DNA from: an uncultured Candidatus Saccharibacteria bacterium | Lineage (GTDB): Bacteria > Patescibacteriota > Minisyncoccia > Minisyncoccales > GWA2-38-27 | Direction of reading: 5' to 3' | DNA length: 64,000 nucleotides | Assembly: GCA_964447515.1 (NCBI GenBank) | Contig: CAYUSS010000004.1 | Location: forward strand, 532 to 64,531 | Notes under the pieces: generated by a model | What the model saw: the letters and a program-made list of their open reading frames with translations, nothing else | Databases searched by the model: none | Told to the model about the DNA's origin: nothing | Part shown: positions 1 through 64,000 of the stretch, in pieces | Position numbering within the stretch: position 1 is the stretch's first letter | How the letters are laid out: each line of letters begins with the position of its first letter | Program-made: the position numbers and the translations under genes

Positions 1-302
1 TTGAAACTGTTTTCATTAAAGACGAAGTTTTATTACCTGAAAAAGTTGATTTGATTTTTTTAAGGAATGTTTATCATCATCTAAAAGTAAGAAATAGAAT
101 AGAATATTTTAGAGAGTTGAAAAAATATCTAAAGAAAAAAAATAAATTGGTAGTTGTAGAACGGGAAAAGACTAAAGTATTAAGCCATGGGACTCAAAAA
201 CAAACTATTTTAGATGAACTAGGAAGAGCGGGATATAAAATTGTTAAAGATTACGATATTTTACCAAAACAGAATTTTTTGATTTTTGAGAAAGCCGAGT
301 AG
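1..302 (+). CDS. class I SAM-dependent methyltransferase, C-terminal part (5' end outside window)
   Basis: Frame is open from base 3 to TAG 300-302. The segment VDLIFLRNVYHHL resembles the conserved D..F..N..HH motif region of Methyltransf_11/25-type enzymes. Confidence 0.45.
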   Translation, partial: ETVFIKDEVLLPEKVDLIFLRNVYHHLKVRNRIEYFRELKKYLKKKNKLVVVEREKTKVLSHGTQKQTILDELGRAGYKIVKDYDILPKQNFLIFEKAE

Positions 303-306
303 TAAA

Positions 307-449
307 AATAGGGGTCAGTTTTTACGGAAATAGGGGTCAGCTCTATTTCTTTGTTTTTAGGATATAATAGAATAATGCCAAGACCATTAAGAATTACTAC
401 TCCTAATACACATTTTCATATTCTTAATAAGAAAAAATAGAGCTGACCC
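307..449 (+). mobile_element. hairpin-flanked remnant of an IS200-like Y1 transposase (RAYT-like) gene
   Basis: A 21-codon ORF at 375-440 encodes MPRPLRITTPNTHFHILNKKK, which resembles the MPR..RI......YH(V/I).NRG N-terminus of Y1_Tnp proteins. It is enclosed by a perfect 14-bp inverted repeat, GGGTCAGCTCTATT 334-347 and AATAGAGCTGACCC 436-449. The direct repeat AAATAGGGGTCAG occurs at 307-318 and 328-340. Confidence 0.3.
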
Positions 450-491
450 AATTTTCCATTCTCAAAAAGCCCTGATTTTCCCTTTAAAATT

Positions 492-680
492 CAGGTTCGA
501 GACCGACTAAGGGAGCAAATTTAAAAATCCCCTTGAGGGACTTTTAAATTTGTTTTGAGGTTTTGTTGAGAACCAAGCCCCTGAATTGCGACGAGCGAAG
601 CGAGGAGGCAATGTCTTTCGGGCAACTCATTCGAATCCAAGCCCCGGAGCCAACAAAAATCGCCTTTTTGGCGATTTTTT
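492..680 (+). repeat. composite structured repeat, copy A, upstream of S51 peptidase 1
   Basis: Starts with CAGGTTCGAGACCGACTAAGGGAGC. Contains a 15-bp stem CAAATTTAAAAATCC / GGACTTTTAAATTTG and ends in the hairpin AATCGCC/GGCGATT plus a T-run. Near-identical to copy B at 1399-1666 apart from indels. Confidence 0.7.
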
Positions 681-694
681 GCTAAAGTAGAATA

Positions 695-1348
695 ATGAAA
701 CTTCTTTTAACATCAGCTGGTTGGTGGAAAAACCCTAAAATAGGGAAAGAGTTTTTGAAATTGGTAGACAGAAAACCTTCTGAGATTAGAATATTTTTGG
801 TTATAATTCCAGTTAAGTATTTTAAACGGAACAAATATATATTAAGGCAATTCAGACAGTTTAAGGGCATTAAAATACCAGAACAAAATATCACATTTTT
901 TCAATTGAACAGAAAAATTAAAAAAGATGATTTAAAAAACACAGATGTTATTTTTATTTTTGGAGGAAATACCTTTGATTATTTAGACAGAATTAGGAAA
1001 ACAGGTCTTGATAAAGCGATAAAGAGTTTTGTAAAAAAGGGAGGGATATATCTTGGGTTAAGCGCTGGCAGTTATGTCGTTTGCCCCACCATTGAGGCTG
1101 CTACTTGGAAAAATGCAAACAATAACACAGTAGGACTTAAAAACTTAAGGGGATTGAATCTCGTTCCTTTTTTAATAACAGCACACTTTGAAAATAAATA
1201 TCATAAAATCGTTAAACAAGCTGCCAAAACAACAAAATATCCTATCATTGCACTAACCGATAATCAGGCAGTTTTAGTTAGGGGGAAACAAGTAAGGATT
1301 ATTGGAATAGGTAAAAAGAATATTTTTAATACATCAAACAGGTTCTAA
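695..1348 (+). CDS. peptidase S51 (dipeptidase E-like) family protein
   Basis: 217 aa. IFIFGGNTFDYL and GGIYLGLSAGSYV match the S51 / type-1 glutamine-amidotransferase-like nucleophile region. The stop codon TAA lies inside the GGTTCTAAC repeat motif. Confidence 0.7.
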   Translation: MKLLLTSAGWWKNPKIGKEFLKLVDRKPSEIRIFLVIIPVKYFKRNKYILRQFRQFKGIKIPEQNITFFQLNRKIKKDDLKNTDVIFIFGGNTFDYLDRIRKTGLDKAIKSFVKKGGIYLGLSAGSYVVCPTIEAATWKNANNNTVGLKNLRGLNLVPFLITAHFENKYHKIVKQAAKTTKYPIIALTDNQAVLVRGKQVRIIGIGKKNIFNTSNRF

Positions 1349-1666
1349 CATCGTCTATTTAAATCAGGTATATAAATCCCTTCAGTCTCCCTGATTCTGG
1401 TTCTAACATCGTTCACGATGGGGAGCAAATTTAAAAATCCCTTTGAGGGACTTTTAAATTTGTTTTGAGGTTTTGTTGAGAACCAAGCTCCTGAATTGCG
1501 ACGAGCGAAGCGAGGAGGCAATGCCTCTCGCCTCGCTTTCGCTGAGGCGAAGCGGGTCGGGCAACTCATTCGAATCCAAGCCCCGGAGCACGCTAGTGCT
1601 CAGTTCGAGCGACCGAGCCGCCCAGCAAAATAAAGAATCGCCAGAATGGCGATTCTTTGATATAAT
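1339..1666 (+). repeat. composite structured repeat, copy B, upstream of S51 peptidase 2
   Basis: GGTTCTAACATCGT occurs twice (1341-1354, 1399-1412), followed by GGGGAGC and the same 15-bp stem as copy A. Extra GC-rich hairpin inserts are present, then hairpin AGAATCGCC/GGCGATTCT and TATAAT 1661-1666. Confidence 0.7.
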
Positions 1667-1706
1667 AAATAAGGTTTATACGTTTTTAATTGATTCTATT
1701 AATAAT

Positions 1707-2330
1707 ATGAAATTTTATTTATCTTCTTATAAATTAGGTGATGAAATTGCCAAATTAAAGGAATTAATACCTGCAGAAAATAAAAAGACTGCATATATTT
1801 CTAATGCGCTTGATTTTTCAGATGACCTAGAAAGAAGAAAGAAAAGCGAACAAGATGATATAGAACAACTTAAAGAATTGGGTGTAGAAATTGAATTGGT
1901 GGATTTACGCAACTATTTCAACAAACAAAGTGAGCTAGAAAAAAAGATTGCTGAATTTGGTGTAATTTGGGTAAGAGGAGGCAACATTTTTGTGCTTAGA
2001 CAAGCAATGAAAACAAGCGGTTTTGATACTATTTTGAAAAACCTTGTTAAAAAAGATGATGTTTTGTACGGAGGATATAGTGCAGGAATTTGTGTATTGG
2101 GGCCAACCTTGAAAGGTATGGATTTAATAGATAATGCGAGTATAAAACCCTATGGAGATCAATCCGAAATTATTTGGGATGGTCTCGGTATTATTAACTA
2201 TTCTATAATCCCTCACTATAAATCAGATCATCTCGAAACAGAAAAGGCAAAAGAGGCCGTTGAATACATGGTAGAAAATAAAATACTGTTTAAAGCGCTC
2301 AAAGATGGAGAAGTTATTATTATTGAATGA
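1707..2330 (+). CDS. peptidase S51 (dipeptidase E-like) family protein, second divergent paralog
   Basis: Start taken at ATG 1707 (MKFYLSS...), because the track extension back to 1473 only translates the repeat. VIWVRGGNIFVL and GGYSAGICVLGP are S51-like. Confidence 0.7.
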   Translation: MKFYLSSYKLGDEIAKLKELIPAENKKTAYISNALDFSDDLERRKKSEQDDIEQLKELGVEIELVDLRNYFNKQSELEKKIAEFGVIWVRGGNIFVLRQAMKTSGFDTILKNLVKKDDVLYGGYSAGICVLGPTLKGMDLIDNASIKPYGDQSEIIWDGLGIINYSIIPHYKSDHLETEKAKEAVEYMVENKILFKALKDGEVIIIE

Positions 2331-2392
2331 ATTAAAACTTTTTATAGAATTTGGGTTAGATAAGAATGAGATATTTAAAATACCATTAAGTA

Positions 2393-2528
2393 GTGTCTCA
2401 TTTGTCTTATTTTAGCTTAAAAACCAGAAAAAATGAGACACGGGTCTTATCCTCAAAGCGACCTATTCCCGTCAGGAAAGGTCTTCGGTTTCCCTCTCAA
2501 AAGATGGTTCTGAACCCGACCGGGGAGC
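2393..2528 (+). repeat. intergenic repeat family 'GTGTCTCATTT hairpin ... GGTTCTGAACCCG..GGGGAGC', copy 1
   Basis: 11-bp stem GTGTCTCATTT/AAATGAGACAC, then CAAAGCGACC..CCCGTCAG..TTTCCCTCTCAAAAGATGGTTCTGAACCCGACCGGGGAGC. Matches 3778-3961 except for an indel of about 45 nt. Confidence 0.75.
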
Positions 2529-2583
2529 TCACTTTGGCCGCTTTCTCAAGAATGCGGTTTTCTGGTAGAATTAAGAATATATA

Positions 2584-2865
2584 ATGCAAATCTCTCAAAT
2601 TTTATTTTATATTTTAATAGCTTTTATTGGATACGCTATTGGAAGAATAGGTCATATTTATGGTGGATATTTAAAAGCGCCTCATCATTGGATTTACGGG
2701 TTAATTTTAATAATTTTAGGCCTAATCTTTTATAAAAACCTCTTAGGATTATTGGTTTTCTTTTTTGGGATAGGCCATTTTATAAGCGACTTTAAGGATT
2801 TCTTACACTTAAAATTTTACGGAGTAGACGAAGAAGGAGAAAAGAAATTCTGGGGGATTGACTAA
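2584..2865 (+). CDS. small integral membrane protein (about 3 TM), function unknown
   Basis: 93-aa ORF with hydrophobic segments ILFYILIAFIGYAIG, WIYGLILIILGLIF and LLGLLVFFFGIGHF. Confidence 0.5.
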   Translation: MQISQILFYILIAFIGYAIGRIGHIYGGYLKAPHHWIYGLILIILGLIFYKNLLGLLVFFFGIGHFISDFKDFLHLKFYGVDEEGEKKFWGID

Positions 2866-2906
2866 AAACAGGTTCTAACATCGTCCAGGCGGGAGCCACG
2901 ATTTTT

Positions 2907-2932
2907 CAAGCCATCAAGGCTTGTTTTTTTTT
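2907..2932 (+). terminator. intrinsic terminator-like hairpin
   Basis: CAAGCC-ATCA-AGGCTTG followed by an 11-nt T-run. Confidence 0.5.
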
Positions 2933-3144
2933 CGGTGGATTGAACAAATTACTGCTATGGCGCAACAGGAATGCACATCACCCATTTATGGGGGCTAATT
3001 CAAGACTTCTATGAACTCTCTTAATCTCTGCTACTTTCTCTTTCATCATCGCCATATACTCCCTATTCTCCAGAACTAAGATGAGTTTTTTAAAAATTGT
3101 TGAACGGGGGAGCCAATTTCATAATGTCATTAGAGAATTCAGGT

Positions 3145-3175
3145 AATCGCCTTTTGGGCGGTTTTTTGGTAGAAT
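3145..3175 (+). promoter_or_regulatory. terminator hairpin fused to extended -10 (TGGTAGAAT)
   Basis: AATCGCC-TTTT-GGGCGG hairpin and T-run, then TGGTAGAAT ending at 3175. Same module as 658-693, 50167-50198 and 62231-62261. Confidence 0.45.
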
Positions 3176-3224
3176 AAATTAGGAATTAAAGGTCGAAGAA
3201 CTAAAAATTAAATAATGTAAATTT

Positions 3225-3506
3225 ATGTTGTCACAAATACCTATTAATCTTGAGAAAGTAAAAAAAGAGGATATTGATAAAGAAATTTTAAGAGTGGGAA
3301 TAATAGCCGAATTAGATGCTATAAATCTTTATGAACAAATGGCAGCTGTCACCGAAACCGAAAATATCAAGAAAACTCTTTTGGATATAGCCAAAGAAGA
3401 AAAAACCCATATGGGAGAATTTCAGGCACTACTGTTGAAGGAAGATTCAGAACAGAGGGAAGAATTAGAAGAGGGTAAAAAAGAAATAGAAGAATTAACT
3501 GAATAA
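3225..3506 (+). CDS. small ferritin-like (EncFtn / rubrerythrin-like) protein
   Basis: 93 aa. AELDAINLYEQ ... AKEEKTHMGEF follows the E-x-x-(D/E)A(V/I)xxY(D/E)Q ... EEKxH di-iron pattern of encapsulated-ferritin-like proteins. No encapsulin shell gene is present in the window. Confidence 0.55.
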   Translation: MLSQIPINLEKVKKEDIDKEILRVGIIAELDAINLYEQMAAVTETENIKKTLLDIAKEEKTHMGEFQALLLKEDSEQREELEEGKKEIEELTE

Positions 3507-3569
3507 TATTATTTTAATTCAGCAGAAATCACTTTCCTGCCGAGGCGGTTTTTTTGGTAGAATAAATTA

Positions 3570-3753
3570 ATGAAAAAGGTTTCCCCTGTATCTGTATGTA
3601 ATTGGCGTTATTATCGTCCTCGTGCTTATAAACTACATTGCGTGGTCCGTGGGAGGAGAGGCGAAGTTAAAAAGTTTTGAGCTACTCTCCAGCGGCTTTT
3701 TGTTAGGGATGCTGACAATGTATATAGCGGTGCATATCTATCGCTGGAAATGA
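3570..3753 (+). pseudogene. small 2-TM membrane protein interrupted by a 1-nt frameshift in an A5 run right after the ATG
   Basis: ATG 3570 sits 6 nt after TGGTAGAAT. The 2-TM ORF (..LYLYVIGVIIVLVLINYIAW...GFLLGMLTMYIAVHIYRWK, stop 3751-3753) is in the +1 frame and has no start of its own. Removing one A of ATGAAAAAGG joins the two. Confidence 0.4.
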
Positions 3754-3777
3754 GACAGTTCCAAACACCCTCTTTCT

Positions 3778-3961
3778 GTGTCTCATTTGTCTCATTTTAG
3801 CTTAAAAACCCTGAAAAATGAGACACGGCCCTTATTCACTTTAATACTATCTTTTCTATCATATTCTGGCCTTATTTTGCTTGCTTCAAAGCGACCCGTC
3901 CCCGTCAGAAGGAGCATCGGGTTTCCCTCTCAAAAGATGGTTCTGAACCCGAGTGGGGAGC
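3778..3961 (+). repeat. intergenic repeat family 'GTGTCTCATTT hairpin ... GGTTCTGAACCCG..GGGGAGC', copy 2
   Basis: Same ends as 2393-2528. The track ORF 3778..4017 only translates this repeat. Confidence 0.75.
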
Positions 3962-3971
3962 TTCGAAAATC

Positions 3972-3999
3972 AAAACACCCAATGATTTGGGTGTTTTTT
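3972..3999. terminator. bidirectional terminator-like hairpin between convergent genes
   Basis: AAACACCCA-ATGAT-TTGGGTGTTT flanked by an A-run and a T-run. Confidence 0.55.
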
Positions 4000-4029
4000 A
4001 AATTTGCCACCCGCTAAAATCGCTGCTTT

Positions 4030-5319
4030 TTATTTCCGTTTTAGTCTTTTGATTTTCAGTTTTTTTAATGAGAATTTTGCCGTTAAAACCCTGTCTGTAT
4101 TAAACAGCCATATTGCTACATACATTGTAACTGCAGCAAAAATAATCATATATGCTATTCCGCCAAGAACAATCGGATAGTTTTGAAATATGAGGGCTTT
4201 TGAAGCAATAATCGGATGAGCAAAAGGTATAGCATATAAAAATATTTTCATTGGCAGAGAAAGCATTTCTACATCTTGAAACATTAGTAAAACATAAGGA
4301 ATCATTGCTAATAAAACAATAGGCATATTCATAATGTGGGCATTTTTTGTGCTTTGGGCAAACATTCCCAATATCATAGATATTGATAGAGCAATAAGAA
4401 TTGCCAGGAATAAAGAGATTCCCAAGAGGGTATAAGACAAAGGAGTCATTGTTAATCCTAAATCCTCAAGAATCGCTTTGCCGCTAGGAATAGCTGGCGT
4501 TATAGATGACATATAATATCTAAAACCTCCTAAAAAAACACCCGCCATTAAAAGAGCAACTACTGTCGCCCCAGTCATTTTTCCAATAACAATTGATGTT
4601 CTCTTTACCGGTAAAGTTAACAAAGTTTCTAAAGTTTTATTTTCTTTCTCTGAAACCATTGAAGTTACTATTGTTCCCCCCGCATAAATTATTAACATCA
4701 TCAAAATAACCGGTATCATCACTGATTGAGACACAACCAAACCTTCAATTATTACTGGATTCCCAGAAACCATTTTATCTTTTACTACCACAAACTCTTT
4801 TATATTTAGAGGACTTATTATATCTCCTGGATTTTTATCAGGAAAAGCTTCTTGAATAAAATTTATTGATATTTCTCTGTTAATAGAACCTATTATTGCA
4901 TTAATTGTTGCATCCGAAATCATTCCTTTCATGCTTAGTCTCTTTATTATAGAGTAAAGTTCTAAATCTACCCTTTTCTTTATTTTGATATCTTCTCCAA
5001 AATTTTCCGGGACTACCAAAAGAACTTTTGCCTCTTTTTCTTTTGCTTGCTCAATTGCTTTTTCAATATCAATTTCTGTAATTTCTGCTATTTCTATAGT
5101 TTTTTGTTGCGATAATTTATCTAAAATGCCTTTTGAGTATTGGGATTTATCTAAATCTAAAACCGCTAAATTTATTAGTTCATTGTCTTTTTCCCTAATG
5201 CCTTTCATAAAATTAGCCATTATACCAAACATAGCTATCATAAAAACCAAACCAAATATCATTTGTTTAGTCATCAATTCCTTTATTTCTTTTTTGAGAA
5301 TATTGTAAAAGTTTTTCAT
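4030..5319 (-). CDS. ABC-2 type transporter permease
   Basis: 429 aa with an N-terminal TM, a large extracytoplasmic loop and a C-terminal cluster of about 5 TMs. Shares a 4-nt overlap with the upstream ATPase gene. Confidence 0.75.
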   Translation of the reverse strand: MKNFYNILKKEIKELMTKQMIFGLVFMIAMFGIMANFMKGIREKDNELINLAVLDLDKSQYSKGILDKLSQQKTIEIAEITEIDIEKAIEQAKEKEAKVLLVVPENFGEDIKIKKRVDLELYSIIKRLSMKGMISDATINAIIGSINREISINFIQEAFPDKNPGDIISPLNIKEFVVVKDKMVSGNPVIIEGLVVSQSVMIPVILMMLIIYAGGTIVTSMVSEKENKTLETLLTLPVKRTSIVIGKMTGATVVALLMAGVFLGGFRYYMSSITPAIPSGKAILEDLGLTMTPLSYTLLGISLFLAILIALSISMILGMFAQSTKNAHIMNMPIVLLAMIPYVLLMFQDVEMLSLPMKIFLYAIPFAHPIIASKALIFQNYPIVLGGIAYMIIFAAVTMYVAIWLFNTDRVLTAKFSLKKLKIKRLKRK

Positions 5320-6038
5320 CTTATTGCGTTGATAAACACTTCTTCGATATTTTTAGCATTATATTTGTCTTTTAATCCTTGAGGGGTGCCGGTTTCTAAT
5401 ATTAGCCCTTTATCTATCAAAGTAATTCTGTCGCATAAGAATTCCACTTCCAGCATATTATGAGAGGACAACAAAACCGTTGTTCCTTTTTTAACAAAGT
5501 CCTTTATTATTCCTCTTATTTCCTGGGAAATTATCACATCCAACCCCGATGTTGGTTCATCTAAAATAGCCAACTTAGGATTTATCATCAATGCCCTGGC
5601 GAGCAACAACCTTCTGCTCATTCCTTTGCTATAAGTACTTACTTTACCTTTTAGGCGTTTTCCAAGTTTAGCCAATTCTATTCCTCTCTCCATTATCTCT
5701 CTTTTTTCTTCATTGTCCTTTGAATAAAAACTAGCCATAAATTCCAAATAAGCTTTCCCTGACAGATTTTTATAAGCACCAGCTTCTTCCGGCAAATAAC
5801 TAATTCTCTCTCTAACTTTGTCTGCTTTTTTAATTACATCATAGCCGAAGACCTTCACTTCTCCAGAAGTAATTTGCAGCAGTGTTGAAATAATTCGTAA
5901 AGCAGTAGTTTTTCCGGCAGCATTCGGGCCAATCAAACCAAAAATCTCTCCCTGATTTACTTCAAAAGAAATACCTTTCAGAGCCCTAAAATTCCCATAG
6001 TCTTTTATTAAATCTTTAACTTCTGTTGCTTTATTCAT
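5316..6038 (-). CDS. ABC transporter ATP-binding protein
   Basis: Walker A GPNAAGKTT, signature YSKGMSRRL, Walker B LAILDEP. Start chosen at MNKATEVKDL (6038); the track start at 6080 is an alternative. Confidence 0.85.
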   Translation of the reverse strand: MNKATEVKDLIKDYGNFRALKGISFEVNQGEIFGLIGPNAAGKTTALRIISTLLQITSGEVKVFGYDVIKKADKVRERISYLPEEAGAYKNLSGKAYLEFMASFYSKDNEEKREIMERGIELAKLGKRLKGKVSTYSKGMSRRLLLARALMINPKLAILDEPTSGLDVIISQEIRGIIKDFVKKGTTVLLSSHNMLEVEFLCDRITLIDKGLILETGTPQGLKDKYNAKNIEEVFINAIR

Positions 6039-6171
6039 ATAAAGTTTTTTTATATTAGCATATTTAATAAAATCAGCCAAAATTCAAATTAAACAAATAA
6101 GTTCGAACGTTGTTCGTTCCCCAGAGCTATCTAATCTGGTCGCCGACCCGAATTTTTGGTATAATTTAGTT

Positions 6172-6357
6172 ATGAAAAAACAAACATGCATCATAGTAGC
6201 GATTATAGCGGTTATAGTTATTGTCCAATTAATTGGATTTTTAATGTCCGACACAGGTTACTTTTTTTCACCAACAATTGATGCCATCTTAGGTGGTATT
6301 GAGCTATTTGGTCTTGGTATCTGGTTAGGCGTTTCTATTGGCAAAAAGAGGAGTTGA
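6172..6357 (+). CDS. small 2-TM membrane protein
   Basis: 61-aa hydrophobic ORF. TGGTATAAT 6157-6165 lies 6 nt upstream of the ATG. Confidence 0.45.
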   Translation: MKKQTCIIVAIIAVIVIVQLIGFLMSDTGYFFSPTIDAILGGIELFGLGIWLGVSIGKKRS

Positions 6358-6366
6358 TAAAACCAG

Positions 6367-6471
6367 GTTCTAACATCGTTCAACCCCAGGCACCCTAATC
6401 CTGAAAATCTCCAATTCTTCCCTTATTTTTCTCCAATCAATGGTTCTGAATGCGTTCTGTATGGGGAGCAT
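6367..6471 (+). repeat. GGTTCTAAC...GGGGAGC junction repeat (copy G); contains candidate 33-aa ORF on the minus strand (6370..6471)
   Basis: GGTTCTAACATCGTTC 6367-6382 and GGTTCTGAATGCGTTC..GGGGAGC 6442-6469. The minus strand reads MLPIQNAFRTIDWRKIREELEIFRIRVPGVERC, with AAGGA 11 nt upstream of its ATG. Confidence 0.6.
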
Positions 6472-6495
6472 GATTTTTCAATCCTTATTTTTTAG

Positions 6496-6524
6496 TTGAC
6501 TAATTATTTTTTAGGTGTTAGTAT
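6496..6524 (+). promoter_or_regulatory. sigma70-like promoter of the cold-shock gene (TTGACT-17-TAGTAT), giving a 5' UTR of about 100 nt
   Basis: TTGACT 6496-6501, 17-nt spacer, TAGTAT 6519-6524. Long csp leaders are typical of the family. Confidence 0.5.
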
Positions 6525-6631
6525 TATTTACATAAGATAGTCACCTAATGAAAATTTAGTCGAGTTTATTTAGGAAACTAAACTTTAGGATAAAACCTTA
6601 AAACGTTAATTAATTAATTTATATCACAATT

Positions 6632-6829
6632 ATGGAAGGAACAATTAAAACTCTTACAGAAAAAGGATTTGGATTTATTACTGTTGATGGTGAAGACAAA
6701 GATTTATTCTTTCACAGTAACGAACTTAAGGGCGTAACCTACGAGGAGTTAAAAGTAGGAGATAGAGTGTCTTTTGAAAAAGCTGATTCTGAAAAAGGAC
6801 CCAACGCAACAAACGTAACCCGCATTTAA
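6632..6829 (+). CDS. cold-shock domain protein (CspA family)
   Basis: 65 aa with RNP-1-like KGFGFI and RNP-2-like LFFHS motifs. Confidence 0.9.
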   Translation: MEGTIKTLTEKGFGFITVDGEDKDLFFHSNELKGVTYEELKVGDRVSFEKADSEKGPNATNVTRI

Positions 6830-6862
6830 GAATTGATTCAATAAAATCAGATAGATGAGAAT

Positions 6863-6889
6863 CAAGCCCATTCTCGGGCTTGGTTTTTT
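6863..6889 (+). terminator. intrinsic terminator after csp
   Basis: CAAGCCC-ATTCTC-GGGCTTG followed by TTTTTT. Confidence 0.6.
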
Positions 6890-6897
6890 ATAAAACA

Positions 6898-7001
6898 GGG
6901 TTCTATCACTGTCCATCCTTTGTTAAATTGGGCATCCGAATTTCTAACTCTTTCCTAATTTCTATCCAATCCAAAGTTCTAAACATGTCCAATAGGGGGA
7001 G
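6898..7001 (+). repeat. GGTTCTAAC...GGGGAGC junction repeat (copy H, degenerate)
   Basis: GGGTTCTATCACTGTCC 6898-6914 and AGTTCTAAACATGTCC..GGGGGAG 6976-7001. The internal 50 nt align with copies G and I. Confidence 0.55.
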
Positions 7002-7055
7002 TTAGCTTCAGAAAATCGCTAAGAAGTCGGTTTTTTGATAGAATTAAATAGAATT

Positions 7056-7694
7056 ATGAAAATATCAAAAGCAGAATTTGCTAAAGGTGTTATCGGGGAC
7101 GATTACGGTTTGGAAGGCAATTTACCGCACATCGCTTTTTTTGGCCGCTCCAATGCAGGGAAATCAAGCGTGATTAACTCTTTAGTCGGGAAAAAAGACC
7201 TTGTAAAAACAAGCAAGATGCCGGGGAAAACACGTGAAGCGAATTTTTTCCGTATCAATGATTCTTTCTATTTTGCGGATTTTCCCGGATATGGATATGC
7301 CAAGCATTCAATATTGGAGCGCAACAAAATGATCAAAAGGATTTTTTGGTATGTGGAGTTTTCCAATGTGAGGCCCAAAGCAGTTTTCTTAATTATTGAC
7401 GCTGATGTTGGTTTGACTGTCCTTGATCGGGATATGATAAAAATTCTCAAGACAAATAAACATCAAATTGTCATTATTGCAAACAAAATTGATAAATTAA
7501 CTAAAGGCGCCGCGGGAAAACAGCTTTCCTCAATCCAAAAAGAAGCGCGAGATATACCTGTTTTGAGATATTCGGCTAAAACAAACGAAGGAAAAGACGA
7601 ATTAACTAAAAAAATTGCGAGTTTTGTACAAAAAAAGCCCGACCGAGACGGGTTGTGCCCGAGAGTCAAAATTCTGCGTCCGGATTTTCACTGA
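7056..7694 (+). CDS. engB: ribosome-biogenesis GTPase YihA/EngB
   Basis: G1 GRSNAGKSS, G3 DFPGYG, G4 NKIDK. Start taken at ATG 7056, because the track TTG 7035 lies in the promoter module. The C-terminal 20 aa are GC-rich repeat-like sequence. Confidence 0.85.
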   Translation: MKISKAEFAKGVIGDDYGLEGNLPHIAFFGRSNAGKSSVINSLVGKKDLVKTSKMPGKTREANFFRINDSFYFADFPGYGYAKHSILERNKMIKRIFWYVEFSNVRPKAVFLIIDADVGLTVLDRDMIKILKTNKHQIVIIANKIDKLTKGAAGKQLSSIQKEARDIPVLRYSAKTNEGKDELTKKIASFVQKKPDRDGLCPRVKILRPDFH

Positions 7695-7819
7695 AATACG
7701 TTCGGATTTTATCCAGGGTGCGGAGCAAATTTTTTGTTTAAAAAGCTAAGGTGTTATTGCTTTTTATTTGTTATAAGTATATACTCTAATTAGCTAAAAC
7801 TATAATTAAAATTAGAAAT

Positions 7820-8398
7820 ATGGAAAATTTTAAACGAAACAATAGATCCGGCGGGAGAGGAAATAGCGGAAGATTTGCCGGCCGGAATTCAGGAAGACCA
7901 GCAATGCATAGGGCTATTTGCAGCGAATGTGGAAAAGACTGTGAAGTACCCTTTAAGCCAACTGGGGATAAACCCGTTTTCTGTAGTGACTGTTTCAGGA
8001 GCAAGAGAAATGCGGAACCGAGAAGATTCAGCGGAAAAGATTCCGGAAGATTTAATTCCGGCAATAAAAGAATGTACAAAGTGGTTTGCGACAAGTGCGG
8101 AAAGGAATGCGAAGTCCCTTTCAGGCCCACGAGTGACAAACCGATTTATTGCAGCCAATGTTTTAGCAGGGGAGGCAAAGATAAAAGTTCCGACCAAGTA
8201 AGCAAGCAATTTGAGATAATAAACGCCAAACTTGATAAAATCTTAAAAGCGTTAAGTCCCTGTATCTCTGCGGAAGCGGATGAAAAGAAAAAAACAATCA
8301 AAAAAACGGAAATTTCTAAACCCAAAAAAATAAGCAAGAGCAAAGACAAGAAGGTCATTTCTCCTAAAAAAGCAAAAGAAAAAAAGAAAAGGTTATAA
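7820..8398 (+). CDS. tandem zinc-ribbon protein (2x CxxCG...VPF.P....KP(V/I)(F/Y)CxxCF) with RG-rich N-terminus and Lys-rich tail
   Basis: Two internal repeats: CSECGKDCEVPFKPTGDKPVFCSDCF and CDKCGKECEVPFRPTSDKPIYCSQCF. The basic flanks suggest nucleic-acid binding. Confidence 0.5.
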   Translation: MENFKRNNRSGGRGNSGRFAGRNSGRPAMHRAICSECGKDCEVPFKPTGDKPVFCSDCFRSKRNAEPRRFSGKDSGRFNSGNKRMYKVVCDKCGKECEVPFRPTSDKPIYCSQCFSRGGKDKSSDQVSKQFEIINAKLDKILKALSPCISAEADEKKKTIKKTEISKPKKISKSKDKKVISPKKAKEKKKRL

Positions 8399-8620
8399 TA
8401 TAACTAATAAAAAATAAAAGGTAAAAAAAATGGGCATAGGATGGCATAACAGAAAAAGGCTTAATAAAAAGTTAAAAAAAAGAAGAATAAAAAGAAACCA
8501 ATCAAAGAAAAAGTGAAAGATAAGAGAAAATTAAGAAAATTCTACTAAATAGACTTAACATTATTTATACAAAATAGATCCTAAATTTGCTAACCTTTCT
8601 TTGATTTTATTCCAATCTAT

Positions 8621-8720
8621 GGTTCTAAACGCGTCACGTAGAGGGAGCAGGATAGTGAGACCGTTTGGGAGACAGAGAGGCCTACTTTGAAGCTATTTTC
8701 ATGACGGGTTTAGAACGTCC
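8621..8720 (+). repeat. GGTTCTAAC...GGGAGC junction repeat (copy I) with an inverted partner
   Basis: GGTTCTAAACGCGTCA..GGGAGC at 8621-8649. The inverted near-copy TGACGGGTTTAGAACG lies at 8703-8718. Confidence 0.55.
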
Positions 8721-8797
8721 TAAGCCCGCATAGCACTAGGGCGACCGGAAAGATTTGACTTTAAAATTGTCCTTTGCACGGTTTTTGACAAAAATAC

Positions 8798-8826
8798 TTG
8801 ACTTTTTGTCAGCAGTAAGCTATTGT
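8798..8826 (+). promoter_or_regulatory. sigma70-like promoter (TTGACT-17-TATTGT) giving a 5' UTR of about 200 nt for the RRM protein gene
   Basis: TTGACT 8798-8803, 17-nt spacer, TATTGT 8821-8826. The leader contains hairpin ATTGCAAC-GCAA-GTTGCAAT at 8980-8999 (GNRA loop). Confidence 0.4.
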
Positions 8827-9032
8827 AGTAAGGTAAGTTTCTGTTAATTTTCCTTTCCTTGCATATTTATTAATTATGTAAGCTCTGAAAGAAAATAAAA
8901 ACAGTGGTCGGCTTACTCATAAATAAATAGCGTAAGGAACAATTATACTTCTAGGGATATTTTTTACTACAAAATTATAATTGCAACGCAAGTTGCAATA
9001 ATTCTAGAGATAATTTTCACTTTGCTCGCATT

Positions 9033-9353
9033 ATGGCAAAAAAATTGTTTGTTGGTGGATTATCTTACGAGACCACCGAAGCGACTTTAAAAGAGACTTT
9101 TTCTCAGGCTGGAACCGTTGAATCGGCAACTGTGATTACCGATAAAATGTCCGGCCGTTCAAAGGGATTTGGTTTTGTTGAAATGTCTTCTGAAGAAGAA
9201 GCTCAAAAAGCCATTGAGATGTTCAATGGTAAAGAGATTGACGGGAAAAACGTTACAGTAAACGAAGCTAAACCTTTAGAGTCTCGTCCTCGAAGAGGTG
9301 GATTTAATCGCGGAAATCGAGACTTCGGCGGAAACCGAAGAGATCGCTGGTAA
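9033..9353 (+). CDS. RRM-type RNA-binding protein with RG-rich tail
   Basis: RNP-2 LFVGGL and RNP-1 KGFGFVEM. C-terminal tail RRGGFNRGNRDFGGNRR. Confidence 0.9.
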   Translation: MAKKLFVGGLSYETTEATLKETFSQAGTVESATVITDKMSGRSKGFGFVEMSSEEEAQKAIEMFNGKEIDGKNVTVNEAKPLESRPRRGGFNRGNRDFGGNRRDRW

Positions 9354-9365
9354 GAAAGTTGAAAA

Positions 9366-9389
9366 AAATCCCCTTATGGGGATTTTTTT
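9366..9389 (+). terminator. intrinsic terminator after the RRM gene
   Basis: AAATCCCC-TTAT-GGGGATTT followed by a T-run. Confidence 0.65.
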
Positions 9390-9536
9390 CATTTCTGTTT
9401 GAAATTTATCGCCATTTTGGCGGTTTCAGGTGTTTCATTCAGCACAAAAGTAATCACTGTGTTCAACAGTGTTGGAAATAAAGAGGTTTTATTTGGCCCT
9501 AGGGGAGCCAAAATCAAAATTTTCTAAAAAAATATT

Positions 9537-9911
9537 ATGACCCAAGAAGAATTTCAGGAAATTGTTGAAGAGGGGATTAAAGCAATCCCTAAAAAGTTTT
9601 TGGAAAAACTTAATAATGTTGATATTTGTATTGAGGAAGAACCCTCTCCTTATCAATTAGAAAAATTGAGAACCAAAAAAGGTTTTTTAGTTTTTGGCCT
9701 ATACCAGGGAATTCCTCAGACAAAAAGGCGAGGTTACGGCCAGGTTTTACCCGATAAAATAACTATTTTTAAAAAACCCATTGAAAGGATTGCCAAATCC
9801 AGAGAGGAAATTAAAAAAGCCGTTAGAAATACGGTTTGGCACGAAATTGCTCATCATTTTGGAATGGATGAAAGAGAGGTTCGGAAAGCAGAAAAGAAGC
9901 GGAAACAATAA
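9537..9911 (+). CDS. zincin-like metallopeptidase family protein (DUF1025-like)
   Basis: 124 aa with WHEIAHHFG (HExxH) close to the C-terminus, the typical layout of this small family. Confidence 0.7.
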   Translation: MTQEEFQEIVEEGIKAIPKKFLEKLNNVDICIEEEPSPYQLEKLRTKKGFLVFGLYQGIPQTKRRGYGQVLPDKITIFKKPIERIAKSREEIKKAVRNTVWHEIAHHFGMDEREVRKAEKKRKQ

Positions 9912-9927
9912 ATGTTTAAACTGGAAG

Positions 9928-10503
9928 TTATCCTTTTTCTATTCTTCGGACATATTGGATCTTTTCAGTGTTGATTTCAATAATATCTCCTTCTTCGATA
10001 AACAGAGGAACATTTATTTCGGCTTCGGTTTCTAAAACAACGATTTTAGTGCCGGCTTCAGCCCTGTTACCCCTGACCCCTGGCGGGGCTTGTTTTACTT
10101 TTAACTGGATTTTTATCGGTAAAGAGATATTGATTACTTTTTCCTTAAAAATAATTCCTTCAACAATTTGGTTTGATTTTAGAAATTTATTAGCAGAGCC
10201 AATTTGTTCTTTGGTTAACTTAAATCTATTAGAGGAATCATTTTCTTTGCAAAAAACAAATTTTTCGCGGTGAGAATATAAAAATTTAGCTTTTATTCTT
10301 GAGATTTCCGCTGTTTCAAAAGTATCCGAAGGGTGAAAGGTTTTTGAAATTATATTGCCGCTAACTAAATTTTTCAGTTTTGCCTGCAATACTGAATGAC
10401 CTCTTGCTTTAAACATAGAAGAGGCCTCAATTATTTGATGAGGTTGATTATTAAGAATAATTTGTTTTCCTTTTTTTAATTCAGAGTAGGGGATTGAAGT
10501 CAT
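9928..10503 (-). CDS. efp: elongation factor P
   Basis: 191 aa with the three-domain EF-P pattern (N-terminal KOW-like region, ..VPLFIEEGDII..). Confidence 0.9.
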   Translation of the reverse strand: MTSIPYSELKKGKQIILNNQPHQIIEASSMFKARGHSVLQAKLKNLVSGNIISKTFHPSDTFETAEISRIKAKFLYSHREKFVFCKENDSSNRFKLTKEQIGSANKFLKSNQIVEGIIFKEKVINISLPIKIQLKVKQAPPGVRGNRAEAGTKIVVLETEAEINVPLFIEEGDIIEINTEKIQYVRRIEKG

Positions 10504-11395
10504 GATGTCCTCTTAAAAATTCATTTATCTCCATTGGTTTTTTACTCTCCATTTGGAGTTTTTCAATAATTAAATAGCCCTTTCCGCATTTAACTGCAAA
10601 TTTATCTTTAGGAAATTTTTCAACTGCCTCAGCTTCTATAATCTTTATTCTTTTTCCTTTCCAAAAAAAGAAGCTTCCGGGCCAAGGATAAAAAGCCCTA
10701 ATTTGTCTTTCAATTTCTTGGACTGGCTTTGACCGGTTAATTTTTCCATCCTCTTTTTTTATGATTTTTGTATAAGTTGCTTTGGATTCGTCTTGGGGTT
10801 GGGGCTTGATTTCGCTATTTATCCATTTGGGGATTGTTTTAACTAATAATTCAATACCTAATTCAGCTAATTTTTTACTTAATTTTTCGTAAGTAATTTT
10901 GGTTATTGGGATTTCCCATTCTCGCTGAGCGAGAATGGGTCCGTAGTCTATCTTCTCATCCATTAAAATTATTGTTAGACCTGTTTCTTTGTCGCCATTT
11001 AAAATAGTTGTTTGGATAGGAGAAGGGCCTCTATATTTTGGTAAAAGAGAAGGGTGAATGTTTAGGCAGCCAAATTTTGGGATTTCTAAAATTTCTTTTG
11101 GCAAGATTTGCCTGTAGGCAGCTAAAATTATTAAATCTGGTTTGATACTTGATACTTGATACTTGATATTTGATACTTTTATAGGTTGTAAGAAAGGAAT
11201 TTCATATTTTTCAGCAATAATCTTTACCGGCGGGGGAGATAAAACTTGCTTCCTGCCAGCCGGTTTATCGGGAGCGGTGATAACCAAAATAGGCCTATAA
11301 TTATTTTTAATAAGTCCTTCTAAAATAATCGCCCCGAATTTTGGGGTTCCTAAAAAGACAATTTTAGGTTTTGTTATTTTTTGTTCATTGTTCAT
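10481..11395 (-). CDS. fmt: methionyl-tRNA formyltransferase (carries an in-frame 35-nt heptamer array)
   Basis: IVFLGTP.FG, NIHPSLLPKYRGPSPIQ. Start chosen at the ATGA overlap with the upstream stop (11395). Heptamer array at 11144-11178 encodes IKYQVSSIK. Confidence 0.9.
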   Translation of the reverse strand: MNNEQKITKPKIVFLGTPKFGAIILEGLIKNNYRPILVITAPDKPAGRKQVLSPPPVKIIAEKYEIPFLQPIKVSNIKYQVSSIKPDLIILAAYRQILPKEILEIPKFGCLNIHPSLLPKYRGPSPIQTTILNGDKETGLTIILMDEKIDYGPILAQREWEIPITKITYEKLSKKLAELGIELLVKTIPKWINSEIKPQPQDESKATYTKIIKKEDGKINRSKPVQEIERQIRAFYPWPGSFFFWKGKRIKIIEAEAVEKFPKDKFAVKCGKGYLIIEKLQMESKKPMEINEFLRGHHDFNPLL

Positions 11396-12066
11396 TTGAC
11401 AATTCGCCATTCAACATCCGATTTTTTGCCGGCAAATTCTAACCATTGGCCGCTCTCATCAATAACATACCATTTCTTCTTGGTCTCTGACCAAACCATT
11501 GGGTTCCCTTGAAAAAAAGGTTTTTTCACAATTTCTTTGGGCTTTAATCTATCTAATTCCAGCCATTTTTTAAAAACAGTTTCAATAGCATAGTCCAAAT
11601 CTCTTGATTTCGCCCATTTGGCAACCTTATCAATTGCTTGTTTAGCTTTTTCTATATTGCCGGCCAATTCCAAAAGTTGTTTGGCGGGTTTGGTATAACG
11701 GGAATAGATTATTTTTCTTTTTCTAGCGTTTCGTTTGATTTCGTCTAAACTTAATCCTTTGGTTTTAAAATAATAGGTAACAATCTGGCGAATGGCTGTT
11801 TCCTCTTTTAATGCTTTGTAATATTTAATTTTCCCGGTTTTTAAGTATTCTTCAATTTTCTTAGCAATGCTTTTACCCACTCCTTGAATTTCCTCAAGGC
11901 CTTTAAGACCTTTCTTTTTATAAATCTCGGCAACATCTTTTCCTAAACCCTTTAAAGAATCAGCAGCTTTTTTATAAGCTTTTGGCTTGAAAGCCACCCC
12001 TTTTATATTCAAATATTCTTCTATCTCGTATAATAATTTAGCAATTTTTTTATTCATATTTTTCAA
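11392..12066 (-). CDS. helix-hairpin-helix protein with a Pol X-like N-terminal domain; C-terminal half unknown
   Basis: The N-terminus NKKIAKLLYEIEEYL...FKPKAYKKAADSL...IQGVGKSIAKKIEEYLKTGK resembles the 8-kDa/HhH region of family X polymerases. No polymerase catalytic domain is present. Confidence 0.5.
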   Translation of the reverse strand: MKNMNKKIAKLLYEIEEYLNIKGVAFKPKAYKKAADSLKGLGKDVAEIYKKKGLKGLEEIQGVGKSIAKKIEEYLKTGKIKYYKALKEETAIRQIVTYYFKTKGLSLDEIKRNARKRKIIYSRYTKPAKQLLELAGNIEKAKQAIDKVAKWAKSRDLDYAIETVFKKWLELDRLKPKEIVKKPFFQGNPMVWSETKKKWYVIDESGQWLEFAGKKSDVEWRIVK

Positions 12067-12101
12067 CGCTAAATTTAATTCAAGAATATATATTTTATAT
12101 A

Positions 12102-12138
12102 CCTTAGCGAATCAAGGTTCTGCCGAAGGCAGGTTCTT
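12102..12138 (-). repeat. AAGAACC-hairpin-GAACCTTGATTCGCYAAGG element (3' of the AMMECR1 gene)
   Basis: The minus strand reads AAGAACCTGCCTTCGGCAGAACCTTGATTCGCTAAGG. Family members at 16403, 52594 and 57581. Confidence 0.75.
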
Positions 12139-12163
12139 ATAAATTATTAATTTTTTCTATTCT

Positions 12164-12760
12164 TTATGTATATTTCTTTACTGTAAAACGATAAATTACT
12201 ATATTTTCTTTTTTTGGGTCAATTCCTCCTTTTTGACAGGCAATAGAAACCTGTTGCTCAACTGTATCTACTCCATCCAAATCTGGGAGCAAAAGCCCAG
12301 ATTTAGGCGAAGTATGTCCATTAAACACAACATCGGTTCCGCCAGGACTCCGACCCGTCCGCCGCCTTCCCTCATGGCTCCTAGAAATAGGCACTGTTTT
12401 TATTATTATACCGTATTTTTTAGGGTCAAGTTCTTTTATGTCTTTTACCAATTCTGGTTCATTTAAAATATAAACTGTATAAGAAAGATAGGGAAGTTCC
12501 TCTTTTTGAATTGGCCCAAAGCGATAATCTTCAATAGCGGCGGCAATAGCATTATAAATGATTTCCTGAGCGATATTCTCTTTAGTTGGTAAATAAGTGC
12601 CAATACAACCTCGAAGCTGTTCTTGTTTCTCAATTGTAACAAAAACACCGGATTTTTCCTTCAAAAATTCTTTTGGCAAGTTTTCAGGAGGCGAAATAAT
12701 CTTCTTTTTCCCAATATAATTTTCTACTGCTGATTTGACAAGTAAAATGTAGGAGTTCAT
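12164..12760 (-). CDS. AMMECR1 domain protein (AmmeMemoRadiSam protein A-like) with a GC-rich in-frame insert
   Basis: LRGCIGT motif and SGLLLPDL. About 24 extra residues (..SRSHEGRRRTGRSPGGTDVVFNGH..) lie between GIIIK and SGLLLP, encoded by GC-rich DNA at about 12302-12397. Confidence 0.8.
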   Translation of the reverse strand: MNSYILLVKSAVENYIGKKKIISPPENLPKEFLKEKSGVFVTIEKQEQLRGCIGTYLPTKENIAQEIIYNAIAAAIEDYRFGPIQKEELPYLSYTVYILNEPELVKDIKELDPKKYGIIIKTVPISRSHEGRRRTGRSPGGTDVVFNGHTSPKSGLLLPDLDGVDTVEQQVSIACQKGGIDPKKENIVIYRFTVKKYT

Positions 12761-12770
12761 ATTTACTGGG

Positions 12771-13070
12771 TTATCTCAATACTTGTTTTATTCTTTCAGC
12801 TTCGTTTTCTACTACTTTGCCGTCGTATTCTCCGGCGTGGTCATGAGCTGTTTTATACACAGGTCTTTTCTGGTCTAAATGAAGGTTAAAAATTATTTCG
12901 TCTTTTTCTATATCAATTTTCAAATAAAGATGAAATCTGGGATACCCGCTTCTTTCCAATGGTCGAATAAAAGATAGTTCAAATTCTTTTTGTTGTAGAA
13001 AATAATAACCGGCTCTTCTCATTAGGGTTACAGGATTTTCTTTTAAATGATTTTTAATAATAAATTGCAT
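12771..13070 (-). CDS. conserved-looking 99-aa protein of unknown function embedded in the AMMECR1/LigB/radical-SAM cluster
   Basis: Clean ORF tightly packed between cluster genes. I recognise no motif in it. Confidence 0.45.
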   Translation of the reverse strand: MQFIIKNHLKENPVTLMRRAGYYFLQQKEFELSFIRPLERSGYPRFHLYLKIDIEKDEIIFNLHLDQKRPVYKTAHDHAGEYDGKVVENEAERIKQVLR

Positions 13071-13078
13071 AAAACATT

Positions 13079-13729
13079 TTATAATAATTTAAAGTTTACA
13101 ACTAAATATCCAACCCCGAAAGGACCTTGGTAAGATAAAATTTCTGGCAGCCAATTTATTCCCGCTTCTTCTAAAATTCCTAAAAGAAAAGAAAAAGAGC
13201 GCAAGCCGCATTCTCCAGCTTCTGGATACATTTCATCTAATTTTAGAAAATTTTCAATATCTTTTTCTTTTAAAAACTTAATCAGAGCTTGGTCAAATTT
13301 AGGGCCTTGAGGATTAAAACCGTAAGGACCATCTTCTTTTAAACAGTGGGAGAGATCGCCAGAAGCAATTAAGGCGTAGTTTAATTTACGAGACCCGACC
13401 TCGTAACGAGGTCGGGTCTCGTTTTTAAGTTTTTTGTAAACTTTTTTGCCTTTTTCAAAATAAGATTTTGGAGATTCTAATCCAGTTAAATACGTTTTTA
13501 TTTCTCCTTTAAAATCTTTTGCTAAAAAATAAAGAGGAACATTAAACCCCCAATCAAGATGAGGAGAAGAGATAATTATTGCGTCGGGATTTAGTTTCAT
13601 TAATTTTTCTCCCAAAAATTCCAGGCTTTTAATAGTTTTTTCAAGTTCCTCTCTATCTTTTTCTGAGCCGACTGAAGGTAAGAGGAGAGGGGGGTGAGGG
13701 GATATAGCTGCGAAAACAATTTTTGTCAT
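13079..13729 (-). CDS. class III extradiol dioxygenase-like (LigB/Memo-like) protein with an in-frame 35-nt perfect palindrome
   Basis: N-terminal ISPHPPLLLP and SGDLSH, with EAGECG near the C-terminus. The palindrome ACGAGACCCGACCTCGT-A-ACGAGGTCGGGTCTCGT at 13388-13422 encodes ..ETRPRYEVGSR.. Confidence 0.65.
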   Translation of the reverse strand: MTKIVFAAISPHPPLLLPSVGSEKDREELEKTIKSLEFLGEKLMKLNPDAIIISSPHLDWGFNVPLYFLAKDFKGEIKTYLTGLESPKSYFEKGKKVYKKLKNETRPRYEVGSRKLNYALIASGDLSHCLKEDGPYGFNPQGPKFDQALIKFLKEKDIENFLKLDEMYPEAGECGLRSFSFLLGILEEAGINWLPEILSYQGPFGVGYLVVNFKLL

Positions 13730-13778
13730 AATATTCTAATATAATATTCTAGTATTCTTGAGAACTTGAGAATATAAT

Positions 13779-14798
13779 TTATTTTAAGATTAAATTTAAA
13801 TCTTCGCCGCACTTTGCACATTTCCCATTTTTGTCATAACGGGAAATTTGATATCCAATTCTGTTAATCATTTTTGTTTTGCATTTGGGGCAAAAAGTGT
13901 CTTCTGATTCTATTCCAGGGACATTGCCAGTATAAACATATTTCAAGCCGGCTTTTTCCCCGATATTAAATGCTTTTTTTAAGGTCTCTATTGGAGTATC
14001 AGCTAAATCTTGGAGTTTCCAGGAAATTGCTCCGCAAAATTGGCTAACATGCCAGGGAGTTTCTGAGCCAAGTTCATTTTTTATAAAGTTAGCAATATTT
14101 TTAAAAATTTCTTCTGAATCATTTAGAGTTGGAATAACCAAAGTTGTCACCTCAACCCAGATTTTTTTATTTTTTAACCGTTTTAGAATATTTAAAACTG
14201 GCTCTAGTTTTCCTCCACAATATTTCCGGTAAAATTCATCAGAAAAACTTTTTAAATCAATATTAGCAGCGTCTAAATAAGGAGAGATTAAACCAAATAA
14301 TTCTTTTGACCAAAATCCATTACTAACCCAATTATTTTTTAACCCCTCTTTTCTGGCTAATTTCATTGTATCTAAAGCATATTCTGAGAAAATCGCAGCT
14401 TCGGTGTAGGTATAGGAAATGCTTGGTAGATTTCTTTCTTTGGCAATTTGAACAATTTTTTCTGGAGAGATTTCTTCTCCCACAATTTTCCCGGTCAGCT
14501 GGGGCATTTGAGAAATATCATAATTCTGGCAGCTCCCGCATTTGAAATTACAACCAACCGTTGCTATAGACAATGATTGTGTTCCAGGCAAAAAATGGAA
14601 AAAAGGTTTCTTTTCAATTGGGTCAACATTTAAAGCACAGGCCTTTCCATAAACCAAAGAATAAAGTTTACCATTCTGGTTCTCCTTTACGCCACAAATT
14701 CCTCTTTTTCCTTCCTCAATAGCACAATAATGAGCGCAGTTCTGACATTGAACTTTTCTATTGGGTAGTTTTTTATAGAGATAAGCTTCCTTCATCAC
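13779..14798 (-). CDS. AmmeMemoRadiSam-type radical SAM enzyme (PFL-activase-like)
   Basis: CxxxCxxC cluster GCNFKCGSCQN, plus an N-terminal Cys cluster CQNCAHYC and a C-terminal zinc-ribbon CPKC...CAKC. Confidence 0.8.
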   Translation of the reverse strand: MMKEAYLYKKLPNRKVQCQNCAHYCAIEEGKRGICGVKENQNGKLYSLVYGKACALNVDPIEKKPFFHFLPGTQSLSIATVGCNFKCGSCQNYDISQMPQLTGKIVGEEISPEKIVQIAKERNLPSISYTYTEAAIFSEYALDTMKLARKEGLKNNWVSNGFWSKELFGLISPYLDAANIDLKSFSDEFYRKYCGGKLEPVLNILKRLKNKKIWVEVTTLVIPTLNDSEEIFKNIANFIKNELGSETPWHVSQFCGAISWKLQDLADTPIETLKKAFNIGEKAGLKYVYTGNVPGIESEDTFCPKCKTKMINRIGYQISRYDKNGKCAKCGEDLNLILK

Positions 14799-14841
14799 GC
14801 TTTAATTTTAACTTTTTTTATGATAAAATTCAATTGATATT

Positions 14842-15414
14842 ATGAAACAAAGACGTCGAGTTTTCATTGCTATAAATTTACCAGAAAACATAAAAAAGAA
14901 ACTGGCAGAATATCAGAGGAAATGGCCAGAATTACCTATCAGGTGGACCAAACCAGATAATATTCATATTACTTTAGTCTTCTTGGGATATATCAGAGAT
15001 GAAGAGCTTTTAGAGATTTCCAAAATTATCAAAGAAGTGGCCTCCCAACGTTCTTCATTTTCAGTTAATTTAAATAATATTTGCTATGGTCCGCCTAAAA
15101 AAATGCCGCCCAGAATGATTTGGGGAGTAGGGGCAAAGTCCGCTGAATTCGCCTCCTTAAGAGATGATTTAGATAAATTATTATTAGATTCAGAAAATAC
15201 CAATTTTTCTTCAGAGAAGAGAGAATTTTTTCCTCATATTACCTTGGGGAGAATTAGAAAATGGGAATGGCAGCGAATTGAGCCCGAAGAAAGGCCAGAA
15301 GTTAATGAAGAGATAAATTTAATTTTTTCAGTGGATTCAATAGAAATGATGGAAAGTGTATTAAAAAAAACAGGACCAGAATACACCATACTTGAATCAG
15401 TTCCATTGGGCTGA
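14842..15414 (+). CDS. thpR: RNA 2',3'-cyclic phosphodiesterase (2H family, LigT/ThpR)
   Basis: Two HxT motifs: NIHITLVFLG and FPHITLGRI. Confidence 0.85.
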   Translation: MKQRRRVFIAINLPENIKKKLAEYQRKWPELPIRWTKPDNIHITLVFLGYIRDEELLEISKIIKEVASQRSSFSVNLNNICYGPPKKMPPRMIWGVGAKSAEFASLRDDLDKLLLDSENTNFSSEKREFFPHITLGRIRKWEWQRIEPEERPEVNEEINLIFSVDSIEMMESVLKKTGPEYTILESVPLG

Positions 15415-15427
15415 TTTAGATACTAAT

Positions 15428-15464
15428 ATTCAAGGTCGGGTGTTCAAGGTTGGGTCTTGAACAT
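15428..15464 (-). repeat. GTTCAAsACCCGACsTTGAAC repeat (inverted copy)
   Basis: ATTCAAGGTCGGGTGTTCAAGGTTGGGTCTTGAACAT is the reverse complement of the element found at 27875 and 31912. Confidence 0.7.
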
Positions 15465-15481
15465 ATAATTTTATTTTATTT

Positions 15482-16939
15482 ATGAAAATACATTTTATTG
15501 GAATTGGGGGTATAGGTGTTTCGGCTCTTGCTCAATATTATTTGGCAAAAGGTCATAAAGTCAGTGGTTCTGATTTAGTTTCATCTGAAACTACTGATTT
15601 TTTAAAGAAAAAAGGAGCTAAGCTTTTTATTGGAAATCATCAGGGAAAAAATCTGCCAAAAGATGTTGATTTAGTAATTTATAGTCCGGCAATTTCAGAA
15701 AGTAACCCCGAACTTCTAAAAGTTCGCAAGTTACAGGTTTTGAGTTACCCCCAGGCATTAGGAAAGCTAACAAAAGAATATTTTACAATCGCTGTTTCCG
15801 GAACTCACGGAAAGAGTACCACTACTGCAATGATTTCTTTGATTTTAATAAAGGCAGGGCTTGATCCTACGGTAATTATTGGCACTAAATTGAAAGAATT
15901 TGGTCAAACTAATTTTAGAATAGGAAAGAGTAAGTATCTTGTTATTGAGGCAGATGAATGGCAGGCCTCTTTTTTGAATTATTGGCCTCAGATTATTATT
16001 TTAACCAATATTGAAAGAGAACATTTGGATTACTATAAAAATTTAAATCATATTCTGAGAACTTACCAGAAATTTATCGGTCATTTGTCTAAAGATGGAG
16101 TATTAGTAGTGAATGGAGAAGACAAAAATATCTCAAAACTCAAATCGAAGCCTACGGCTCGTCTACGACAGCAGAACTCAAAACCACAACTCAAAACTCA
16201 AAACTATAGTTTAAAGCAAAAAGAGGCGGAGAAATTAAGGAAAATTTTGAAAGTGCCAGGCGAACATAATGTTTACAATGCCTTAGCTGCTTTGAGCGCG
16301 GCTCGGGCTTTGAAAATTCCAGATAAAATTTCATTTAAAGTGCTCTCAGAATATAAAGGCGCCTGGCGACGTTTTGAAATAGAAAAAGCAGAAATTAGCA
16401 ATAAGAACCTCTCGCTTCGCTCGAGAACCTTGAATGTTTTCCTCGCTATGCTCGGAAAGCCATTGTCTAAAAAGATTACCATTATTTCTGATTATGCTCA
16501 TCATCCAACCGAGATAGAAGCTACTTTAAGAGCTGTCAGAGAGAAATTTCTTTACCCGCCCAAATTTTCTGGAAGAAAATTTAGGCGGTCAGGTAAAAAA
16601 ATTTGGTGCATTTTTCAGCCTCATCAATATCAAAGAACATTTTATCTTTTTCAGGATTTTGTTAAAGTTTTTAGAAAAAACCCAATTGACAAATTGATTA
16701 TCACTGATATTTATGATGTAGCCGGCAGAGAAAAAAAGAAAACAAAAAAGAAAGTGAGTTCAAAAAAAATGGTTGAAGCAATTGACAGACCTCAAACAAT
16801 TTTTTTATCAAAAGAAAAAATAATAAATTATTTAAAAAGAAATTTAAAAGGCAGGGAAGTGGTAATAATTATGGGAGCAGGGGATATATACAAGTTGAGC
16901 GAGCGACTAGCAAGCGAAACCGAGCGCCCAAAGCATTGA
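15482..16939 (+). CDS. murC: UDP-N-acetylmuramate--L-alanine ligase, carrying three different repeat-derived in-frame inserts
   Basis: IHFIGIGGIGVSALA, GTHGKSTTT, DYAHHPTEI. Inserts at about 16138-16208, 16403-16433 and 16564-16599. Confidence 0.9.
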   Translation: MKIHFIGIGGIGVSALAQYYLAKGHKVSGSDLVSSETTDFLKKKGAKLFIGNHQGKNLPKDVDLVIYSPAISESNPELLKVRKLQVLSYPQALGKLTKEYFTIAVSGTHGKSTTTAMISLILIKAGLDPTVIIGTKLKEFGQTNFRIGKSKYLVIEADEWQASFLNYWPQIIILTNIEREHLDYYKNLNHILRTYQKFIGHLSKDGVLVVNGEDKNISKLKSKPTARLRQQNSKPQLKTQNYSLKQKEAEKLRKILKVPGEHNVYNALAALSAARALKIPDKISFKVLSEYKGAWRRFEIEKAEISNKNLSLRSRTLNVFLAMLGKPLSKKITIISDYAHHPTEIEATLRAVREKFLYPPKFSGRKFRRSGKKIWCIFQPHQYQRTFYLFQDFVKVFRKNPIDKLIITDIYDVAGREKKKTKKKVSSKKMVEAIDRPQTIFLSKEKIINYLKRNLKGREVVIIMGAGDIYKLSERLASETERPKH

Positions 16940-17086
16940 ACGCTCGTTCCTCACTCGCTGCCGCTCGCTTGGAGTTTTCCACTTAATAACTTGACAAAAA
17001 TTAAACAAAAAAGCGATAATGAAATAAGCCCGACAGACCGGGCTAGGTCGAGAGAAATAAAATATTAATAAAATTTAAAAAAATCT

Positions 17087-17239
17087 ATGACAACAACAAT
17101 TATTTGGATAGTGGTAGCAGTTGTAGCAGTCGGAATAATAATTTATCTTCTATCCGGGAAAAAAGGCAAGAAAGGGGGTCCTACCGCGCCGCCAACACCG
17201 CCAACACCGCCAACACCGCCAGAGGGTCCAACGATGTAA
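17087..17239 (+). CDS. small membrane protein, 50 aa, TM plus (PPT)n tail
   Basis: MTTTIIWIVVAVVAVGIIIYLLSGKKGKKGGPTAPPTPPTPPTPPEGPTM, followed by a strong terminator. Preferred over track ORF 17104..17286 in another frame. Confidence 0.45.
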   Translation: MTTTIIWIVVAVVAVGIIIYLLSGKKGKKGGPTAPPTPPTPPTPPEGPTM

Positions 17240-17264
17240 CTTTTATTACAAAAGTAATTTGTTC

Positions 17265-17299
17265 TAAAAAAATGCTCGTCTTTTGACGAGCATTTTTTT
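17265..17299 (+). terminator. intrinsic terminator
   Basis: AAAAAATGCTCGTC-TTTT-GACGAGCATTTTTT. Confidence 0.7.
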
Positions 17300-17424
17300 A
17301 GATAACCTTCCTCGTAGGCTTTTACTCTGTTATCAAATACAAAAGTTTGCTATTATGAATAAAAAAGAAATTGGAAATTGGGAAATCCTAATTTCAAGTT
17401 TTAAATTTCTAATTTCAAAAACGT

Positions 17425-18552
17425 ATGACCAAAACATCAAAAACAATTATTTGGCTTATGACAGCCATTATCATCATCGGGGGAATTTGGTATGGCGTGG
17501 GTAGGAAGCCGGCGGAAAAAGAAGTGATTAAAATCGGAGCAATTTTGCCATTGAGTGGAGCCGCTACTTCTCAAGGAGAAAGCGAGAGAAAAGCCATAGA
17601 AATGGCAGTTAAGAAGAAAAACGCCCAAGGTGGAATTGATGGTAGAAAAATAGAAGTAATATTTGAGGATGACGCTACATCAAACAGTCCTTCTAATGCT
17701 ACAGGAATTATTAAGAAGCTTATTTATATTGATAAAGTACAGTTTATTATTGGACCTGGAATGAGTTCAGAAATAGAAGCTGTAGCTCCAATAGTTAATC
17801 AAAAAAATATCGTTATGATAGCTTTTGGCGCTGTAACTTCTCCATTTTCCAGGTTTGGTAGAAATGTTTTTACTTCTTCTGCCACATTTGCCTTAGAAAG
17901 TTATAAAATGGCTGAATTTATCGGGAAACAGAATTTTGGAAAGATAGCTTTCATTTCCGTAAATGCTGAAGCAGGATTAGAAATTAAGAAAGTTCTAGAG
18001 GAAGAATTACCTAAATATAATAGCGAATTGATAAGTACTGAATTAATAAATCTCGGGATGATAGATTTTAAAACTAATCTCTTGAAAATAAAAGAACAAA
18101 ATCCAGATGCCCTTTATGTCTTTCATATTCCAGCATTGCTCGGGATAATTACTAAACAGACAAAAGAATTAAGCATAGAAGTCCCTATTTTGACTTTCCA
18201 CAATATTGAGGACCCCTCAGCAAAGACTACTGGGGGAGATTCTTTAGAAGGGGTAATCTATACGTCATCCGTTAGAAGCGAAATTGGTAAAAAATTCTTC
18301 ACAGATTTTGAGCAAGAATATGGTTCTGAACCAAATATTTTTTCTGACTCAGCTTATGATGCAGTAAATCTTATTATTGAAGCAATTGAAGCTAAAGGAT
18401 TAGAGATAGATAAAATTCGAGAATATTTAGAAAATATTAAAGATTACCAAGGAGCTACCGGAATCATTAGCTTTGACGAAAATAGAGACGTTAAACAAGA
18501 TTATATAATCAAAACAGTTAAAAACGGCCAGTTTGTGCCGTATGGAGAGTAA
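17425..18552 (+). CDS. branched-chain amino acid ABC transporter substrate-binding protein (Peripla_BP_6-like)
   Basis: N-terminal anchor, then IKIGAILPLSGAATSQGE typical of LivJ/K-like binding proteins. Operon context with livHMGF. Confidence 0.8.
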   Translation: MTKTSKTIIWLMTAIIIIGGIWYGVGRKPAEKEVIKIGAILPLSGAATSQGESERKAIEMAVKKKNAQGGIDGRKIEVIFEDDATSNSPSNATGIIKKLIYIDKVQFIIGPGMSSEIEAVAPIVNQKNIVMIAFGAVTSPFSRFGRNVFTSSATFALESYKMAEFIGKQNFGKIAFISVNAEAGLEIKKVLEEELPKYNSELISTELINLGMIDFKTNLLKIKEQNPDALYVFHIPALLGIITKQTKELSIEVPILTFHNIEDPSAKTTGGDSLEGVIYTSSVRSEIGKKFFTDFEQEYGSEPNIFSDSAYDAVNLIIEAIEAKGLEIDKIREYLENIKDYQGATGIISFDENRDVKQDYIIKTVKNGQFVPYGE

Positions 18553-18601
18553 ACATTCGAATTATGATGTGAATTATATGCGAATTATAATGCGAATTTT
18601 G

Positions 18602-18627
18602 AAAAGCCCGCCTGCGGCGGGCTTTTT
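18602..18627 (+). terminator. intrinsic terminator / attenuator-like hairpin inside the liv cluster
   Basis: AAAAGCCCGCC-TGC-GGCGGGCTTTTT, preceded by four GAATTAT repeats at 18558-18598. Confidence 0.65.
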
Positions 18628-18667
18628 CGTTTGGAAGAAGGGCAAATTTATGATAATCTGAAACAAT

Positions 18668-19555
18668 ATGATAGTTACACAATTATTGATAAATGGAATT
18701 ATTGCTGGGTCAATTTATGCTTTGGTGGCAGTGGGTTTTTCGCTGATTTATGCCACAAATAGATTTGTTCATTTTGCTCATGGTGGTTTTGTTACTGTGA
18801 GCGCTTATTTAATTTATACTTTTTTTAGTCTTTGGGGATTAAACTTCTATGTTTCAGCCCTTTTAACTATCATCGTCGCTGGATTCTTAGGTTGGTTGGT
18901 TTATAAATTAGTTTACACGCCCTTAAAGAAAAGAAAGGCGTCAAATGCCGTTCTTTTGATTGCTTCAGTGGGACTTTTGATTTTATTAGAGAACTTAATG
19001 CTTTTGATTTTTGGCGCTGATGTTAAATCATTAGGATACATTAAAATCAAAAAGGGAATTGAGATTCTGGGAGGAATAATTACGCCTCTACAAATAGTAA
19101 TTGTTGTATTGGTAGTTGTTTTGCTTTTAATTCTCTGGTTTTTTATGAAAAAAACTCGTTTAGGCAAGACAATGAGAGCTGTGGCTGATAATCCTAACTT
19201 ATCTAATATTATTGGGATTAATGCTAAAAGAATCTGTTATTTAAGTTTTATTATTGGAACAGCCTTAGCTGGAATTGCTGGCATTTTAGTGGCTTTAGAA
19301 CAAAACATTGAGCCAATTATGGGAACAGGATTAATGATTAAAGGTTTTACCGGCGCAATTATTGGCGGTGTAACTTCTGTGCCAGGATCCGTTCTTGGTA
19401 GCTATCTCCTCGGATTAGTTGAAAACTTTGGCATCTGGTTTTTACCATCTGGCTACAAAGACGCTATTGCCTTTGTGCTATTGTTCATCTTTTTGCTTTT
19501 TAAACCAACCGGCATCTTAGGATTAAGAGGAAAATATAAAGAACAAAAAGTATGA
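18668..19555 (+). CDS. livH: branched-chain amino acid ABC transporter permease
   Basis: 295 aa, polytopic, LivH-like (..GKTMRAVADNP..). Confidence 0.85.
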   Translation: MIVTQLLINGIIAGSIYALVAVGFSLIYATNRFVHFAHGGFVTVSAYLIYTFFSLWGLNFYVSALLTIIVAGFLGWLVYKLVYTPLKKRKASNAVLLIASVGLLILLENLMLLIFGADVKSLGYIKIKKGIEILGGIITPLQIVIVVLVVVLLLILWFFMKKTRLGKTMRAVADNPNLSNIIGINAKRICYLSFIIGTALAGIAGILVALEQNIEPIMGTGLMIKGFTGAIIGGVTSVPGSVLGSYLLGLVENFGIWFLPSGYKDAIAFVLLFIFLLFKPTGILGLRGKYKEQKV

Positions 19556-20427
19556 TAGAAGCGTATTTCATCCATCTTTTAATAATCATTGGCATTTATA
19601 TCATCTTAGCCACCAGTTTGAATTTAGCTCTTGGTTATACTGGTTTGCTTAATTTGGGACATATTGCCTTTTTTGGCATTGGTGCTTATGTTTCAACCCT
19701 GCTGAGCGTAAATACTTCTTTGCCCTTTTTGCTGATATTTATTCTTGCCGGTTTTGTGGCTTCTATTTTTGGTTATCTTTTAATGCTGGCTACCAACAAG
19801 CTTAGGGGTGATTATTTGGCTTTGGCAACTTTGGGATTTAACTTTGTTATTTATTCTTTGTTTTTAAATTGGACATCATTGACCCGTGGTCCTTTGGGCA
19901 TTCCCGGAATTCCAAAACCATCTATCTTTGGTTTTGTATTTCAATCCAATTTGTCTTATTTAATCTTTGTAGCAGTGATTGCTTTTTTAGTGGTTGGTTT
20001 TCTTCATCTTTTACTTAAATCTTCTTATGGAAAATTATTAGAGGCAGTTAGAGATAATGAATTAGCTTGTAAAGTTTTGGGTAAGAATACTTTTAAGATG
20101 AAGTGGCAGGCAATGGCTGTTTCAGCTTTTTTCGCTGGCATTGCCGGGTCGCTCTACGCCCATTATATCACTTTTATTGACCCTTCCAGTTTTTCCCTTT
20201 ATGAAATAATTTTAATTTTAACCATTGTTTTAGTTGGCGGATTAGCAACTCTAAAGGGTTCTATTGCAGCTACTGTTATTATTTTACTTATTCCTGAAGT
20301 TCTAAGATTTTTCGCTCTGCCTTCTTCAATTCTCGGTCCTGCCCGCCAAATCATTTACGCTCTACTTTTAATCCTAATTTTAATGTATCGCCCAAGAGGA
20401 TTATTTGGTAAGGTTGACCTTGGGTGA
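19552..20427 (+). CDS. livM: branched-chain amino acid ABC transporter permease
   Basis: 291 aa, polytopic, LivM-like (..LNLGHIAFFGIGAY..). ATGA overlap with livH. Confidence 0.85.
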   Translation: MIEAYFIHLLIIIGIYIILATSLNLALGYTGLLNLGHIAFFGIGAYVSTLLSVNTSLPFLLIFILAGFVASIFGYLLMLATNKLRGDYLALATLGFNFVIYSLFLNWTSLTRGPLGIPGIPKPSIFGFVFQSNLSYLIFVAVIAFLVVGFLHLLLKSSYGKLLEAVRDNELACKVLGKNTFKMKWQAMAVSAFFAGIAGSLYAHYITFIDPSSFSLYEIILILTIVLVGGLATLKGSIAATVIILLIPEVLRFFALPSSILGPARQIIYALLLILILMYRPRGLFGKVDLG

Positions 20428-20441
20428 GGATTTTAAAAACC

Positions 20442-21518
20442 ATGAAAAAATCAATCATCATTTGGATTATTATCATAATTGTTATAATCGGAGTAATTGC
20501 TGTTGTGAATTATAAAAAACCGGTTCCGCGAGAAAAAGAAAAATTAGAAGTTGCCATTATTATTCCGCTTACCGGCCCCGCTTCTCCAACGGGTGAAGAT
20601 TTCTTAAATGGGCTGCTTTTAGCACAGGAAAAATTTAATCCCGATATAATTTTACATGTAGAGGATAGTAAATCTAATGCTAAAGATGGAATTACAGCCC
20701 TGAAAAAACTTCTAGATACAAAAGACATCGACGTGATTGTTTCTTTGCAAAGCGCGGTTGTTATCCCTCTTCTTAGTGTAGCGGAGCAATATGGGAAGCC
20801 TTTAGTCGCCACAGCAATTGCTCAGGACGAATTTGCTCAAAAAAGTAAAAATGCCTTTCGTTTATTCCCACCTGCGAGACAATACGCAGCTATGGCAGCA
20901 GAGTTTGCAGATAAGATGGGTTTCAAAAATGTTTCAATTTTGACTATTCATGATGAGTACGGAGAATCTATAAGAGAACATTTCAGGGAAAATTTTAAAG
21001 GAAACATCCCTCATGAAGAAAACTTTGAAATACCAGAACGGGATTTTAGAACTATTTTAATCAAAATTTCAGATTCTGAAGCGGTCTACTCTGTTGGTTA
21101 TAATATTCATTATGTTAGCTTATTCAGACAGCGCGAAGAATTAGGCAAAGACATTATTTTTATATCCAACCAAAACATGACGAGTAATTTTGTTAGGATA
21201 GAGGTTGGCAACTTATTAACGAATGCATATGCAACCGTGCCTGAATCAACATTAGTTAATGAAAAAACAAGAGAATTTGTGGAGGAATATAATAAAAAAT
21301 TTGTTCAGGAGCCCGACTGGGGCGCTCCCTTTGGATACGATATGTTGTTGGTGCTTGATGCTATACAAAAGAATGAAAAAAATCCCATTGATGCCCTTCA
21401 TGAAATTAAAATTGATGGTCTGAATGGGCACATCTTCTTTGATGAAGATGGTGAAGCCAATATCCCGCTTGTGATTGTTGAAGCCGAAAACGGAGTTATT
21501 AAAGAAGTCAAAGAATAA
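20442..21518 (+). CDS. second ABC substrate-binding protein (Peripla_BP_6-like)
   Basis: Anchor helix, then AIIIPLTGPASPTGE. Start at ATG 20442, with GTG 20424 as an alternative. Confidence 0.7.
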   Translation: MKKSIIIWIIIIIVIIGVIAVVNYKKPVPREKEKLEVAIIIPLTGPASPTGEDFLNGLLLAQEKFNPDIILHVEDSKSNAKDGITALKKLLDTKDIDVIVSLQSAVVIPLLSVAEQYGKPLVATAIAQDEFAQKSKNAFRLFPPARQYAAMAAEFADKMGFKNVSILTIHDEYGESIREHFRENFKGNIPHEENFEIPERDFRTILIKISDSEAVYSVGYNIHYVSLFRQREELGKDIIFISNQNMTSNFVRIEVGNLLTNAYATVPESTLVNEKTREFVEEYNKKFVQEPDWGAPFGYDMLLVLDAIQKNEKNPIDALHEIKIDGLNGHIFFDEDGEANIPLVIVEAENGVIKEVKE

Positions 21519-21519
21519 T

Positions 21520-22257
21520 ATGCTTAAAATTCAATCTATTTCTAAAAACTTTGATGGGACGCAGGCGTTGAAATCCTGTTCTTTTGAGATTCCGAAAAAC
21601 AAGATTACTGCTTTGATTGGGCCAAATGGGGCGGGGAAGACTACTCTGTTGGATATTATTTCTGGAATAGTTAAAGGGGATAATGGGAAGATAATTTTTC
21701 AGGGAAATAATCTCACTCATTTTCGGCCCTATAAGATTTCAAACCTTGGGATTAGTAGAACTTTCCAGCAGGTGGAATTGTTTAAAAACCTGACCATTCA
21801 GGACCATCTTTTAATGCCCCAGGACAATCAGGATACCAGAATGTTTTTCAATGTAGCTGGCCTAAACAGAATAGAAAAAGAAAAAATGGATAAGATTAAA
21901 AGTATTTTAGATAAATTAGAATTAGGCAAACCATTAGAAACAATTGCTACTGATTTGAGCTATGGCCAGAGGAAATTGCTGGATTTAGCCATTGCTCTGT
22001 TAAAACCCCATCAACTTTTACTGCTTGATGAACCAGTAGAAGGAGTTAGTCCTCAAATTAGAGAAAAGATTAAAGATATTTTAGAAGAATTAAAAGCCAA
22101 AGGCGAAACAATTTTAATCATTGAACATGATATCGATTTTGTTATTAAAATAGCTGATTGGATAGTAGTTTTGGACAATGGCGAAGTTCTGTGGCAAGGC
22201 CAACCAGAAGAAATAAGGCAGAGGCCTGAAATTATAGAGGCCTATTTAGGGGAATAA
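21520..22257 (+). CDS. livG: branched-chain amino acid ABC transporter ATP-binding protein
   Basis: Walker A GPNGAGKTT, signature LSYGQRKLL, Walker B LLLLDEP. Start at ATG 21520 (MLKIQSISKNF). Confidence 0.85.
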   Translation: MLKIQSISKNFDGTQALKSCSFEIPKNKITALIGPNGAGKTTLLDIISGIVKGDNGKIIFQGNNLTHFRPYKISNLGISRTFQQVELFKNLTIQDHLLMPQDNQDTRMFFNVAGLNRIEKEKMDKIKSILDKLELGKPLETIATDLSYGQRKLLDLAIALLKPHQLLLLDEPVEGVSPQIREKIKDILEELKAKGETILIIEHDIDFVIKIADWIVVLDNGEVLWQGQPEEIRQRPEIIEAYLGE

Positions 22258-22262
22258 ATACC

Positions 22263-22970
22263 ATGCTTCAAATTAAAAACCTAAATGCTGGTTACGAGGA
22301 TTTACCAGTGCTAAAAAATGTCAGCATAGAGATAAAGGCCGGAGAAATTGTGGCTTTAATGGGGCCCAACGGCGCCGGCAAATCAACTTTACTCAAATCA
22401 ATTTTTAACCTGACTAAGATTACTTCAGGAGAAATTTTATTTGAAGGCAAAAATGTTATTGGACTTAAACCCTATCAGCTTACTGGTATGGGCATTTATT
22501 ATCTTCCGCAAGGAAGAATAAATTTTACTGGCATGACAGTCCAAGAAAATTTACAAATGGGAATACTTCAGAAGGGCAGGGAAGTAATCAACAGGAATTT
22601 AAAACAGGTCTATCGGCAATTCCCTGTTTTAGAAGAAAAACAAAACAAATATGCTTATACCTTAAGCGGCGGCCAACAGCAAATGTTGGCTTTGGCCAGA
22701 GTTTTAATGCAAAACCCAGAGTTATTATTACTTGATGAACCATCTTTAGGATTAGCGCCAAAACTGGTAAAAGAAACTTTTGCCAGAATTAAAGAACTAA
22801 ATCAGAAATTCAATATCACTATTTTAGTTGTAGAACACAATATTAAAAGCGTTTTAGACATTTGCAATCGCGGTTATTTAATGAGAGGAGGCGAAATTAT
22901 TATTTCTAACACTGCTCAAAAACTAAAAAGTCCAGAAATTATGGACAAAGTATTTTTCGGCGAGGAATAA
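22263..22970 (+). CDS. livF: branched-chain amino acid ABC transporter ATP-binding protein
   Basis: GPNGAGKST, LSGGQQQML, LLLLDEPS. Confidence 0.85.
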   Translation: MLQIKNLNAGYEDLPVLKNVSIEIKAGEIVALMGPNGAGKSTLLKSIFNLTKITSGEILFEGKNVIGLKPYQLTGMGIYYLPQGRINFTGMTVQENLQMGILQKGREVINRNLKQVYRQFPVLEEKQNKYAYTLSGGQQQMLALARVLMQNPELLLLDEPSLGLAPKLVKETFARIKELNQKFNITILVVEHNIKSVLDICNRGYLMRGGEIIISNTAQKLKSPEIMDKVFFGEE

Positions 22971-23252
22971 TTATAAAAAAATAAAAAATGGAGCCCAAAA
23001 CAAAAAAACCAATAATCGCTGGGCTTTTTTGTTTTTAGTTTATATTAATAGTCGTACATTCTATTTGTAATAGTGAGTGCTATTTTTTGTTATTTTATCA
23101 AAAGATAAACTTTTGTCAAAAAACAGAAAAAATACCAGTTTTGCTATTTTCAAATTAAGAAAAGTTTTCTATAATTACAAGTGAGGGAGAAATGCAAAAA
23201 TTTATTTTTGGATTTCAACCGAACGTAGTAATTATGCAAATAATTTGCCATA

Positions 23253-24647
23253 ATGAAAACAATGAAAAGAGTTCTTAATATAGAAACAATTGAATATCTT
23301 AGCAAACAGATTAAAGTTTGTGGATGGGTCCATTCAATAAGGTCGCATGGGAAGATTATTTTTATTGACCTTCGGGACAGGAGCGGGATTGTTCAGCTGA
23401 TTTGTAGATCGGATATTGCTAAAGAAATTCGGCCAGAGTGGGTGCTTGAAGCGCTCGGAAAGGTTTCAAAACGGCCTTCCAAAATGATAAATCCAAAAAT
23501 CAAAACAGGCAAAATAGAGATAATGGTTGAGGAGATAAAAATATTATCTAAGGCAAAGACCTTACCTTTTTCTGTTGAGGATGATGGATACCGGATAAAT
23601 GAAGAAAAAAGAATGAAATACCGCTATTTGGATTTGAGAAGAGAAAGGATGAAAAAGAATTTAATGATGCGTCAAAGGGTTATTCAATTTATCAGGGACT
23701 TTCTTCAAAAAGAGGATTTTATTGAAGTAGAGACCCCAATTTTGACTAAATCAACTCCAGAAGGTGCCAGAGACTTTATAGTCCCTTCAAGATTAGAGCC
23801 GGGAAAATTCTATGCTTTGCCTCAATCGCCCCAACAATACAAACAACTTTTACAAGTAGCCGGTATTGAAAAATATTTTCAGATTGCTCGTTGCTTTAGA
23901 GACGAAGACCTTCGAGCTGATAGACAGGCCGAATTTACTCAATTGGACTTGGAAATGTCTTTTATGGGCCAAAAGGAAATTTTAGATTTGACGGAACGAC
24001 TTCATATAGCTCTGGTTAAGAAATTATTTCCTGAAAAGAAAATTCAAAAAATTCCTTTCCCCAGAATTTCCTATGCCAGAGCAATGGAAAAATATAAAAT
24101 TGATAAACCAGATTTAAGAAAAAGTAAAGATAATCCTGATGAATTAGCTTTTGCTTTTATTGTTGACTTTCCAATGTTTGAATGGAAGGGGGGGGAAAAG
24201 AGATGGGATGCTGTTCACCATCCATTTACTCGGCCCCAAGTTGACGACATAAATAAGATCAAAAAAAATCCCGAGAAAATTTTGGCTCACCAATATGATT
24301 TTGTTTTAAATGGCTCTGAAATTGGCGGAGGGAGTTTGAGGTCCTACAAACCAGAGATTTTGGAGGCGGTATTTGAGGTTATGGGTCATAAAAAAGCAGA
24401 AATTCACCAGAAATTTGGTCATTTATTAGAGGCGTTTGAATATGGTGTTCCGCCTCACGGCGGGATTGCTTCAGGACTTGATAGATTTTTAGCTATTTTA
24501 TTTAATGAGCCGAATGTCAGAGAGGTTATTGCTTTTCCCAAGACCGGGGACAGTAGGGATTTAATGATGGGAGCGCCGGCTGAAGTATCAGAAGAGCAGC
24601 TAAAAGAATTGAATATAAAAATAATAAAAAAGAAAAAATCAATATAA
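23253..24647 (+). CDS. aspS: aspartate--tRNA ligase, short form without the bacterial GAD insertion domain
   Basis: OB anticodon-binding N-terminus. Class II motifs FRDEDLRADRQ.EFTQLD, GGGSLR and GLDRF. DKPDLR is followed directly by the motif-2-distal core (464 aa total). Confidence 0.85.
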   Translation: MKTMKRVLNIETIEYLSKQIKVCGWVHSIRSHGKIIFIDLRDRSGIVQLICRSDIAKEIRPEWVLEALGKVSKRPSKMINPKIKTGKIEIMVEEIKILSKAKTLPFSVEDDGYRINEEKRMKYRYLDLRRERMKKNLMMRQRVIQFIRDFLQKEDFIEVETPILTKSTPEGARDFIVPSRLEPGKFYALPQSPQQYKQLLQVAGIEKYFQIARCFRDEDLRADRQAEFTQLDLEMSFMGQKEILDLTERLHIALVKKLFPEKKIQKIPFPRISYARAMEKYKIDKPDLRKSKDNPDELAFAFIVDFPMFEWKGGEKRWDAVHHPFTRPQVDDINKIKKNPEKILAHQYDFVLNGSEIGGGSLRSYKPEILEAVFEVMGHKKAEIHQKFGHLLEAFEYGVPPHGGIASGLDRFLAILFNEPNVREVIAFPKTGDSRDLMMGAPAEVSEEQLKELNIKIIKKKKSI

Positions 24648-24697
24648 TATCAACGAGTCTATCAACGAGGCCCGTCCTCGTTGATAAATAATGATAA

Positions 24698-26716
24698 ATG
24701 ATGATGAGAACAAAAATTTTCTTAATTTCTTTTATTTTAAGTTTAGCTTTCTGGTGGGGGATAAATAGTTTGGTAGAGAATTTAGAAGATTTTTTATTTT
24801 GGCAGGAAATATCTAAACAGCCGGGAATATTTACTGCCAAGGCAAGTCAACAAATTCCTAGAAACGAAGTAGAGAGATTAAGGTTTGAAAGACTACAAAC
24901 CGAATTAAAAAATTTAAAAATTGAGGCCAAAGCTGCAATTTCGGTTTTGATAAATGGTAATGGAGAGGAAAGAATTCTTTTTGGAAAAAATACTGACCAG
25001 AGATTATCAATTGCTAGTTTGACCAAATTAATGACCGCCCTTATTGTTCTGGAAAATTATGACCTTTCAAGAGAAATTACGATTTCTAAAGAAGCTATTA
25101 ACCAGCCGGGGGATTTTGGGAAATTAGAAGCAGGAAAGAATTTTCCGGTGAGATATTTACTTTATCCCTTATTAATAGAATCAAGCAATGATGCTGCTTT
25201 CTCTTTAGCCAATGATTACGAAGAGATGACAGAAGAAAAATTTGTTGAGTTGATGAATTTGGAAGCCCAAAAAATGAATCTGGAGAATACTTTTTTTGTT
25301 AATTCTACCGGTATTGACCCCAAGGAACCGGAAACCGAAATAAACAATGAGACGTTTAACGTCTCATGTGAGGGAAATTATTCAACTGCTGCTGATTTGG
25401 TTAAATTTACTAAAGAATTATTTAAAAAACCCTTAATTTGGGAAATTCTTTCTACCCCGGAATTTAATCTTTATGGACCAAAACTTATTAATACTAATGA
25501 GCTTTTAGAAGAATCTCTCGGTTGGTCGAACAGAATTATTGGAGGGAAAACCGGCGAAACCCCTCAAGCTAATGGTTGTTTTCTTTTAGTTCTTAAAACC
25601 CCTCAATCAGATTACTTAATAAATATAGTTTTGGGTTCAAACGACCGCTTTGGAGAAATGCGAAAATTATTAAATTGGCTGGAGAAAAAAGAAGAAGTAA
25701 ACCCCGTTAGAGATTCCGAGAGTAGAGAAGAAGCACAGAAAAAGGGTATCTCTAACGGGGCAAAAACTTTTGACCCGGCTTTATTGGAGTGGGAAGAGAT
25801 AACCTCTAATGCTCCCTGGTCTCCAAGAGACTCCCATGGTACTGTAGTTTTTCAAAATAAAATTTGGTTAATGGGAGGATTAAATGGAAATGGGTTTCAA
25901 GATAAAAATGGCAATGTTCCTTATTGGAGAGTACCTCATTATAGTGATGTTTGGTCTTCAAAAGACGGAAGAAATTGGCAGCTTGTTACTAAAAATGCTC
26001 CCTGGGGTAAAAAAAGGTCAATGCAAGCCATAGTTTTTAAAAATAAAATCTGGTTAATTGGGGGCTGGGGACCGGAAATTGGATATTCAAATGATATCTG
26101 GGTTACAGAAAATGGAATTGATTGGGAAAAGATAGAACCAAAAGGAGAATTACCGGCAGTGGAAGGAGACCAGTTAGTTGTTTTTGAAGACAAATTATGG
26201 TTAATTGGCGGAGTAAGATACGACGAAAGAAAGGAAAAAAATTATGTTTGGGTTTCTGAAGACGGCATTAATTGGACTGAAGCTACTGAAAGAGCGCCTT
26301 GGTCGCCGAGATGGGATCATACGGTAACCGTATTTAAAAATAAATTGTGGCTTATTGGCGGTATGAATTTAGAGGGAGAAATTTACCAGGATGTCTGGAG
26401 TTCTCAAGATGGGAAAAATTGGTTATTAGTTACCGATAATCCGCCTTGGCGGGGGAGACAAGGGCATGGCTCGGTAGTTTTTCAAAATAAAATTTGGATT
26501 ATTGGAAGACTTAATGGCAAAAGTACTGGTGGAGATAATGATGTTTGGTATTCAGAAGATGGTTATACTTGGGGAAAAACCCAAAAAAATGCTCCCTGGT
26601 TAGGCAGGGAAGATATTGGGGTTTTGGTCTTTAAAGATAAGATATGGGCATTAGGAGGAATGGATGGTAACTCGGAATGGAAAAATGATATTTGGTTTTC
26701 AATTTTCTCTCCTTAA
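24698..26716 (+). CDS. D-alanyl-D-alanine carboxypeptidase (S11) fused to a C-terminal Kelch-type beta-propeller
   Basis: SxxK SLTKLMT, SSND, and a KTG-like motif (GGKTGET). C-terminal half has about 6 repeats of W(S/G)PR..H..VVF.NK(I/L)WL(I/M)GG. The linker at 25701-25760 is a palindromic element. Confidence 0.75.
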   Translation: MMMRTKIFLISFILSLAFWWGINSLVENLEDFLFWQEISKQPGIFTAKASQQIPRNEVERLRFERLQTELKNLKIEAKAAISVLINGNGEERILFGKNTDQRLSIASLTKLMTALIVLENYDLSREITISKEAINQPGDFGKLEAGKNFPVRYLLYPLLIESSNDAAFSLANDYEEMTEEKFVELMNLEAQKMNLENTFFVNSTGIDPKEPETEINNETFNVSCEGNYSTAADLVKFTKELFKKPLIWEILSTPEFNLYGPKLINTNELLEESLGWSNRIIGGKTGETPQANGCFLLVLKTPQSDYLINIVLGSNDRFGEMRKLLNWLEKKEEVNPVRDSESREEAQKKGISNGAKTFDPALLEWEEITSNAPWSPRDSHGTVVFQNKIWLMGGLNGNGFQDKNGNVPYWRVPHYSDVWSSKDGRNWQLVTKNAPWGKKRSMQAIVFKNKIWLIGGWGPEIGYSNDIWVTENGIDWEKIEPKGELPAVEGDQLVVFEDKLWLIGGVRYDERKEKNYVWVSEDGINWTEATERAPWSPRWDHTVTVFKNKLWLIGGMNLEGEIYQDVWSSQDGKNWLLVTDNPPWRGRQGHGSVVFQNKIWIIGRLNGKSTGGDNDVWYSEDGYTWGKTQKNAPWLGREDIGVLVFKDKIWALGGMDGNSEWKNDIWFSIFSP

Positions 26717-26768
26717 TTTTTAAAATGGCAGTGTTTAAGTTGAGGATTTAAACATTATTCCTAAGGTT

Positions 26769-27866
26769 ATGCCGGAAATTACCATAAATGTTATTAAAAT
26801 TTTTTTTCTGGGAGCAGTTGCTTTTATTTTAGCTTTTTGGTTAACTCCGATTTTAACCCATTTTTTATATAAACATAAACTCTGGCGTAAAGAAGTTAGA
26901 ACTAAATCAATAGATGGAAAAGAACTTCCTTTTTTTCAAAAATTTCATGGCAAAGGAGAAACTAATATCCCAAGGTTTGGAGGACTACTTATTTGGGGGA
27001 CTACTTTGATTTTAGCTATTTCTTTCTTTTTGCTTTCAAAGACTAATATCTGGTGGTTTCAAAGATTAAATTTTTTAAGCAGGTCCCAGACCTGGCTGCC
27101 TCTTTTTGCTTTGGTTATAGCTTCTTTGGTTGGATTATTAGATGATATTTTGCAAGTTTTTGGCTCGCCCTTCCAAGTTTTTTTTCGAAAAATTTGGGAG
27201 GGTAAAGGAAAATATATTGGCGGCGGCTTAAAATTAAGATATCGCCTAATTTTGGTTGCTTTAATTGGATTAATTGGTGGCTGGTGGTTTTATTTTAAAT
27301 TGGGCTATACTGCTATTCATATTCCAGCCAACGGCGACTTTTTAATTGGGGCTTGGTACATCCCTTTCTTTGTTCTGGTAATGCTCGCAACTTATAGCGG
27401 AGGAGTGATTGACGGCTTGGACGGCTTGGCTGGAGGGGCTTTTGCTTCAATTTTCGCTGCCTTTGCTGGAATTGCTTTATTCAAAGGACAAATTGATATC
27501 GCTGCTTTTTGTGTTGTAATTGTGGGAGCGATTTTGGCTTTTTTATGGTTTAATATCCCTCCAGCCAGATTTTATATGGGAGAAACAGGAATATTGGGAC
27601 TTTGCTGCGCTTTAACCGTAATAGCTTTTTTAACTAATTCTGTTTTGGTTTTGCCGATAATTGGGTTTTTATTGGTTATTGAATCTGGTTCAGTGATTCT
27701 TCAACTTCTTTCAAGAAAGATTCGTCATAAGAAACTTTTTCTGGCCGCTCCTATCCATCATCATTTTGAAGCCAAAGGCTGGCCTCATTATAAAATCACA
27801 ATGAGGTTTTGGGTTATCGGCGTTGTGATGGCGATAATAGGCGTTGCCATAAGATTATTAGGCTAA
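26769..27866 (+). CDS. mraY: phospho-N-acetylmuramoyl-pentapeptide transferase (carries an in-frame palindromic insert)
   Basis: Polytopic, with GLLDDILQVF and NIPPARFYMGETG. Insert at 27168-27202 encodes PFQVFFRKIWEG. Confidence 0.9.
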   Translation: MPEITINVIKIFFLGAVAFILAFWLTPILTHFLYKHKLWRKEVRTKSIDGKELPFFQKFHGKGETNIPRFGGLLIWGTTLILAISFFLLSKTNIWWFQRLNFLSRSQTWLPLFALVIASLVGLLDDILQVFGSPFQVFFRKIWEGKGKYIGGGLKLRYRLILVALIGLIGGWWFYFKLGYTAIHIPANGDFLIGAWYIPFFVLVMLATYSGGVIDGLDGLAGGAFASIFAAFAGIALFKGQIDIAAFCVVIVGAILAFLWFNIPPARFYMGETGILGLCCALTVIAFLTNSVLVLPIIGFLLVIESGSVILQLLSRKIRHKKLFLAAPIHHHFEAKGWPHYKITMRFWVIGVVMAIIGVAIRLLG

Positions 27867-27874
27867 TAATAATT

Positions 27875-27948
27875 ATGTTCAACACCCGACGTTGAACACC
27901 CGACCTTAAACACTTAAAAACGGCTCACTGCGTAGCGAGCCGTTTTGT
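27875..27948 (+). repeat. GTTCAAsACCCGACsTTGAACACCCGACCTTAAACA repeat plus terminator hairpin module (after mraY)
   Basis: ATGTTCAACACCCGACGTTGAACACCCGACCTTAAACA, then AAAAACGGCTCACT-GCGT-AGCGAGCCGTTTTG. The same module lies at 31912-31982. Confidence 0.75.
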
Positions 27949-28011
27949 TTTGACCAAAAAGAGAAAATAAAGTAAAATTAAAGCAATGATAGGGATTTTT
28001 GATTAAACTCT

Positions 28012-29373
28012 ATGAAATTGTTCAAAGATAAAAAAGTAACCGTAATGGGACTGGGATTGCACGGCGGTGGAGCAGGAGTGGCTAAATTTTTCTCTAAGCA
28101 AGGGGCAAAAGTTTTAGTAACCGACCTTAAGACAAAAAAGCAATTAAGAGAATCTCTCCAGAAACTCAAAGACCTGCCTATAAAATTTGTCTTAGGCGGG
28201 CACCGAGAAGAGGATTTCATCAATACCGATTTAATTATTAAAAATCCGGCTGTTCCCAGCAACTCCCCTTATCTTAAAATTGCCAGAAAGCATGATATTC
28301 TTATAAAAACTGATGTCAGTATATTTTTTGACCTATGCCCAGCCCCAATTATCGGAGTTACCGGCACTAAAGGAAAATCAACTGTTGCCTTTCTTATCTA
28401 TCTTTTTTTAACAAGCAAATATCCAGATACAATTCTGGCCGGAAACATTGGCCTATCCCCCTTAGAAGTTTTTTCTAAAATTCAAAAATTTGGCAGCAGG
28501 GGCAAAGTGGTTTTAGAACTTTCCAGTTTTGAACTTGAAGATTTAAAAAAGAGTCCAAAAGTAGCTGTAATTACTACTATTTTTCCAGACCATTTAGACA
28601 GGTATAAGAATTTTAAAGATTATATCAGAGCAAAAAAATCAATTTTCAAATATCAGAACGAAAATGATATTTTGGTTTTAAATTATGGTAATCCTGAAGC
28701 ACGAAAGCTTGCCTCAGAGACTCGCTCCAAAGTTTATTTCTTTACCCCGTTAAATAGTTGCAAAGCAAATTTAACGGGGTTTAAGGATTCCAATGTTTCA
28801 GCTGCTCTTGCTGTTGCTAAAATTTTCAAAATTCCTAAAAAAAATATTGGAAAGGTTCTTTCTAATTTCAAAGGCCTTCCTCATAGGCAAGAACTAATTG
28901 CTACCAAGAAAGGAAAGAAATATATTAACGATGCCACCGCTACCACCCCTCAATCAGTGATATTAGCAATAAATACATTTAAAAAGAGGTTTCCTGGTTC
29001 TAAAATTATTCTTATTGCTGGCGGTTTGGATAAAAATTTAAAGTATAAAGGTCTAGCCGAAGAGATTCAAAAAAAAATAGATTGTCTTATTCTTTTGCCA
29101 GGTACTGCTTCTGATAAAATTAGAAAAGAGTTAAAGAGTTTTACCCCGTTAGAGATTACGGGAAAGGAAAGAAAACACAGATTACACAAATCTCTAACGG
29201 GGTTTAAAATATATCCTGTTAATTCAATGAATCAAGCAGTAAAAAAGGGTTCAAATTTAGCTAAAAAAGGTGACCTTGTTTTGCTTTCTCCTGGAGCCGC
29301 GAGTTTCAACTTATTTAAAAATGAATTTGATAGGGGAGAGCAATTTCTCAAAGCAGTAAAAAAACTCAAATAG
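28012..29373 (+). CDS. murD: UDP-N-acetylmuramoylalanine--D-glutamate ligase (two in-frame palindromic inserts)
   Basis: VMGLGLHGGG, GVTGTKGKST, GLPHRQE, NDATATTP. Inserts at 28744-28780 and 29153-29213. Confidence 0.9.
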   Translation: MKLFKDKKVTVMGLGLHGGGAGVAKFFSKQGAKVLVTDLKTKKQLRESLQKLKDLPIKFVLGGHREEDFINTDLIIKNPAVPSNSPYLKIARKHDILIKTDVSIFFDLCPAPIIGVTGTKGKSTVAFLIYLFLTSKYPDTILAGNIGLSPLEVFSKIQKFGSRGKVVLELSSFELEDLKKSPKVAVITTIFPDHLDRYKNFKDYIRAKKSIFKYQNENDILVLNYGNPEARKLASETRSKVYFFTPLNSCKANLTGFKDSNVSAALAVAKIFKIPKKNIGKVLSNFKGLPHRQELIATKKGKKYINDATATTPQSVILAINTFKKRFPGSKIILIAGGLDKNLKYKGLAEEIQKKIDCLILLPGTASDKIRKELKSFTPLEITGKERKHRLHKSLTGFKIYPVNSMNQAVKKGSNLAKKGDLVLLSPGAASFNLFKNEFDRGEQFLKAVKKLK

Positions 29374-29412
29374 CAATAATACGAGAACCGTTCTCGTACT
29401 ATTATTTAAAAA

Positions 29413-30528
29413 ATGAGAGATAAAAAAATTTGTCATTTCGATTATAGTTTAGCCATTGTAGTAGCCGTCTTGCTAATTTTGGGGATTTTAGTTTTGGCTA
29501 ACGTTTCGGCAGTTTTTTCTCAAGAAAAATTTGGAAAAACAACTTATTATCTTTCACATCAAATAATTTATGGATTATTTCTTGGAATTCTTTTAGGTTT
29601 TATTGCATTCAAAATTCCCTTATCCCGGTTTAAAAAGTGGGCCTGGCCCTTGGTTTTATTAAATTTAATCTTAATGCTCTTGGTCTTTATTCCAGGAATA
29701 GGCATTGTTTCGGGTGGAGCGCCGCGTTGGTTAAATTTGGGGTTTGTTTCCTTTCAACCGTCTGAGTTTTTAAAACTTGGTTTTATTCTTTATCTCTCTG
29801 CCTGGTTAACTAGTTGGACAAAAAAAAATTCCCACAAAAAAACTGGTGGGGTGTTTACCCTGATTCCTTTCCTTATAATAGCAGGGGTTATTATCTTTCT
29901 TTTAAGCTGCCAATCAGATATTAGCACTTTAGGGGTAATTATTTGTGTTGCTTTATTAATGTATTTTTCAGCAACTACCCCTTTATGGCATATTATTTTA
30001 ATGGCTTCAATTTTTAGCGGAGTGATGTTGGCTTTAATAACAGTTGCTTCTTATAGAATGGAGAGAATTTTAGTTTTTTTAGGGATGAAAAGCGACCCAA
30101 TAGGAATAGGTTATCAAATAGAGCAGGCTCTGATTACAGTAGGTTCAGGAGGAATTTTTGGATTGGGACTGGGCGCGTCTAAGCAAATTGATTTTCTCCC
30201 CCAGACAATGTCAGATTCAATTTTTGCTATCTATGCAGAAGAAACAGGGTTTATTGGTTCTCTGGTTTTAATTTTTCTTTTTTTATTTTTCCTTTGGAGA
30301 GCATTTAAAATTGTCAAAAAGAGCTCTGATAAATTTTCTCAGATTCTGGCAATTGGAATAAGTTCCTGGATTTGTATCCAGGCCTTTGTTAGTATCGGCG
30401 CTATGATTGGCATTTTGCCCCTAACCGGCATCCCTTTGCCTTTTATTAGTTATGGAGGTTCACATCTAATTGTTGAGCTTATTGGAGTGGGAATACTGCT
30501 TAATGTTGCCCGACAGGGTTCGAACTAG
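29413..30528 (+). CDS. ftsW: SEDS-family peptidoglycan polymerase FtsW/RodA
   Basis: 10-TM pattern, with QPSEFLKL and PLPFISYGGSH. The last codons and stop (CAGGGTTCGAACTAG) resemble the junction repeat. Confidence 0.88.
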   Translation: MRDKKICHFDYSLAIVVAVLLILGILVLANVSAVFSQEKFGKTTYYLSHQIIYGLFLGILLGFIAFKIPLSRFKKWAWPLVLLNLILMLLVFIPGIGIVSGGAPRWLNLGFVSFQPSEFLKLGFILYLSAWLTSWTKKNSHKKTGGVFTLIPFLIIAGVIIFLLSCQSDISTLGVIICVALLMYFSATTPLWHIILMASIFSGVMLALITVASYRMERILVFLGMKSDPIGIGYQIEQALITVGSGGIFGLGLGASKQIDFLPQTMSDSIFAIYAEETGFIGSLVLIFLFLFFLWRAFKIVKKSSDKFSQILAIGISSWICIQAFVSIGAMIGILPLTGIPLPFISYGGSHLIVELIGVGILLNVARQGSN

Positions 30529-30654
30529 CATCAATTTAGCGGAGCCAATTTGAGTTACCTTCTGCGTTACTCGTCGCTCGTGTGTAGATACTTACAAAGG
30601 CAAGCAAAAGATGATAGAATATGAAAAAGCAAAGCAAAATCTTTTCGGCGTTTT

Positions 30655-30749
30655 TTCAGCGTATAGTTCAGCGCAAATTCAGCGATAAAAGGTTGGTAAC
30701 GCTGAACAAACGCTGATATCTACGCTGAACTACGCTGAACTACGCTGAA
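30655..30749. repeat. phased heptamer array: 3x TTCAGCG then 5x CGCTGA(A/T), ending 22 nt before murG
   Basis: TTCAGCG at 30655, 30667 and 30678. CGCTGAA/T at 30700, 30711, 30723, 30733 and 30743. Spacing is 10-12 bp, and the last three form a perfect 10-bp tandem CTACGCTGAA. Confidence 0.8.
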
Positions 30750-30770
30750 TTATCTAACACCCTATACGGT

Positions 30771-31889
30771 ATGAAGATTCTTTTCACCGGTGGTGGAACT
30801 GCCGGACATATTTTTCCCATAATTGCTATTGCCAGAGAGATTAAAAGAAATTATCCTCAGGGAAAATTTCGATTTTTTTACCTTGGCCCAAAAGATAAAT
30901 TTTTTGGGAACCTTCTTTCTAAAGAAGGGATTGAAGTAAAAACAATTTTAGCTGGGAAAATTAGAAGATATTTTTCTTTGCGTAATATTGTTGATATTCT
31001 ATTTAAATTTCCAATAGGAATCGTTCAGGCATTTTCTCATGTTTTTGTAATTTCTCCTGACCTTATTTTCAGCAAAGGAGGGTATGGTTCGGTGTCCACG
31101 GTTATGGCTGGCTGGTTACTTCTTACGCCAATTTTTTTACACGAATCAGATACTGCTCCTGGATTGGCAAATAAAATAGCCGCTAAGCTTGCTTTAGAAA
31201 TTTTTATCTCGTTTCCCATAAAAGATACTGAATATTTTCCAGCTAAAAAAATGATTTCAATTGGCAACCCTATCAGGAGAGAAATTTTAGAAGGTTCTAA
31301 GGAAGAAGCTAAAAAAATATTTAAATTGACAGGAGAAAAACCAGTAATTTTTATTTTAGGCGGCTCTCAAGGAGCTCAGAGAATAAATGATAGAATATTG
31401 GTGATTTTGTCAGAGCTTTTGGAGAGTTTTGAGGTAATTCATCAAACCGGTAGAAATAATTTTGAGCAAGTAAAAGCCGAGGCAGAGGTGGTAATGAAAA
31501 AGAATTTAAAAAAATATTATCATCCCTTAGCTTTTTTAAACGAAGAAGAGCTATCTTATGCTTATCAAGCAACTGATTTCATTATTAGCAGAGCCGGAGC
31601 AGGAACTATTTTTGAAATTGCAGCTTTAGGGAAACCAAGCATTTTAGTGCCTTTGCCTAAGGCGGCCCAGAATCATCAAGTAAAAAATGCTTATGTTTTT
31701 GCAAAAAATGGCGGCGCTATAGTAATAGAGGAAAAGAATTTCACTCCCCACTTTGTTTTAGAAAAATTGAAATATTTATCTTCCCAACCTAAAAAATTAA
31801 AAGAAATGGCAGAAGGAACTAAAGACTTTTCCAAACCGGACGCAGCCAGAATAATCGGAGAATATATTACCAGTTATTTAATTCAGTAG
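30771..31889 (+). CDS. murG: undecaprenyldiphospho-muramoylpentapeptide beta-N-acetylglucosaminyltransferase
   Basis: GGGTAGHIFP, and ISRAGAGTIFE...QNHQ.KNA. Confidence 0.9.
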   Translation: MKILFTGGGTAGHIFPIIAIAREIKRNYPQGKFRFFYLGPKDKFFGNLLSKEGIEVKTILAGKIRRYFSLRNIVDILFKFPIGIVQAFSHVFVISPDLIFSKGGYGSVSTVMAGWLLLTPIFLHESDTAPGLANKIAAKLALEIFISFPIKDTEYFPAKKMISIGNPIRREILEGSKEEAKKIFKLTGEKPVIFILGGSQGAQRINDRILVILSELLESFEVIHQTGRNNFEQVKAEAEVVMKKNLKKYYHPLAFLNEEELSYAYQATDFIISRAGAGTIFEIAALGKPSILVPLPKAAQNHQVKNAYVFAKNGGAIVIEEKNFTPHFVLEKLKYLSSQPKKLKEMAEGTKDFSKPDAARIIGEYITSYLIQ

Positions 31890-31911
31890 CAGATAATGTT
31901 CTGTCCTCAAA

Positions 31912-32014
31912 ATGTTCAAGACCCGACCTTGAACACCCGACCTTAAACAGTAAAAACGGCTCGCTCTCGTGAGCCGTTTTGCCTGTCCCGCACCGAGCGA
32001 AGCTCGGTGCGGGG
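31912..32014 (+). repeat. GTTCAAsACCCGAC repeat plus two terminator-like hairpins (after murG)
   Basis: ATGTTCAAGACCCGACCTTGAACACCCGACCTTAAACA, then AAAAACGGCTCGCT-CTCG-TGAGCCGTTTTG, then CCCGCACCGAGC-GAA-GCTCGGTGCGGG. Confidence 0.75.
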
Positions 32015-32051
32015 TTTTGACTGGAAATATAGAATAGGTTAAAATGAACTA

Positions 32052-33512
32052 ATGGCTACAATAGATGAAATTAGGAAAAATCGGCTCAAGAAACTTAAAG
32101 CAATTGAAAATGCTGGTCTTTTAGCTTATCCCAGTCAGATGAAGAGGACTCATACTTGTAGAGAGGCGTTAGAAAATTTTGCTAAATTCTCCCGGGGAAA
32201 AAAGGAGATAGTTTTAGATGGTCGGATAAGGTCTTTGAGGCAGCACGGCGGTCTTGTTTTTGCCCATATTAAAGATGGTTCAGACAGAATTCAGGTTTCC
32301 TTAAAAAGAGATAAATTAGGAGAAAAGAGTTTTCAATTTTTCTTGGATAATTTTGACATCGGAGATTTTGTTGAAATTAGAGGAGTTTTATTCAAAACGA
32401 GGAGAGGAGAAAAAACAATTGAAGCGGCTGATTATAAAATTTTGGCTAAATCTCTTTTACCATTGCCGGAAAAATGGCACGGTCTAAAAGATGTTGAAGA
32501 AAGATATCGGAAAAGATATTTGGATTTGATTTTTAATCCTGAAGTTAAAAAGAAATTTGAACTTCGTTCAGAAATTATTAAACAAATAAGAGAATTTTTA
32601 GAAGAAGAAGGATTTTTAGAAGTGGAAACTCCAATTTTACAGCCCCTTTATGGAGGAGCCAAAGCAAGACCATTTAAAACCTATTTAAATGCCCTGGATA
32701 TTGATTTATACCTGAGAATTTCTCCTGAACTTTATTTAAAACGGCTTTTGATTGGCGGTTTTGAAAAGGTTTTTGAGATTGGGAAATGTTTTAGAAATGA
32801 AGGAATGGATAGAGCCCATAATCCGGATTTTACAAGTTTGGAATTTTACTGGGCCTATGCAGATTATAAAGATTTAATGAAACTTACGGAAAAACTTTTT
32901 TCATCTTTGGTTAAAAATATCTTTGGAAATTTTAAGATAAAATATGAAGGTAGGGAGATAAACTTTAAACCTCCCTGGCCAAGAATTGAATTTACTCAAC
33001 TTTTGAAAAAATATACAAAAATCAATTTAGATGAAATTCATATTCAAGCCCTAAAAAAGGAAGCAAAAAAATTAGGGATTGAATCAAAAGGAGGGAAAGC
33101 TGAAATGGCAGATGAGATTTACAAGAAATTATGCCGTCCAAAAATCTGGCAGCCAACTTTTATAATCCATCATCCTTTAGGAGCTTTTCCTTTAGCAAAA
33201 CAGCTTGAAAAAAATCCAGAGAAGACAGCAAATTTTCAATTAGTAATAGCTGGTTTTGAATTAATTAATGCTTTTTCTGAGCTTAATGACCCCATAGAGC
33301 AAAAGAAAAGATTTCAAGAACAGGAGAAAATATTTAAAGAGGGGTTTGAAGAGGCCCAGAGAATGGATAAAGATTTTATTGAGGCCTTAGAATACGGTAT
33401 GCCGCCGGCCGCCGGTTTCGGAATGGGAATTGATAGATTAGTGACTCTTTTAACCGATTCCCATAGCTTGAGGGAAGTAATTTTGTTTCCAATAATGCGA
33501 CCAAAGTCATAA
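32052..33512 (+). CDS. lysS: lysine--tRNA ligase, class II
   Basis: OB fold followed by the class II core (FRNEG, ..ELNDP.., GMGIDRL). Confidence 0.9.
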   Translation: MATIDEIRKNRLKKLKAIENAGLLAYPSQMKRTHTCREALENFAKFSRGKKEIVLDGRIRSLRQHGGLVFAHIKDGSDRIQVSLKRDKLGEKSFQFFLDNFDIGDFVEIRGVLFKTRRGEKTIEAADYKILAKSLLPLPEKWHGLKDVEERYRKRYLDLIFNPEVKKKFELRSEIIKQIREFLEEEGFLEVETPILQPLYGGAKARPFKTYLNALDIDLYLRISPELYLKRLLIGGFEKVFEIGKCFRNEGMDRAHNPDFTSLEFYWAYADYKDLMKLTEKLFSSLVKNIFGNFKIKYEGREINFKPPWPRIEFTQLLKKYTKINLDEIHIQALKKEAKKLGIESKGGKAEMADEIYKKLCRPKIWQPTFIIHHPLGAFPLAKQLEKNPEKTANFQLVIAGFELINAFSELNDPIEQKKRFQEQEKIFKEGFEEAQRMDKDFIEALEYGMPPAAGFGMGIDRLVTLLTDSHSLREVILFPIMRPKS

Positions 33513-33682
33513 GACATAACACCCGATGTTGAGGAATTGGCGGTGAAGCCGCCAAGGCAAACATCGGGTGTTGTACGGAGAACTGTTCTCCAAATATTGA
33601 TTTTTGTTTGACATTTGTTAAAAAATAAGTTATAACAAAAGAAGAAAACAAAGAATTTTGACAATAGAATAAGGAGTGAAAA

Positions 33683-33979
33683 ATGGGAGCAATTGAGGTT
33701 GTAGATGTTTTCAGGAAAGGGAAGGTGGCTTTATCAGTAGAGCTAAGTTCTGGAGGCATTGTTTTGAGGTTCTTGAAAAAAAATGGGGAATTGAAAGTAG
33801 TTTCAAGAATCCAAGATAAAACTGTGCTTGACAAAATTCCCTGGGTCTCTGATTCAGATTATAAGGAGATGTGTAGAATAGCAGGGGACATCTTAGATGG
33901 TGTTTCCAGAGAAAACTTGAGGCAGCCAGAGTTTTCTTTATCTAGACGGGAGCAAAAGCAGCTCAAACTTCCTTTCTAA
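33683..33979 (+). CDS. hypothetical 98-aa protein
   Basis: Clean ORF with a strong SD (AAGGAG 7 nt upstream) and a TTGACA-type promoter upstream. No recognisable motif. Confidence 0.5.
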   Translation: MGAIEVVDVFRKGKVALSVELSSGGIVLRFLKKNGELKVVSRIQDKTVLDKIPWVSDSDYKEMCRIAGDILDGVSRENLRQPEFSLSRREQKQLKLPF

Positions 33980-34034
33980 TAACAGGCACTTGAAAGGGCC
34001 CAGCCACTTTTTCAAAAGTCCCAACAGGGTCCCG

Positions 34035-34063
34035 GGCGCAACTCCTCGGTTGCGCCTTTTTTT
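34035..34063 (+). terminator. intrinsic terminator directly abutting the serS -10 box
   Basis: GGCGCAAC-TCCTCG-GTTGCGCC and a T-run, then TACTATAAT 9 nt before ATG 34088. Confidence 0.65.
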
Positions 34064-34087
34064 GTTTTTTACTATAATGAAAGCAGT

Positions 34088-35353
34088 ATGTTAGATATAA
34101 AATTCATCAGAGAAAATCCGGATAAAATTAAAAATGGCTGTGAAAAGAAACAGGTCAAAGTTGACATTGGCCAGCTTTTGAAAATAGATAAAGAAAAAGG
34201 AAAGATTCAAGCAGAGTTAGAGAAATTATTGGCTGAAAAGAATCAAGCCAGTAAAAAAATTGCAGCGGCAAAAAATAAAAAAGAAAAACAGAAAATTATT
34301 TCTAAAATGCAAGTGGTTGATAAAAAAAGCGACAAGTTAAAAGAAAAATTGAAAAAACTTTGTGAGGAATTTGAAAAATTAATATATCAAATTCCTAATT
34401 TACCTTTAGATAATGTACCTGTTGGTAAAGATGAAAGAGATAATGTCATTTTGAAAAAAGTAGGAAAGAGGCCGGAATTTGATTTTAAGCCCAAAGATTA
34501 TTTAGAAATTGCTGAGGAACTTGATTTAATTGATATAAAGAGAGCAGCCAAGGTTTCTGGGACAAGGTTTGGCTATTTAAAAAATGAGGCAGTTTTATTA
34601 GAATTTGCTTTAATAAATTTAGCTCTGGGAACATTGATAAAAGAAGGATTTGCGCCAGTGATTCCGCCAGTGATGTTAAAACCAGAAATGGCTCGGGGAA
34701 CAGGCTATTTTGAAGCAGTTGACTTAAAGGAAGCTTATTATCTTCCCAAAGATAAATTATTTTTAATCGGAACATCGGAACAATCCCTTTTAACTATGCA
34801 TGCTAATGAAATTTTTGAAGAAAAAGAGCTTCCCAAAAGATATTTAGGTTTTTCTTCTTGTTTCCGAAGAGAAGCCGGTTCTTATGGAAAAGATACCAGA
34901 GGAATTTTTAGAGTCCACCAATTTGATAAAGTGGAGATGTTTAGTTTTTCTAAACCAGATGATTCTAAAAAAGAACATCAATTTTTTCTAAAAATAGAAG
35001 AAGATTTAATGAAAAAATTAGCTCTTCCTTATCAAGTGGTTAATATTTGTACCGGGGATCTTGGATTTCCAGCAGCCGCTAAGTATGATATTGAAACTTG
35101 GCTGCCAGGACAAGGGAAATATCGAGAAACTCATTCCACAAGTAATTGCACTGATTTCCAGGCTAGAAGATTAAACATTCGTTACCGAGATAAAAATGGA
35201 AAATTGAATTTCGTTCATACTGTCAATGGTACTGCTTTTGCAATTCCTAGACCCTTAATCGCTATTATTGAAAACTATCAGCAAAAAGATGGCAGTGTGA
35301 AAATCCCCCAGGTACTTCAGAAGTATATGGCTGGAAAGAAAATTATTAAGTAA
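34088..35353 (+). CDS. serS: serine--tRNA ligase
   Basis: N-terminal coiled-coil arm. Class II motifs FRRE.G..GKDTRG..RVHQF and TSNCTDFQARR. Confidence 0.92.
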   Translation: MLDIKFIRENPDKIKNGCEKKQVKVDIGQLLKIDKEKGKIQAELEKLLAEKNQASKKIAAAKNKKEKQKIISKMQVVDKKSDKLKEKLKKLCEEFEKLIYQIPNLPLDNVPVGKDERDNVILKKVGKRPEFDFKPKDYLEIAEELDLIDIKRAAKVSGTRFGYLKNEAVLLEFALINLALGTLIKEGFAPVIPPVMLKPEMARGTGYFEAVDLKEAYYLPKDKLFLIGTSEQSLLTMHANEIFEEKELPKRYLGFSSCFRREAGSYGKDTRGIFRVHQFDKVEMFSFSKPDDSKKEHQFFLKIEEDLMKKLALPYQVVNICTGDLGFPAAAKYDIETWLPGQGKYRETHSTSNCTDFQARRLNIRYRDKNGKLNFVHTVNGTAFAIPRPLIAIIENYQQKDGSVKIPQVLQKYMAGKKIIK

Positions 35354-35361
35354 CTATTTTA

Positions 35362-36132
35362 ATGGAAGAAAAAGAAGTTTTTATCAATGGAATAAAAACA
35401 AGCTATAAAATTGCAGGCCTGGGTCCTGCCGTTTTAATATTACACGGTTGGGGAGCGTCTTCAGATTCCTGGCTGCAAATTCAAAAAATTTTAGTTGCTC
35501 AAGGGTATAAAGTGATTTGTCCTGACTTTCCTGGATTTGGAAAAAGTCAAACTCCCCCCAGACCCTGGAATCTTACTGATTACGGGAATTGGCTGAATGA
35601 TTTTTTAAGTTTTCTGAATTTTAAAAAAATTTCCATTATAGCCCATTCTTTTGGCGGAAGAGTAGCTATAAAATTTGTTGTTAATTATCCTAAAAAAACA
35701 GAGAAATTAATATTGTATGCCTCTGCCGGCCTTAAAATAGAACCGGATATTGAAACAAAGATAATTCTTTTCTTAGCTAAAATAGGAAATATTATTTTTG
35801 CTTTTAAACCCCTGAGAATATTAAAAAATAGCATTAGAAAACTATTCTATATTCTTATAGGCCATAGAGATTATTTAAAAGCTGATAACATTATGAGGGG
35901 GACAATGAAAAAAGTTTTGGGAGAGGATTTATTGCCCGAGCTCTCTAAAATTAAGGTAAAAACTTTAATTGTTTGGGGCAAAAAAGATAAAATAGTTCCA
36001 GTGAAATATGCTTACATTTTTAAAGAAAATATAAAAAACTCCCAATTAGAAATTTTGCCAAAAGTCGCTCATAGCCCCCATTTAGAGAACCCGGAGAAAT
36101 TATTAGAAATAATAACCAGGTTTTTACGATGA
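35362..36132 (+). CDS. alpha/beta hydrolase
   Basis: HGWG oxyanion region, nucleophile elbow AHSFGG, and a C-terminal His (AHSPHLE). Confidence 0.75.
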   Translation: MEEKEVFINGIKTSYKIAGLGPAVLILHGWGASSDSWLQIQKILVAQGYKVICPDFPGFGKSQTPPRPWNLTDYGNWLNDFLSFLNFKKISIIAHSFGGRVAIKFVVNYPKKTEKLILYASAGLKIEPDIETKIILFLAKIGNIIFAFKPLRILKNSIRKLFYILIGHRDYLKADNIMRGTMKKVLGEDLLPELSKIKVKTLIVWGKKDKIVPVKYAYIFKENIKNSQLEILPKVAHSPHLENPEKLLEIITRFLR

Positions 36133-37634
36133 AAATATTTATTGCTGTTTTTTGGTTTTTTATTTTCATAAAATTGCTCTTTTTTTGGGTCTGGCTTTGG
36201 CAATTAAAAGAATATCGTTTAGGAAGATTCAGGGCCCACTTTGGAACTCAAAAAATAAAAAAAATAATTTTTAGTTTACATGGTATTAGATATCCTAAAT
36301 TGACCCAAAAGACCTTTATTATTTTGGTCTCTGGCATATTGATTGGATTTTTAATTTTGTTTGAGCTTTTTTCTTTACCCTCCCAAGTTTTGTTTAGCAA
36401 AATTTGGGATGGTAAACCAGAATATTTGTTTTATCTTTTGCTTCTGATTTTAATTATTTTAGCTCCAATAATTTTTTCTCTTTTAGTTTTATTTTTTCAA
36501 ATCCCTGCCTCTATTTTAATAAAGAGAATTTTAGAAAAAGCAAAAGAAAAAAGAGAAGAATTTAAAGACCTTTTAGTTATTGGCATTACCGGGAGTTATG
36601 GTAAAACTTCAACTAAAGAATTTTTAGCCACTATTTTAGAAGAAAAGTTCAAAATTCTCAAAACCCCTGAACACCAGAATACTGATCCAGGAATTGCTCG
36701 ATGTGTTTTAGATAACTTAACTTCCGAGCATCAAATTTTTATAGTGGAAATGGCTGCCTATAAATTAGGGGAAATAAAGCCACCCTGCCGGATGGTTCAA
36801 CCTAAAATTGGCATTTTAACCGGTATAAATGAGCAACATCTGGCAACCTTTGGTTCCCGGGAAAATATTATTGATACGAAATTTGAGCTGATAGAGAGTT
36901 TGCCCGAAAACGGAATTGCGATTTTTAATGGCAATAATAAGTATTGTTTTGAACTTTACAAAAAAGCCAAAACAACCAGAAAGCCAGATAACATTTTTCT
37001 GACCACGACCGGAAAAATGTTATCAACAGATATATGGGCAGAAGATATTAAAGTTGAAAAAGAATTTATTTCCTTTAAAGTTAATTCTGAGGGCGGAGAT
37101 TCGGCCAATTTTAGAGTAAATTTATTAGGCAGGCAAAATATTGAAAATATTTTGTTAGCTGTTTGCTGCGCCAAAGAATTAGGAATGAGATTAGAAGAGA
37201 TTGCCGCAGCTTGCCGGAAAATCAGACCAAAACAAGGAACAGCCCAGCTTAAAAAATCTAAGCAGAATTTAAATATTATTGATGCTACTTATTCGGCAAA
37301 CCCTGATGGAGTGATTGCTGATTTGGAACATCTAAAAAATTGGGAAGGCAAAAAAGCAATTGTAATGCCCTGTTTAATTGAGTTGGGAAAAGCCGGTCCA
37401 GAGATTCACAAAAAAATCGGCAAAAAAATCGGCCAGGTTTGCGATTTAGCCCTAATCACTACTAGAGATTACTTTCAAGAAATAAAAAAAGGAGCAATTG
37501 AAACTGGACTAAAGGGAAAAAATATTTTGTTTATTAAAAACCCAAAAGAAATTATTGAAAAATTAAATATTTTTGGCGGAGAGAATGATATAGTGCTCTT
37601 AGAGAGTAGAGTGCCAAAACAATTAATAAAATGA
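36129..37634 (+). CDS. murF: MurF-like Mur ligase (UDP-MurNAc-tripeptide--D-Ala-D-Ala ligase) with an N-terminal membrane domain of about 130 aa
   Basis: GITGSYGKTSTKE P-loop and the general Mur ligase layout. The N-terminus has about 4 TM helices and contains the palindromic insert at 36377-36413. Confidence 0.7.
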   Translation: MKIFIAVFWFFIFIKLLFFWVWLWQLKEYRLGRFRAHFGTQKIKKIIFSLHGIRYPKLTQKTFIILVSGILIGFLILFELFSLPSQVLFSKIWDGKPEYLFYLLLLILIILAPIIFSLLVLFFQIPASILIKRILEKAKEKREEFKDLLVIGITGSYGKTSTKEFLATILEEKFKILKTPEHQNTDPGIARCVLDNLTSEHQIFIVEMAAYKLGEIKPPCRMVQPKIGILTGINEQHLATFGSRENIIDTKFELIESLPENGIAIFNGNNKYCFELYKKAKTTRKPDNIFLTTTGKMLSTDIWAEDIKVEKEFISFKVNSEGGDSANFRVNLLGRQNIENILLAVCCAKELGMRLEEIAAACRKIRPKQGTAQLKKSKQNLNIIDATYSANPDGVIADLEHLKNWEGKKAIVMPCLIELGKAGPEIHKKIGKKIGQVCDLALITTRDYFQEIKKGAIETGLKGKNILFIKNPKEIIEKLNIFGGENDIVLLESRVPKQLIK

Positions 37635-38872
37635 ATCCTTTTCGTCCTATTTCTATATCTCTTTCACCAAATACCGAAAAAGATGATATTCGGCTGGCTT
37701 TGAAATTGTTATTTCAGTGCTGGAAGTGGAGAAAAGGTACAGCGATTCAAGAATTAGAAAATGAGTTTAGAAAATATTTCGGGGTCAAATACGCTTTTGC
37801 TTTCAACAGCGGACGGTCAGGTTCTATGGCGACTTTGAATTCGCTGGAGTTGAGTAGGGGAGACGAGATTTTGCTTCAGGCATTTACTTGTAATGCAGCA
37901 GTAAACCCGATAATCTGGAAAGGATTGAAACCAGTTTTCGTTGATTGCGACGAACAGACATTTAATGTTGATGTAGAGGATTTGAAGCATAAAATCACTC
38001 CCCGGAGTAGGGTAGCGGTAGTCCAGCACACTTTCGGCTTACCAGCCAATATGGATGAAATTTCAAAAATCTGCCAAGAAAATAATCTAATTTTAATTGA
38101 GGACTGTGCTCATTCGCTCGGAGCTAGATATCAAGGAAAGAAAGTGGGCTTGTTTGGCAGAGCCGCTTTTTTCAGTTTTTCTCGGGATAAGATTATTTCC
38201 TCGGTTTACGGTGGGATGGTAATAACGAACGACGATGAATTGGCAAGAAAAATTAAAGAATTTCAGGAAAATTGCGGCTATCCATTTTGTTATTGGATAT
38301 TTCAACAACTTTTACATCCAGTTTTAATGAATTATTTAATTCTGCCAACTTATCGAATTTTTGGAAAATATTTTCTGATTCTGTGCCAAATATTTCGTGT
38401 TCTTTCCAAAGCAGTTCATTGGAAAGAGAAAAGAGGGGAAAAACCCAGTTATTTTCCCAAAAGAATGCCGAATGCCTTAGCAATTTTAGCCCTTAATCAA
38501 TTCAGGAAATTAGAAAGATTTAACAAACATCGCAAAAAAATCGCTGATTTCTATTTTCAAGCCCTAAAAAACTTTTCTTTTGAACTTCCTCAAATTCCCC
38601 AAGGACGAGAACACATATTTTTGCGATTTACTTTAAGACATTCCAAAGCCCATCAGATAATCAAAAAGGCCTGGCGAAAAAATCTTTTAATAGGGGATTG
38701 GTATACAGCTCCAATTGCTCCGGATGACACTCAATTAGACGAAGTCGGCTATCAACCCGGCACCTGCCCTAAAGCTGAGAAGTTATCTAGGGTTACTTTG
38801 AATTTACCCACTCATATTAATATTTCTAAAGTTGATGCCGAAAAAATCGTAATTTTTTTGAAAAAGATATGA
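37631..38872 (+). CDS. DegT/DnrJ/EryC1/StrS family aminotransferase
   Basis: FNSGRS...LQAFTCNA...DCAHSLGA...FSFSRDK (PLP lysine context). Confidence 0.75.
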   Translation: MNPFRPISISLSPNTEKDDIRLALKLLFQCWKWRKGTAIQELENEFRKYFGVKYAFAFNSGRSGSMATLNSLELSRGDEILLQAFTCNAAVNPIIWKGLKPVFVDCDEQTFNVDVEDLKHKITPRSRVAVVQHTFGLPANMDEISKICQENNLILIEDCAHSLGARYQGKKVGLFGRAAFFSFSRDKIISSVYGGMVITNDDELARKIKEFQENCGYPFCYWIFQQLLHPVLMNYLILPTYRIFGKYFLILCQIFRVLSKAVHWKEKRGEKPSYFPKRMPNALAILALNQFRKLERFNKHRKKIADFYFQALKNFSFELPQIPQGREHIFLRFTLRHSKAHQIIKKAWRKNLLIGDWYTAPIAPDDTQLDEVGYQPGTCPKAEKLSRVTLNLPTHINISKVDAEKIVIFLKKI

Positions 38873-38927
38873 AAATGCTTCCCCACCCTGCCCCGCCAGC
38901 GCGGCGGGACGGGATGGGAAGAGAGGT

Positions 38928-39977
38928 ATGGAAATAAAAGAAATAAATAATAAAGAGGTTTGGGAGAATTTTCTTTTGGAATCTCAAGAGAAAACTTTTT
39001 TAGATTCTTGGAATTGGGGTCAGTTTCAGAAAATGATGGGTAATAAAATTTGGCGATTCGGTGTGTTTGAGAGCGACCAACTGATTTCAGTAGCTTTAGT
39101 GATAAAAATCAGAGCCAAAAGAGGGACTTTTTTGTTTGTGCCTCACGGACCAGTAGTAAAGTATCAAGTATCAAGTATCAAGTATCAAGTATTGGAAACA
39201 TTATTAGGGGAAGTTAGAAAAACAGCTAAAAGCGAAAAAGCGGGTTTCCTAAGGATTGCACCGATTTGGAGAAGAAATAGAGAAGATATTATTTTTTTTA
39301 AAAAACTTGGTTTTAAAAATGCCCCTATTCATATCCATCCAGAAGTAACCTGGGAATTGAATATCACTCCCTCAGAAGAAGAGCTTTTAATGAATATGCG
39401 AAAAACCACTCGCTATTTAATAAGGCAGGGGCTTAAAAACAAAGCTCTTGAAATTGTCAAAAGCCAGAATATTGAGGACCTGAAAATTTTTAATGAAATT
39501 TATCAAGAGACAGCTGCTCGCCATAGTTTTGTTCCATTTTCTTTAGAATATTTAAGAAATCAATTTTCGGCCTTTAATCCTTCTCAACAAATATCTATTT
39601 TTTTGGCTAAGTATAAAGAGAAAGTTATTTCTGGGGCAATTATTGTTTTTTGGCAAAACATTGCTTTTTATCATCACAGTGCTTCATTATCAAAGTATGG
39701 GAAAATCCCGGTTTCTTATCTTTTACAATGGGAGATAATAAAAGAGGCAAAAAGACGGGGTTGTAGTCGCTATAATTTCTGGGGAATAGCTCCGGAGGTC
39801 AGAGATAAATCTCAACTATCAAAGTCAAAGCATCCCTGGGTAGGTTTAACCTTATTTAAAATGGGCTTTGGCGGCTGTAGGAAAGAATATATTAAGACCC
39901 AGGATTTGCCCTTTTCCTTATTTTACTGGCTGACTTACATTTTTGAAAAATTGAGAAAAATTAAAAGAGGATTGTGA
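38928..39977 (+). CDS. FemAB-family peptidoglycan bridge-forming peptidyltransferase (carries an in-frame 35-nt heptamer array)
   Basis: FLDSWNWGQFQ N-terminus and the two-GNAT-like length typical of FemX/MurM proteins. Array 39160-39194 encodes KYQVSSIKYQV. Confidence 0.7.
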   Translation: MEIKEINNKEVWENFLLESQEKTFLDSWNWGQFQKMMGNKIWRFGVFESDQLISVALVIKIRAKRGTFLFVPHGPVVKYQVSSIKYQVLETLLGEVRKTAKSEKAGFLRIAPIWRRNREDIIFFKKLGFKNAPIHIHPEVTWELNITPSEEELLMNMRKTTRYLIRQGLKNKALEIVKSQNIEDLKIFNEIYQETAARHSFVPFSLEYLRNQFSAFNPSQQISIFLAKYKEKVISGAIIVFWQNIAFYHHSASLSKYGKIPVSYLLQWEIIKEAKRRGCSRYNFWGIAPEVRDKSQLSKSKHPWVGLTLFKMGFGGCRKEYIKTQDLPFSLFYWLTYIFEKLRKIKRGL

Positions 39978-39992
39978 AAAAAATCATCGCTC

Positions 39993-40084
39993 GGCAAAAT
40001 GATTTTCTTGAACAACCCCCGCCCCGCTGCAGCGGGGCGGGGGACCACATCCACCCACCTCATGCTCAAGAAAATCATTTTGCC
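39993..40084. repeat. nested palindrome: AT-rich 19-bp arms enclosing a perfect 28-bp GC palindrome
   Basis: GGCAAAATGATTTTCTTGA at 39993-40011 pairs with TCAAGAAAATCATTTTGCC at 40066-40084. Inside is CCCCCGCCCCGC-TGCA-GCGGGGCGGGGG at 40016-40043. Confidence 0.8.
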
Positions 40085-40116
40085 TCGCTTAATAATTCTG
40101 TTATTTATATTAAATA

Positions 40117-41013
40117 ATGAAAAAATACAGGTATAAAAAATTTTACAGAGCTAAAAAAAGAAAATCAATAATCCGTTTAATACTTTATTCTCGGGTTTTT
40201 TGGTTAAGTTGTTTGGTTTTAATTATTTTAGGGGTTGTTTTCTATTTGGTTATTTTTTCTTCTTTTTTTCAAATAGAAGAAATTAGCATTAGAGGCAATA
40301 AAAAGGTTTCAACTGAAAACCTTAAAAGTATTATTAACAACCGGATTAATAAAAAGATATTTTTTTTAAACTCAAAAAGTATTTTTTTAGCTAATTTAGA
40401 AGAAATGAGTAAGGAGATTTTAGAAAAATTTCCCCAAATTAGCGATACTGATTTAAAGAGAGATTTTCCAGACATTGTAACGGTCAAGATAGAAGAAAGA
40501 AAAGCTATTGGAGTTTGGTGCCAGCCCCACACCCTTAATGCAGAGAGCATTGAATCTGTTGAAAACAATACAGAAAAGGTGCAGGGTCAGGATAGTAATT
40601 ATTTCTATGTTGATAAAGAAGGAATAATTTTTGAAAAAGAAAAAGGAGACCCGGTCTCCTCTCAAAATTTAAGGATTAGAAATTTAGTTTCATCAATTGA
40701 GGATATTCAATTAGGGAAAAAAGTTATTGAAAAAGAACAGTTAAATCAGATTTTAAAAATTGAGTCTAAATTAAAAAATGACTTGAAAATTCCCTTGAGA
40801 GAAATTTCTATAATATCTGAGAAGAGATTAAATGCTAAAACCGCCCAAGGTTGGGAGATTTATTTTAATCCCAAAAAAGACATAGACTGGCAGCTGAAAG
40901 AACTTGATTTTCTTTTAGAAGAAAAAATTCCTCCTGACAAAAGGAGGAATATTGAATATGTAGATTTAAGATTTGAAAAAATTTATGTATTTCCGGAAAA
41001 CTATGGTCAATGA
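40117..41013 (+). CDS. ftsQ: FtsQ/DivIB-type cell division protein (POTRA domain)
   Basis: N-terminal TM, then the POTRA-like FQIEEISIRGNKKVSTENL. Lies in the dcw neighbourhood. Confidence 0.65.
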   Translation: MKKYRYKKFYRAKKRKSIIRLILYSRVFWLSCLVLIILGVVFYLVIFSSFFQIEEISIRGNKKVSTENLKSIINNRINKKIFFLNSKSIFLANLEEMSKEILEKFPQISDTDLKRDFPDIVTVKIEERKAIGVWCQPHTLNAESIESVENNTEKVQGQDSNYFYVDKEGIIFEKEKGDPVSSQNLRIRNLVSSIEDIQLGKKVIEKEQLNQILKIESKLKNDLKIPLREISIISEKRLNAKTAQGWEIYFNPKKDIDWQLKELDFLLEEKIPPDKRRNIEYVDLRFEKIYVFPENYGQ

Positions 41014-41017
41014 AAAA

Positions 41018-41040
41018 ACACGGGTCGGACCCGTGTTTTT
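41018..41040. terminator. bidirectional terminator between convergent genes
   Basis: AAAAAACACGGGTC-GG-ACCCGTGTTTTTTT. Confidence 0.75.
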
Positions 41041-42804
41041 TTACTCAATATAATAGACAAAAATTGAGTAACCGATTTTTGCAACAGGTTGGTATTTATC
41101 AAGCCAACGATAAAAACCAGAAGGTTGGTTAAAATCAGGAGCCGGCTTTCCTCTTCCACTTTGGAGGAAAGTAGCCGAGACAGCGAGATAACTCCCTTTT
41201 GGCATTTCTTTAGGATCTCTTGAACCCCACCAAGGGATATATTTTTCTTTTAGATAATATCCGGCATCTGCTCCGCCAAAATAATCAAGATAAATTTTAT
41301 CAATTTTGTTTTCATTTGTCCACTTATTTAATCTCTTTAAATCCTGCCCCCAATCTAAATTGGAATCAACCGTGTAAATATAACCATCAGCCGGTTCGCC
41401 GATTAACTCGTTAAAGTAAGCAAGAAAGTAAGGATAAATGGCAATTAGACTAATTGCCTGCCAGGTTAAAAGTAAAGTTAAAGAAATCATTTTTAATTTT
41501 AAAACAGGTGGTTTTAACCAGAGCGTTGTGGCTTTGCTTACTAATAAAATAGTAAAAGGAAAGACAGGTAAAAGATGACGAACGCCGATATTAAGATTAC
41601 TGGATAAACTTGTGGCCCAGTAAATTCCGATAAAAACAAGCATTGCAAATTCAGCAAAATGGCTATTTATCCAACTCTGAGTTTTTTTTAAAGGTTTGTG
41701 CCAAAACGGCTTTTTAATTAACCAAGCCAAATATAAAAGAGCCATTATTAAGAGAATATGGAAAGCTAAGGGTTCTTTGATAACATAAACAATTGGAAAA
41801 TAAGTTTTCCAGCCACTAGCCGATACTTCACCTAAAAAATAAGTAGTATTTCCGCCGCTTGCTCTTTGTAATACCATAAAAACACCTAATAAGTATTGGG
41901 CGGCCGGTCTTAAAATTGGTTTATCTGCCATCCAGACGATTGAATTGGTTAAAGGTTTAATTTTAAAAGAAGTGAGTATATGTTGAGTATCTTCTACTTG
42001 TTTTTCTGGGGGATAATTCCAAGTGTGAAATTGATAAACTCCCCAAATTAAAATGTAAGCGATAATTATAATTAAAATAAAAAGCAAAAGATATTTGCCA
42101 AAAACTCTTAAAAAGTTTCTAAAACCGGAAGATTTTAATATCGCCCAGACAATAATCAGAATTCCGAAAAAAGGGAAAAGTAGAATTACAGAAAACTTTG
42201 CTAATTGAGCTAAACCTAAGACAATTCCAGCTATAATTAGATTTTTTCGGGAGGTATCTTTTAAAAATTTTAGAAAATAATAAATGGCAATAAATACACC
42301 GGCGGCTGCCCCCACATCAGTGGTAACTAATCTGCCGTGAGCAAGAAGAGTGGGGGAGAAAGAAAATAGAAATAAAGAAAGGAGAGCGGTTTTGTTTCCA
42401 AATAGTTCTTTTGCCCAACGGAAGACATAAAACCCAAGTAAAATCAAAATTAAAATCATTGGAATTCTTGCCCAAAAAATCATTTTATCAACTGGATTTC
42501 CGCTTTTGAATAAGAAATGAGAACCAAAATCCCATTGGCCGTTAACATCTTCCTGCCAGGATTTTATTTCGGAAGGAAATTTTATGTTTTTAATAAAAAG
42601 TAGAGGCAGGGCAGATAAATCTTTTATCAATGGCGGATGCTCGGGATTAAGCCGCATATCTTTTTGGGTCAAATAAGAATATCCGGCCGGCAGATGGGCG
42701 AGTTCGTCCATTGTCAAAGAGTCGTTTTTTATACTGAGAACAGATACAACAAAAACAAAAACTAAAAGACAGATTGCGATAATATTAGTTAGACGATTAG
42801 ACAT
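41041..42804 (-). CDS. GT39/ArnT-like (PMT_2) phospholipid-carrier-dependent glycosyltransferase
   Basis: 587 aa, polytopic, with N-terminal loop motif DELAHLPAGYSYL. Confidence 0.7.
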   Translation of the reverse strand: MSNRLTNIIAICLLVFVFVVSVLSIKNDSLTMDELAHLPAGYSYLTQKDMRLNPEHPPLIKDLSALPLLFIKNIKFPSEIKSWQEDVNGQWDFGSHFLFKSGNPVDKMIFWARIPMILILILLGFYVFRWAKELFGNKTALLSLFLFSFSPTLLAHGRLVTTDVGAAAGVFIAIYYFLKFLKDTSRKNLIIAGIVLGLAQLAKFSVILLFPFFGILIIVWAILKSSGFRNFLRVFGKYLLLFILIIIIAYILIWGVYQFHTWNYPPEKQVEDTQHILTSFKIKPLTNSIVWMADKPILRPAAQYLLGVFMVLQRASGGNTTYFLGEVSASGWKTYFPIVYVIKEPLAFHILLIMALLYLAWLIKKPFWHKPLKKTQSWINSHFAEFAMLVFIGIYWATSLSSNLNIGVRHLLPVFPFTILLVSKATTLWLKPPVLKLKMISLTLLLTWQAISLIAIYPYFLAYFNELIGEPADGYIYTVDSNLDWGQDLKRLNKWTNENKIDKIYLDYFGGADAGYYLKEKYIPWWGSRDPKEMPKGSYLAVSATFLQSGRGKPAPDFNQPSGFYRWLDKYQPVAKIGYSIFVYYIE

Positions 42805-42810
42805 ATTTTT

Positions 42811-44406
42811 TTATAATTTATTTATTTTATAGAAATGAATCCCATTTTTTTCCTGGACTTCCCCGGAAGAGAACTCCTGGAAGAGTTTAGAAAATAAATC
42901 CTTGTCGTATTGCAGAGGGACGATAACTGTCTCTTTATTTATTTTAATCTGGTTTATATTTTCTGGCAATAAATAAATAGCTTGTGGCTCTGGATATTTT
43001 GTTCTTTCAATGAACATTGTAGTTTGGGCCGGCATTGGAATGCCGTTCGGCCAGGGTACAGGGACTCCTGATTGATTTACAATTACATATTTTTGAACAT
43101 CGTCGGGCAAAGAATTTAGGTATTTTCCAATGGCGACATAGTTTTCAGCGAAGGCTCCTTTCAATTCCGGTCTTTTAGCCCATTGGAAAAAGTATTTATC
43201 AAATTGAGCGTAAGCGATAGATAAAAGAATAATTGATAGACACAAATAAAGCGCGATTGTCTGATATTTCGTTTTAAAAAATCTTTTTATTTTTTTATAT
43301 AGCCAGAAAGCCCCAAAAGCGGCAAAAATATAGACGGACGGGATTACCCCAATAACTCGCAGTGAATGAGGAATTCCCTCATAGCTTAAAACTCCAGGTA
43401 AAAGCATTATGAGAAACCATGAAATTAAAAACCCAAAGGGAAAAAATTCCGAAAGTATACTTCTATGTAATAGTATGCTTTTATAATTACGATAAAGAGA
43501 GTAGATAAAACCAATTAGAAAAAATATTCCGATTGGCCAAAGAAGTTGGGGAGAGCCGGAAAAATTATGACGCCAGTTTCCGTCGCCGTAAAAATTAAAC
43601 ATCCCTAAGTGGAGAATGAGCGATTTACCTAAATTATAAATTGGATTTCCTTGGGAAAGAATTGACACTCCGGCTGCCCGTCCAAAAAATTGGGCGGGGT
43701 TTTCAAGAAAATAAATTCCAATTGGAAGAGCGACAATAAAAATAGTAAGCAGTAAGTATAAAGTATAACATATAAAAGTTTTTTGCTGTTTTTGTTTTTT
43801 ATAAATTAGCCACCAGCTTATTAAAGCTATTATTAGTAATAAGACTACAAATCTATAAGCAATATAAGTATAAAATCCAAGCCCTAAAAATAATCCGGAA
43901 ATTAGTAAATTTAAATACTTCTTAAGACGAAATCCTTTAAATAAAAAATAAAAACCAAAAGTTAAGAGGAAAGGGACTAAAATTGCCCGAAATTCAATTC
44001 GTGAAAAATTTACATGCCAAAAAGAAACAGCCAAGAAAAAAGAAGAGAGTAGAGCGATGTATTTAGTATTTAGTATTTTGTATTTAGTATTTTGGAAGAT
44101 TTCCTGAGTTAATAGATATAACCCCAAAACCGTTAGAATTCCAATTATTGCTGGGACAATTCTTATTGAGAAAATACTTACCCCGAAAATAGAAAAAGAT
44201 AAAGCGATTAAGTTAATAAAAAGACCTTCTCGGCCATTGTTTTCAGGATAAAAAACCATGCCTGGACCAGAAATCGCTTCATTTCCATTAATTGCCTCAT
44301 CAGGATAAAGCCCCGGAGGAATATTATTCAATTGCCACAATCTAAAGAAACAAGCAATTCCCAAAACAATCAATAAGATTATTAAAATCTTATATTTTTT
44401 ATTCAT
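42811..44406 (-). CDS. GT39/ArnT-like glycosyltransferase (carries an in-frame 35-nt heptamer array)
   Basis: 531 aa, polytopic, with loop motif PDEAINGNEA. Array 44058-44092 encodes NTKYKILNTKY. Confidence 0.7.
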   Translation of the reverse strand: MNKKYKILIILLIVLGIACFFRLWQLNNIPPGLYPDEAINGNEAISGPGMVFYPENNGREGLFINLIALSFSIFGVSIFSIRIVPAIIGILTVLGLYLLTQEIFQNTKYKILNTKYIALLSSFFLAVSFWHVNFSRIEFRAILVPFLLTFGFYFLFKGFRLKKYLNLLISGLFLGLGFYTYIAYRFVVLLLIIALISWWLIYKKQKQQKTFICYTLYLLLTIFIVALPIGIYFLENPAQFFGRAAGVSILSQGNPIYNLGKSLILHLGMFNFYGDGNWRHNFSGSPQLLWPIGIFFLIGFIYSLYRNYKSILLHRSILSEFFPFGFLISWFLIMLLPGVLSYEGIPHSLRVIGVIPSVYIFAAFGAFWLYKKIKRFFKTKYQTIALYLCLSIILLSIAYAQFDKYFFQWAKRPELKGAFAENYVAIGKYLNSLPDDVQKYVIVNQSGVPVPWPNGIPMPAQTTMFIERTKYPEPQAIYLLPENINQIKINKETVIVPLQYDKDLFSKLFQEFSSGEVQEKNGIHFYKINKL

Positions 44407-44522
44407 TAAATAATTTTAACATATTTTAGAAAATAATACCCGACATTGAACATCAAAAATGTCGGGTATTGAACATTTTATTGACTTTTGGATATAATTT
44501 GATAAAATGGTAAGGTAGAATT

Positions 44523-45005
44523 ATGGAAAAGAAGAAAAGCGGAAAAAGTAAAATTAAAGAAGAATTAGAAGAATGTCAGAAAATAAAAGAGGAATATTTA
44601 GCTAATTGGAAAAGAGAACGGGCCGATTTTTTGAATTATAAAAAGGGGGAAACAGAAAGGATGGAGGAATTTTTGAAATATGTCAATGTAAATTTAATAT
44701 TGAAAATTTTACCGATTTTAGATAATATATACATTGCTGAGAAAAAAATTCCTGAGGAATTAAAAAACAATCAATGGATAGAAGGATTTTTAAAAATAAA
44801 GAATCAATTTGAGGATTTTTTGAAAGAACGGGGGATAGAAGAAATAAAATCTTTGGGGAAAAAATTTGACCCTAATTTTCACGAAGCTGTTGAGACAGCA
44901 GAGACAAAAGGAAAAGAATCTGGTATAATCGTTGATGAAATTAAAAAAGGTTATAAAATAAAGGATAAAGTTTTGAGGCCAGCCCGAGTGCGGGTTTCAA
45001 AATAA
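44523..45005 (+). CDS. grpE: nucleotide exchange factor GrpE
   Basis: Coiled-coil N-terminus with W.RE.ADF.NY.KR-like NWKRERADFLNYKK, and FDPNFHEAV. Confidence 0.88.
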   Translation: MEKKKSGKSKIKEELEECQKIKEEYLANWKRERADFLNYKKGETERMEEFLKYVNVNLILKILPILDNIYIAEKKIPEELKNNQWIEGFLKIKNQFEDFLKERGIEEIKSLGKKFDPNFHEAVETAETKGKESGIIVDEIKKGYKIKDKVLRPARVRVSK

Positions 45006-45011
45006 AAATTT

Positions 45012-46928
45012 ATGGCAAAAATTTTAGGAATAGACCTTGGGACAACTTTTTCGGCAATGGCTGTAATAGAAAACGGTGAGCCGAAGATTATTGAGAATAG
45101 AGAGGGAGCCAGAACAACTCCCTCGGTTGTGGCATTGACCAAAAAAGGCGAAAGATTAGTGGGAGTTTTAGCTCGGCGTCAACAAATTACCAATCCCCAA
45201 AATACTATTTTTTCTACTAAACGTTTGATTGGGAGGCGTTTTTCAGATGCTCAAATTCAGAAAGACAAAAAACTCTTGCCCTACGAAATTAGAGAATCAA
45301 AAGATGGGGGAGTAGAGGTTAAAATGGGAGATAAATGGCATAGACCAGCTGAGATTTCTGCAATGATTTTGCAAAAACTAAAACAAGATGCTGAACAAAA
45401 ATTGGGTGAGAAAATCACAGATGCTGTAATTACTTGCCCCGCATACTTTGATGATTCTCAAAGAAAAGCAACTAAGGTTGCCGGAGAAATTGCCGGGTTT
45501 AATGTAAAAAGAGTAATAAACGAACCTACTGCTGCAGCTTTAGCTTATAGTTTGACCAAAGCAAAAAGTCGGCAAATTGTGGTTTATGATTTTGGCGGAG
45601 GAACTTTTGATATTTCTATTCTGGATGTTTCAAAAGAGACAGTAAAAGTTATAGGTACCGGAGGAGATACTCATCTTGGTGGAGACGATTTCGACCAAAA
45701 GGTGATGAATTGGATAATCTCAGAATATAAAAAAGAACAGGGAATTGATTTGTCAAAAGACCAGTTAGCTTTGCAGAGAATCAAAGAAGCAGCTGAAAAA
45801 GCAAAAATTGAGCTTTCCACGACCCTGGAAACAGAAATTAATCTTCCTTTTGTTACCTCAGATTCTTCTGGACCAAAACATCTTTATTTGAAATTGACCC
45901 GGGCTCAATTCGAAAACTTGGTGAAAGAATATATTGACAAATCAATTGAGTTAGTTAAAAAAACCCTAAAAGAAACAAAATTAGAACCTAAAGATATTGA
46001 AGAGGTAATTTTGGTTGGAGGGCAAACAAGAACCCCAGCTATTCAAGAAGCAGTAAAGAATTTTCTCGGTAAAGAGCCCAATAAGTCAATTAACCCGGAT
46101 GAAGTAGTAGCAATTGGAGCCGCTATTCAAGCAGGAATTATGGGTGGAGAAGCGAAAGAAGTTCTTTTGCTGGATGTAACTCCTCTTTCTTTAGGAATTG
46201 AAACATTGGGAGGAGTAAATACTATTTTAATTCCTAAGAATACTACTGTCCCTACTTCCAAAAAACAGATTTTCTCTACTGCTACCGATAACCAACCTTC
46301 GGTAGAAATTCATGTTCTTCAAGGAGAGAGACCAATGGTTGCAGATAATAAAACCCTGGGAAGGTTTATGTTGGATGGAATTCCTCCTGCTCCGAGAGGG
46401 ATTCCTCAAATTGAAGTTGCCTTTGATATTGACACTAATGGAATTTTGAACGTTTCAGCCCTGGATAAAGCTACTAACAAAAGTCAATCAATCAGAATTG
46501 AAGCGTCTTGTGAAATTTCCAAGGAGGAAGCAGAGAAAATGAAGAAAGAAGCTGAAGCTCATACCCAAGAGGATAAAAAGAAAAAAGAGCTAATTGAGGC
46601 GAGAAATATTGCAGATAACCTTATTTATACTTCTGAAAAGACCCTGAGGGAGGCAGGAGATAAAATAGACCAAAACACTAAAAAGGAGGTTGAAGGGAAA
46701 GTAGAAGAATTGAAAAAAGTGAAAGATGGTGATAATATAGAAGAAATAAAAAGTAAAACCTCGGATCTTTCTCAGGTAATTCAGAAAGCTGGAGCCGAAC
46801 TTTACAAAACAACCCAAGGAGCACAGAAGAAAGAGGAACCATCCTCCTCTGCTGAAGCTTCGGAGGACAAGAAGAAAGAGGATAAGGGGAAAGATGCTGA
46901 GGAAGGAAAATACCACGACAAATCCTAA
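45012..46928 (+). CDS. dnaK: molecular chaperone DnaK
   Basis: [25 protein letters not shown]. Acidic/Lys-rich C-terminus. Confidence 0.97.
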
Positions 46929-46936
46929 ATCCGAAA

Positions 46937-47123
46937 ATGGAAATTAGACGTATAGAAAATAGAAATTGGTAATGGAAAACAAAGGAGGGCATCTGGATAT
47001 CGGGAGATCCGGGACTAGGAAATCAGGTTATCAGGAGATCCGGAGAAAATTAGTTCCTGATATCCGGATTCCCGGATATCCTTTTCCATTTTCCAATTTC
47101 CATTACCAATTTCTAATTTCCAT
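46937..47123. repeat. long imperfect inverted repeat of about 190 nt filling the dnaK-dnaJ spacer
   Basis: The left arm ATGGAAATTAG...AAATTGGTAATGGAAA...GGATATCGGGAGATCCGG pairs with the right arm CCGGATTCCCGGATATCC...TTTCCATTACCAATTTCTAATTTCCAT. Confidence 0.7.
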
Positions 47124-47141
47124 ATAACTAATTTCTAAAAC

Positions 47142-48242
47142 ATGATGGATTACTACAAAACATTAGGCATTTCCCATAACGCTTCGTCAGCAGAAATCAA
47201 AAAGGCCTATTACGAATTAGCTCACAAATATCATCCTGATAAAGGAGGAGACGAAAAGAAAATGAAAGAAATAAACGAGGCCTATCAAGTTCTTTCTGAT
47301 AAAGAAAAAAAATCTCAGTATGATAAATTTGGAAGGGTTTTTGAGGGGGGTGGTTCAGGTCCTGGAACAGCGCCCGGATTTGATTTTAATTGGTTTTGGG
47401 GAAAATCTCCTAGAAAAGGTCCAGATTTGGAATTTGATTTTGAAGATTTAGGTGATATGTTTGAAGATTTTTTTGGTTTTGGAGGAAGAGAAAAACAAAA
47501 AAGAGATATTAAAAAAGGCAGGAATATTAAAATTGATATAGAAATTCCCTTAGAAGAAACCCTAAAAAGTATAACCAAGGAAGTTTCTATGTATAAGGCA
47601 ATTCAATGTCCTCGCTGTGGAGGCAAAGGAGCCGAACCGGGTACCCCTTTAAATGAATGTTTTTCCTGTCGCGGCACCGGCCAGGTTCAGCAGGTAAAAA
47701 GAACTTTTTTGGGTTCATTTACCCGTTGGGCTGTTTGTCCTGAATGTAAAGGCGAGGGCTCTAAGCCTGAGAAGCCCTGTAATGTTTGTAAGGGAGAGGG
47801 GAGAATTAAAGCAGAGGAAGATATCAAAATTTTTATTCCAGCCGGAGTTGATTCAAACCAGGTAATTAAAATTAGCGGCAAAGGAGAAGCCGGCAAAAAA
47901 GGAGGAAAGCCAGGAGATTTATATGTCAGAATTTTGGTAAAAGAACATTCCACTTTTGTTAGAAGAGGTGACGATTTATATATTTCCGTTCCTTTAACTT
48001 TTTCCCAGGTCTCTTTAGGAGATGAAATTGAGGTAGCAACATTAGAAGGAAGCAAATTTTCACTCAAAATTTCTTCAGGGACTGAGTCGGGGAAAGTGTT
48101 GCGAATTTCAGGAAAAGGTATTCCTCATTTCTCAAGCTATGGAAAAGGGAATCTCTATGTTGAATTGGTTGTCAAGACCCCAAAACGGTTGACCAAAAAA
48201 CAAAAAGAATTATTGAAGAAATTGAAAGAGGAGGGTCTCTAA
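47142..48242 (+). CDS. dnaJ: molecular chaperone DnaJ
   Basis: J domain with HPD (YHPDKGG), G/F region, and four CxxCxGxG zinc motifs. Confidence 0.95.
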
Positions 48243-48264
48243 AATTCTGAATTCTTGATAATTT

Positions 48265-48304
48265 AAAACCCGATGTTACATAGAATTGTGGAACATCGGG
48301 TTTT
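48265..48304 (+). terminator. terminator-like hairpin after dnaJ
   Basis: AAAACCCGATGTT-(14 nt)-AACATCGGGTTTT. Confidence 0.6.
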
Positions 48305-48355
48305 GATTTAAGTTGCTTTTGTTCTAAAATATGATAGAATATAATAATGTTTAAT

Positions 48356-48429
48356 GCCCCCATAGCTCAACTAGGTAGAGCAGGATCCTTTTAAGATCAA
48401 GGTTCTCCGTTCGATTCGGAGTGGGGGCA
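48356..48429 (+). tRNA. tRNA-Lys (anticodon UUU)
   Basis: Manual cloverleaf: acceptor GCCCCCA/TGGGGGC, D arm GCTC..GAGC, anticodon arm GGATC-CTTTTAA-GATCA, T arm CTCCG-TTCGATT-CGGAG. No encoded CCA. Confidence 0.9.
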
Positions 48430-48437
48430 CTATTAAT

Positions 48438-49265
48438 ATGACAGATCCATTATTAGTAGAAAAATGCAGGAAATTGAGAAAAAAAGGATTTACTCTTGGA
48501 AAAATTATTAAAGCTACTGGTCTTCCAAAAACTACAGTTTATGAGCATATTTGTGATATTCCACTTTCTAAAGAAATGAGGGAAAGAATAAGAAAAGAGG
48601 CAAGAGAAAAAATCAATGAATTTATTAAAAAATATAGAAAAGGAAAATGTATTCCTGGAAGAATAGTGCCCAAGCCAAAAGGATGAACAAATGAATTAAT
48701 ATTTCTTACAGCTCATTTTATGTTTGATGGAGAAATTAGATATGGTAGTTGCGTTTATCAAAATAGAAATATTGCTCTGGTTAATAAAGTAAAGGATTTG
48801 ATGCAAAAGATTTTTAATTTAAAACCTTATAATAAATTTTACGAAGAAACTGGAGTTCACCGAATTTCTTTTCACTATGTTGAGCTTGCCGATTATTTTA
48901 GAGAAAAAGTTAAAGAACTTAAAAAATATATCACGAATAGTTCTTTGTTAGAAAAGAAAATATTTCTTCAAGTGTTTTTTGATGATGAGGGATGTGCCTA
49001 TATCTATATTCGTGGCAATAATAGAAAGATAAGGGGATACCAACACAATTTGGAAACTTTAAGACTAATTCAAGCAATATTACAGGATTTTGATATAAAA
49101 AGCAGGATTGAAGAAAAAGGGCAAGAAGTTGTTATAAGTGGTAAACCAAACCTCATAAAATTTCGTGATAAAATTAATTTTTCAAAAGGCATTTTCATAA
49201 ATCCTGAACGTAAGAACAGTATCTGGAAGAAAAAATTAGAAAAAGAGAAATTCTTCAAAAAATAA
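48438..49265 (+). pseudogene. HTH plus LAGLIDADG homing endonuclease, single reading frame interrupted by one in-frame TGA (48684-48686)
   Basis: Track ORFs 48438..48686 and 48720..49265 share a frame with no other stop between them. Motifs are LTAHFMFDGEI and LQVFFDDEGCA (two LAGLIDADG-like helices), with an N-terminal HTH FTLGKIIKATGLPKTTVYEHI. Starts 8 nt after tRNA-Lys. Confidence 0.65.
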
Positions 49266-49328
49266 TTAATTCATATAGAACTTAAACAAAAAAATTTTGT
49301 TCTTTGAAAACTAAAAAAGGAGAGAGAA

Positions 49329-50051
49329 ATGCAAAAAGTAATCAAATCGATGGTCTTTTTAGGGATGACATATGGATATGGTTTTTTCGGCGGAGCTCTT
49401 TTCCATTTGTTGAGGTTTTTAAATATAATCAGAGTTTTTCACTATGAACGTTTTCCCCGCTATCAAGAGAATTTGGTCTTAGTTGCCAACCATCCTTCTT
49501 TACTTGAGCCCCTCTTGTTGCCAGCTTTGTTTTTCCCGGAATATATCTTTTATCCTCGGAAACTTGTTCCCTGGAGCACGCCAGATAAAAGGAATTACTG
49601 GGATCGCTGGTATTTTTTTTGGATAAAGCCTCGAGCAATTCCTGTTGATAGAGGAAATAGGTTAGCAGAGATGAAATCTTTGCTGCAGATGAAAAAAGTT
49701 CTTAATTCGGGAGGAAGAATTATTCTATTTCCCGAGGGCGGAAGAACATTCAGGGGAAGAAAATTTTTGTATAGCAAGACAAGGAGAAAGATTAGAGAGT
49801 TAAAAGAGGGGATTGGCTGGTTAGTTTTAAAGACTAAAGCTCTAATTGTCCCAATCTGGGTTGAAGGGACTGATAAAGTTCTACCGAACAGCAGATTTTA
49901 CAGTAGATATCCTTTCTTGAGATTTTGGAAAAGAATAACAATAAAAATTGGTAAACCTCAAAGATTCCAAAGCCAAAGATTCCAAAAAATCAAACAAGTT
50001 ACCGAAAGAATTACCCAGGCTCTTTTAGAATTAGCCGATGAAGAGGAGTAG
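49329..50051 (+). CDS. plsC: 1-acyl-sn-glycerol-3-phosphate acyltransferase family protein
   Basis: Acyltransferase block I as NHPSLLEP (an HX4E variant of HX4D) and block III FPEGGRT. Confidence 0.75.
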   Translation: MQKVIKSMVFLGMTYGYGFFGGALFHLLRFLNIIRVFHYERFPRYQENLVLVANHPSLLEPLLLPALFFPEYIFYPRKLVPWSTPDKRNYWDRWYFFWIKPRAIPVDRGNRLAEMKSLLQMKKVLNSGGRIILFPEGGRTFRGRKFLYSKTRRKIRELKEGIGWLVLKTKALIVPIWVEGTDKVLPNSRFYSRYPFLRFWKRITIKIGKPQRFQSQRFQKIKQVTERITQALLELADEEE

Positions 50052-50090
50052 TAAGCTGTATTGGGAAAAAGATACTACTCTTCATCTTTT

Positions 50091-50161
50091 GGGCCCATAG
50101 TATAGTGGTAAAACACCTCTATGGCATAGAGGAATCGCGAGTTCGACTCTCGCTGGGTCCA
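50091..50161 (+). tRNA. tRNA-Ala (anticodon GGC)
   Basis: Acceptor GGGCCCA/TGGGTCC with a G3:U70 pair. Anticodon arm CCTCT-ATGGCAT-AGAGG, T arm GCGAG-TTCGACT-CTCGC. Confidence 0.88.
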
Positions 50162-50166
50162 CAAAA

Positions 50167-50198
50167 GAATCGCCAAAACGGCGATTTTTTGGTAGAAT
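50167..50198 (+). promoter_or_regulatory. terminator hairpin fused to extended -10 (TGGTAGAAT), 6 nt before the maf ATG
   Basis: GAATCGCC-AAAAC-GGCGATT plus a T-run, TGGTAGAAT at 50190-50198, ATG at 50205. Confidence 0.55.
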
Positions 50199-50204
50199 GA
50201 ATAT

Positions 50205-50786
50205 ATGGCAAAAATTATTTTAGCTACAACTTCTCCATACCGCAAGGAAACATTTGGTTATTTAGGTATTGATTTTGAAACAGAGGGAAGCAATGTAGAT
50301 GAAACCAAATTAGAAAGGAATAACCCAGAAGAATTAGTAAGAAACCTTTCAAAATTAAAAGCTGAAGCAGTAGCAAAAAATCATTCAGATGCTATTGTGA
50401 TTGGAATGGATTCGATTACTTATTTTAACGGACAGATTCTTGAAAAGCCCAAGTCAAGAGAAGAAGATTTTCAAAGGTTGAAAGCTCTTTCTGGTGGCAA
50501 CCATCAATTCTATACAGGAATCAATATGATTAACACTGGCTCTACTAAGATGCTATCAAGGATTGTTAAGACAAATGTCTTTATGAGAGAGCTTTCCGAG
50601 GAAGAGATCAACAAATACCTTGACGAAGACCCCAATTTTAATACTTATGCTTTAGGTTACGACCCCGTAAAACATTACAGTGCTTCATTTGTTAAAAGAA
50701 TAGAAGGGAGTTATTATAATCTTTTAGGAGGTATTCCTTTAGAAACAATAGTTGAAATGTTAAGAGAGATGGGTTATAAAGTATGA
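50205..50786 (+). CDS. maf: Maf-like nucleoside triphosphate pyrophosphatase
   Basis: ILATTSPYRKE N-terminus and the Maf family layout (..VIGMDS.., ..GGIPLE..). Confidence 0.8.
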   Translation: MAKIILATTSPYRKETFGYLGIDFETEGSNVDETKLERNNPEELVRNLSKLKAEAVAKNHSDAIVIGMDSITYFNGQILEKPKSREEDFQRLKALSGGNHQFYTGINMINTGSTKMLSRIVKTNVFMRELSEEEINKYLDEDPNFNTYALGYDPVKHYSASFVKRIEGSYYNLLGGIPLETIVEMLREMGYKV

Positions 50787-50824
50787 TTTGATTTATTTAT
50801 TAATTTTTGCTATAAAATAATAAT

Positions 50825-52024
50825 ATGTCTTCTGTCAAAAATAAATTTTTCTTAGTTATTATTTTTTTAATTATCTTTGGGGTTGGTTTTTGGGTTGGAG
50901 AAACCTCGGTGGTCTGTGATGTTTGTCCCCCCGAAGATATTAATTTTTCTCTTTTCTGGGAGGCCTGGGACAAGCTTCAAGAAAGATATGTAAACCCTGA
51001 AGATTTTGACGTTCAAGGGATGATTTATGGAGCAATTTCCGGAATGGTGAAATCCATGGAAGACCCTTATACTGTATTTTTTAATCCCCAGAACACTAAA
51101 AAATTTTTGGAAGATGTAAGCGGAAAATTTGAAGGAGTGGGAATGGAAATTGGCATAAGGAAAGGCCAACTTCAGGTTATTGCTCCTTTAGAGGGTACGC
51201 CAGCCCAGAGAGCCGGTTTGCGGCCTGGTGATAAAATTCTAAAAATAGACGATGTCTTGACTGCGGATATTGCTATTGAAGAAGCAGTAACTCTTATCCG
51301 GGGTTCCAAGGGAACAGAAGTAACCTTAACTATTTTTCGAGATGAGTGGAAAAATACAAGAGAATTTAAAATCAAAAGAGCGGTTATTAAAGTTCCTTCT
51401 TTAAAATGGGAATTACTTGACTCGACCGGTCAAGCCGATGAGAAAGGCAATATCGCTTATATAAAAATTTATCAGTTTGCCGAGAAACTAAATTCTGATT
51501 TTACAAAAGCGGCAATTGAAATTTTAAACAGCCCAGCTAAAAAAATAATTTTAGATTTAAGAAATAATCCCGGAGGTTATTTAATAAGAGCCCAAGACAT
51601 TGCCGGTTGGTTTTTAGAAAGAGGGAAAGTTGTGGTTATTGAGGATTTTGGTTCCGAAAGGGAGCAAGAGGTTTACAAAACTAAGGGTAATGCTGAATTT
51701 TCAGGTTATCCAATGGTAATTCTGATTAATCAAGGGTCAGCATCAGCTTCTGAAATTTTAGCCAGCGCTCTCCGTGATAATCGCGGTATAAAAATAATCG
51801 GAGAGACCTCTTTTGGAAAGGGCTCTGTCCAAGAATTAGAAAATTTAACTGACGGCTCCAGTTTAAAAATTACCATAGCAAAGTGGTTAACCCCTAATGA
51901 AGAATTTATTACTGGACTAGGATTAAAGCCAGATATTGAAATAAAAACGACAGAAGAGGATTATCAGGAGGAGAGAGATCCTCAACTGGATAAAGCTATT
52001 GAGATAATTCGGGAAATGGAGTAA
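50825..52024 (+). CDS. S41 carboxy-terminal processing peptidase with PDZ domain
   Basis: N-terminal anchor, PDZ (GLRPGDKILKIDD), catalytic region GSASASEI...FGKGSVQ. Confidence 0.85.
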   Translation: MSSVKNKFFLVIIFLIIFGVGFWVGETSVVCDVCPPEDINFSLFWEAWDKLQERYVNPEDFDVQGMIYGAISGMVKSMEDPYTVFFNPQNTKKFLEDVSGKFEGVGMEIGIRKGQLQVIAPLEGTPAQRAGLRPGDKILKIDDVLTADIAIEEAVTLIRGSKGTEVTLTIFRDEWKNTREFKIKRAVIKVPSLKWELLDSTGQADEKGNIAYIKIYQFAEKLNSDFTKAAIEILNSPAKKIILDLRNNPGGYLIRAQDIAGWFLERGKVVVIEDFGSEREQEVYKTKGNAEFSGYPMVILINQGSASASEILASALRDNRGIKIIGETSFGKGSVQELENLTDGSSLKITIAKWLTPNEEFITGLGLKPDIEIKTTEEDYQEERDPQLDKAIEIIREME

Positions 52025-52145
52025 AATAAAGTAATATCAAAAATCAAAATACAAAAATTTTGAAATTTGTTAATTCTAATTTTTAATATGTAATTTTGCT
52101 GTCGTAGACGACCCGTAGGGTCCTATTTGATATTTGATTTTTATT

Positions 52146-52595
52146 ATGAGAGTTATTCTTCTTCAGGATATAGAAAATATAGGAAAGAAATATGAAATTA
52201 AGGAGGTCAAAGACGGCTATGCCCAGAATTTTTTGATTCCTAAAAGATTAGTTAAACCGGCAACGAAAGAAGCTTTAAAATGGTTAGAAACCCAAAAAGA
52301 AATTAGAGAAAAGAAAGCCGAAAAAGAGCTGAAAGAAGCTCAGAAAATAGTTTCAGAGATTGATGGAGTAGAAATAGTGATTCCAGTTAAAATTGGCGAA
52401 AAAGAACAGTTCTTTGAAAAAATAAATTCCCAAAAAATTTCTGAGAAATTAAAAGAAAAAGGATTTGAAATTAAAAAAAGCCAAATTGGTTTGGAGCAAC
52501 CCATTGAGGAACTCGGTGAGTTTCCGATAAAGGTCAAATTTGAACATAATTTAGAAGCGGAAATAAGAGTAATAGTTACAGAAGAAAAAAAGTAA
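52146..52595 (+). CDS. rplI: 50S ribosomal protein L9
   Basis: MRVILLQDIENIGKKYEIKEVKDGYAQNFLIP is the canonical L9 N-domain. Start at ATG 52146. Confidence 0.9.
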   Translation: MRVILLQDIENIGKKYEIKEVKDGYAQNFLIPKRLVKPATKEALKWLETQKEIREKKAEKELKEAQKIVSEIDGVEIVIPVKIGEKEQFFEKINSQKISEKLKEKGFEIKKSQIGLEQPIEELGEFPIKVKFEHNLEAEIRVIVTEEKK

Positions 52596-52632
52596 GAACC
52601 TCGCCTTCGGCGAGAACCTTGATTCGCCAAGG
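52594..52632 (+). repeat. AAGAACC-hairpin-GAACCTTGATTCGCYAAGG element (3' of rplI)
   Basis: AAGAACCTCGCCTTCGGCGAGAACCTTGATTCGCCAAGG begins at the rplI stop codon. Confidence 0.75.
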
Positions 52633-52661
52633 TATAAATAAACATATTGCGGCTTCGCCGC

Positions 52662-52725
52662 ATAATTGCTTCGCTCGGTTGAAAAAGAAAAATAAACTTT
52701 TCTTTTTCTCTCTCGTTTGCAATTA
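52662..52725 (+). promoter_or_regulatory. conserved 64-nt leader motif (outer stem AATTGC/GCAATT, inner 11-bp purine/pyrimidine hairpin) upstream of pyrG
   Basis: GAAAAAGAAAA 52681-52691 pairs with TTTTCTTTTTC 52698-52708. About 80 percent identical to 60952-61015, upstream of the nuclease gene. Confidence 0.6.
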
Positions 52726-52738
52726 TAATCTTGAATTA

Positions 52739-54385
52739 ATGCCTAAGTATATTTTTGTTGCCGGCGGGGTAATGTCCGGTATTGGCAAGGGAGTGGCAGT
52801 AGCTTCAATTGGAAGAATTTTAAAGAGTAAAGGATTTAAGGCAACAGCAATTAAAATTGACCCTTATATTAATATTGATGCTGGCACCATGAACCCTATT
52901 GAGCATGGAGAAGTTTTTGTGACCGATGACGGGATTGAATGCGACCAAGATGTAGGGAATTATGAAAGATTTTTAGATGAGGATATTTATAGTGATAATT
53001 ATATAACCACTGGCAAGGTTTATCAGACGGTAATTAAACGCGAAAGAAATTTGGAATATAAAGGTAAATGCGTAGAAGTTGTTCCGGATATTCCAAATGA
53101 GGTAATTTCAAGAATTAAGAGAGTGTCTAGAAAGACAAAAGCAGATTTTGTCTTAATTGAAATCGGAGGAACAGTAGGAGAATATCAAAATATGCTTTTT
53201 TTGGAAGCCGCTAGAATGATGAAACTTAGCCATTCAAAAGATGTGCTTTTTATTTTAGTTAGTTATTTGCCAATTCCTAAGAAGATTGGCGAGATGAAAA
53301 CCAAACCAACTCAGTATGCTGCTAGAACTTTAAATTCAGCAGGTATTCAGCCGGATATAATTCTTGCTCGTTCAACAGTTTCCTTAGATGACCTTCGGAA
53401 AAGAAAAATTTCAGTTTTTTGTAATGTAGCTCCTCAAGATGTTATTTCTGCTCCGGATGTTGAATCAATTTATGAAATTCCGGTTAATTTTGAAAAAGAA
53501 AATTTAGGCAATCGAATTTTAAAAAGATTTGATTTGAAACCAACAAAAAGTGATTTAAGAAAATGGAAAAATTTAGTAAAGACAATCAGAAATGCCAAAA
53601 AGCCAGTTAAGATTGGTATCGTTGGGAAATATTTTGAGACCGGCAAGTTTACTTTAACGGATTCTTATATCTCCATAATTGAGGCGGTAAAACACGCTTC
53701 TTATTTTTTTAAAAGAAAACCAGAAATTTCTTGGTTATCAGCAGGAAAGTATGAAAAAGATCCTAGTTCAGTTGAAGATTTAAAAAATTATGACGGCATA
53801 ATTATTCCTGGAGGGTTTGGGACCAGAGGAATAGAAGGAAAAATAAAGGCAATTGAATTTTGTCGAAAAAATAAAATTCCCTTTTTAGGGCTTTGTCTGG
53901 GAATGCAACTGGCCGTAATTGAATTTGCTCGCAATGTTTGCAAAATTAAAAAAGCTTCCTCAACTGAATTTTCAAAGAGTAAAGAACCAGTGATTGATGT
54001 TATGCCAAAACAAAAAGTTCTTTTAAAAGAAAAAAAATATGGAGGAACAATGAGATTGGGAGCTTATAACTGTAAAATAAAGCCCCAAACCATTAGTTTT
54101 AGGGCATACAAGGATAAAGGAAAAAGCGATATCATGGTATCTGAGCGTCATCGCCATCGCTACGAGCTAAATAATAACTACAGAAAGGTTTTAGAAAAAT
54201 ATGGATTAGTGATAGCAGGTGTTAATCCTGAAAAGGATTTAGTAGAAATTATTGAAATTAAAAACCATCCCTTTTTTGTGGCTTCTCAATTTCATCCGGA
54301 ATTTAAATCAAGACCATTAGACCCTCATCCTCTTTTTAGAGAATTTATTAGAGCCTCTATCGAGGTTCGACATTTACAACCTTAG
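52739..54385 (+). CDS. pyrG: CTP synthase
   Basis: [18 protein letters not shown], glutaminase region GLCLGMQ and ..FHPEF... Start at ATG 52739. The 3' end overlaps convergent rpmA by 29 nt. Confidence 0.93.
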
Positions 54386-54635
54386 CTATCCGTTGAGATT
54401 TATCAAAACATTTTTTCCGGGATGTTCTAAATTTAACCAGGCCTCCTTTTACTGCATAAAGAGTATCATCGTTTCCTCGTTTAACGTTTTTACCTGGTAA
54501 AAATTTTGTTCCTCTTTGACGAATAATTATCATTCCCGGTTTAACTTTTTGACCCTCAAAAAGTTTAACGCCAAGATATTTCGGCAAAGAATCCCTTCCT
54601 AATTTTGTTGTTCCTGATGATTTTGTCTTAGCCAT
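54357..54635 (-). CDS. rpmA: 50S ribosomal protein L27
   Basis: GRDS.PKYLGVK...[21 protein letters not shown]. No rplU is visible immediately upstream. Confidence 0.9.
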
Positions 54636-54643
54636 ATTTTATT

Positions 54644-54898
54644 ATGTTAACAAAACTTATCAAATTTGTCCACCCTGTTAAATTTGCTTCGCAACTATTT
54701 AACAGGGTAAAAAAATATCAAACAGATATAATATTGGTTACTGGGGTTATTTTAATTTCTTTACTTTCCTTTGCCCTTGGATATATAACAGCTAATTATC
54801 AAGAAAAGATACCTTTAAAATTTGAATATGAAGAAACAAAAAGTAGCAATAATTGGAGCGGGAATATGTGGTCTTTATTTAGCTTGGAAACTTTCTGA
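54644..54898 (+). CDS. questionable small TM ORF
   Basis: 84-aa ORF with one TM helix. Its 5' part is a palindromic repeat (54672-54708), its 3' end overlaps the next gene by 77 nt, and the rpmA promoter must also lie here. Confidence 0.3.
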   Translation: MLTKLIKFVHPVKFASQLFNRVKKYQTDIILVTGVILISLLSFALGYITANYQEKIPLKFEYEETKSSNNWSGNMWSLFSLETF

Positions 54899-55841
54899 GA
54901 AAGGACATAAAGCTTGGATTTTTGAAAAAAAGAAAAAAATTGGGCAGGAGGTTTGTTCTGGACTTATTTCTCAAAGAATTTTAGAGTTTATCCCGCACCT
55001 TTCTTGCGCTACTTTCAGTAATTTTGACGCCGAAGGCGTCAAGCATAAGAAAGGTACGGGATTTATTCCAGAAAGCCCTAAATTAATTAAAAACCAAATA
55101 AATTTTGCCTTTTTACATTTTCCCCAAAAAACTATAAAACTAAGGTTTTCTAAAGATTTTTTTGTAATAAGTCATTTTGAATTGGATAGATTGACAGCTA
55201 ATTTAGCCATAAAAGCCGGGGCTAAAATTATTTTAAATCATGATATGTCTTCCATACCTGAAGGGTTTGATAAAGTGATTGGCTGCGATGGGGCTGGTTC
55301 TTTTGTCAGAAGGAATTTAGGTCTTCCAGATCCGGGTTTCCGAATGGGAATTCAGGGTTTTGTTGAACAAAAAACTTTTGAGAATTATGTAGAAACTTGG
55401 CCCTGTGAAAAAGGAGGGTTTATCTGGAAAATCCCCCGGGGAAATGAAATAGAATATGGTATAATTACAAAACCCCAAGAAGCGAAAAAACTTTTTGATA
55501 GTTTTTTAGAGAAAAATAAAATTTCTTTAAAAGAAAAAAAATCAAGAATAATTCCCCAGGGTTTTCTAATTCCAGCAAATCCTTTGGTTACTCTTTGCGG
55601 AGACGCCGCTGGATTGACTAAACCCTGGTCAGGAGGCGGAATAATTTGGGGATTAACAGCAGCTGAAATGCTTCTAAACGCTTTCCCTGATTTTTTATCT
55701 TATCGTAAATTAATGAAAAGATTTTTCCTTCCTAAAATTATTTTATCAAAAAACATTTCTAAATTAATTTATTTTTTAGGATATAAAATGCCCTGGTTAT
55801 TACCTTCAAAAAATAAAATAGAATCTGATTTTTTAATTTAA
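54822..55841 (+). CDS. FAD-dependent oxidoreductase (geranylgeranyl reductase-like) with an in-frame nested-hairpin insert
   Basis: VAIIGAGICGLYLA dinucleotide fold and GDAAGL. Insert 54997-55055: outer stem ACCTTTCTT/AAGAAAGGT, inner TTGACGCC-GAA-GGCGTCAA. Confidence 0.7.
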   Translation: MNMKKQKVAIIGAGICGLYLAWKLSEKGHKAWIFEKKKKIGQEVCSGLISQRILEFIPHLSCATFSNFDAEGVKHKKGTGFIPESPKLIKNQINFAFLHFPQKTIKLRFSKDFFVISHFELDRLTANLAIKAGAKIILNHDMSSIPEGFDKVIGCDGAGSFVRRNLGLPDPGFRMGIQGFVEQKTFENYVETWPCEKGGFIWKIPRGNEIEYGIITKPQEAKKLFDSFLEKNKISLKEKKSRIIPQGFLIPANPLVTLCGDAAGLTKPWSGGGIIWGLTAAEMLLNAFPDFLSYRKLMKRFFLPKIILSKNISKLIYFLGYKMPWLLPSKNKIESDFLI

Positions 55842-55842
55842 T

Positions 55843-56544
55843 ATGACAAGAGAAACCAAAAAAATTCCATTTCATTTAGGAATTATTATGGATGGAAATC
55901 GGAGATGGGCAAGAAAAAAAGGACTGCCTAACCTTGAAGGACATCGTAAAGGGTCAGAAATATTTACCAAAATAGGGGAGTGGGTTTTAAAAAGAGGAGT
56001 TAAAATTTTAACTGTTTATGCTTTTTCTATTGAAAATTGGAAGAGAAGCAAAATAGAAGTGAATTATTTAATGCGGCTTTTTAATCAATCTTTGAGTAGA
56101 AAAAATCTTAAAAAACTTCATCAAAAAGGAATAAAATTACAGATAATTGGCCAAAAAGAAAGATTATCTAAAAAACTTCAAAAGAAAATAAAAGAAGCCG
56201 AACAAATGACCAAAAATAATAAAAAAGGAATTTTAAATTTAGCAATTTCTTACGGCGGAAGACCGGAAATTATTCAGGCAGTTAAAAATATTATTAAAAA
56301 GAAAACTCCTCCCAATAAAATTACTGAAGATTTAATTAATCAAAATCTTTGGACAGCCGGCTTGCCTTACCCCGATTTAATTATCCGTACCGCGGGGGTC
56401 CAACGTCTTTCTAATTTTTTAACTTGGCAGTCAGCTTATTCTGAATTTTATTTTACCAAAACATATTGGCCAGATTTTACAGAAAAAGACTTAGATAAGG
56501 CCTTAGCAGATTTCGCTCTCCGCCAAAGAAGATTCGGAAGATAA
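55843..56544 (+). CDS. uppS: undecaprenyl diphosphate synthase
   Basis: HLGIIMDGNRRWA, and RTAGVQRLSNFL.WQ..YSEF. Confidence 0.92.
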   Translation: MTRETKKIPFHLGIIMDGNRRWARKKGLPNLEGHRKGSEIFTKIGEWVLKRGVKILTVYAFSIENWKRSKIEVNYLMRLFNQSLSRKNLKKLHQKGIKLQIIGQKERLSKKLQKKIKEAEQMTKNNKKGILNLAISYGGRPEIIQAVKNIIKKKTPPNKITEDLINQNLWTAGLPYPDLIIRTAGVQRLSNFLTWQSAYSEFYFTKTYWPDFTEKDLDKALADFALRQRRFGR

Positions 56545-56548
56545 TAAT

Positions 56549-57247
56549 ATGATAAAAATTGAGATTTTAGGAACAGCTGCTAATTGGTCAAAGCCGTTTA
56601 AAACCAGAAAGATAAAAAAGTTTACTTCATGCTTTTTTAAAACAGATTTCAAATTTCAGATAGATAGCGGCAATTCCTGGGATAAAAGAAAAATAGATTA
56701 TTTACTGATTTCTCATTTACATATAGACCATATTGGAAAGATTAAGACCTATCCCAGAAATATTACAATTTGTCTACCGTCTAAAACCTTTTTAAATTCT
56801 TTGGACTCTCAAAGAAATTTTTTGTTTTTAAAGAAAAAAATAAGAATTGGCAAGACAAGAATAGAGCCATTTTTAGTTCATCATTCAAAGAAAACTTTAA
56901 CTTTTGGTTACAAAATTAGTTTTCAAAATTCTTCTTTTTTATGGCTTCCGGATTATTTTTCGCCCTTTAATTACTCTTCTTTCAAAAATTGTGATATCTG
57001 GTTTTTGGGTGCTTCCTCTTTTAAAAGAGATGTTAAACATCAGGGGTATCTTTTGGGCCATAAGTCAATTTTTAATTCCCTTTTAGAATTCAGAGAAAGA
57101 AAAATTTTCCCCAAATCAAAAAAGATTTATCTTATCCATTTCGGCCTTTCAATGTTTCCTTTAAATAAAAAGGTCAGTTTTCTTCAAAATCAATTTCCCG
57201 AATACAAAATGATTTCCACTTTTGACGAAATGAAAATTAATTTGTAG
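56549..57247 (+). CDS. MBL-fold metallo-hydrolase
   Basis: The HxHxDH motif occurs as SHLHIDHIG. Short 232-aa form. Confidence 0.6.
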   Translation: MIKIEILGTAANWSKPFKTRKIKKFTSCFFKTDFKFQIDSGNSWDKRKIDYLLISHLHIDHIGKIKTYPRNITICLPSKTFLNSLDSQRNFLFLKKKIRIGKTRIEPFLVHHSKKTLTFGYKISFQNSSFLWLPDYFSPFNYSSFKNCDIWFLGASSFKRDVKHQGYLLGHKSIFNSLLEFRERKIFPKSKKIYLIHFGLSMFPLNKKVSFLQNQFPEYKMISTFDEMKINL

Positions 57248-57418
57248 TTTTTTTATAGTAAGAATCAGGGCTGTGAATTTCTCCCCTTGACAGGATTTTT
57301 GGATAATATAATATTATTTTTAACAGCCAACGGAGCTCGTCGACCCGTAACTGTTCTTAAAAGGGCTTAAAAAAGCTGAAGGAAAATTTTTAAATTTTCC
57401 TTGAAGCCAGGTCCTAAA

Positions 57419-57559
57419 ATGACTAAAGAAAAATTTTATTCGGCCTTAGATGAAGAAGAAGAATTTACCGGAGATGAAAGCGATTTAGAAAAGAAAGAAG
57501 AAGATGATGATGATGAAGAAGAAGCTGGCTTTTTAGACGAAGACGAGGAAGATATCTAA
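57419..57559 (+). CDS. 46-aa highly acidic small protein
   Basis: MTKEKFYSALDEEEEFTGDESDLEKKEEDDDDEEEAGFLDEDEEDI. Preceded by a structured leader of about 100 nt and followed by the AAGAACC element. Too short for the ORF track. Confidence 0.4.
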   Translation: MTKEKFYSALDEEEEFTGDESDLEKKEEDDDDEEEAGFLDEDEEDI

Positions 57560-57580
57560 GAACTGAAGAAAGATTGAAAT

Positions 57581-57621
57581 AAGAACCTCTCGCTTCGCTC
57601 GAGAACCTTGATTCGCTAAGG
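57581..57621 (+). repeat. AAGAACC-hairpin-GAACCTTGATTCGCYAAGG element
   Basis: AAGAACCTCTCGCTTCGCTCGAGAACCTTGATTCGCTAAGG. Its first 31 nt are identical to the copy inside murC (16403-16433). Confidence 0.8.
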
Positions 57622-57746
57622 AATAATCATATAATCTTGAATTAAGATTAAAAATCAGCCCTTATAGGGCTGATTTTTACTTCCAAAATTTGTCAAAATT
57701 GGAAAACTACCCAAAGTAAGTTAAAATAGAAACAGTTAACAAAAAA

Positions 57747-58352
57747 ATGAGAAAATTTTTTGAAAAGAATAAGATATTTATCACCATAATAATAGCCGGC
57801 TTGATAGTTGGAGGGGTATTTTGGTTTTTTTGGCCCCAAACTCCAAAAGATTTTGAAGAATTAACTGGCAAAACCCAGGCGTGTATAGATTCAGGAGGAG
57901 TTGTTGGCACTGGATTGTGCTGTGAATCAACAGGTGATTTTCCAGACACTTGCGCAATTGGCGCCTGCGGTTGCGCTCCGGAGTATAGTCATTCAGTAAA
58001 AATCTGTGATTGTGGGAAAGACAAATGTTTTAATGGGAAGCAATGTGTTTATTTTAAAGAAACGCAGGAGAAAGAAATTATTTCCCCCGCTTCATATCAT
58101 ATAGAAAATCCTCCTTATTATAGAGAGGATGGTTTTTGCTGGGGAGCTAGCGCAATAATGTTGATGATGGATCATAGTTTGCCAGAAAATGAAGTTCAGA
58201 ACATTAGAACCGTTCTTAAAAGCGGTCCCGGGGGAACGCCCGATATGTTTATGGGATTCCATGCTTTCGGGGTGATTGATAAGGTCAGGATTGCTTATTC
58301 AAATTTCTCCCTCATTTATAATTATTGTCTTGAATCAAATATCTGTGGATAA
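57747..58352 (+). CDS. membrane-anchored Cys-rich protein with a truncated papain/C39-like segment
   Basis: Signal anchor MRKFFEKNKIFITIIIAGLIVGG, Cys-rich module C..SGG....CC....FP..C.IGACGC.......CDCG..KCF.G..C, then FCWGASAIMLMM. Confidence 0.45.
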   Translation: MRKFFEKNKIFITIIIAGLIVGGVFWFFWPQTPKDFEELTGKTQACIDSGGVVGTGLCCESTGDFPDTCAIGACGCAPEYSHSVKICDCGKDKCFNGKQCVYFKETQEKEIISPASYHIENPPYYREDGFCWGASAIMLMMDHSLPENEVQNIRTVLKSGPGGTPDMFMGFHAFGVIDKVRIAYSNFSLIYNYCLESNICG

Positions 58353-58395
58353 CTTATTTTCAAAAAATTGCTTATAGAGTTAAAATAAAATAATT

Positions 58396-60045
58396 ATGGG
58401 ATTATTTAAGAAAATTAAACATTTCCTTAAAAAAAGAAGACGTTTGGTGATGGGTTTTTTTATAGCGGTATCTGTTGTTTGTTTATTCGTATATTTCGCA
58501 GCCACTCCTAACATTCAATTTGAAGTTTTAACTCCCAAACACCTAATAAGTTCTGTCTATAAGGTATACGGGAATCCCGATATTGGTTTTTGGTGCGGTA
58601 AAACCGTAATAACAAATACAGGGGATGGCCCGGCATATGATTTAAAAGTATCTTATAAAGTTGAAGGATATACCGACTGGAATGAATCTGTGACTTATCC
58701 AATATTATTGTCCGGCAGTACTGTTGTAGATTTATATTATCCAATATTGCCAAAAGAAATAACAGATTTAAAAACTCCTACTCCTTCCAATATTAAAATT
58801 AAAATTACTTATGCCGAATCGCCCGGGGGCTCGCAGAAAGAAATTACTCAAAATAAATCTATAATGATTCTTGGAAGCCGCGATTTTGTATTTAGCAGTA
58901 TCCTTCCGGAAGAGAGTACCGGAAGTTTTCTTGATAATTTCAGTAATTATCCTCTTTTAGCGGCTCGGGTTACTCCGGCCGATCCGGTTCTTATGAGTTT
59001 TGCCGATATGGGGAATAAACTTGCCGGCGGTCCGGGGGCAAGCCTTTCAGATGACGAAGCTATAAGATCCCTTTCGGGAATATGGCGGGTAGCGGTAAAT
59101 AACAGAATACAATACAAAACAGAACCTTTGGCGTTTTGGACTGGAGAATTTGCTCAATTTATAAAATATCCCAGAGACGTAATAAAAGACAAAGCAGGCA
59201 CTTGTATTGATACGGCGTTATTTTTTGCTTCCGCTGCCGCATCTCAGGGCTTAAAACCTTTTATAATTCTTATGCCGGGACACGCTTTTACTGTCATTCA
59301 ACTGCCCAGCGGAACAAACATAGCTGTAGAAACAACTGCTTTGAATGACAGGGCATCCTTTGGGCAAGCAGTAGATCTTGGAAGTAGAGTTTATAATGAC
59401 GCAATACAGGGACCTTATATTATTGTAGATGTTATAACCCTCCAATCATTAGGAATAACTCCTCCGGAGCTTGAAGAGTTGCCTTCTGACGCTCTTGAAA
59501 AATGGGGAATCAGTATGGCAGGAAGCGGATCTTCAGCGCAACCTCAACCCCAACCTCAACCTCAGCCCCAACCTCAACCCGAACCTCAACCTCAACCCGG
59601 ACCCCAGCCCCAACCCGGAGAAGAAGATTATGTTAACTATGCCAATCCTTATTATCCGGAATGGAATATTTCTTATCCAAATAGTTGGTCAATTCTCCAG
59701 TGGGTGAATGAGATTGATTTATATTCTCCTTCCAAGCAAGTGAGATTTGTTATAGCTTGGGGTTATGGAATGAGCGCCGACCAAGCCAGAAGCACTATGG
59801 AAAATTTTGTGCTGAAGCCGATGGGTGTCCAGACAACAAACGAAAACCCGGATAATGTTTGCGGCATTTCAGCTACTGAAGTGGAATATCAAGGCACGAC
59901 TAACGGTGTAACTTATCTTTTTTACGCTAGATATTTTCAGGCAAAAAATCACGGATTTGCTATTATATATAATTTTCCCAACGACGCGAACTCTAAAAGT
60001 AATTCAGAAACTTGTGAAACCGTTTTGAGAAATTTTGCTCTATAA
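58396..60045 (+). CDS. membrane-anchored transglutaminase-like protein with a (PQ)n linker
   Basis: TM anchor. Cys-His core GTCIDTALFFASAA...LMPGHAFTV. Low-complexity tract QPQPQPQPQPQPQPEPQPQPGPQPQPG encoded at 59536-59615. Confidence 0.55.
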   Translation: MGLFKKIKHFLKKRRRLVMGFFIAVSVVCLFVYFAATPNIQFEVLTPKHLISSVYKVYGNPDIGFWCGKTVITNTGDGPAYDLKVSYKVEGYTDWNESVTYPILLSGSTVVDLYYPILPKEITDLKTPTPSNIKIKITYAESPGGSQKEITQNKSIMILGSRDFVFSSILPEESTGSFLDNFSNYPLLAARVTPADPVLMSFADMGNKLAGGPGASLSDDEAIRSLSGIWRVAVNNRIQYKTEPLAFWTGEFAQFIKYPRDVIKDKAGTCIDTALFFASAAASQGLKPFIILMPGHAFTVIQLPSGTNIAVETTALNDRASFGQAVDLGSRVYNDAIQGPYIIVDVITLQSLGITPPELEELPSDALEKWGISMAGSGSSAQPQPQPQPQPQPQPEPQPQPGPQPQPGEEDYVNYANPYYPEWNISYPNSWSILQWVNEIDLYSPSKQVRFVIAWGYGMSADQARSTMENFVLKPMGVQTTNENPDNVCGISATEVEYQGTTNGVTYLFYARYFQAKNHGFAIIYNFPNDANSKSNSETCETVLRNFAL

Positions 60046-60057
60046 TTTTTTAGAACC

Positions 60058-60813
60058 ATGAAAGAAATTAAAATTCTATTTTTATTATCACTGTGTATAA
60101 GTTTGTTTGTTTTTATTGCGCCAGTACCGGTTTCCGCCCAACTTCAGCCCGCTTCTGTTTTAGAAATGACAGACCAGACCGAAATCTCAATTTTAAAAAA
60201 TGGAGATGCAGAAATAAAAGAAACATTAAGTATGTCGCCCAGCGCTTTTATCAACTTTAAACAGAGATTCCCGGTCTTCAGCACCTTTACCCGATTGTTT
60301 AAACCGGCAAATACCCCTCTCCAGATAGAAAATTTAGAGATAAATGTAGATGAAGCAAAAAATCAAATAAATGCGGAATATATAATGAAAGGGGTTTCCA
60401 TAAATAACGGAGATTATTGGGCAACCCAGGCTCTTTCACCCGACCCTAAGCAAAAACCAAATTTAGTTTCCCAAAATGGAAATATCTTGGTTTTTAGTTC
60501 TGTTACCGAAACAGCCCTGGGTATTAAACTAACATCAACTACCACAATCAAACTTCCGGAAGGGGCAAAGAACATTAACTTTGACGCTGAAACAAACGCT
60601 ATAGGTTATGCGTTAGCCGGCCAGGGCACAGGGGGCAATTCTGTCTTTCTCACATTAGCTTTAATTTTTATGGCCTTAGCTGTTTTTAGCTATTTTTTCC
60701 TGAAAGAAAAAAAAGAGGAAAAATCTATTCCAGAAACCCAGATTAAACCCCAAAATCTGCCAATTGAAGAAGAAAAAAACATTTCAGATTCTTCAGAAAG
60801 TAAATGGAGCTAG
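60058..60813 (+). CDS. secreted protein with a C-terminal TM anchor, function unknown
   Basis: Signal peptide ending VSAQ, and C-terminal helix VFLTLALIFMALAVFSYFF followed by an acidic tail. Confidence 0.5.
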   Translation: MKEIKILFLLSLCISLFVFIAPVPVSAQLQPASVLEMTDQTEISILKNGDAEIKETLSMSPSAFINFKQRFPVFSTFTRLFKPANTPLQIENLEINVDEAKNQINAEYIMKGVSINNGDYWATQALSPDPKQKPNLVSQNGNILVFSSVTETALGIKLTSTTTIKLPEGAKNINFDAETNAIGYALAGQGTGGNSVFLTLALIFMALAVFSYFFLKEKKEEKSIPETQIKPQNLPIEEEKNISDSSESKWS

Positions 60814-60951
60814 TAATTGCTTAACTTGATTAAGCAATTATAGTTAAACAGCAGAGACTTGCTCTCTGTTTTTTTTAATCAAAAACCCATCTTGAAAAAC
60901 TCCAATTTTTAACCTAAAATGAAATAAAATTATAGAAGGCTGACACCTTAT

Positions 60952-61015
60952 ATAATTGCGGCACTCGGTCGAAAAAGAAAAATGAATTTTTCTTTTCCTC
61001 CCTCACTTGCAATTA
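60952..61015 (+). promoter_or_regulatory. second copy of the 64-nt leader motif; its 3' stem abuts the nuclease start codon
   Basis: ATAATTGCGGCACTCGGTCGAAAAAGAAAAATGAATTTTTCTTTTCCTCCCTCACTTGCAATTA, with ATG at 61015-61017. Confidence 0.6.
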
Positions 61016-61899
61016 TGAAAAAGTTTTTTGAAAAAAATAAAATATTTATTGCCGTAATAATAGCCGGTTTGATAGTTGGAGGAGCTGTTTATTTTAGTTT
61101 AACTGAATTTGGGAAAGAAAGCCGAGATAGTGGGGGAGAGAATACTGAATGTTTAGCCCCATCTGAAGCAATGGTCACTAAAATTATTGATGGAGATACA
61201 GTAATAGTTGAAGGCGGCGAGCATATCCGGCTTTTAGGCATTGATGCTGATGAATCGGGCTATCCTTGCTATGGACCCGCTAAAACTCGTTTAGAAGAAT
61301 TAGTTTTAAGCAAAAAAGTAAGATTGGAGAAAGATAAAACTGATGTTGACCAATATGGAAGATGTTTAAGATATATTTTTTTAGACGACCAAAATATTGG
61401 CCTTCAATTAGTAAAAGAAGGATTAGCAGTAGCCCGATTTTATGAGCCGGATGTGAAATACAGAGATGAAATTGTTGAAGCGGAAAAACAAGCAATTGAG
61501 AATGAAATCGGCTGTAAATGGAGCAGTACTCCAAAAACACCTTTATTGCCAGCATCTTCAAAAGAATTTGAAGAACTTACTGCTGAAAAAACCAGCTTGG
61601 AAGTAGTTTTCGCCTGCAATGCCGGAAACTATATTGGTCAAGAAATAATAGTTGAAGGCAAGGTTGTTGATACTTATTATGATTCAAAAAGCAACACCGT
61701 ATTCTTAAATTTTGAAAAGCCATATCCCAATCATTGTTTTGTGGGTGTGCTTTTCAGTTCCGACCAATACAAATTCGTCCAAAGCCCGGAAGATTATTAT
61801 TCAAACAAAACCGTGAGAATCAAAGGCGAAATCAAAGAATATGAAGGCAAACCCGAAATTATTTTAGAAACACCAAACCAAATTGAGATAGGGAAGTAA
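61015..61899 (+). CDS. membrane-anchored thermonuclease (SNase-like) with a C-terminal OB-fold-like domain
   Basis: Anchor MKKFFEKNKIFIAVIIAGLIVGG. SNase motifs DGDTV...IRLLGIDA.E and GRCLRYIF..D...LVKEGLA. Start at ATG 61015, not the track start at 60982. Confidence 0.75.
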   Translation: MKKFFEKNKIFIAVIIAGLIVGGAVYFSLTEFGKESRDSGGENTECLAPSEAMVTKIIDGDTVIVEGGEHIRLLGIDADESGYPCYGPAKTRLEELVLSKKVRLEKDKTDVDQYGRCLRYIFLDDQNIGLQLVKEGLAVARFYEPDVKYRDEIVEAEKQAIENEIGCKWSSTPKTPLLPASSKEFEELTAEKTSLEVVFACNAGNYIGQEIIVEGKVVDTYYDSKSNTVFLNFEKPYPNHCFVGVLFSSDQYKFVQSPEDYYSNKTVRIKGEIKEYEGKPEIILETPNQIEIGK

Positions 61900-62230
61900 A
61901 ATCTGAGTCTTTTTTATATTGACAATATGTTTTAATTTGCTAAAATTAAACATAGAAGATAAATAATTATGCAAATATCTTTTAGTATTCAATCCGTTGT
62001 TTTAGTTCTCGTCAGCCTTCTTGAAAGGATTGGAAAAAGGTGTCAGGAACCTTTTTTAGTGGAAAAAATGGTGTCAGGTCTGGTTTTAAGAAAATAGTGA
62101 ATAGCAGGGTAGGGTGAATTTGATATAATGATTTTAAGCTTGTGGGACTTAAGTTTGGGATGTAAATATACTCATCTGATTACCGGATAATAGTTCTAAC
62201 GTTGTCCACGATGCGGAGCCGGGCTCAAAA

Positions 62231-62261
62231 AATCGCCAAGGGGGCGATTTTTTGGTAGAAT
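62231..62261 (+). promoter_or_regulatory. terminator hairpin fused to extended -10 (TGGTAGAAT)
   Basis: AATCGCC-AAGGG-GGCGATT and a T-run, then TGGTAGAAT, 7 nt before ATG 62269. Confidence 0.5.
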
Positions 62262-62268
62262 GGAATAT

Positions 62269-62355
62269 ATGAATATTGAAGTGGAGATAAAAGTTAAAAT
62301 AGATAGTCTTGGTCAGAAAAAGGGGTCAGGAACCTTTTTTGCAATAAGAAAATAG
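62269..62355 (+). pseudogene. truncated CYTH-domain gene start (28 codons)
   Basis: MNIEVEIKVKIDSL resembles the E.E.K beta-1 strand start of CYTH/CyaB-like proteins. The ORF runs into the hairpin AAAAAGGGGTCAGGAACCTTTTTT and stops. Confidence 0.35.
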
Positions 62356-62417
62356 TGTCAACTCTGAATTTTTAACAGGAAACAAAAAGTCGAAAAATTA
62401 ATTGAAAAATAAAATTT

Positions 62418-62783
62418 ATGGAAAAAAATTTAACTATAAAAGAAATTCAACATATTATTGATAAATGGATTAAAACATTTGGGGTTCGGTATTTTTCTGA
62501 ACTTACGATTTTAGCTCTATTAGTTGAAGAAGTAGGAGAGGTTGCTAGGGTTGTATCAAGAGTTTATGGTGACCAAAGCTTTAAAAAATCAGAAGAAGAT
62601 AAAAATTTAGCTGATGAATTGGCAGATGTACTTTTCGTATTAATTTGCCTTGCCAACAAAACAGGGATTGATTTAACAAAAGCACTTCAGAAAAATCTTG
62701 ATAAAAAAACAAGTAGAGATAAAGATAGACAAAGAAATAATTTGAAGTTAACGAAGAAGGGTAACTCGAAAAGGAAGGATTAG
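62418..62783 (+). CDS. MazG-like nucleotide pyrophosphohydrolase
   Basis: EEVGEVARVV ... LADELADVLFVLICLAN is the EExxE...D all-alpha NTP-PPase pattern. Confidence 0.75.
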   Translation: MEKNLTIKEIQHIIDKWIKTFGVRYFSELTILALLVEEVGEVARVVSRVYGDQSFKKSEEDKNLADELADVLFVLICLANKTGIDLTKALQKNLDKKTSRDKDRQRNNLKLTKKGNSKRKD

Positions 62784-62939
62784 TAAAATATGTTATTCTT
62801 ATGTTCTCAAGAACATAAGAATAAGGAATCCGAGCAAAAGCCTGTTGAAGTCAGACTTCAACAGACGACTTTGGTAAAAAAGTAAAAAAATTAAACCAAG
62901 TCAAACAAGGATTGAAGAATTAATTGAGAAATAAAATTT

Positions 62940-63200
62940 ATGGCAATAATCAAGAAGAAAATTTGGCCAAAATATTTTGAGTTGGTAAAATCTGGTAAAA
63001 AGAAATTTGAGTTGAGATTGGCTGATTTTAGAGTGAAAGAAGGAGATGTTTTAATTTTAGAGGAATGGAATCAGAAAACGAAAAAATACACCGGCAGGGA
63101 AATAAAAAAGAAAGTAAAATATATTGCAAAATTCAAACTTGATAAATTTGGGCAGAAGAAAGAAATTGAGAAAAAGGGATTATATGTAATTCAATTTTAA
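62940..63200 (+). CDS. ASCH/DUF3850-like small protein
   Basis: 86 aa. ..FELVKSGKKKFELRLADF.VKEGDVLILEEW matches the PUA-like ASCH beta-barrel start. Confidence 0.5.
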   Translation: MAIIKKKIWPKYFELVKSGKKKFELRLADFRVKEGDVLILEEWNQKTKKYTGREIKKKVKYIAKFKLDKFGQKKEIEKKGLYVIQF

Positions 63201-63213
63201 ATAGTTAAAATTT

Positions 63214-63657
63214 ATGAAAATAACAATTTGTGGGAGTATTGCATTTTTTGACGAAATGCTTGATATCAAAAAACAATTGGAGGAGTTGGGGCATGAAGTA
63301 AAAATGCCTCCTGTTAAAGTTGAAGACGGCAGCGGTAATTTAATATCAGCTGCGGATTATTATAAAATTAGAAAACAATCTACAGTTGATAAAGGTTGGA
63401 TTTGGGACAGGAAAGAATGGGCAATGAAAAAACATTTTAATAAAGTTGCTTGGTCAGACGCAATATTGGTTTTAAATTACGAAAAGAATGATATTAAGAA
63501 TTATGTCGGAGCAAATACTTTTTTAGAAATGGGATTGGCTTTTCATTTAAATAAGAAAATTTATTTAATGAATTCTATCCCGGAAGTATCGTATAAAGAA
63601 GAGCTGTTAGGGATGAAACCAATTATTATAGATAGAAATTTAAATAAAATTTTATAA
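63214..63657 (+). CDS. nucleoside 2-deoxyribosyltransferase-like protein
   Basis: MKITICGSIAFFDEM...LG.EV..P is a Rossmann-like start typical of NDT/DNPH1-like proteins. Assignment is tentative. Confidence 0.4.
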   Translation: MKITICGSIAFFDEMLDIKKQLEELGHEVKMPPVKVEDGSGNLISAADYYKIRKQSTVDKGWIWDRKEWAMKKHFNKVAWSDAILVLNYEKNDIKNYVGANTFLEMGLAFHLNKKIYLMNSIPEVSYKEELLGMKPIIIDRNLNKIL

Positions 63658-63748
63658 AAATAAAAACAGGGACGTTTCTATTTTTAGAAAATAAGCCAAT
63701 CAATTTTAGGCAAAGGATTTTAGAAATCAAAAAAACTAATTAAATTAT

Positions 63749-63913
63749 ATGAACATAGAATACGAAGCAACATTTTTGAAAATAGATAGAGATGAAATAA
63801 GGAAAAGATTAAGAAATGCAGGAGCGAAATTGATAAAACCCGAATTTTTACAAAAACGTGTTGTTTTTAATTTACCAAAAAGCTTTGATGGATATAGCTG
63901 GTTGAAGTTATAG
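63749..63913 (+). pseudogene. truncated CYTH-domain gene (54 codons)
   Basis: MNIEYEATFLKIDRDEIRKRLRNAGAKLIKPEFLQKRVVF is a CYTH N-terminus, with a premature TAG at 63911-63913. Full-length CYTH proteins are about 170 aa. Confidence 0.45.
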
Positions 63914-64000
63914 ATAATAAAATTTCAGAAATAACTTTTAATAGTGAAAATCCATTTCTGAAATTTAAAAATAGTAAATAATATGAAGGTTTATTTTGTA

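Follow-up and report, generated by a model that had tools for sequence, protein, structure and literature searches.

The segment 326–457 of the window (the window being the whole 64,000-nucleotide stretch of DNA that was analysed) is, with a probability of about 92%, a non-autonomous, internally deleted copy of a Y1 (HUH) transposable element bounded by terminal inverted repeats (TIRs), located in a Patescibacteria (Parcubacteria-like) genome. Elements in which a Y1 gene is flanked by TIRs, not by REPs, have been named TIRtrons and their enzymes TIRYTs (Di Nocera, De Gregorio and Rocco 2013, PMC3733652), and it is to this type that we assign the copy. In this copy, a deletion of about 640 bp has brought codon 18 of the transposase gene next to its last three codons, both ends of the element being retained. 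The odd hairpin-enclosed mini-ORF found in the window is explained in this way as a dead transposon.

The features of the locus are listed in Table 1. The original prediction had described a 21-codon ORF which is preceded at exactly 6 nt by TATAAT and enclosed by a perfect 14-bp inverted repeat containing GGGTCAG, with the stop codon lying in the right arm; all of these are present. The inverted repeat, GGGTCAGCTCTATT with arms at 334–347 and 436–449, is longer than first noted and extends over 326–365 versus 418–457, the 40-nt arms being 78% complementary. Within the window, the full 18-nt arm is found only at this locus. The RNA fold of 300–470 reaches −43.4 kcal/mol (z = −5.75 versus shuffled sequence), and the DNA fold of 300–360 consists of tandem hairpins at 302–325 and 327–349 (z = −5.4), with AGGGGTCAG in or at each loop. 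The left TIR forms a hairpin by itself (GAAATAG/CTATTTC) and carries GGGGTCAG, which fits GGGGWSAS. The left TIRs of the intact elements L071, L038 and L037 match it. The right TIR is slightly degenerate: its GGGG run has changed to TGGG, and the motif now reads TGGGTCAG.

The outer hairpin starts at the stop codon (300–302) of the upstream gene and encompasses an incomplete outer copy of the left TIR, AAAAATAGGGGTCAG at 304–318; a direct repeat, AAATAGGGGTCAG, is located at 306–318 and 328–340. Similar partial outer duplications of the TIR occur in L011 and L022. They were considered as a general footprint of the element and rejected, as 4 of 89 TIR copies have such a duplication versus 1.8% in controls, an enrichment which is not significant.

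Table 1. Coordinates of the deleted element and of related repeats in the window.
Feature	Position	Strand	Remarks
Outer hairpin	302–325	+	Stem GTAAAAA/TTTTTAC, loop with TAGGGGTCAG
Left TIR	326–349	+	GGAAATAGGGGTCAGCTCTATTTC; two mismatches to the family consensus
Promoter region of the element	350–374	+	TATAAT at 363–368, 6 nt 5′ of the ATG; leaderless-type start
ORF	375–440	+	ATG at 375, TAG at 438–440; 21 codons, product MPRPLRITTPNTHFHILNKKK
Codons 1–18 of the former Y1 transposase gene	375–428	+	MPRPLRITTPNTHFHILN
Deletion junction	429–431	+	5′ alignment to L071 ends at 429, its 3′ counterpart begins at 431
Final three codons (KKK) of the transposase gene with its native TAG stop	429–440	+	
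Right TIR	434–457	−	GGAAAATTGGGTCAGCTCTATTTT on the minus strand; four mismatches to the consensus
21-nt palindrome, copy 1	62034–62058	+	AAAAAGGTGTCAGGAACCTTTTT; REP-like family, core GGTGTCAG
Degenerate TIR-like copy	62064–62088	+	AAAAATGGTGTCAGGTCTGGTTTTA; weak assignment, six mismatches
21-nt palindrome, copy 2	62316–62340	+	AAAAAGGGGTCAGGAACCTTTTT
Solo TIR, sister subtype	62348–62372	+	GAAAATAGTGTCAACTCTGAATTTT; one mismatch to the TIR on both sides of P0004 (L073–L076)

The nature of the ORF was revealed by comparison with an intact element (contig L071) and its protein (P0002). From the left TIR through the promoter to codon 18 (326–429), 93 of 103 alignment columns are identical to L071, corresponding to 90% DNA identity, and 24 of 25 positions are identical between 431–456 and the 3′ end of L071. 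A tblastn search with P0002 gave a sole match in the window, at 375–431 (16/19 identities). An HMM built from the N-terminal 22 residues of 117 family members assigned 37.1 bits (E = 2e-10) to the window segment; the runner-up among 2,494 six-frame segments had 6.9 bits. The alignments and the HMM score identify the 21-residue ORF as codons 1–18 joined to the final three codons of the gene with their native stop, and bear out the original prediction of a Y1 transposase N-terminal remnant. The N-terminus is not simply followed by a stop: the end of the gene comes after codon 18, and the loss is an internal deletion. Relative to intact elements, about 640 bp are missing at the junction, roughly codons 19–229, and the span between the TIR cores is 118 bp in place of 761 bp. 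Judged by these alignments, the remnant is homologous to an intact TIR-bounded Y1 gene, is internally deleted and has lost its catalytic motifs. Both the HUH motif (NHTH) and the catalytic tyrosine (YNELNP) were removed, so the 21-residue product, ending at codon 18 plus KKK, cannot catalyse anything.

General searches with the peptide gave little. Neither the 21-residue nor a 29-residue peptide matched any Pfam family at E ≤ 10, the reason being, for the 21-residue peptide, that only residues 11–18 overlap the PF01797 model. The comparison with PF01797 proposed along with the original prediction thus fails for the peptide alone; the remnant is tied by DNA identity and the family HMM to relatives with an intact PF01797 gene. 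A phmmer search of the PDB returned only a chance ankyrin match. Exhaustive phmmer analysis of 1.84 billion representative proteins with a 30-residue query yielded one spurious eukaryotic repeat protein and nothing significant, because an 18-residue match cannot reach significance at such a database size. When the read-through peptide was compared with a word index of 5.8 billion proteins, no candidate emerged; this is a false negative, as the family members P0002, P0008 and P0079 start with MPRPLRITTPN. Downstream of position 440, no Y1-like reading frame continues in any frame. Six-frame motif scan and tblastn detected no second or intact Y1 gene in the 64-kb window, nor did tblastn in the 3.2 kb upstream of it, and a cognate enzyme in the host genome is a candidate only.

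We consider it highly improbable that the ORF and hairpin are functional now, be it as a leaderless micro-protein gene or as an exapted structured RNA, terminator or attenuator. In favour of function, neither the promoter nor the start context is damaged, and both are typical of the genome, as most genes of the window have no Shine-Dalgarno sequence and a −10-like hexamer 6–8 nt before the ATG. Further, the long hairpin is strongly stable and the fusion is in frame. However, an in-frame junction arises by chance in one of three cases, the right TIR is decaying, and Rfam revealed no family above chance, the long hairpin drawing only chance matches of the miRNA-precursor type. The identical sequence is present in three independent metagenome assemblies (JGI, L001–L003, 100% identical to the window), but these represent one strain and are therefore uninformative on constraint. 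Among about 80 loci, the 118-bp class was found nowhere else.

The window has a G+C content of 34.5%, and its DnaK is 77–83% identical to DnaK of Patescibacteria, Parcubacteria, Nealsonbacteria and Minisyncoccales. The element is located between a methyltransferase-like gene, which shows weak Pfam matches and has its full ORF on L001, and a Peptidase_S51 gene (695–1348). In L084, which contains the closest relative of the S51 gene, the element is absent. The upstream neighbour there is a different gene, so L084 was rejected as a true empty site. The one close relative examined yielded no orthologous empty site, so the A/T-rich flanks are the sole basis for placing the exact ends of the element and for supposing that no target duplication occurred.

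Public metagenome and genome contigs were scanned with a 22-nt DNA pattern covering both arms, WWWKGGGTCAGCTCTATTTYTT. The scan identified 52 metagenome loci and 15 genome loci, most of the assignable ones being Patescibacteria-like; the chance expectation is about 2 per collection by a rough estimate which assumes uniform base composition. In Bacillus/Peribacillus and Phaeodactylibacter, the matches proved to be hairpins of the terminator type, located at two orthologous loci; their number is about that expected by chance, and they were set aside. Among the recovered contigs are some in which the same arm and promoter are followed by a complete gene for a PF01797 protein of 232–233 residues, starting MPRPLRITTPNILFHILNRGNNRQ. 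In L038 and L037, the arm and the promoter tatgatataat are followed by ATG CCA AGA CCA TTA AGA ATT ACT, and the ORF of L038 reads on as MPRPLRITTPNILFHILNRGNNRQLIFKDERDYIYF...HFCLMPNHTHFMIEP...GHVWQGRYKSS...LYNELNPVRAG.

Spanning about 770 bp, the intact element comprises a 24-bp TIR, GAAAAT[A/G]GGGGTCAGCTCTATTTT, a TATAAT promoter, the Y1_Tnp gene for 232–233 residues and a right TIR which abuts or overlaps the stop codon. The promoter sequence (t)tatgatataat is conserved in the intact elements and in the mini-elements described below. In L071, the left TIR (GAAAATGGGGTCAGCTCTATTTTT) is located 23 nt 5′ of the ATG, and a perfect inverted copy follows directly after the stop (GGG AGA CCA AAG AAA AAA TAA, then AAAAATAGAGCTGACCCCATTTTC). 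L071 and L038 thus contain the left TIR, the promoter, the complete ORF of P0002, which ends GRPKKK before the TAA, and the right TIR adjoining the stop. The ORF terminates within the right TIR in L073 (P0004; TIR AAAATGGTGTCAACTCTGAATTTT), and the same holds for the stop codon TAG in L080 (P0076, Candidatus Nealsonbacteria; TIR AAAATGGGGTCAACTCTATTTT) and in L053. The same architecture, with perfect TIRs of 22–24 bp, is shared by four independent intact elements (L071, L073, L080, L053). The stop codon inside the right arm is therefore a native feature of the family, and Y1 homologues are found in these four relatives as intact genes.

P0002 (233 residues) matches PF01797 (Y1_Tnp) with an E-value of 6e-16, and 24 other aligned members also match, with E-values down to 6e-17. 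A homology search revealed 1,600 relatives at E ≤ 1e-10. Nearly all of the relatives listed are 230–240 residues long with PF01797, and the named ones among them are Candidatus Nealsonbacteria or ‘Patescibacteria group’. The HUH motif (N59-H60-x-H62) and Y120 in Y-x-E-L-N-P are invariant or nearly so in intact relatives. As a family, the proteins have the motifs NH[T/I/L/V]H (HuH), WQ (W motif) and Y[VN]ELNP (Y motif), and end in RGRPRK, an AT-hook-like motif. The AlphaFold model contains three C-terminal helices (171–216) at low confidence (pLDDT about 60).

Insertion sequences of the IS200/IS605 type have subterminal hairpins and are devoid of TIRs. That the segment is the remnant of an ordinary IS200/IS605 insertion sequence is barely credible. 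PF01797 bears the name ‘Transposase IS200 like’, and P0002 shows weak fold matches to IS608, ISDra2 and IS200 TnpA, but its score with the NCBIfam IS200 model is 16.8 bits at a cut-off of 55 bits. Perfect TIRs are present in the family, and no tnpB is located near its genes in the neighbourhoods of the contigs read. Proteins of the TnpA-IS200 subclass 1.1 have about 150 residues and a Y---Q motif, in contrast to 232 residues and Y---NP in the proteins analysed here (PMC6006769).

In its sequence features, the element class matches the published TIRYT/TIRtron, corresponding to RAYT group 1 and TnpA-Y1 subclass 2.1. Quentin et al. (2018, PMC6006769) placed most TIRYTs in subclass 2.1, which equals RAYT group 1 of Bertels et al. 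Proteins of this subclass have a median length of 238 residues, an NHVH or NH[YF]H motif, W[EQ], YIELNP or Y[IV]HLNP (Y-x-x-L-N-P) and a C-terminal HTH (PMC6006769). The length of about 232 residues, WQ, Y-x-E-L-N-P and a C-terminal extension past the HUH core agree with this description, whereas the HuH motif NH[T/I/L/V]H fits only in part, the published description serving as the reference for the family. An HTH domain (Bac_DnaA_C, HTH_23, HTH_28) was found by Pfam in none of 25 members at E ≤ 1; the AT-hook-like C-terminus stands in its place. Quentin et al. did not find flanking repeats for subclass 2.1 (PMC6006769), whereas flanking TIRs are clear here. RAYT group 1 is the most IS-like RAYT group (Bertels et al. 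2017, PMC5581495), and with its duplicates and decaying copies the family described here also behaves in a partly IS-like manner.

What sets TIRtrons apart from REPtrons is that the gene is bounded by terminal inverted repeats, each at a fixed distance from it; many TIRs of TIRYTs share GGGGWSAS, some overlap with an end of the gene, and some belong to repeat families of moderate abundance whose members stand singly, as dimers or in clusters (PMC3733652). Likewise, the Y1 gene is found here between long TIRs, the distances being fixed and short; the 3′ TIR adjoins the end of the gene or overlaps with it, and the TIR core conforms to GGGGWSAS. On related contigs, further TIR copies are present, too, in single, dimeric or clustered form. 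There are three differences. The host lineage is Patescibacteria, which is outside the sample of Di Nocera et al.; the sister subtypes GGGGTCAA (L080) and GGTGTCAA (L073) depart from strict GGGGWSAS; and a graded series of internal deletions together with an amplified mini-element of about 77 bp is documented here. The TIRYT class is known but little studied, and is rarely mentioned in the literature searched.

A canonical RAYT has a single-copy gene and tens to hundreds of cognate REPINs per genome. It is very unlikely that the hairpins are GTAG-type REPs (REPINs) and the ORF the remnant of a lost domesticated single-copy RAYT, although several observations point in this direction. The best NCBIfam model for P0002 is REP_Tyr_transpos (NF047646), and the PDB entry closest to it in sequence, and also in predicted fold, is TnpA-REP of E. 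coli (4ER8). Every TIR is a small palindrome, the 21-nt REP-like palindromes share the core, and P0076 occupies one fixed locus in all contigs read. As in the REPIN/RAYT systems of E. coli and Pseudomonas, the palindromic units are presumably recognised by a Y1 enzyme, and non-autonomous inverted doublets fold as long hairpins. The Y---NP motif is shared with class 2 RAYT-like proteins (PMC6006769). However, the score of 69.7 bits is below the 80-bit equivalog cut-off of the NCBIfam model, a GT[AG]G tetranucleotide (GTAG or GTGG) is lacking at the hairpin foot in every TIR subtype, and the 64 kb contain only a handful of copies. The repeats are the termini of a gene-containing element: 24-bp TIRs at a fixed distance from the gene, the hallmark of TIRtrons versus REPtrons (PMC3733652). 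The original proposal of REP hairpins mobilised by the enzyme is right in that the flanking repeats belong to the element; they are TIRs of the TIRYT type, not GTAG-tagged REPs.

Convergent TIR pairs fall into discrete classes of 761, 401, 157, 122, 118, 93, 75–76, 63 and 56 bp, measured from core to core. The 761-bp class represents the intact copies (L071, L072, L053). In the 401-bp class (L025, L044), the gene is cut off at about residue 110. The 63-bp class, with 13 copies, has kept the promoter to just before the ATG, followed by the right TIR. Including the full TIRs, this mini-element is about 77 bp long and retains the gene's promoter. Its copies are nearly identical in at least nine distinct flanking contexts, and two contigs contain two copies each. 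Such a pattern is what the copying of a non-autonomous derivative leaves behind, and by this pattern amplified mini-derivatives exist in related genomes. A target duplication is not evident for the 63-bp class, whose boundaries are blurred by A/T-rich ends. Two mini-elements and one solo TIR are present within 12 kb of L052, and L037 contains another decaying copy, which is cut short after 66 codons. The 118-bp form, being seen only in the window, gives no sign of movement since its deletion. The related loci provide an unusually clear view of TIRYT elements, with intact copies, graded deletions and one amplified mini-element.

The series resembles MITEs, which are internally deleted insertion sequences, in that both ends are kept, the interior is lost and one of several size classes is amplified. 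It differs from them in its parent, a Y1 HUH and not a DDE transposase, and in that no target-site duplication is evident.

By analogy with the HUH Y1 enzymes of IS608 and ISDra2 and with TnpA-REP, the intact enzyme would bind the hairpin of each TIR on single-stranded DNA, cleave and rejoin via a 5′-phosphotyrosine intermediate, and so move or copy TIR-bounded DNA without target-site duplication. Short derivatives may fold as one long hairpin and be mobilised in trans. The window copy is probably inert. At most it would be a passive substrate, for whose movement, were it possible, an enzyme would have to come in trans; its surviving hairpins and promoter may have incidental effects, terminating transcription of the upstream gene and serving as an orphan promoter. 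Its mobility is doubtful because the right TIR is mutated and the size class is seen nowhere else. We know of no TIRYT that has been biochemically shown to cleave or move its TIRs. Defined substrates (the 24-bp TIR and the mini-element of about 77 bp) and enzymes (P0002, P0004, P0076) are now available for testing transposase function and the recognition of inverted repeats versus REP hairpins.

Although their genomes are extremely streamlined, Patescibacteria (CPR) may harbour an active TIRYT system, where a subclass-2.1-like Y1 enzyme would mobilise the mini-elements and perhaps also the 21-nt GGTGTCAGG palindromes, the window copy being one stage of decay. We give this possibility slightly less than even odds. 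If it is true, this lineage would contain a REPIN/RAYT-like replicator, and it would do so in a Y1 subclass with no reported cognate repeats or activity. The family context in Patescibacteria is more interesting than the feature in the window, which is itself an ordinary decayed transposon.

GGGTCAG is found nine times in the window (2.5 expected) and GG[GT]GTCAG eight times (1.2 expected), their intergenic copies clustering at 300–450 and at 60.9–62.3 kb. GGTGTCAGG occurs at 62039 and 62070, and GGGGTCAGG at 62322. The GG(G/T)GTCAGG hairpins reported earlier near 62035, 62072 and 62316 exist, but belong to related, distinct subtypes and not to that of 326–457. A comparison of flanking hairpins with the window repeats, as had been suggested, was informative for the solo TIR, which is nearly identical to the TIR of P0004. 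The P0004 contigs and the window's own contigs belong to one and the same series of JGI samples. The comparison was weak for the degenerate copy, which shows a faint resemblance to the GGTG[CT]CAGGTCTATTTT end of the 157-bp derivatives. The TIR content of the 64-kb window amounts to one element plus one or two solo TIRs of sister subtypes. The repeat subtypes differ in their stems (AAAATAG/CTATTTT versus AAAAGG/CCTTTT) with pairing kept, while the loop G[G/T]GTCAG is retained; the independent types are too few for this to be strong covariation by sequence.

The GGKGTCAG hairpins near 62 kb are thereby tied to the same family of elements. The abundance of repeats in the window had been taken as a sign of a RAYT-type system. 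A link to the element system exists for the GGKGTCAG-type repeats and not for the other repeat families of the window. The 21-nt palindrome, AAAAGGTGTCAGGAACCTTTT, is abundant on related contigs, with four copies each on L023 and L066, three on L055, and further occurrences on L049, L044 and L010. There it is present singly or as inverted doublets, which is a REP-like behaviour.

Among the contigs carrying the mini-element with 63 bp between the terminal inverted repeat (TIR) cores, L055 contains two direct copies (5488–5550 and 7652–7714) spaced 2.1 kb apart, while in L010 (2133–2195) and L066 (7070–7132) a single copy joins the outer flanks of the L055 pair. This arrangement indicates either recombination between mini-element copies or a composite insertion.

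Nearly all of the Y1 transposase family proteins (P0002–P0121) end with the AT-hook-like motif RGRP(R/K)K, the coding sequence of which lies right at the right TIR. PF02178 gave weak matches in two members. A word-index protein search with the query MPRPLRITTPNTHFHILN..., requiring three shared 5-residue words, returned no candidate. As it thereby missed P0002, P0008 and P0079, which belong to the same collection and start with MPRPLRITTPN, negative results of this search with very short or X-containing queries are untrustworthy.

The window shares the stretch beginning with tagtgaatagcagggtagggtgaattt with L039, an unrelated contig, and in both a TIR-type motif is located directly upstream of it. 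The (A)GGTTCTAACATCGTCCA(CGATG) repeat adjoins TIRs in L038, L039 and L052. The coordinates of these and other repeats are listed in the table.

Repeats in the window and in contig L039
Feature	Position	Remark
Repeat, ~180 nt	511–690; 1421–1670	two copies, 96% identity across 110 nt
Hairpin, 16–17 bp	516–552; 1426–1462	inside the ~180-nt repeat
Module AATCGCC-loop-GGCGATTTTTTGGTAGAAT	654–693; 1632–1671; 3141–3180; 7010–7049; 50164–50203; 62227–62266	
Intergenic repeat (A)GGTTCTAACATCGTCCA(CGATG)	1333–1357; 2863–2887; 6358–6382; 6891–6915; ~62195–62215	
Intergenic stretches (families D8 and D13)	2393–2529; 3778–3962	mutual identity 83–90%
Tandem repeats, ~150-nt units	25835–26670	inside ORF 24698–26716
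Tandem repeats, 12/18-nt CAACCTCAACCC	59527–59610	inside ORF 58396–60045
Stretch tagtgaatagcagggtagggtgaattt..., ~150 nt	window 62064–62215; L039 799–956	70% conserved

The AATCGCC-loop-GGCGATTTTTTGGTAGAAT module, which is also carried by relatives (L084, 2367–2412), consists of a −10 box joined to a terminator-like hairpin and is located shortly upstream of gene starts. A copy of the ~180-nt repeat precedes each of the two paralogous Peptidase_S51 genes (695–1348 and 1473–2330). It contains the T-loop-like strings GGTTCGA/TTCGAATCC; comparison with Rfam and with tRNA/tmRNA gave no match. The D8 and D13 stretches may represent a duplicated non-coding element.

Across the whole window, most gene starts lack a Shine–Dalgarno sequence, and in most genes a −10-like hexamer (TATAAT, TAGAAT or TAAAAT) is found 6–8 nt ahead of the ATG. 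This combination suggests that leaderless mRNAs are widespread in the organism.

Matches to the 22-nt pattern derived from the inverted-repeat arm also occurred in unrelated phyla, on contigs that are Bacillus (L048, L056, L069), Peribacillus-like (L028, L041, L061) and Phaeodactylibacter (L047, L057, L062). There they fall on two orthologous loci and coincide with terminator-like hairpins (AAAAATAAGAGCTGAC...GTCAGCTCTATTTTT). Since about two chance matches are expected according to a rough estimate, we regard these hairpins as chance or convergent matches.

Follow-up and report, generated by a model that had tools for sequence, protein, structure and literature searches.

The closest described systems are the integrative elements of large serine recombinases (LSRs), in which attP lies by or over the recombinase gene, and which include islands that target tRNA genes and are flanked by direct repeats of the tRNA 3' end, the classic attB. 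For serine recombinases, 2 bp of identity is normally sufficient, and no long direct repeats result. In SCC/SCCmec, "cassettes" are inserted by Ccr serine recombinases at a short site at a gene's 3' end and have direct repeats of the integration-site sequence at their borders; some members of the tandem arrays have lost the recombinase, and elements of 3-60 kb occupy a single chromosomal site in rlmH. Here we analyzed a window of 64 kb (the whole stretch of DNA studied), at one end of which small genes are separated by a short repeat. We consider it probable that this repeat is the att core of Patescibacteria integrative elements encoding an LSR and that the array in the window consists of relics of these elements, the "cassettes" most likely being what remains of mobile elements inserted successively.

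The repeat, with the + strand consensus A-AACAGGTTCTAACATCGTCC-N7-GGAGC(CA), is roughly 32-38 bp long and resembles a tRNA end, specifically a degenerate 3' end of tRNA(Asn). The + strand carries about 13 copies at 490-9510 (Table 1), confirmed by reading and scoring, with copy A (490-516) under the scoring threshold. The 17-mer AACAGGTTCTAACATCG, at up to 3 mismatches, has 4 matches against 0.05 expected, a number reached by 0 of 100 shuffles, and the composite GTTC[TG]RA..N4-22..GRGAG[CT] occurs seven times on the + strand within 1400-8650 and elsewhere only once on each strand, both times in unrelated sequence. The preliminary description was thus right that the repeat exists at these positions far above chance and that all copies of the first 9.5 kb share the strand of most flanking genes. 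Its list overlooked the copy at 6097-6127 and the related tRNA-type relics at 620-652 and 1559-1589; of its outlying, partial and degenerate copies, 62191-62221 is confirmed, while 7715-7735, 9455-9509 and 30516-30546 bear only a partial or weak resemblance. The TAA of GGTTCTAAC (1346-1348) does serve as the stop codon of ORF 695..1348. A start 0-10 nt after a stop codon applies at 1337, 2866 and 6362 but not at 6893, which lies 64 nt past the csp stop with a terminator hairpin between, and the statement that each gene is bounded by the repeat holds roughly, with no good copy at the ABC-transporter operon (4030-6080) or at the engB/zinc-ribbon junction.

Table 1. Repeat copies and recombinase-tail relics in the window
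Feature	Coordinates	Strand	Sequence	Basis and remarks
Copy A, degenerate short site	490..516	+	TCAGGTTCGAGACCGACTAAGGGAGC	Read; followed by 110-nt repeat 511-620
tRNA-type relic	620..652	+	GGGCAACTCATTCGAATCCAAGCCCCGGAGCCA	Antisense WLRGLDSNELP, a tail of the type found in LSRs that target tRNAs; residues 502-512 of P0234 match 652-620 (tblastn)
Copy B-left, B-type, AACA left flank	1337..1356	+	AACAGGTTCTAACATCGTCT	TAA is stop of S51 peptidase gene 695..1348
LSR C-terminal tail relic	1357..1425	-	LPIVNDVRTRIRETEGIYIPDLNRRC, stop	Translation; 65% identity to residues 503-525 of 530-aa LSR P0313
Copy B-right, P-type, tail module at left	1397..1428	+	CTGGTTCTAACATCGTTCACGATGGGGAGCA	Read, scored
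Second tRNA-type relic	1559..1589	+	GGGCAACTCATTCGAATCCAAGCCCCGGAGC	Read; repeat D20
Copy C	2506..2528	+	GGTTCTGAACCCGACCGGGGAGC	End of 77-nt repeat (D10), second copy 3886-3962
Copy D, complete short form	2866..2898	+	AAACAGGTTCTAACATCGTCCAGGCGGGAGCCA	Read, scored; directly adjoins, on its two sides, the stop of gene 2584..2865 and that gene's terminator hairpin
Copy E, 3' half-site (3097-3115) with antisense open frame	2978..3115	-	TTGTTGAACGGGGGAGCCA (half-site); LPRSTIFKKLILVLENREYMAMMKEKVAEIKRV.. (frame)	Unit found again in other genomes; frame without match among fetched LSRs
Copy F	3939..3961	+	GGTTCTGAACCCGAGTGGGGAGC	Read
Extra copy	6097..6127	+	ATAAGTTCGAACGTTGTTCGTTCCCCAGAGC	5' edge of unit holding gene 6172..6357; homologue in L064 has intact motif, and the 91% match begins exactly at this copy
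Copy G-left, B-type, complete site	6362..6392	+	ACCAGGTTCTAACATCGTTCAACCCCAGGCACCC	Read, scored
LSR tail relic, 33 codons	6373..6471	-	MLPIQNAFRTIDWRKIREELEIFRIRVPGVERC, stop	Matches residues 499-526 of P0236
Copy G-right, P-type	6440..6471	+	ATGGTTCTGAATGCGTTCTGTATGGGGAGCAT	Read, scored
Copy H-left, degenerate B-type	6893..6914	+	AAACAGGGTTCTATCACTGTCC	After csp terminator
LSR tail relic with copy H-right (6973-7002)	6909..7002	-	LPLLDMFRTLDWIEIRKELEIRMPNLTKDGQ, two stops	Translation, scoring; 75% identity to residues 499-518 of P0236
Partial, 3' half only, weak	7715..7735	+	GGGTGCGGAGCAAA / GGGTGCGGAGC	Read
LSR tail relic with copy I (site 8619-8649, +)	8564..8649	-	LPLRDAFRTIDWNKIKERLANLGSILYK, stop	Alignment to LSRs, scoring
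"Degenerate" copy	9455..9509	+	GGGGAGCC	Read; only 9502-9509 recognizable
Outlier after ftsW, weak resemblance	30516..30546	+	ACAGGGTTCGAACTAGCATCAATTTAGCGGAGCC (ACAGGGTTCGAAC..GCGGAGCC)	
Outlier O, tail module then site (about 62191-62221)	62100..62221	+	AGTTCTAACGTTGTCCACGATGCGGAGCC (site); antisense LRIVDNVRTIIR, stop, SDEYIYIPNLSPT	Read, scored; one in-frame stop; peptide 64% identical to last 28 residues of P0313

The minus-strand frame across the repeat is under coding constraint. In tail family 1, differences fall at the three codon positions in the numbers 129/118/284, with 152 synonymous codon differences compared with 36 and 46 in the two alternative frames, and in tail family 2 the corresponding figures are 68/49/109 and 50 against 15 and 4; the tail family of copy B (1357..1425) is among those covered by this codon test. 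A profile of the G, H and I peptides, whose translations are exactly as given in the preliminary description (including the 33-codon ORF with ATG of copy G), matched 94 protein clusters (E<=1e-3), including some that join the window peptide to recombinase C-terminal sequence, and profile and single-sequence searches yielded homologues numbering 177 at E<=1e-3 and 430 at E<=1e-20. The full-length ones comprise 500-540 aa with PF00239, PF07508 and PF13408 (Resolvase, Recombinase and Zn_ribbon_recom) and are annotated at source as "recombinase family protein" or "site-specific DNA recombinase". In alignments to 530-540-aa LSRs, peptides G, H, I, B and O cover residues ~499-530. When the sequence following the conserved ..SPFNLVLELADSPNW-L was surveyed in 112 full-length members, at least 32 had a tRNA-type tail (WLRGQDSNLRP), 43 ended within 4 codons, and 13 had a motif-type tail, all window tail families being among these 13. 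The minus-strand peptides of the window are the extreme C-terminal tails of full-length LSRs.

These results bear on the suggestion that the frames are independent antisense micro-proteins of ~25-35 aa (MDDVRT.., MLPIQNAFRTIDW..), for example toxin-like or regulatory. The frame-specific excess of synonymous changes, the ATG and AAGGA of copy G and the occurrence of the peptide in 94 clusters of small predicted ORFs would all fit it, but there is neither a conserved start codon nor a conserved Shine-Dalgarno spacing, the predicted ORFs carry arbitrary N-terminal extensions, no Pfam family matches, and decay is visible in the in-frame stop at 62192. Since the same sequences form the C-terminal ends of 500-540-aa recombinases, the coding signature is accounted for by descent from recombinase genes, and we regard independent micro-proteins as very improbable. 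Of the checks proposed earlier, the codon-substitution test revealed a true coding signature and the profile search led to LSR C termini. The multicopy minus-strand gene suspected of leaving decayed fragments is the LSR gene, the fragments being its last 10-40 codons; two of the three initial readings, recombination site and decayed gene fragments, are right when combined, and that of independent micro-ORFs is not.

All three intact LSR genes of the canonical-motif type whose 3' junction was read end across an opposite-strand motif copy (L134, TACAGGTTCGAACATCCTCCCAGGTGCGGAGCCA; L146, AACAGGTTCGAACATCGTCCAGTATGCGGAGCCA; and L143), and GGAGCCA ... GGTTC, when reverse-complemented, gives the last LSR codons, ..SPNW-L-[P/R]-x-h-D-D-V-R-T... 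Beyond the LSR end of L134 there are 3 more co-oriented sites, with one small gene between each. Sister LSRs end across the 3' ends of real tRNA genes, and in L087 the C-terminal fragment of an LSR lies in antisense overlap with a real tRNA-Asn gene, whose end is GGTTCGAATCCTGCCGCTGGAGCCA. The cargo of the LSR elements consists of restriction-modification genes and an HTH_17 excisionase-like gene. The long-tailed LSR P0254 is found on circularly permuted contigs of ~6.7 kb: a flanking 795-aa gene, 100% identical, is located upstream in one of them but downstream in a second. This arrangement fits an excised attP form with a single P-type site. We infer recombination as the most likely function of the motif because (i) the 3' end of a site-specific recombinase gene runs across it, (ii) sister recombinases do so at the 3' ends of real tRNAs, and (iii) an intact LSR gene adjoins a cassette array in L134.

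According to the attachment-site model, the recombinase gene would lie on the strand opposite the motif with its last codons crossing its own att site, and attP x attB recombination inside the ~28-bp shared block would leave the element between two motif copies. Short forms would represent attB or left junctions and tail-carrying forms right junctions. The left junction would read host gene, AACAG-motif and antisense recombinase, the latter acquiring a short tail (..DDVRTC..), while the right junction would retain the P' arm of the element, with its distal tail codons (..RTIDWxKIxEEL.. or ..RTxIxxxxEYIYIPDL..), and continue through the motif into host DNA downstream. If elements inserted again and again into resident copies and then lost the recombinase and most cargo, arrays of one-gene units could result, each unit with its own promoter and terminator and the motif at its borders. 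Window positions 490-9510 would be such an array, holding only relics in the form of short sites and tail-stub sites (B, G, H and I), and the 62.2-kb copy a lone right-junction relic. The crossover position inside the motif, the attB/attL/attR assignment and the order of accretion and decay are the inferred parts of this scheme.

Beyond the window, more than 120 public genome tiles, most of them from Patescibacteria, contain the exact 18-mer, and arrays elsewhere are co-oriented, with copies spaced 0.4-1.3 kb apart and, as a rule, a single small gene in each unit. Our census comprised 317 sites in 114 loci, and in 71 of the 77 loci with at least two sites all were on one strand. The antisense frame stays open for a median of 20 codons at the 57 sites lacking the AACA left flank and 7 codons at the 260 AACA-flanked sites, the ratio of B-type to P-type being biased by the choice of loci through an AACAGG-containing 18-mer. 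Units recur in different neighborhoods of other genomes at 79-93% nucleotide identity: the csp unit lies between two motif copies in L074 and L053 and has one clearly upstream in L080 and L099, and another unit is common to a Zixibacteria chromosome, an Ignavibacteria MAG and a Terriglobales MAG at 87-95%. A 20-nt block of the motif is identical across classes and phyla.

Such cross-phylum distribution, the co-oriented one-gene units of 0.4-1.3 kb, the stop codon inside a YYYAAC box and the AAC/GTT triplets are also features that would be expected if the copies were attC sites of an integrase-less integron array (CALIN) served by an IntI tyrosine recombinase. Integron cassettes, however, rarely contain promoters, and attC is recognized by its folded palindromic structure (PMC4889954). 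The units here have their own promoter-like and terminator-like signals, the motif has no inverted partner (in 301 sites, GTT[AG]{1,2}GAAC had no upstream occurrence and 6 downstream ones), AGAACC is no commoner than on the opposite strand, there were no plasmid matches, and the ~114 loci held no IntI and only 2 Xer-like genes, none in the window. We give this reading next to no credence because the attC hairpin is missing; the integron analogy implicit in the preliminary description fails on this defining feature and on the type of integrase.

Several observations run against the attachment-site model: (i) no pair of occupied and empty sites with its junction at the motif was found; (ii) the P0274 LSR element, seen in five different neighborhoods and having only a degenerate motif in its tail, shares DNA for ~200-310 nt beyond the LSR stop, so that the junction in this lineage is not at the tail; (iii) the repeated block around the motif measures 20-38 bp, a length unusual among serine recombinases; (iv) LSR genes are rare relative to motif copies (3 of ~114 tiles), and the 64-kb window has no LSR gene, only fragments; (v) the units are strikingly tidy one-gene modules, including housekeeping genes (engB, csp), and therefore fit random decay of 6-10-kb elements poorly; and (vi) the source population showed no gain or loss of units, gene order being identical in every contig from 5-7 samples. 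The junction-site role suggested earlier stands as the most likely function, with recurrence of units in the neighborhoods of other genomes on its side and the lack of turnover within the source population against it. The P0274 boundaries, the presence of fragments only and the in-frame stop in the 62192 copy could alternatively mean that the copies are passive remnants of dead recombinase genes, with the true crossover elsewhere and the motif having no role in recombination. This is unlikely, since random decay would not produce the same sharp limits, at 32-38 bp, in hundreds of copies; it also leaves unexplained the conserved noncoding left flank (A-AACAG) and the block identical across classes and phyla, and fits poorly with the tRNA overlap of sister LSRs and with an array adjoining an intact LSR 3' end.

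The motif is co-oriented with genes and begins at or just past stop codons; a hairpin with a T-run starts 50-70 nt downstream of 116 of 253 copies, compared with 27 of 253 random positions, and GUUCU-GGAGC pairing is possible in 115 of 270 distinct copies, with G-U pairs existing only on the + strand. Motif and intrinsic terminator might therefore form a 3'-UTR or small-RNA module acting in mRNA stability, termination or base-pairing, to which the recombinase link would be secondary. There is, however, no covariation (GGTTCT is invariant, and non-GGAGC variants simply break the stem), the folding energies of most copies are no better than those of shuffles, an Rfam search gave no family match, and 54 of 253 copies have a terminator on the upstream side of the motif. 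An RNA-level element, which also leaves the antisense coding signature and the continuity with the recombinase unexplained, is quite improbable.

To conclude, the attachment-site model places this locus nearest to LSR integrative elements and tRNA-targeting islands, with which it shares the full LSR domain set of the source gene, restriction-modification and HTH_17 excisionase-like cargo, sister lineages that overlap real tRNA 3' ends, and target-end direct repeats flanking inserted DNA. It differs in that the target is a dispersed pseudo-tRNA-end motif with many copies per genome rather than a functional tRNA, the recombinase frame runs through the site, so that its C-terminal tail would change with the recombination state, and the identity block, at which the crossover would occur, is long. 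SCC/SCCmec differs from the present case, in which the site is dispersed, most units consist of one small gene, and the 3' end of the recombinase gene itself contains the site. Integron arrays and CALINs likewise consist of co-oriented single-gene units with a conserved junction, adjoin a recombinase gene and have units common to distant taxa; here, by contrast, the recombinase is of the serine type and convergent with the array, not an IntI tyrosine recombinase divergent from it, there is no folded attC hairpin, and units have promoters and terminators of their own. REP/BIME and MITE-type repeats are also short, high-copy and mostly intergenic, located after genes and near terminators, whereas the present motif is not palindromic, has neither terminal inverted repeats nor a RAYT link, and is itself a piece of the end of a protein-coding gene.

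The junction repeat is concentrated at the beginning of the window, with ~13 copies in 9.5 kb and 2 in the remaining 54 kb. At 3 or fewer mismatches, the window contains 4 matches to the 17-mer AACAGGTTCTAACATCG against 0.05 expected, and the composite GTTCTRA .. GRGAGC has 7 plus-strand matches in 1400-8650 and just two elsewhere, in unrelated sequences. The copies listed in the preliminary description were read and confirmed except for three that are weak, and one copy and two related relics were added to them (see the table). ORF 695..1348 does take its stop codon from the TAA inside a copy, at 1341-1349, and the three minus-strand peptides (G, H and I) translate as first reported. A DNA uptake sequence or a Ter-like or KOPS-like polar motif was ruled out because the copies are clustered.

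Motif copies, recombinase-tail relics and other segments of the window (window coordinates)
Feature	Coordinates	Remarks
Motif, short form		AACAGGTTCTAACATCGTCCAGCCAGGGGAGCCA
Copy	490-516	confirmed
Copy B	1337-1356 + 1397-1428	confirmed
Copy C	2506-2528	confirmed
Copy	2866-2898 (copy D)	confirmed
Copy	3097-3115	confirmed
Copy F	3939-3961	confirmed
Copy	6097-6127	absent from the preliminary list
Copy G	6362-6392 + 6440-6471	confirmed
Copy H	6893-6914 + 6973-7002	confirmed
Copy I	8619-8649	confirmed
Copy O	62191-62221	confirmed
Copy	7715-7735	weak only
Copy	9455-9509	weak only
Copy	30516-30546	weak only
Related relic	620-652	absent from the preliminary list
Related relic	1559-1589	absent from the preliminary list
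csp unit	6488-6893	promoter, 5' UTR, gene
Unit shared with L064	6097-6362
Inverted repeats	326-457	40 nt, around a mini-ORF
GG(G/T)GTCAG(G) words	300-350, 62030-62090, 62320-62340	related words
Direct repeat	511-620 / 1421-1530	110 nt, 96% identical
Hairpin module	2393-2529 / 3778-3962	~140-185 nt
AAATCGCC-N4-GGCGATTTTTTGGTAGAAT module	654, 1632, 3141, 7010, 50164, 62227	terminator-like hairpin fused to extended -10 box
Conserved non-coding segment	8790-8941	upstream of RRM protein gene
Repeat array	25845-26658	~150-nt period, in coding region; 7 copies of 34-nt core
AACCTCAACCCC-type repeat	59528-59615	12 nt; in the only GC-rich kilobase
tRNAs (the only two)	48.4 and 50.1 kb	far from the array

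Translated from the minus strand, each copy gives L-[P/R]-x-h-D-D-V-R-T, and in the long forms, which consist of two direct copies of GGTTCTAAC[AG]TCGT 45-200 nt apart, the frame continues. Two tail families can be aligned across genomes without gaps, and in both the differences by codon position are highest at the third (129/118/284 and 68/49/109), synonymous codon differences being 3-12 times commoner in the minus-strand frame than in the other two frames; the plus strand in these long-form segments is closed by stops. This coding signature, the third-position bias on which the preliminary description had proposed to judge the minus-strand frame, means that the long-form segments cannot be explained at the RNA or DNA level alone.

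The peptide search proposed at the same time leads to a protein family, the large serine recombinases (LSRs), whose C-terminal region the peptide represents. A profile of peptides G, H and I retrieved 94 clusters from 1.84 billion representatives, nearly all of them tiny predicted ORFs, and a Pfam scan of the antisense peptides gave no match; a few of the clusters link the peptide to longer conserved sequence, the extension of which ends in the LSR C-terminal region. The full-length relatives (500-540 aa, starting MKAI..RVSTEEQ and carrying PF00239, PF07508 and PF13408) are named in their sources as recombinase family proteins of Patescibacteria/Paceibacterota, and the family that owns the window peptides, which is already known and annotated, has the Resolvase, Recombinase and Zn_ribbon_recom domain set. 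By blastp-short, the window peptides align to residues ~499-530 of 530-540-aa proteins. When tail classes were scored after the conserved ..SPFNLVLELADSPNW-L in 112 full-length proteins, 43 ended within four codons, at least 32 continued RGQDSNLRP.., which is familiar as the antisense translation of the tRNA T-arm and acceptor end, and 13 bore exactly the tail families of the window. The tail WLRIVEDVRTIIQQQNEYIYIPDL (protein P0313) corresponds to copies B and O, WLPLLDKFRTLNWxxIKxEL (six proteins) to copies G, H and I, and WLRxxDDVRTC.. to the short form of the motif. It follows that the W-L-[P/R] codons, read on the opposite strand, give the motif end GGAGCCA, and that the "variable N7" of the motif is two codons. 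The window holds the last 10-33 LSR codons only, the recombinase body being absent, and we are almost certain that the antisense peptides are relics of recombinase tails. Among the readings first considered, a junction site and decayed fragments of a minus-strand gene can be retained in combination, and antisense micro-ORFs are explained away.

Intact recombinase genes run across the motif in other genomes. In L134, a 174-kb contig, the gene ends in ..TGGCTCCGCACCTGGGAGGATGTTCGAACCTGTATT.., which on the other strand is a motif copy; past this end lie three more co-oriented sites with one small motif-strand gene between each, and upstream of the recombinase lie ResIII, a methyltransferase and an HTH_17 protein. 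The recombinase gene of L146 ends across AACAGGTTCGAACATCGTCCAGTATGCGGAGCCA and that of L143, which encodes the long-tailed P0313, across a P-type site, i.e., one with LSR tail codons on its left and no AACA(G) flank. In these three loci the motif overlaps the 3' end of an intact LSR and host-like genes follow; a second boundary of the three elements was not found. P0254, a recombinase with a long G/H/I-type tail and a site without the AACAG flank, occurs in three contigs of 6.70-6.78 kb, each a circular permutation of the others, as would suit either an excised attP circle or a tandem repeat. In L087, a genuine tRNA-Asn gene with the 3' end GGTTCGAATCCTGCCGCTGGAGCCA is overlapped in antisense by the C-terminal fragment of a recombinase, so that tRNA-end targeting holds for sister elements and not for this motif, which looks like GGTTCGAATCCTGCCGCTGGAGCCA with an altered, lengthened T-stem. 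The recombinase of L047 (27% identical to the family) was left out of the evidence because its motif-like sequences, inside the last 60 codons, are weak.

Such arrangements could be explained by site-specific integration with a crossover inside the shared block GGTTCTAAC..GGAGC, as follows: (i) attB, equivalent to the short form, would consist of the host gene, A-AACAG, the core and the hairpin/promoter of the following gene; (ii) attP would consist of the distal tail codons, the core and the recombinase body; (iii) after integration, the left junction would read host gene, AACAG-core and recombinase, whose tail would become ..DDVRT-C-x.., as in the proteins P0223, P0224 and P0239; and (iv) the right junction would read distal-tail stub, core and host DNA, repeated insertion and decay causing the array to grow. 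The junction-type census agrees with this integration model, the antisense frame staying open for a median of 20 codons at sites without the AACA flank versus 7 at AACA-flanked sites, and the tail families being recognisable at 26 of the 57 sites that lack the flank. On this scheme, copies B, G and H, each a complete short site followed by a tail stub and a second site, would represent both junctions of an element whose interior was lost, copy I and the 62.2-kb copy would be lone right junctions, and copy D and the copy at 6097 would be plain sites. Counting against the att assignment is the P0274 element, the only LSR element seen in five contexts, whose boundaries lie 200-310 nt past the LSR stop and whose tail motif is degenerate. 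We consider it probable that the motif is or was the attachment site of the recombinase. The P0274 element itself is identical over ~7.1 kb in contigs L138-L142 (C5 methylase, SacI-like nuclease, HTH_17 and LSR), and its five different neighbourhoods, several of them restriction-modification or ResIII/methylase modules in either orientation, look like a hotspot of defence-gene islands.

The repeat is not local to this genome. The exact 18-mer AACAGGTTCTAACATCGT was found in at least 120 8-kb tiles of public genomes; among the matches listed, the majority were from Patescibacteria of many classes, others being from a closed Zixibacteria chromosome and from Ignavibacteria, Terriglobales, Omnitrophota and Firestonebacteria MAGs, and a few, including Poribacteria, being coding coincidences. 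Scoring of the tiles gave, among the matches listed, 317 sites in 114 loci with the consensus A-AACAGGTTCTAACATCGTCC-N7-GGAGC. All sites lie on a single strand in 71 of the 77 loci with two or more sites, spaced 0.4-1.3 kb apart and typically with one small ORF between them on the motif strand (e.g., locus L037), so the units are co-oriented and mostly single-gene; the densest tile has up to ten sites per 8 kb. No gene family is conserved beside the motif across loci, the neighbours being diverse, and no long target gene reads into it in 120 loci, the longest open frame being antisense junk. A phage or plasmid origin was rejected, with a match in 1 viral contig and none in plasmids. Four loci from Zixibacteria, Ignavibacteria and Terriglobales (L024, L120, L071 and L072) share a conserved ~95-nt 5' extension of the motif, CAACCTGAAAATATTCYGACGCC ... 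GAAATAGTGTAAACAGGGTGGGGTAA, and, 83 nt downstream of the motif, a second site type, AAAAAGTTCTAAACTCGTCC; in L072 the motif occurs once more after a csp gene.

Gene order was compared with other genomes, as the preliminary description had proposed for detecting cassette gain and loss. The csp unit recurs with 79-89% identity in L074, L099, L080 and L053, with different neighbours in each and with motif on both sides in L074 and L053 and clearly upstream in L080 and L099; the unit shared with L064 is 91% identical there, the match beginning at the motif, and a 530- to 800-nt unit is common to three phyla with 87-95% identity. The engB gene is 90% identical in L075 but belongs there to an obg-engB operon that lacks the motif. 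Gene order is identical in every contig with the exact proteins of the window (5-7 samples), which counts against rapid turnover. Homology breakpoints are 3-fold enriched near motif copies, an enrichment that is weak because breakpoints favour intergenic DNA anyway. That the arrays reflect a cassette system of the integron kind that is still active, and not a graveyard, seems to us doubtful. Several tandem duplications were also seen: a 1.2-kb two-unit block including csp is duplicated in L053 (3198-4921), CAYZSL010000005.1 (L022/L077) has a ~6.5-kb direct repeat with 99.7% identity, and L042 has two identical junctions 2.5 kb apart. In L024 (Zixibacteria OY970208.1, 2700-3790, reverse strand), tRNA-Met is followed by three identical tandem 91-aa GIY-YIG genes, each followed by a duplicated tRNA 3' fragment, which looks like a small element accreting at a tRNA end.

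The motif words TCTAAC..GTTC and CGATGTTA presumably resemble the R''/L'' half of class-1 attC sites and the IntI1 binding sites in attI1, respectively, and an inverted partner was therefore sought. Sites of the attC type are recognised by structure, their imperfect inverted repeats (R''/L'' ... L'/R') folding into a hairpin, and promoters are rare in integron cassettes (PMC4889954). Among 301 sites, an inverted core was not enriched in the 195 nt to the left or to the right, the partner required of attC being thus absent, and single-strand folds of the motif copies were no better than shuffles. With IntI1, VchIntIA and XerD as queries, phmmer and tblastn found no IntI/Xer-type recombinase for the window, and the ~114 loci yielded only 2 Xer-like ORFs. 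Upstream of each gene, the units bear predicted modules of hairpin, T-run and extended -10 box, TGnTAnAAT (family D2), and terminator-like sites flank the motif; as judged by such signals, the units would not be promoterless cassettes served by a shared Pc promoter. The repeat system is not an integron, since in the window and the loci searched it lacks the hairpin, the integrase type and, to judge by sequence signals, the promoterless cassettes.

Structured RNAs were likewise considered. For the window Rfam returned two tRNAs only, with no hit close to the motif at the gathering threshold or even at E<=5, so self-cleaving ribozymes and other known RNAs were rejected; folding of the motif itself into a tRNA, a tmRNA or a T-arm was rejected as well, the flanks being unpaired and ARAGORN and Rfam empty. 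The arrangement that defines tRNA-targeting islands, a functional tRNA gene at one boundary and a duplicate of its 3' end at the opposite one, was not found for the motif. A GUUCU/GGAGC stem is possible in 115 of 270 distinct copies, with an invariant 5' side and 3'-side variants that just break the pairing, and a GGUUCU/GGGAGCC hairpin with a variable inner hairpin lacks covariation. A longer structured element, AATAGTGAGTAGCGGGGTGGGG ... motif, is present in only 7 of 268 copies and owes its conservation to antisense coding. No covariation-supported structure of the Rfam or REP-like palindrome kind emerged, and identity as a REP or MITE was rejected.

Other repeats lie among the genes of the window. 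The 40-nt inverted repeats (GGAAATAGGGGTCAGCTCTATTTC...) enclose the mini-ORF MPRPLRITTPNTHFHILNKKK, which we assume to resemble the N-terminus of IS200/RAYT-type Y1 transposases, and the GG(G/T)GTCAG(G) words recur in L001 near 2520. The 110-nt direct repeat, just upstream of paralogous S51 peptidase genes, starts with a near-perfect hairpin, AAATTTAAAAATCCC..GGGACTTTTAAATTT, and leads into the two relics, which are of the tRNA-type recombinase-tail class. In the hairpin module, GTGTCTCATTTGTCT..GAAAAATGAGACAC (90% identical between copies) precedes a stretch of 77 nt (83% identical) that terminates in copies C and F. The terminator-promoter module also follows tRNA-Ala and is therefore a general intergenic design of the genome, independent of the motif. 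The segment that precedes the RRM protein gene has 87-92% identity to L031 and L110; it is far more conserved than the adjoining sequence and could represent a small RNA or a conserved 5' UTR.

Patescibacteria have tiny genomes in which, to our knowledge, few mobile elements have been recognised, and gene exchange among them is poorly understood; hundreds of junctions in the phylum carry the motif, which links them to one recombinase family. The motif can serve as a simple tag for locating accessory-gene islands in Patescibacteria MAGs, and it offers (i) a candidate natural attB/attP pair for a large group of serine integrases, of interest in genome engineering, (ii) a testable case of a recombinase C-terminus that depends on the integration state of its element, and (iii) a possible serine-recombinase counterpart of the integron. 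As a caution for annotation, recombinase-tail relics account for dozens of the "hypothetical small proteins" of these genomes. In the searchable part of the literature, outside which much lies, we found no description of a dispersed pseudo-tRNA-end site, of a site overlapping the reading frame of its own recombinase or of one-gene arrays of this kind, and nothing relevant on the motif sequence or such repeats in Patescibacteria.

The most far-reaching reading, which we hold to be rather unlikely as a whole, is that Patescibacteria and occasionally other phyla practise an integron-like gene capture driven by an LSR instead of the IntI tyrosine recombinase. Self-contained one-gene cassettes, bounded by pseudo-tRNA-end att sites, would be excised and inserted in trans, building dispersed arrays, moving genes between classes and phyla and rewriting the C-terminal tail of the recombinase each time. 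Among known systems, serine-integrase elements and tRNA-targeting islands come closest by mechanism, and integron arrays and SCC composite islands are among the closest by architecture.

What the first reader, a model, noticed from the sequence alone, without database searches (positions are those of the whole stretch)
11144..44092. Five-unit (35-nt) heptamer arrays inside fmt, the FemAB-like gene and a GT39 gene
The fmt array is at 11144-11178 (GATACTT x5; on the coding strand AAGTATC). The FemAB-like array is at 39160-39194 (AGTATCA x5). The GT39 array is at 44058-44092 ((A/T)GTATTT x5). The fmt and FemAB-like copies carry the same repeat and give the same peptide (KYQVSSIK) in unrelated enzymes. 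A heptamer unit is not a multiple of 3, so gain or loss of one unit by slipped-strand mispairing would frameshift the host gene. That is the architecture of contingency (phase-variable) loci, although here it occurs in housekeeping genes.
Basis: partly seen in the sequence, partly recalled or inferred. Interest (0 to 1): 0.6.

Follow-up and report, generated by a model that had tools for sequence, protein, structure and literature searches.

The report
Translated five-unit heptamer repeats in enzymes
Three enzymes of an uncultured ultra-small (CPR/Patescibacteria) bacterium each carry a run of about five 7-base repeats that is read through and translated; related bacteria have such runs at the same protein positions with different repeat units, and one relative has lost a single unit and broken its gene, but I found no evidence that this is a regulated on/off switch.

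Summary
The three arrays are real. There are 3 period-7 arrays in the window against 0 in 30 shuffles. All three lie in frame inside fmt, a FemAB-family gene and a PMT_2 (GT39-type) gene of a Nealsonbacteria-like CPR bacterium.

They are not private insertions. Orthologues at 59-78% identity carry heptamer arrays at the same sites and mostly at the same length, but with different units. Unit divergence tracks host-gene divergence, which indicates in situ concerted evolution. More distant FemAB orthologues have ordinary sequence of equal length at that site.

In this clade the arrays cluster sharply at 30-39 nt (about 5 units), and 33 of 35 are coding. Where a unit contains a stop codon, a variant base sits exactly where TAA would be in frame, so the arrays are translated.

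Slippage does occur. A relative's fmt array has 4 units instead of 5, on a 99.8%-identical background, and this splits the gene. The window's own fmt array is identical in four independent assemblies, and none of about 59 FemAB orthologues is frameshifted. The known heptanucleotide switch NeuO shows 3-53 repeats with 66% of genomes OFF.

Verdict: these are slippage-prone, translated coding microsatellites held in tolerant protein segments. The contingency architecture is present, but an adaptive switch is not shown.

The parts
11142..11178 (-). fmt site-1 heptamer array. Coding strand reads AAGTATC AAaTATC AAGTATC AAGTATC AAGTATC AA and encodes VSNIKYQVSSIK (Fmt residues about 79-90), between the conserved QP and KPDL motifs.
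   Evidence: The same site and length carries AAGTATC/T in L001, AAAAATT in L207 and AAGTTnn in L208. The low-confidence structure model places a helix here.
39159..39194 (+). FemAB-family array. (AAGTATC)x4 plus AAGTATT, encoding KYQVSSIKYQV (residues 78-88). The last unit overlaps the conserved Val-Leu codons.
   Evidence: The AlphaFold2 model (pLDDT 92.9) places it in loop 78-81 plus the start of helix 82-102.
44058..44092 (-). PMT_2/GT39-type gene, site A array. Coding strand is (AAATACW)x5, encoding NTKYKILNTKY. The T-to-A variants sit exactly where TAA would be in frame.
   Evidence: L143 has a (CGAATTA)n array giving RITNYELRITN at the same site, while other orthologues are non-periodic there.
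43738..43781 (-). PMT_2/GT39-type gene, site B. A degenerate period-7 segment (+ strand AAGTATA-type) encoding FICYTLYLLLTIFI in a hydrophobic stretch.
   Evidence: It is the positional orthologue of the (CTATTTT)5 arrays that encode FLFSIFYFLFSIF in L139, L152, L158, L183 and L199.
10901..10914 (-). fmt site 2, a two-unit remnant (AAATCCC AATAACC) immediately 3' of a conserved coding hairpin at 10915-10939.
   Evidence: L002 has 5 units here (+21 nt, in frame). L207 and L208 have (AATTTTC)4. L001 has an AAGTATC-type array. L210-212 have (AATATCA)5 and L209 has 4.
11381..11396 (-). Short AATGAAC repeat (2.3 units) at the fmt start and N-terminus (MNNEQ).
   Evidence: It has 3 units in L002/L003 and appears as AACAAAG x4 in L208.
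16170..16223 (+). Degenerate AACTCAA-type period-7 segment in the MurC-like Mur ligase gene (15482-16939).
   Evidence: It is the positional orthologue of (AATTTTC)4, which encodes FNFQFSIFN, in the L207 Mur ligase.
47076..47125 (.). Intergenic (dnaK-dnaJ) TTTCCAA/AATTTCC period-7 array of about 3-6 imperfect units.
   Evidence: The same unit forms coding arrays in L162 (FemAB site) and L135.
17352..17420 (.). Intergenic degenerate period-7 segments (GAAATTG / AATTTCA) upstream of ORF 17425-18552.

Best explanation
These are heptanucleotide simple-sequence repeats (coding microsatellites). They belong to a lineage-wide set that occupies structurally tolerant segments of conserved enzymes in Nealsonbacteria-like Patescibacteria: a surface helix or loop, N-termini, and a hydrophobic stretch.

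What is shown. Each array is translated into a filler peptide with a 7-residue period. Each sits at a fixed position and in a fixed register against conserved flanking codons. Its unit sequence changes between lineages, roughly in step with the divergence of the host gene. Single-unit slips occur and give frameshifted null or split alleles.

What is inferred. Each array is continually re-homogenised in place by slipped-strand misalignment or conversion between neighbouring units, which would explain how the unit drifts while periodicity and length are kept. Only states that preserve the reading frame (n, n plus or minus 3 units) persist, and selection against frameshift load probably caps the arrays at about 5 units.

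The arrays are therefore mutationally fragile sites tolerated inside genes. They have not been shown to be a programmed switch.
For: Statistical reality and in-frame translation.

Positional conservation with different units:
- fmt sites 1 and 2.
- FemAB site, where eight or more different units (AAGTATC, AAATCAA, AAGTTAA, AAATCTC, AAAACTC, AATTTCC, AAGTTAC, AATAACC) occupy the same 39-nt slot in the same register.
- PMT_2 sites A and B.
- MurC site.

Other lines of evidence:
- More distant FemAB orthologues (below 58% identity) have non-periodic sequence of equal length, e.g. VIIEGLEIKDKKE.
- Unit distance in fixed register rises with protein distance (Spearman 0.44, Mantel p about 0.014).
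- Arrays are far more homogeneous (lag-7 match 0.9-1.0) than divergence of 24-40% at protein level would allow without ongoing homogenisation (inference).
- Frame quantisation is visible: 2 versus 5 units (+21 nt) at fmt site 2 in the window versus L002, and +7 aa in P0153 versus P0136.
- A natural slip from 5 to 4 units splits fmt.
- Stop-avoiding variant bases sit exactly at in-frame TAA positions in the window PMT_2 array and in the L139 FemAB array.
- The FemAB array peptide lies in a loop and the start of a helix in a confident model.
- Literature: heptanucleotides are the most abundant long-SSR class in many bacteria, and a polymerase-slippage origin has been proposed (Mrazek 2007, as summarised in PMC4679880 and PMC4692102).
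Against: - The sharp length mode is not predicted by simple slippage and is only partly explained by frame quantisation. There are 35 arrays at 30-39 nt, 6 at 24-29 nt and none longer.
- At FemAB and at fmt site 1 the arrays replace ordinary sequence rather than add to it. Pure expansion does not explain this.
- The same unit recurs at unrelated loci of one genome more often than expected. Identical units were seen in 3 of 25 within-locus pairs against 16 of 539 between-locus pairs (p = 0.047). In the (AAGTATC)3 scan, 8 genomes supplied two to four of the 119 stretches each. This hints at an inter-locus process that in situ slippage alone does not provide.
- Homogenisation without length change is inferred, not observed.
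Confidence: 0.55

Rival explanations
1. True contingency loci. The arrays are maintained because reversible slips of one unit switch Fmt and cell-envelope enzymes (FemAB, PMT_2, MurC) OFF and ON, giving population heterogeneity, for example against phage or host defences.
For: - A heptamer unit in an ORF means that a slip of one unit truncates each protein early.
- A natural one-unit loss is the consensus allele of one sample in a related species (L209).
- Three of the four host genes act on the cell envelope, a typical class for phase variation.
- Ongoing homogenisation of arrays is what repeated slip cycles would produce.
- A precedent exists for translated heptanucleotide phase variation: neuO (PMC13001214).
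Against: - Only about 5 units are present, against 3-53 in neuO.
- The window's fmt array is invariant in 4 assemblies.
- The 90%-identity protein clusters of the window's three proteins contain no length variants.
- No OFF alleles occur among about 59 FemAB loci.
- One OFF contig stands against at least 18 contigs that carry the intact P0078 protein.
- Identical array-bearing P0116 is on at least 24 contigs.
- The arrays are internal, at positions conserved over deep divergence, not at the 5' ends of accessory genes.
Confidence: 0.15
2. A dispersed, element-like family. Arrays of about 33-36 nt made of a genome-specific heptamer are written or copied into many genes, either by ectopic gene conversion or by an unknown enzyme. 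This would be analogous to in-frame selfish DNA such as Rickettsia palindromic elements.
For: - The length class is narrow at 30-39 nt, unlike arrays in other phyla.
- The same unit occurs in unrelated genes of one genome: window fmt and FemAB; L207 fmt and Mur ligase; L143.
- Several metagenome-assembled genomes have (AAGTATC)n on 2-4 contigs.
- AAGTATC is not a generally favoured unit: 4 viral hits against 8-11 for same-composition scrambles.
- Replacement occurs without length change.
- The clade also carries recently mobile in-frame palindromic inserts.
Against: - Unit identity at the FemAB site follows host phylogeny and stays in one register anchored on conserved codons.
- Several different units coexist in one genome: L139 has four.
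- No inverted termini or target duplications are seen.
- No associated enzyme gene was identified in the window (only partly examined).
- The within-genome sharing statistic in the relatives is weak (p = 0.047).
Confidence: 0.2
3. Protein-level function. The repeated peptide (KYQVSSIK and its like) is selected as a structural or interaction motif, and the DNA periodicity is a by-product.
For: - A 7-nt repeat yields a 7-residue period, which suits amphipathic helices.
- The arrays lie in a helix or at a helix start.
Against: - The periodicity is 7 nt, not 21 nt, and is exact at synonymous positions.
- Peptides at one site differ radically between orthologues, for example KYQVSSI, KSQISNL, KLKVKSE and NFQFPIS.
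- At PMT_2 site A, array-bearing and array-free orthologues share no sequence motif (NTKYKILNTKY in the window, RITNYELRITN in L143, SQCNEERARY in L139), and at site B the hydrophobic FLFSIFYFLFSIF of relatives aligns with a different sequence, FICYTLYLLLTIFI, in the window.
- The same kind of array also occurs intergenically.
Confidence: 0.03

Closest known systems
Heptanucleotide long simple-sequence repeats of bacteria: cyanobacterial STRR, Xanthomonas/Nostoc GGGNATC, Beggiatoaceae/Bacteroidetes TAACTGA (Mrazek 2007 as cited in PMC4679880 and PMC4692102)
   Same: Tandem 7-nt units are over-represented relative to other periods. Unit families are genome-specific, typical sets are short (2-6 copies), and a slippage origin has been proposed.
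   Different: Those repeats are described as mainly intergenic, often just upstream of start codons, and non-triplet units are said to be disfavoured in coding DNA. Here 33 of 35 arrays are inside long ORFs, are translated, are conserved in position across a clade, and are confined to about 5 units.
neuO of E. coli K1, a phase-variable O-acetyltransferase with a translated (AAGACTC)n tract (PMC13001214)
   Same: A heptanucleotide tract lies inside a coding sequence and is translated. The reading frame is kept only for copy numbers in one residue class modulo 3, and slippage changes the copy number.
   Different: The neuO tract is at the 5' end of a phage-borne accessory gene. It ranges from 3 to 53 units and is OFF in 65.6% of genomes. 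The arrays here are internal, have about 5 units, are essentially always in frame, and sit in core genes.
Rickettsia palindromic elements (RPEs), selfish DNA inserted in frame in protein-coding genes (PMC10969869)
   Same: Short repeated DNA is tolerated and translated inside unrelated conserved enzymes of a reduced-genome bacterium, at structurally permissive positions.
   Different: RPEs are palindromic elements of about 150 bp (as reported in PMC10969869) that add length. The arrays here are 30-39-nt tandem heptamers, not palindromic, and often replace sequence of equal length. The clade does also have RPE-like palindromic inserts; see the items noticed in passing.

Membership tests
Simple-sequence contingency (phase-variable) locus | Tandem repeat inside an ORF (or promoter) whose unit is not a multiple of 3, so that a change of one unit shifts the frame | tested here: met
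   7-nt units in three ORFs. Simulated alleles with one unit more or fewer stop at 90-129 aa.
Simple-sequence contingency (phase-variable) locus | Repeat-number polymorphism among closely related strains or within populations | tested here: inconclusive
   The window's fmt array is identical in 4 assemblies at 99.9-100% identity, and the 90% clusters contain no length variants. One 5-to-4 unit variant was found in a related species. Raw reads were not available.
Simple-sequence contingency (phase-variable) locus | Both ON and OFF alleles common among isolates | tested here: not met
   None of about 59 FemAB orthologous loci is frameshifted. One OFF contig stands against at least 18 intact contigs for the P0078 protein. 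In neuO, 65.6% of genomes are OFF.
Simple-sequence contingency (phase-variable) locus | Measured high, reversible switching rate | not testable with these tools
   This needs culture or reporter assays, or deep read data.
Bacterial heptanucleotide long SSRs (STRR-type) | Tandem 7-nt units, at least 3 copies, over-represented relative to other unit lengths | tested here: met
   3 arrays against 0 in shuffles. There is a lag-7 excess. In relatives there are 60 period-7 arrays of at least 3.4 units and none at periods 8, 10, 11 or 13.
Bacterial heptanucleotide long SSRs (STRR-type) | Predominantly intergenic location | tested here: not met
   33 of 35 arrays of 30-39 nt lie in open frames of at least 150 aa.
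neuO-type translated heptanucleotide variable-number tandem repeat | Tract translated into heptad peptides | tested here: met
   ORFs run through the arrays, peptides with a 7-aa period are present in orthologues, and variant bases avoid in-frame stops. There is no proteomic proof.
neuO-type translated heptanucleotide variable-number tandem repeat | 5'-terminal tract with a wide copy-number range | tested here: not met
   The arrays are internal (residues about 78-115) and are confined to 30-39 nt in this clade.
In-frame selfish inserts (RPE-like / MITE-like) | Extra sequence relative to orthologues that lack the element | tested here: not met
   FemAB and fmt site 1 are the same length as array-free orthologues. 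Extra length is seen only at fmt site 2 in L002 and L208.
In-frame selfish inserts (RPE-like / MITE-like) | Terminal inverted repeats or palindromic structure | tested here: not met
   The arrays are direct tandem repeats, and no inverted arms flank them.

The most novel reading that the evidence does not exclude
In Nealsonbacteria-like CPR bacteria, a length-quantised array of about 35 nt (five units) made of a genome-specific heptamer is actively written over tolerant segments of core enzymes. The writing would be done either by inter-locus conversion or by an unknown repeat-writing activity. The resulting arrays would serve as low-frequency reversible OFF switches for translation-initiation and cell-wall genes. 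This would be a new class of coding-sequence element, not passive microsatellites.
Probability: 0.12. Interest if true: 0.85.

Novelty: new variant of a known kind. Interest (0 to 1): 0.6.

Why it matters
Non-triplet microsatellites are generally said to be excluded from essential coding sequence. Here a whole clade of reduced-genome bacteria keeps them inside core enzymes (Fmt, FemAB, MurC, a PMT-type glycosyltransferase). They sit at conserved positions, are translated, and evolve in concert.

This gives a natural system for three questions. How do repeats homogenise without changing length? How much 'filler' sequence do protein folds tolerate? Do ultra-small symbionts, in which genetics is very difficult, exploit or merely suffer slippage-driven gene inactivation?

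There is also a practical consequence. These arrays, and the palindromic inserts found with them, explain hypervariable insertions in CPR protein alignments. They can also cause split-gene calls and possibly assembly chimeras.

Tried and rejected
- Chance or composition as an explanation: rejected by shuffles and by comparison with other periods.
- Private insertion: rejected, because orthologues have arrays at the same sites.
Copy-number heterogeneity in the window's own species could therefore only be judged from four assemblies of fmt.
- The first within-genome versus between-genome unit test was invalid, because clustering on shared 40-mers merged different genomes. It was redone per locus and the signal is only weak.
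- AAGTATC as a universally favoured unit: not supported. Viral contigs gave 4 hits against 8, 10 and 11 for same-composition scrambles.
- Further candidate split alleles came to nothing. P0246 and P0287 are merely cut by contig ends. In P0279/L213 the FemAB array runs into unrelated sequence, probably an assembly chimera through a second identical array.
- The AlphaFold2 model of Fmt was of low confidence (pLDDT 59.8), so only its secondary structure at the array is used.
- Mrazek 2007 and Elhai 2008 are not held in the paper library. They are cited only through papers that summarise them, or from memory where marked as such.
- No paper linking CPR/Patescibacteria with heptamer repeats was found. 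This does not prove that none exists.
- Rfam found only two tRNAs in the window.
Full report
**1. Observation**

On the coding strands they read as follows.
- fmt: AAGTATC AAaTATC AAGTATC AAGTATC AAGTATC AA
- FemAB-family gene: (AAGTATC)x4 followed by AAGTATT
- PMT_2 gene: (AAATACW)x5

The hosts are ORF 10481-11410(-) (Formyl_trans_N and _C), ORF 38928-39977(+) (FemAB family) and ORF 42811-44406(-) (PMT_2/PMT, i.e. GT39-type). All three ORFs read straight through the arrays. fmt and FemAB do share the peptide KYQVSSIK.

The window has 34.5% G+C. Three period-7 arrays of at least 4 units were found against none in 30 shuffles, and most other periods gave none. After masking the three arrays, a weaker excess of degenerate period-7 segments remains: 8 regions against 0-1 at control lags. 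These include the fmt start, a MurC-like gene, a second site in the PMT_2 gene, and two intergenic spacers.

The organism is a Patescibacteria (CPR) bacterium. Its closest named relatives are Candidatus Nealsonbacteria.

**2. The arrays are positional features of a clade, not private insertions**

*fmt.* In an alignment of 30 Fmt orthologues, the 14 residues between the conserved QP and KPDL motifs have the same length almost everywhere. They are typically 7-residue periodic, for example KIKNLELKIKNLK and ILNLKSLILNLK. At DNA level this site reads AAGTATC/T x5 in L001 (about 75% identity), AAAAATT x5 in L207 and AAGTTnn x5 in L208.

A second fmt site, just after a conserved coding hairpin, varies between genomes:
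- 2 degenerate units in the window
- 5 units (+21 nt, in frame) in L002
- (AATTTTC)4 in L207 and L208
- an AAGTATC-type array in L001
- (AATATCA)5 in L210-L212

*FemAB.* Among 120 FemAB orthologues, the 13 residues between PHGP and (I/V)LExLL are hypervariable but nearly always 7-periodic. DNA from about 59 metagenomic loci shows at least eight different units in the same 39-nt slot and the same register. More distant orthologues (below 58% identity) have ordinary, non-periodic sequence of the same length. None is frameshifted.

*PMT_2.* Site A carries an array in the window and in L143 but not in other orthologues. Site B carries (CTATTTT)5 in five relatives, where the window has a decayed version.

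*MurC.* The MurC site is shared with L207.

**3. Dynamics**

In fixed register, the consensus units at the FemAB site become more different as the rest of the protein diverges. The mean is 2.0, 3.4 and 4.6 differences out of 7 for increasing distance classes (Spearman 0.44, Mantel p about 0.014). The units are therefore inherited and drift in place. They are not re-drawn at random.

Individual arrays nevertheless remain 80-100% periodic at divergences where unconstrained positions should be scrambled. From this I infer continuing homogenisation between neighbouring units.

The 3'-most unit overlaps conserved codons: Val/Ile-Leu in FemAB, and the Lys of KPDL in Fmt. This suggests a selected 'master' copy at the boundary (inference).

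Reading-frame quantisation is directly visible in three comparisons:
- 2 versus 5 units at fmt site 2
- +7 residues in P0153 versus P0136
- a 4-unit allele that is out of frame

Where the unit itself contains a stop codon in one frame, a variant base sits exactly where TAA would be in frame. This holds for AAATACT in the window PMT_2 array and AAGTTAA in the L139 FemAB array. It shows translation and purifying selection.

**4. Length**

In the window plus Nealsonbacteria-type relatives, the counts of period-7 arrays by length are as follows.

| Length | Arrays |
|---|---|
| 21-23 nt (tail of a background that falls steadily from 17 nt) | 19 |
| 24-29 nt | 6 |
| 30-39 nt | 35, at 12 or more distinct sites |
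| over 39 nt | 0 |

Of the 35 arrays in the 30-39 nt class, 33 lie in open frames of at least 150 aa.

Arrays in other phyla were sampled from the loci brought in by the (AAGTATC)3 scan. They fall off monotonically and reach more than 200 nt.

In this clade the arrays have a characteristic size of about 5 units. Frame quantisation explains why neighbouring sizes are missing at any one site. It does not explain why the mode is 5. I regard this as unexplained. The candidates are a stability ceiling set by frameshift load, or a mechanism with an intrinsic tract length.

**5. Does slippage happen, and is it a switch?**

The protein clusters of fmt relatives contained one split gene. L209 (ENA ERZ27293400) has (AATATCA)4 where L210-L212 have (AATATCA)5. 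The rest of 4.9 kb is 99.8% identical to L211, with 4 mismatches. fmt is split into 182-aa and 153-aa ORFs. The contig comes from a k=141 assembly, so repeat collapse is unlikely (inference). This is direct evidence for one-unit slippage giving a frameshifted allele that reached consensus frequency in one sample.

Several observations point the other way:
- The intact protein is on at least 18 contigs.
- The array-bearing P0116 is identical on at least 24 contigs.
- The window's own fmt array is identical in four other assemblies, two of which differ by SNPs elsewhere.
- The 90% clusters of the window's three proteins hold no length variants.
- Among 217 kb of pairwise alignments at 97% identity or better between related loci, this was the only heptamer-array indel.

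The one well-studied heptanucleotide switch, neuO, shows 3-53 repeats with 65.6% of genomes OFF (PMC13001214). The arrays here are therefore fragile, but they behave as essentially fixed features.

**6. Same unit in different genes**

Within a locus, identical units at different sites occur in 3 of 25 pairs, against 16 of 539 pairs between loci (p = 0.047). The three cases are window fmt and FemAB, L143, and L207 fmt and Mur ligase.

The truncated genome scan for (AAGTATC)3 returned 119 stretches from many phyla. Eight genomes contributed two to four stretches each, including a Saccharibacteria genome with four contigs and a Paceibacterota genome with two. That is far more clustering than random placement among genomes would give.

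AAGTATC is not a generally favoured unit. Viral contigs hold 4 such arrays against 8-11 for same-composition scrambles.

There is thus some genome-level unit preference or inter-locus spread that pure in situ slippage does not explain. I keep an element-like or gene-conversion reading as the main rival.

**7. Structure**

A confident AlphaFold2 model of the FemAB-family protein (pLDDT 92.9) places the array peptide (residues 77-88) in a loop and the first two turns of a long helix. The Fmt model is poor (pLDDT 59.8), but it predicts a helix at the array. A 7-nt repeat necessarily encodes a 7-residue period, which is compatible with an amphipathic helix. This may be why such arrays are tolerated there (inference).

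**8. Comparison with known systems and novelty**

Heptanucleotide repeats are a known, abundant SSR class in bacteria. They are described as mainly intergenic, and non-triplet units are reported to be disfavoured in coding DNA (PMC4679880, PMC4692102). Translated heptanucleotide tracts are known from neuO. In-frame selfish DNA is known from Rickettsia RPEs (PMC10969869).

I found no description in the searchable library of the combination seen here: position-conserved, five-unit, translated arrays inside core enzymes across a CPR clade, evolving in concert, with a natural slip allele. I rate it a new variant of a known kind.

**9. Verdict**

My best explanation is slippage-prone, translated coding microsatellites that are maintained in tolerant protein segments by in-place homogenisation (confidence 0.55). 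The main open points are the five-unit size mode, the length-preserving replacement of ordinary sequence, and the sharing of units within genomes.

Noticed in passing
window 10915-10939 (- strand, inside fmt): An 11-bp stem with a 3-nt loop (CCCATTCTCGC-TCA-GCGAGAATGGG) encodes GPILAQREW. It is conserved in L002, L207 and L208, with two compensatory double changes, one of them pairing a synonymous change with a non-synonymous one. Heptamer units begin immediately 3' of it in every genome examined.
   Followed up: partly
L212 (ENA ERZ27293393), within efp, versus L209-L211: A 72-nt palindromic insertion (24 codons, in frame) lies in the EF-P gene of one population (214 aa against 190 aa). It is absent from strains that are otherwise 99-100% identical. 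This looks like a recently mobile RPE/MITE-like element in an essential gene.
   Followed up: partly
window 25692-25760 and 29134-29203: Two copies of a hairpin element of about 65 nt (arms CCCCGTTAGAGAT / ATCTCTAACGGGG) lie inside two different long ORFs (24698-26716 and 28012-29373).
   Followed up: no
window 16546-16583, 27157-27215, 28736-28773, 36367-36425: A second palindromic family (CCCAAnTTTT...AAAATTTGGG) lies inside ORFs, including two Mur ligase genes. The window's MurC-like protein is 46-69 aa longer than its L207 and L208 orthologues because of such inserts.
   Followed up: partly
window 13388-13422; 15429-15455; 27875-27919; 31912-31956: A perfect 17-nt palindrome ACGAGACCCGACCTCGT lies inside ORF 13079-13729. 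Tandem GTTGAACACCCGAC motifs, sharing the CCCGACC core, follow several genes.
   Followed up: no
L208 fmt site 2; FemAB orthologues P0172, P0147, P0140 and P0175: GC-rich inserts of about 33 nt sit inside or next to heptamer arrays in different genes and genomes. L208 has CCTGGACGCGAAGCGGACTCCCCGGAGGGTTGC, encoding SPGREADSPEGC; FemAB P0172 has PGRLKEDSPEGC. This is reminiscent, from memory, of small dispersed repeats that insert into heptamer arrays in Nostoc.
   Followed up: no
L210 versus L209, L211 and L212, upstream of fmt: A 14-nt tandem repeat TATATTGTCTGCCC differs by two copies (28 nt) between near-identical strains.
   Followed up: no
window 654, 1632, 3141, 7010, 50164, 62227: A recurring intergenic cassette consists of a GC-stem terminator-like hairpin (AATCGCC...GGCGATTTTTT) followed directly by a TAnAAT -10-like box.
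   Followed up: no
L213 (Logan SRR6051235) 320-365: A FemAB gene runs through an (AAATGTC)n array straight into unrelated coding sequence. This is probably an assembly chimera (short k-mer assembly assumed) through a second identical array elsewhere in that genome.
   Followed up: partly
window 59539-59619: A CAACCC / 18-nt tandem repeat (about 4-13 copies) lies inside ORF 58396-60045.
   Followed up: no
L126 and L129, FemAB array site: In some orthologues the array slot is occupied instead by a GC-rich hairpin-like sequence (GCCTCCGC...GGCGGGC, encoding ASAKATAG).
   Followed up: no
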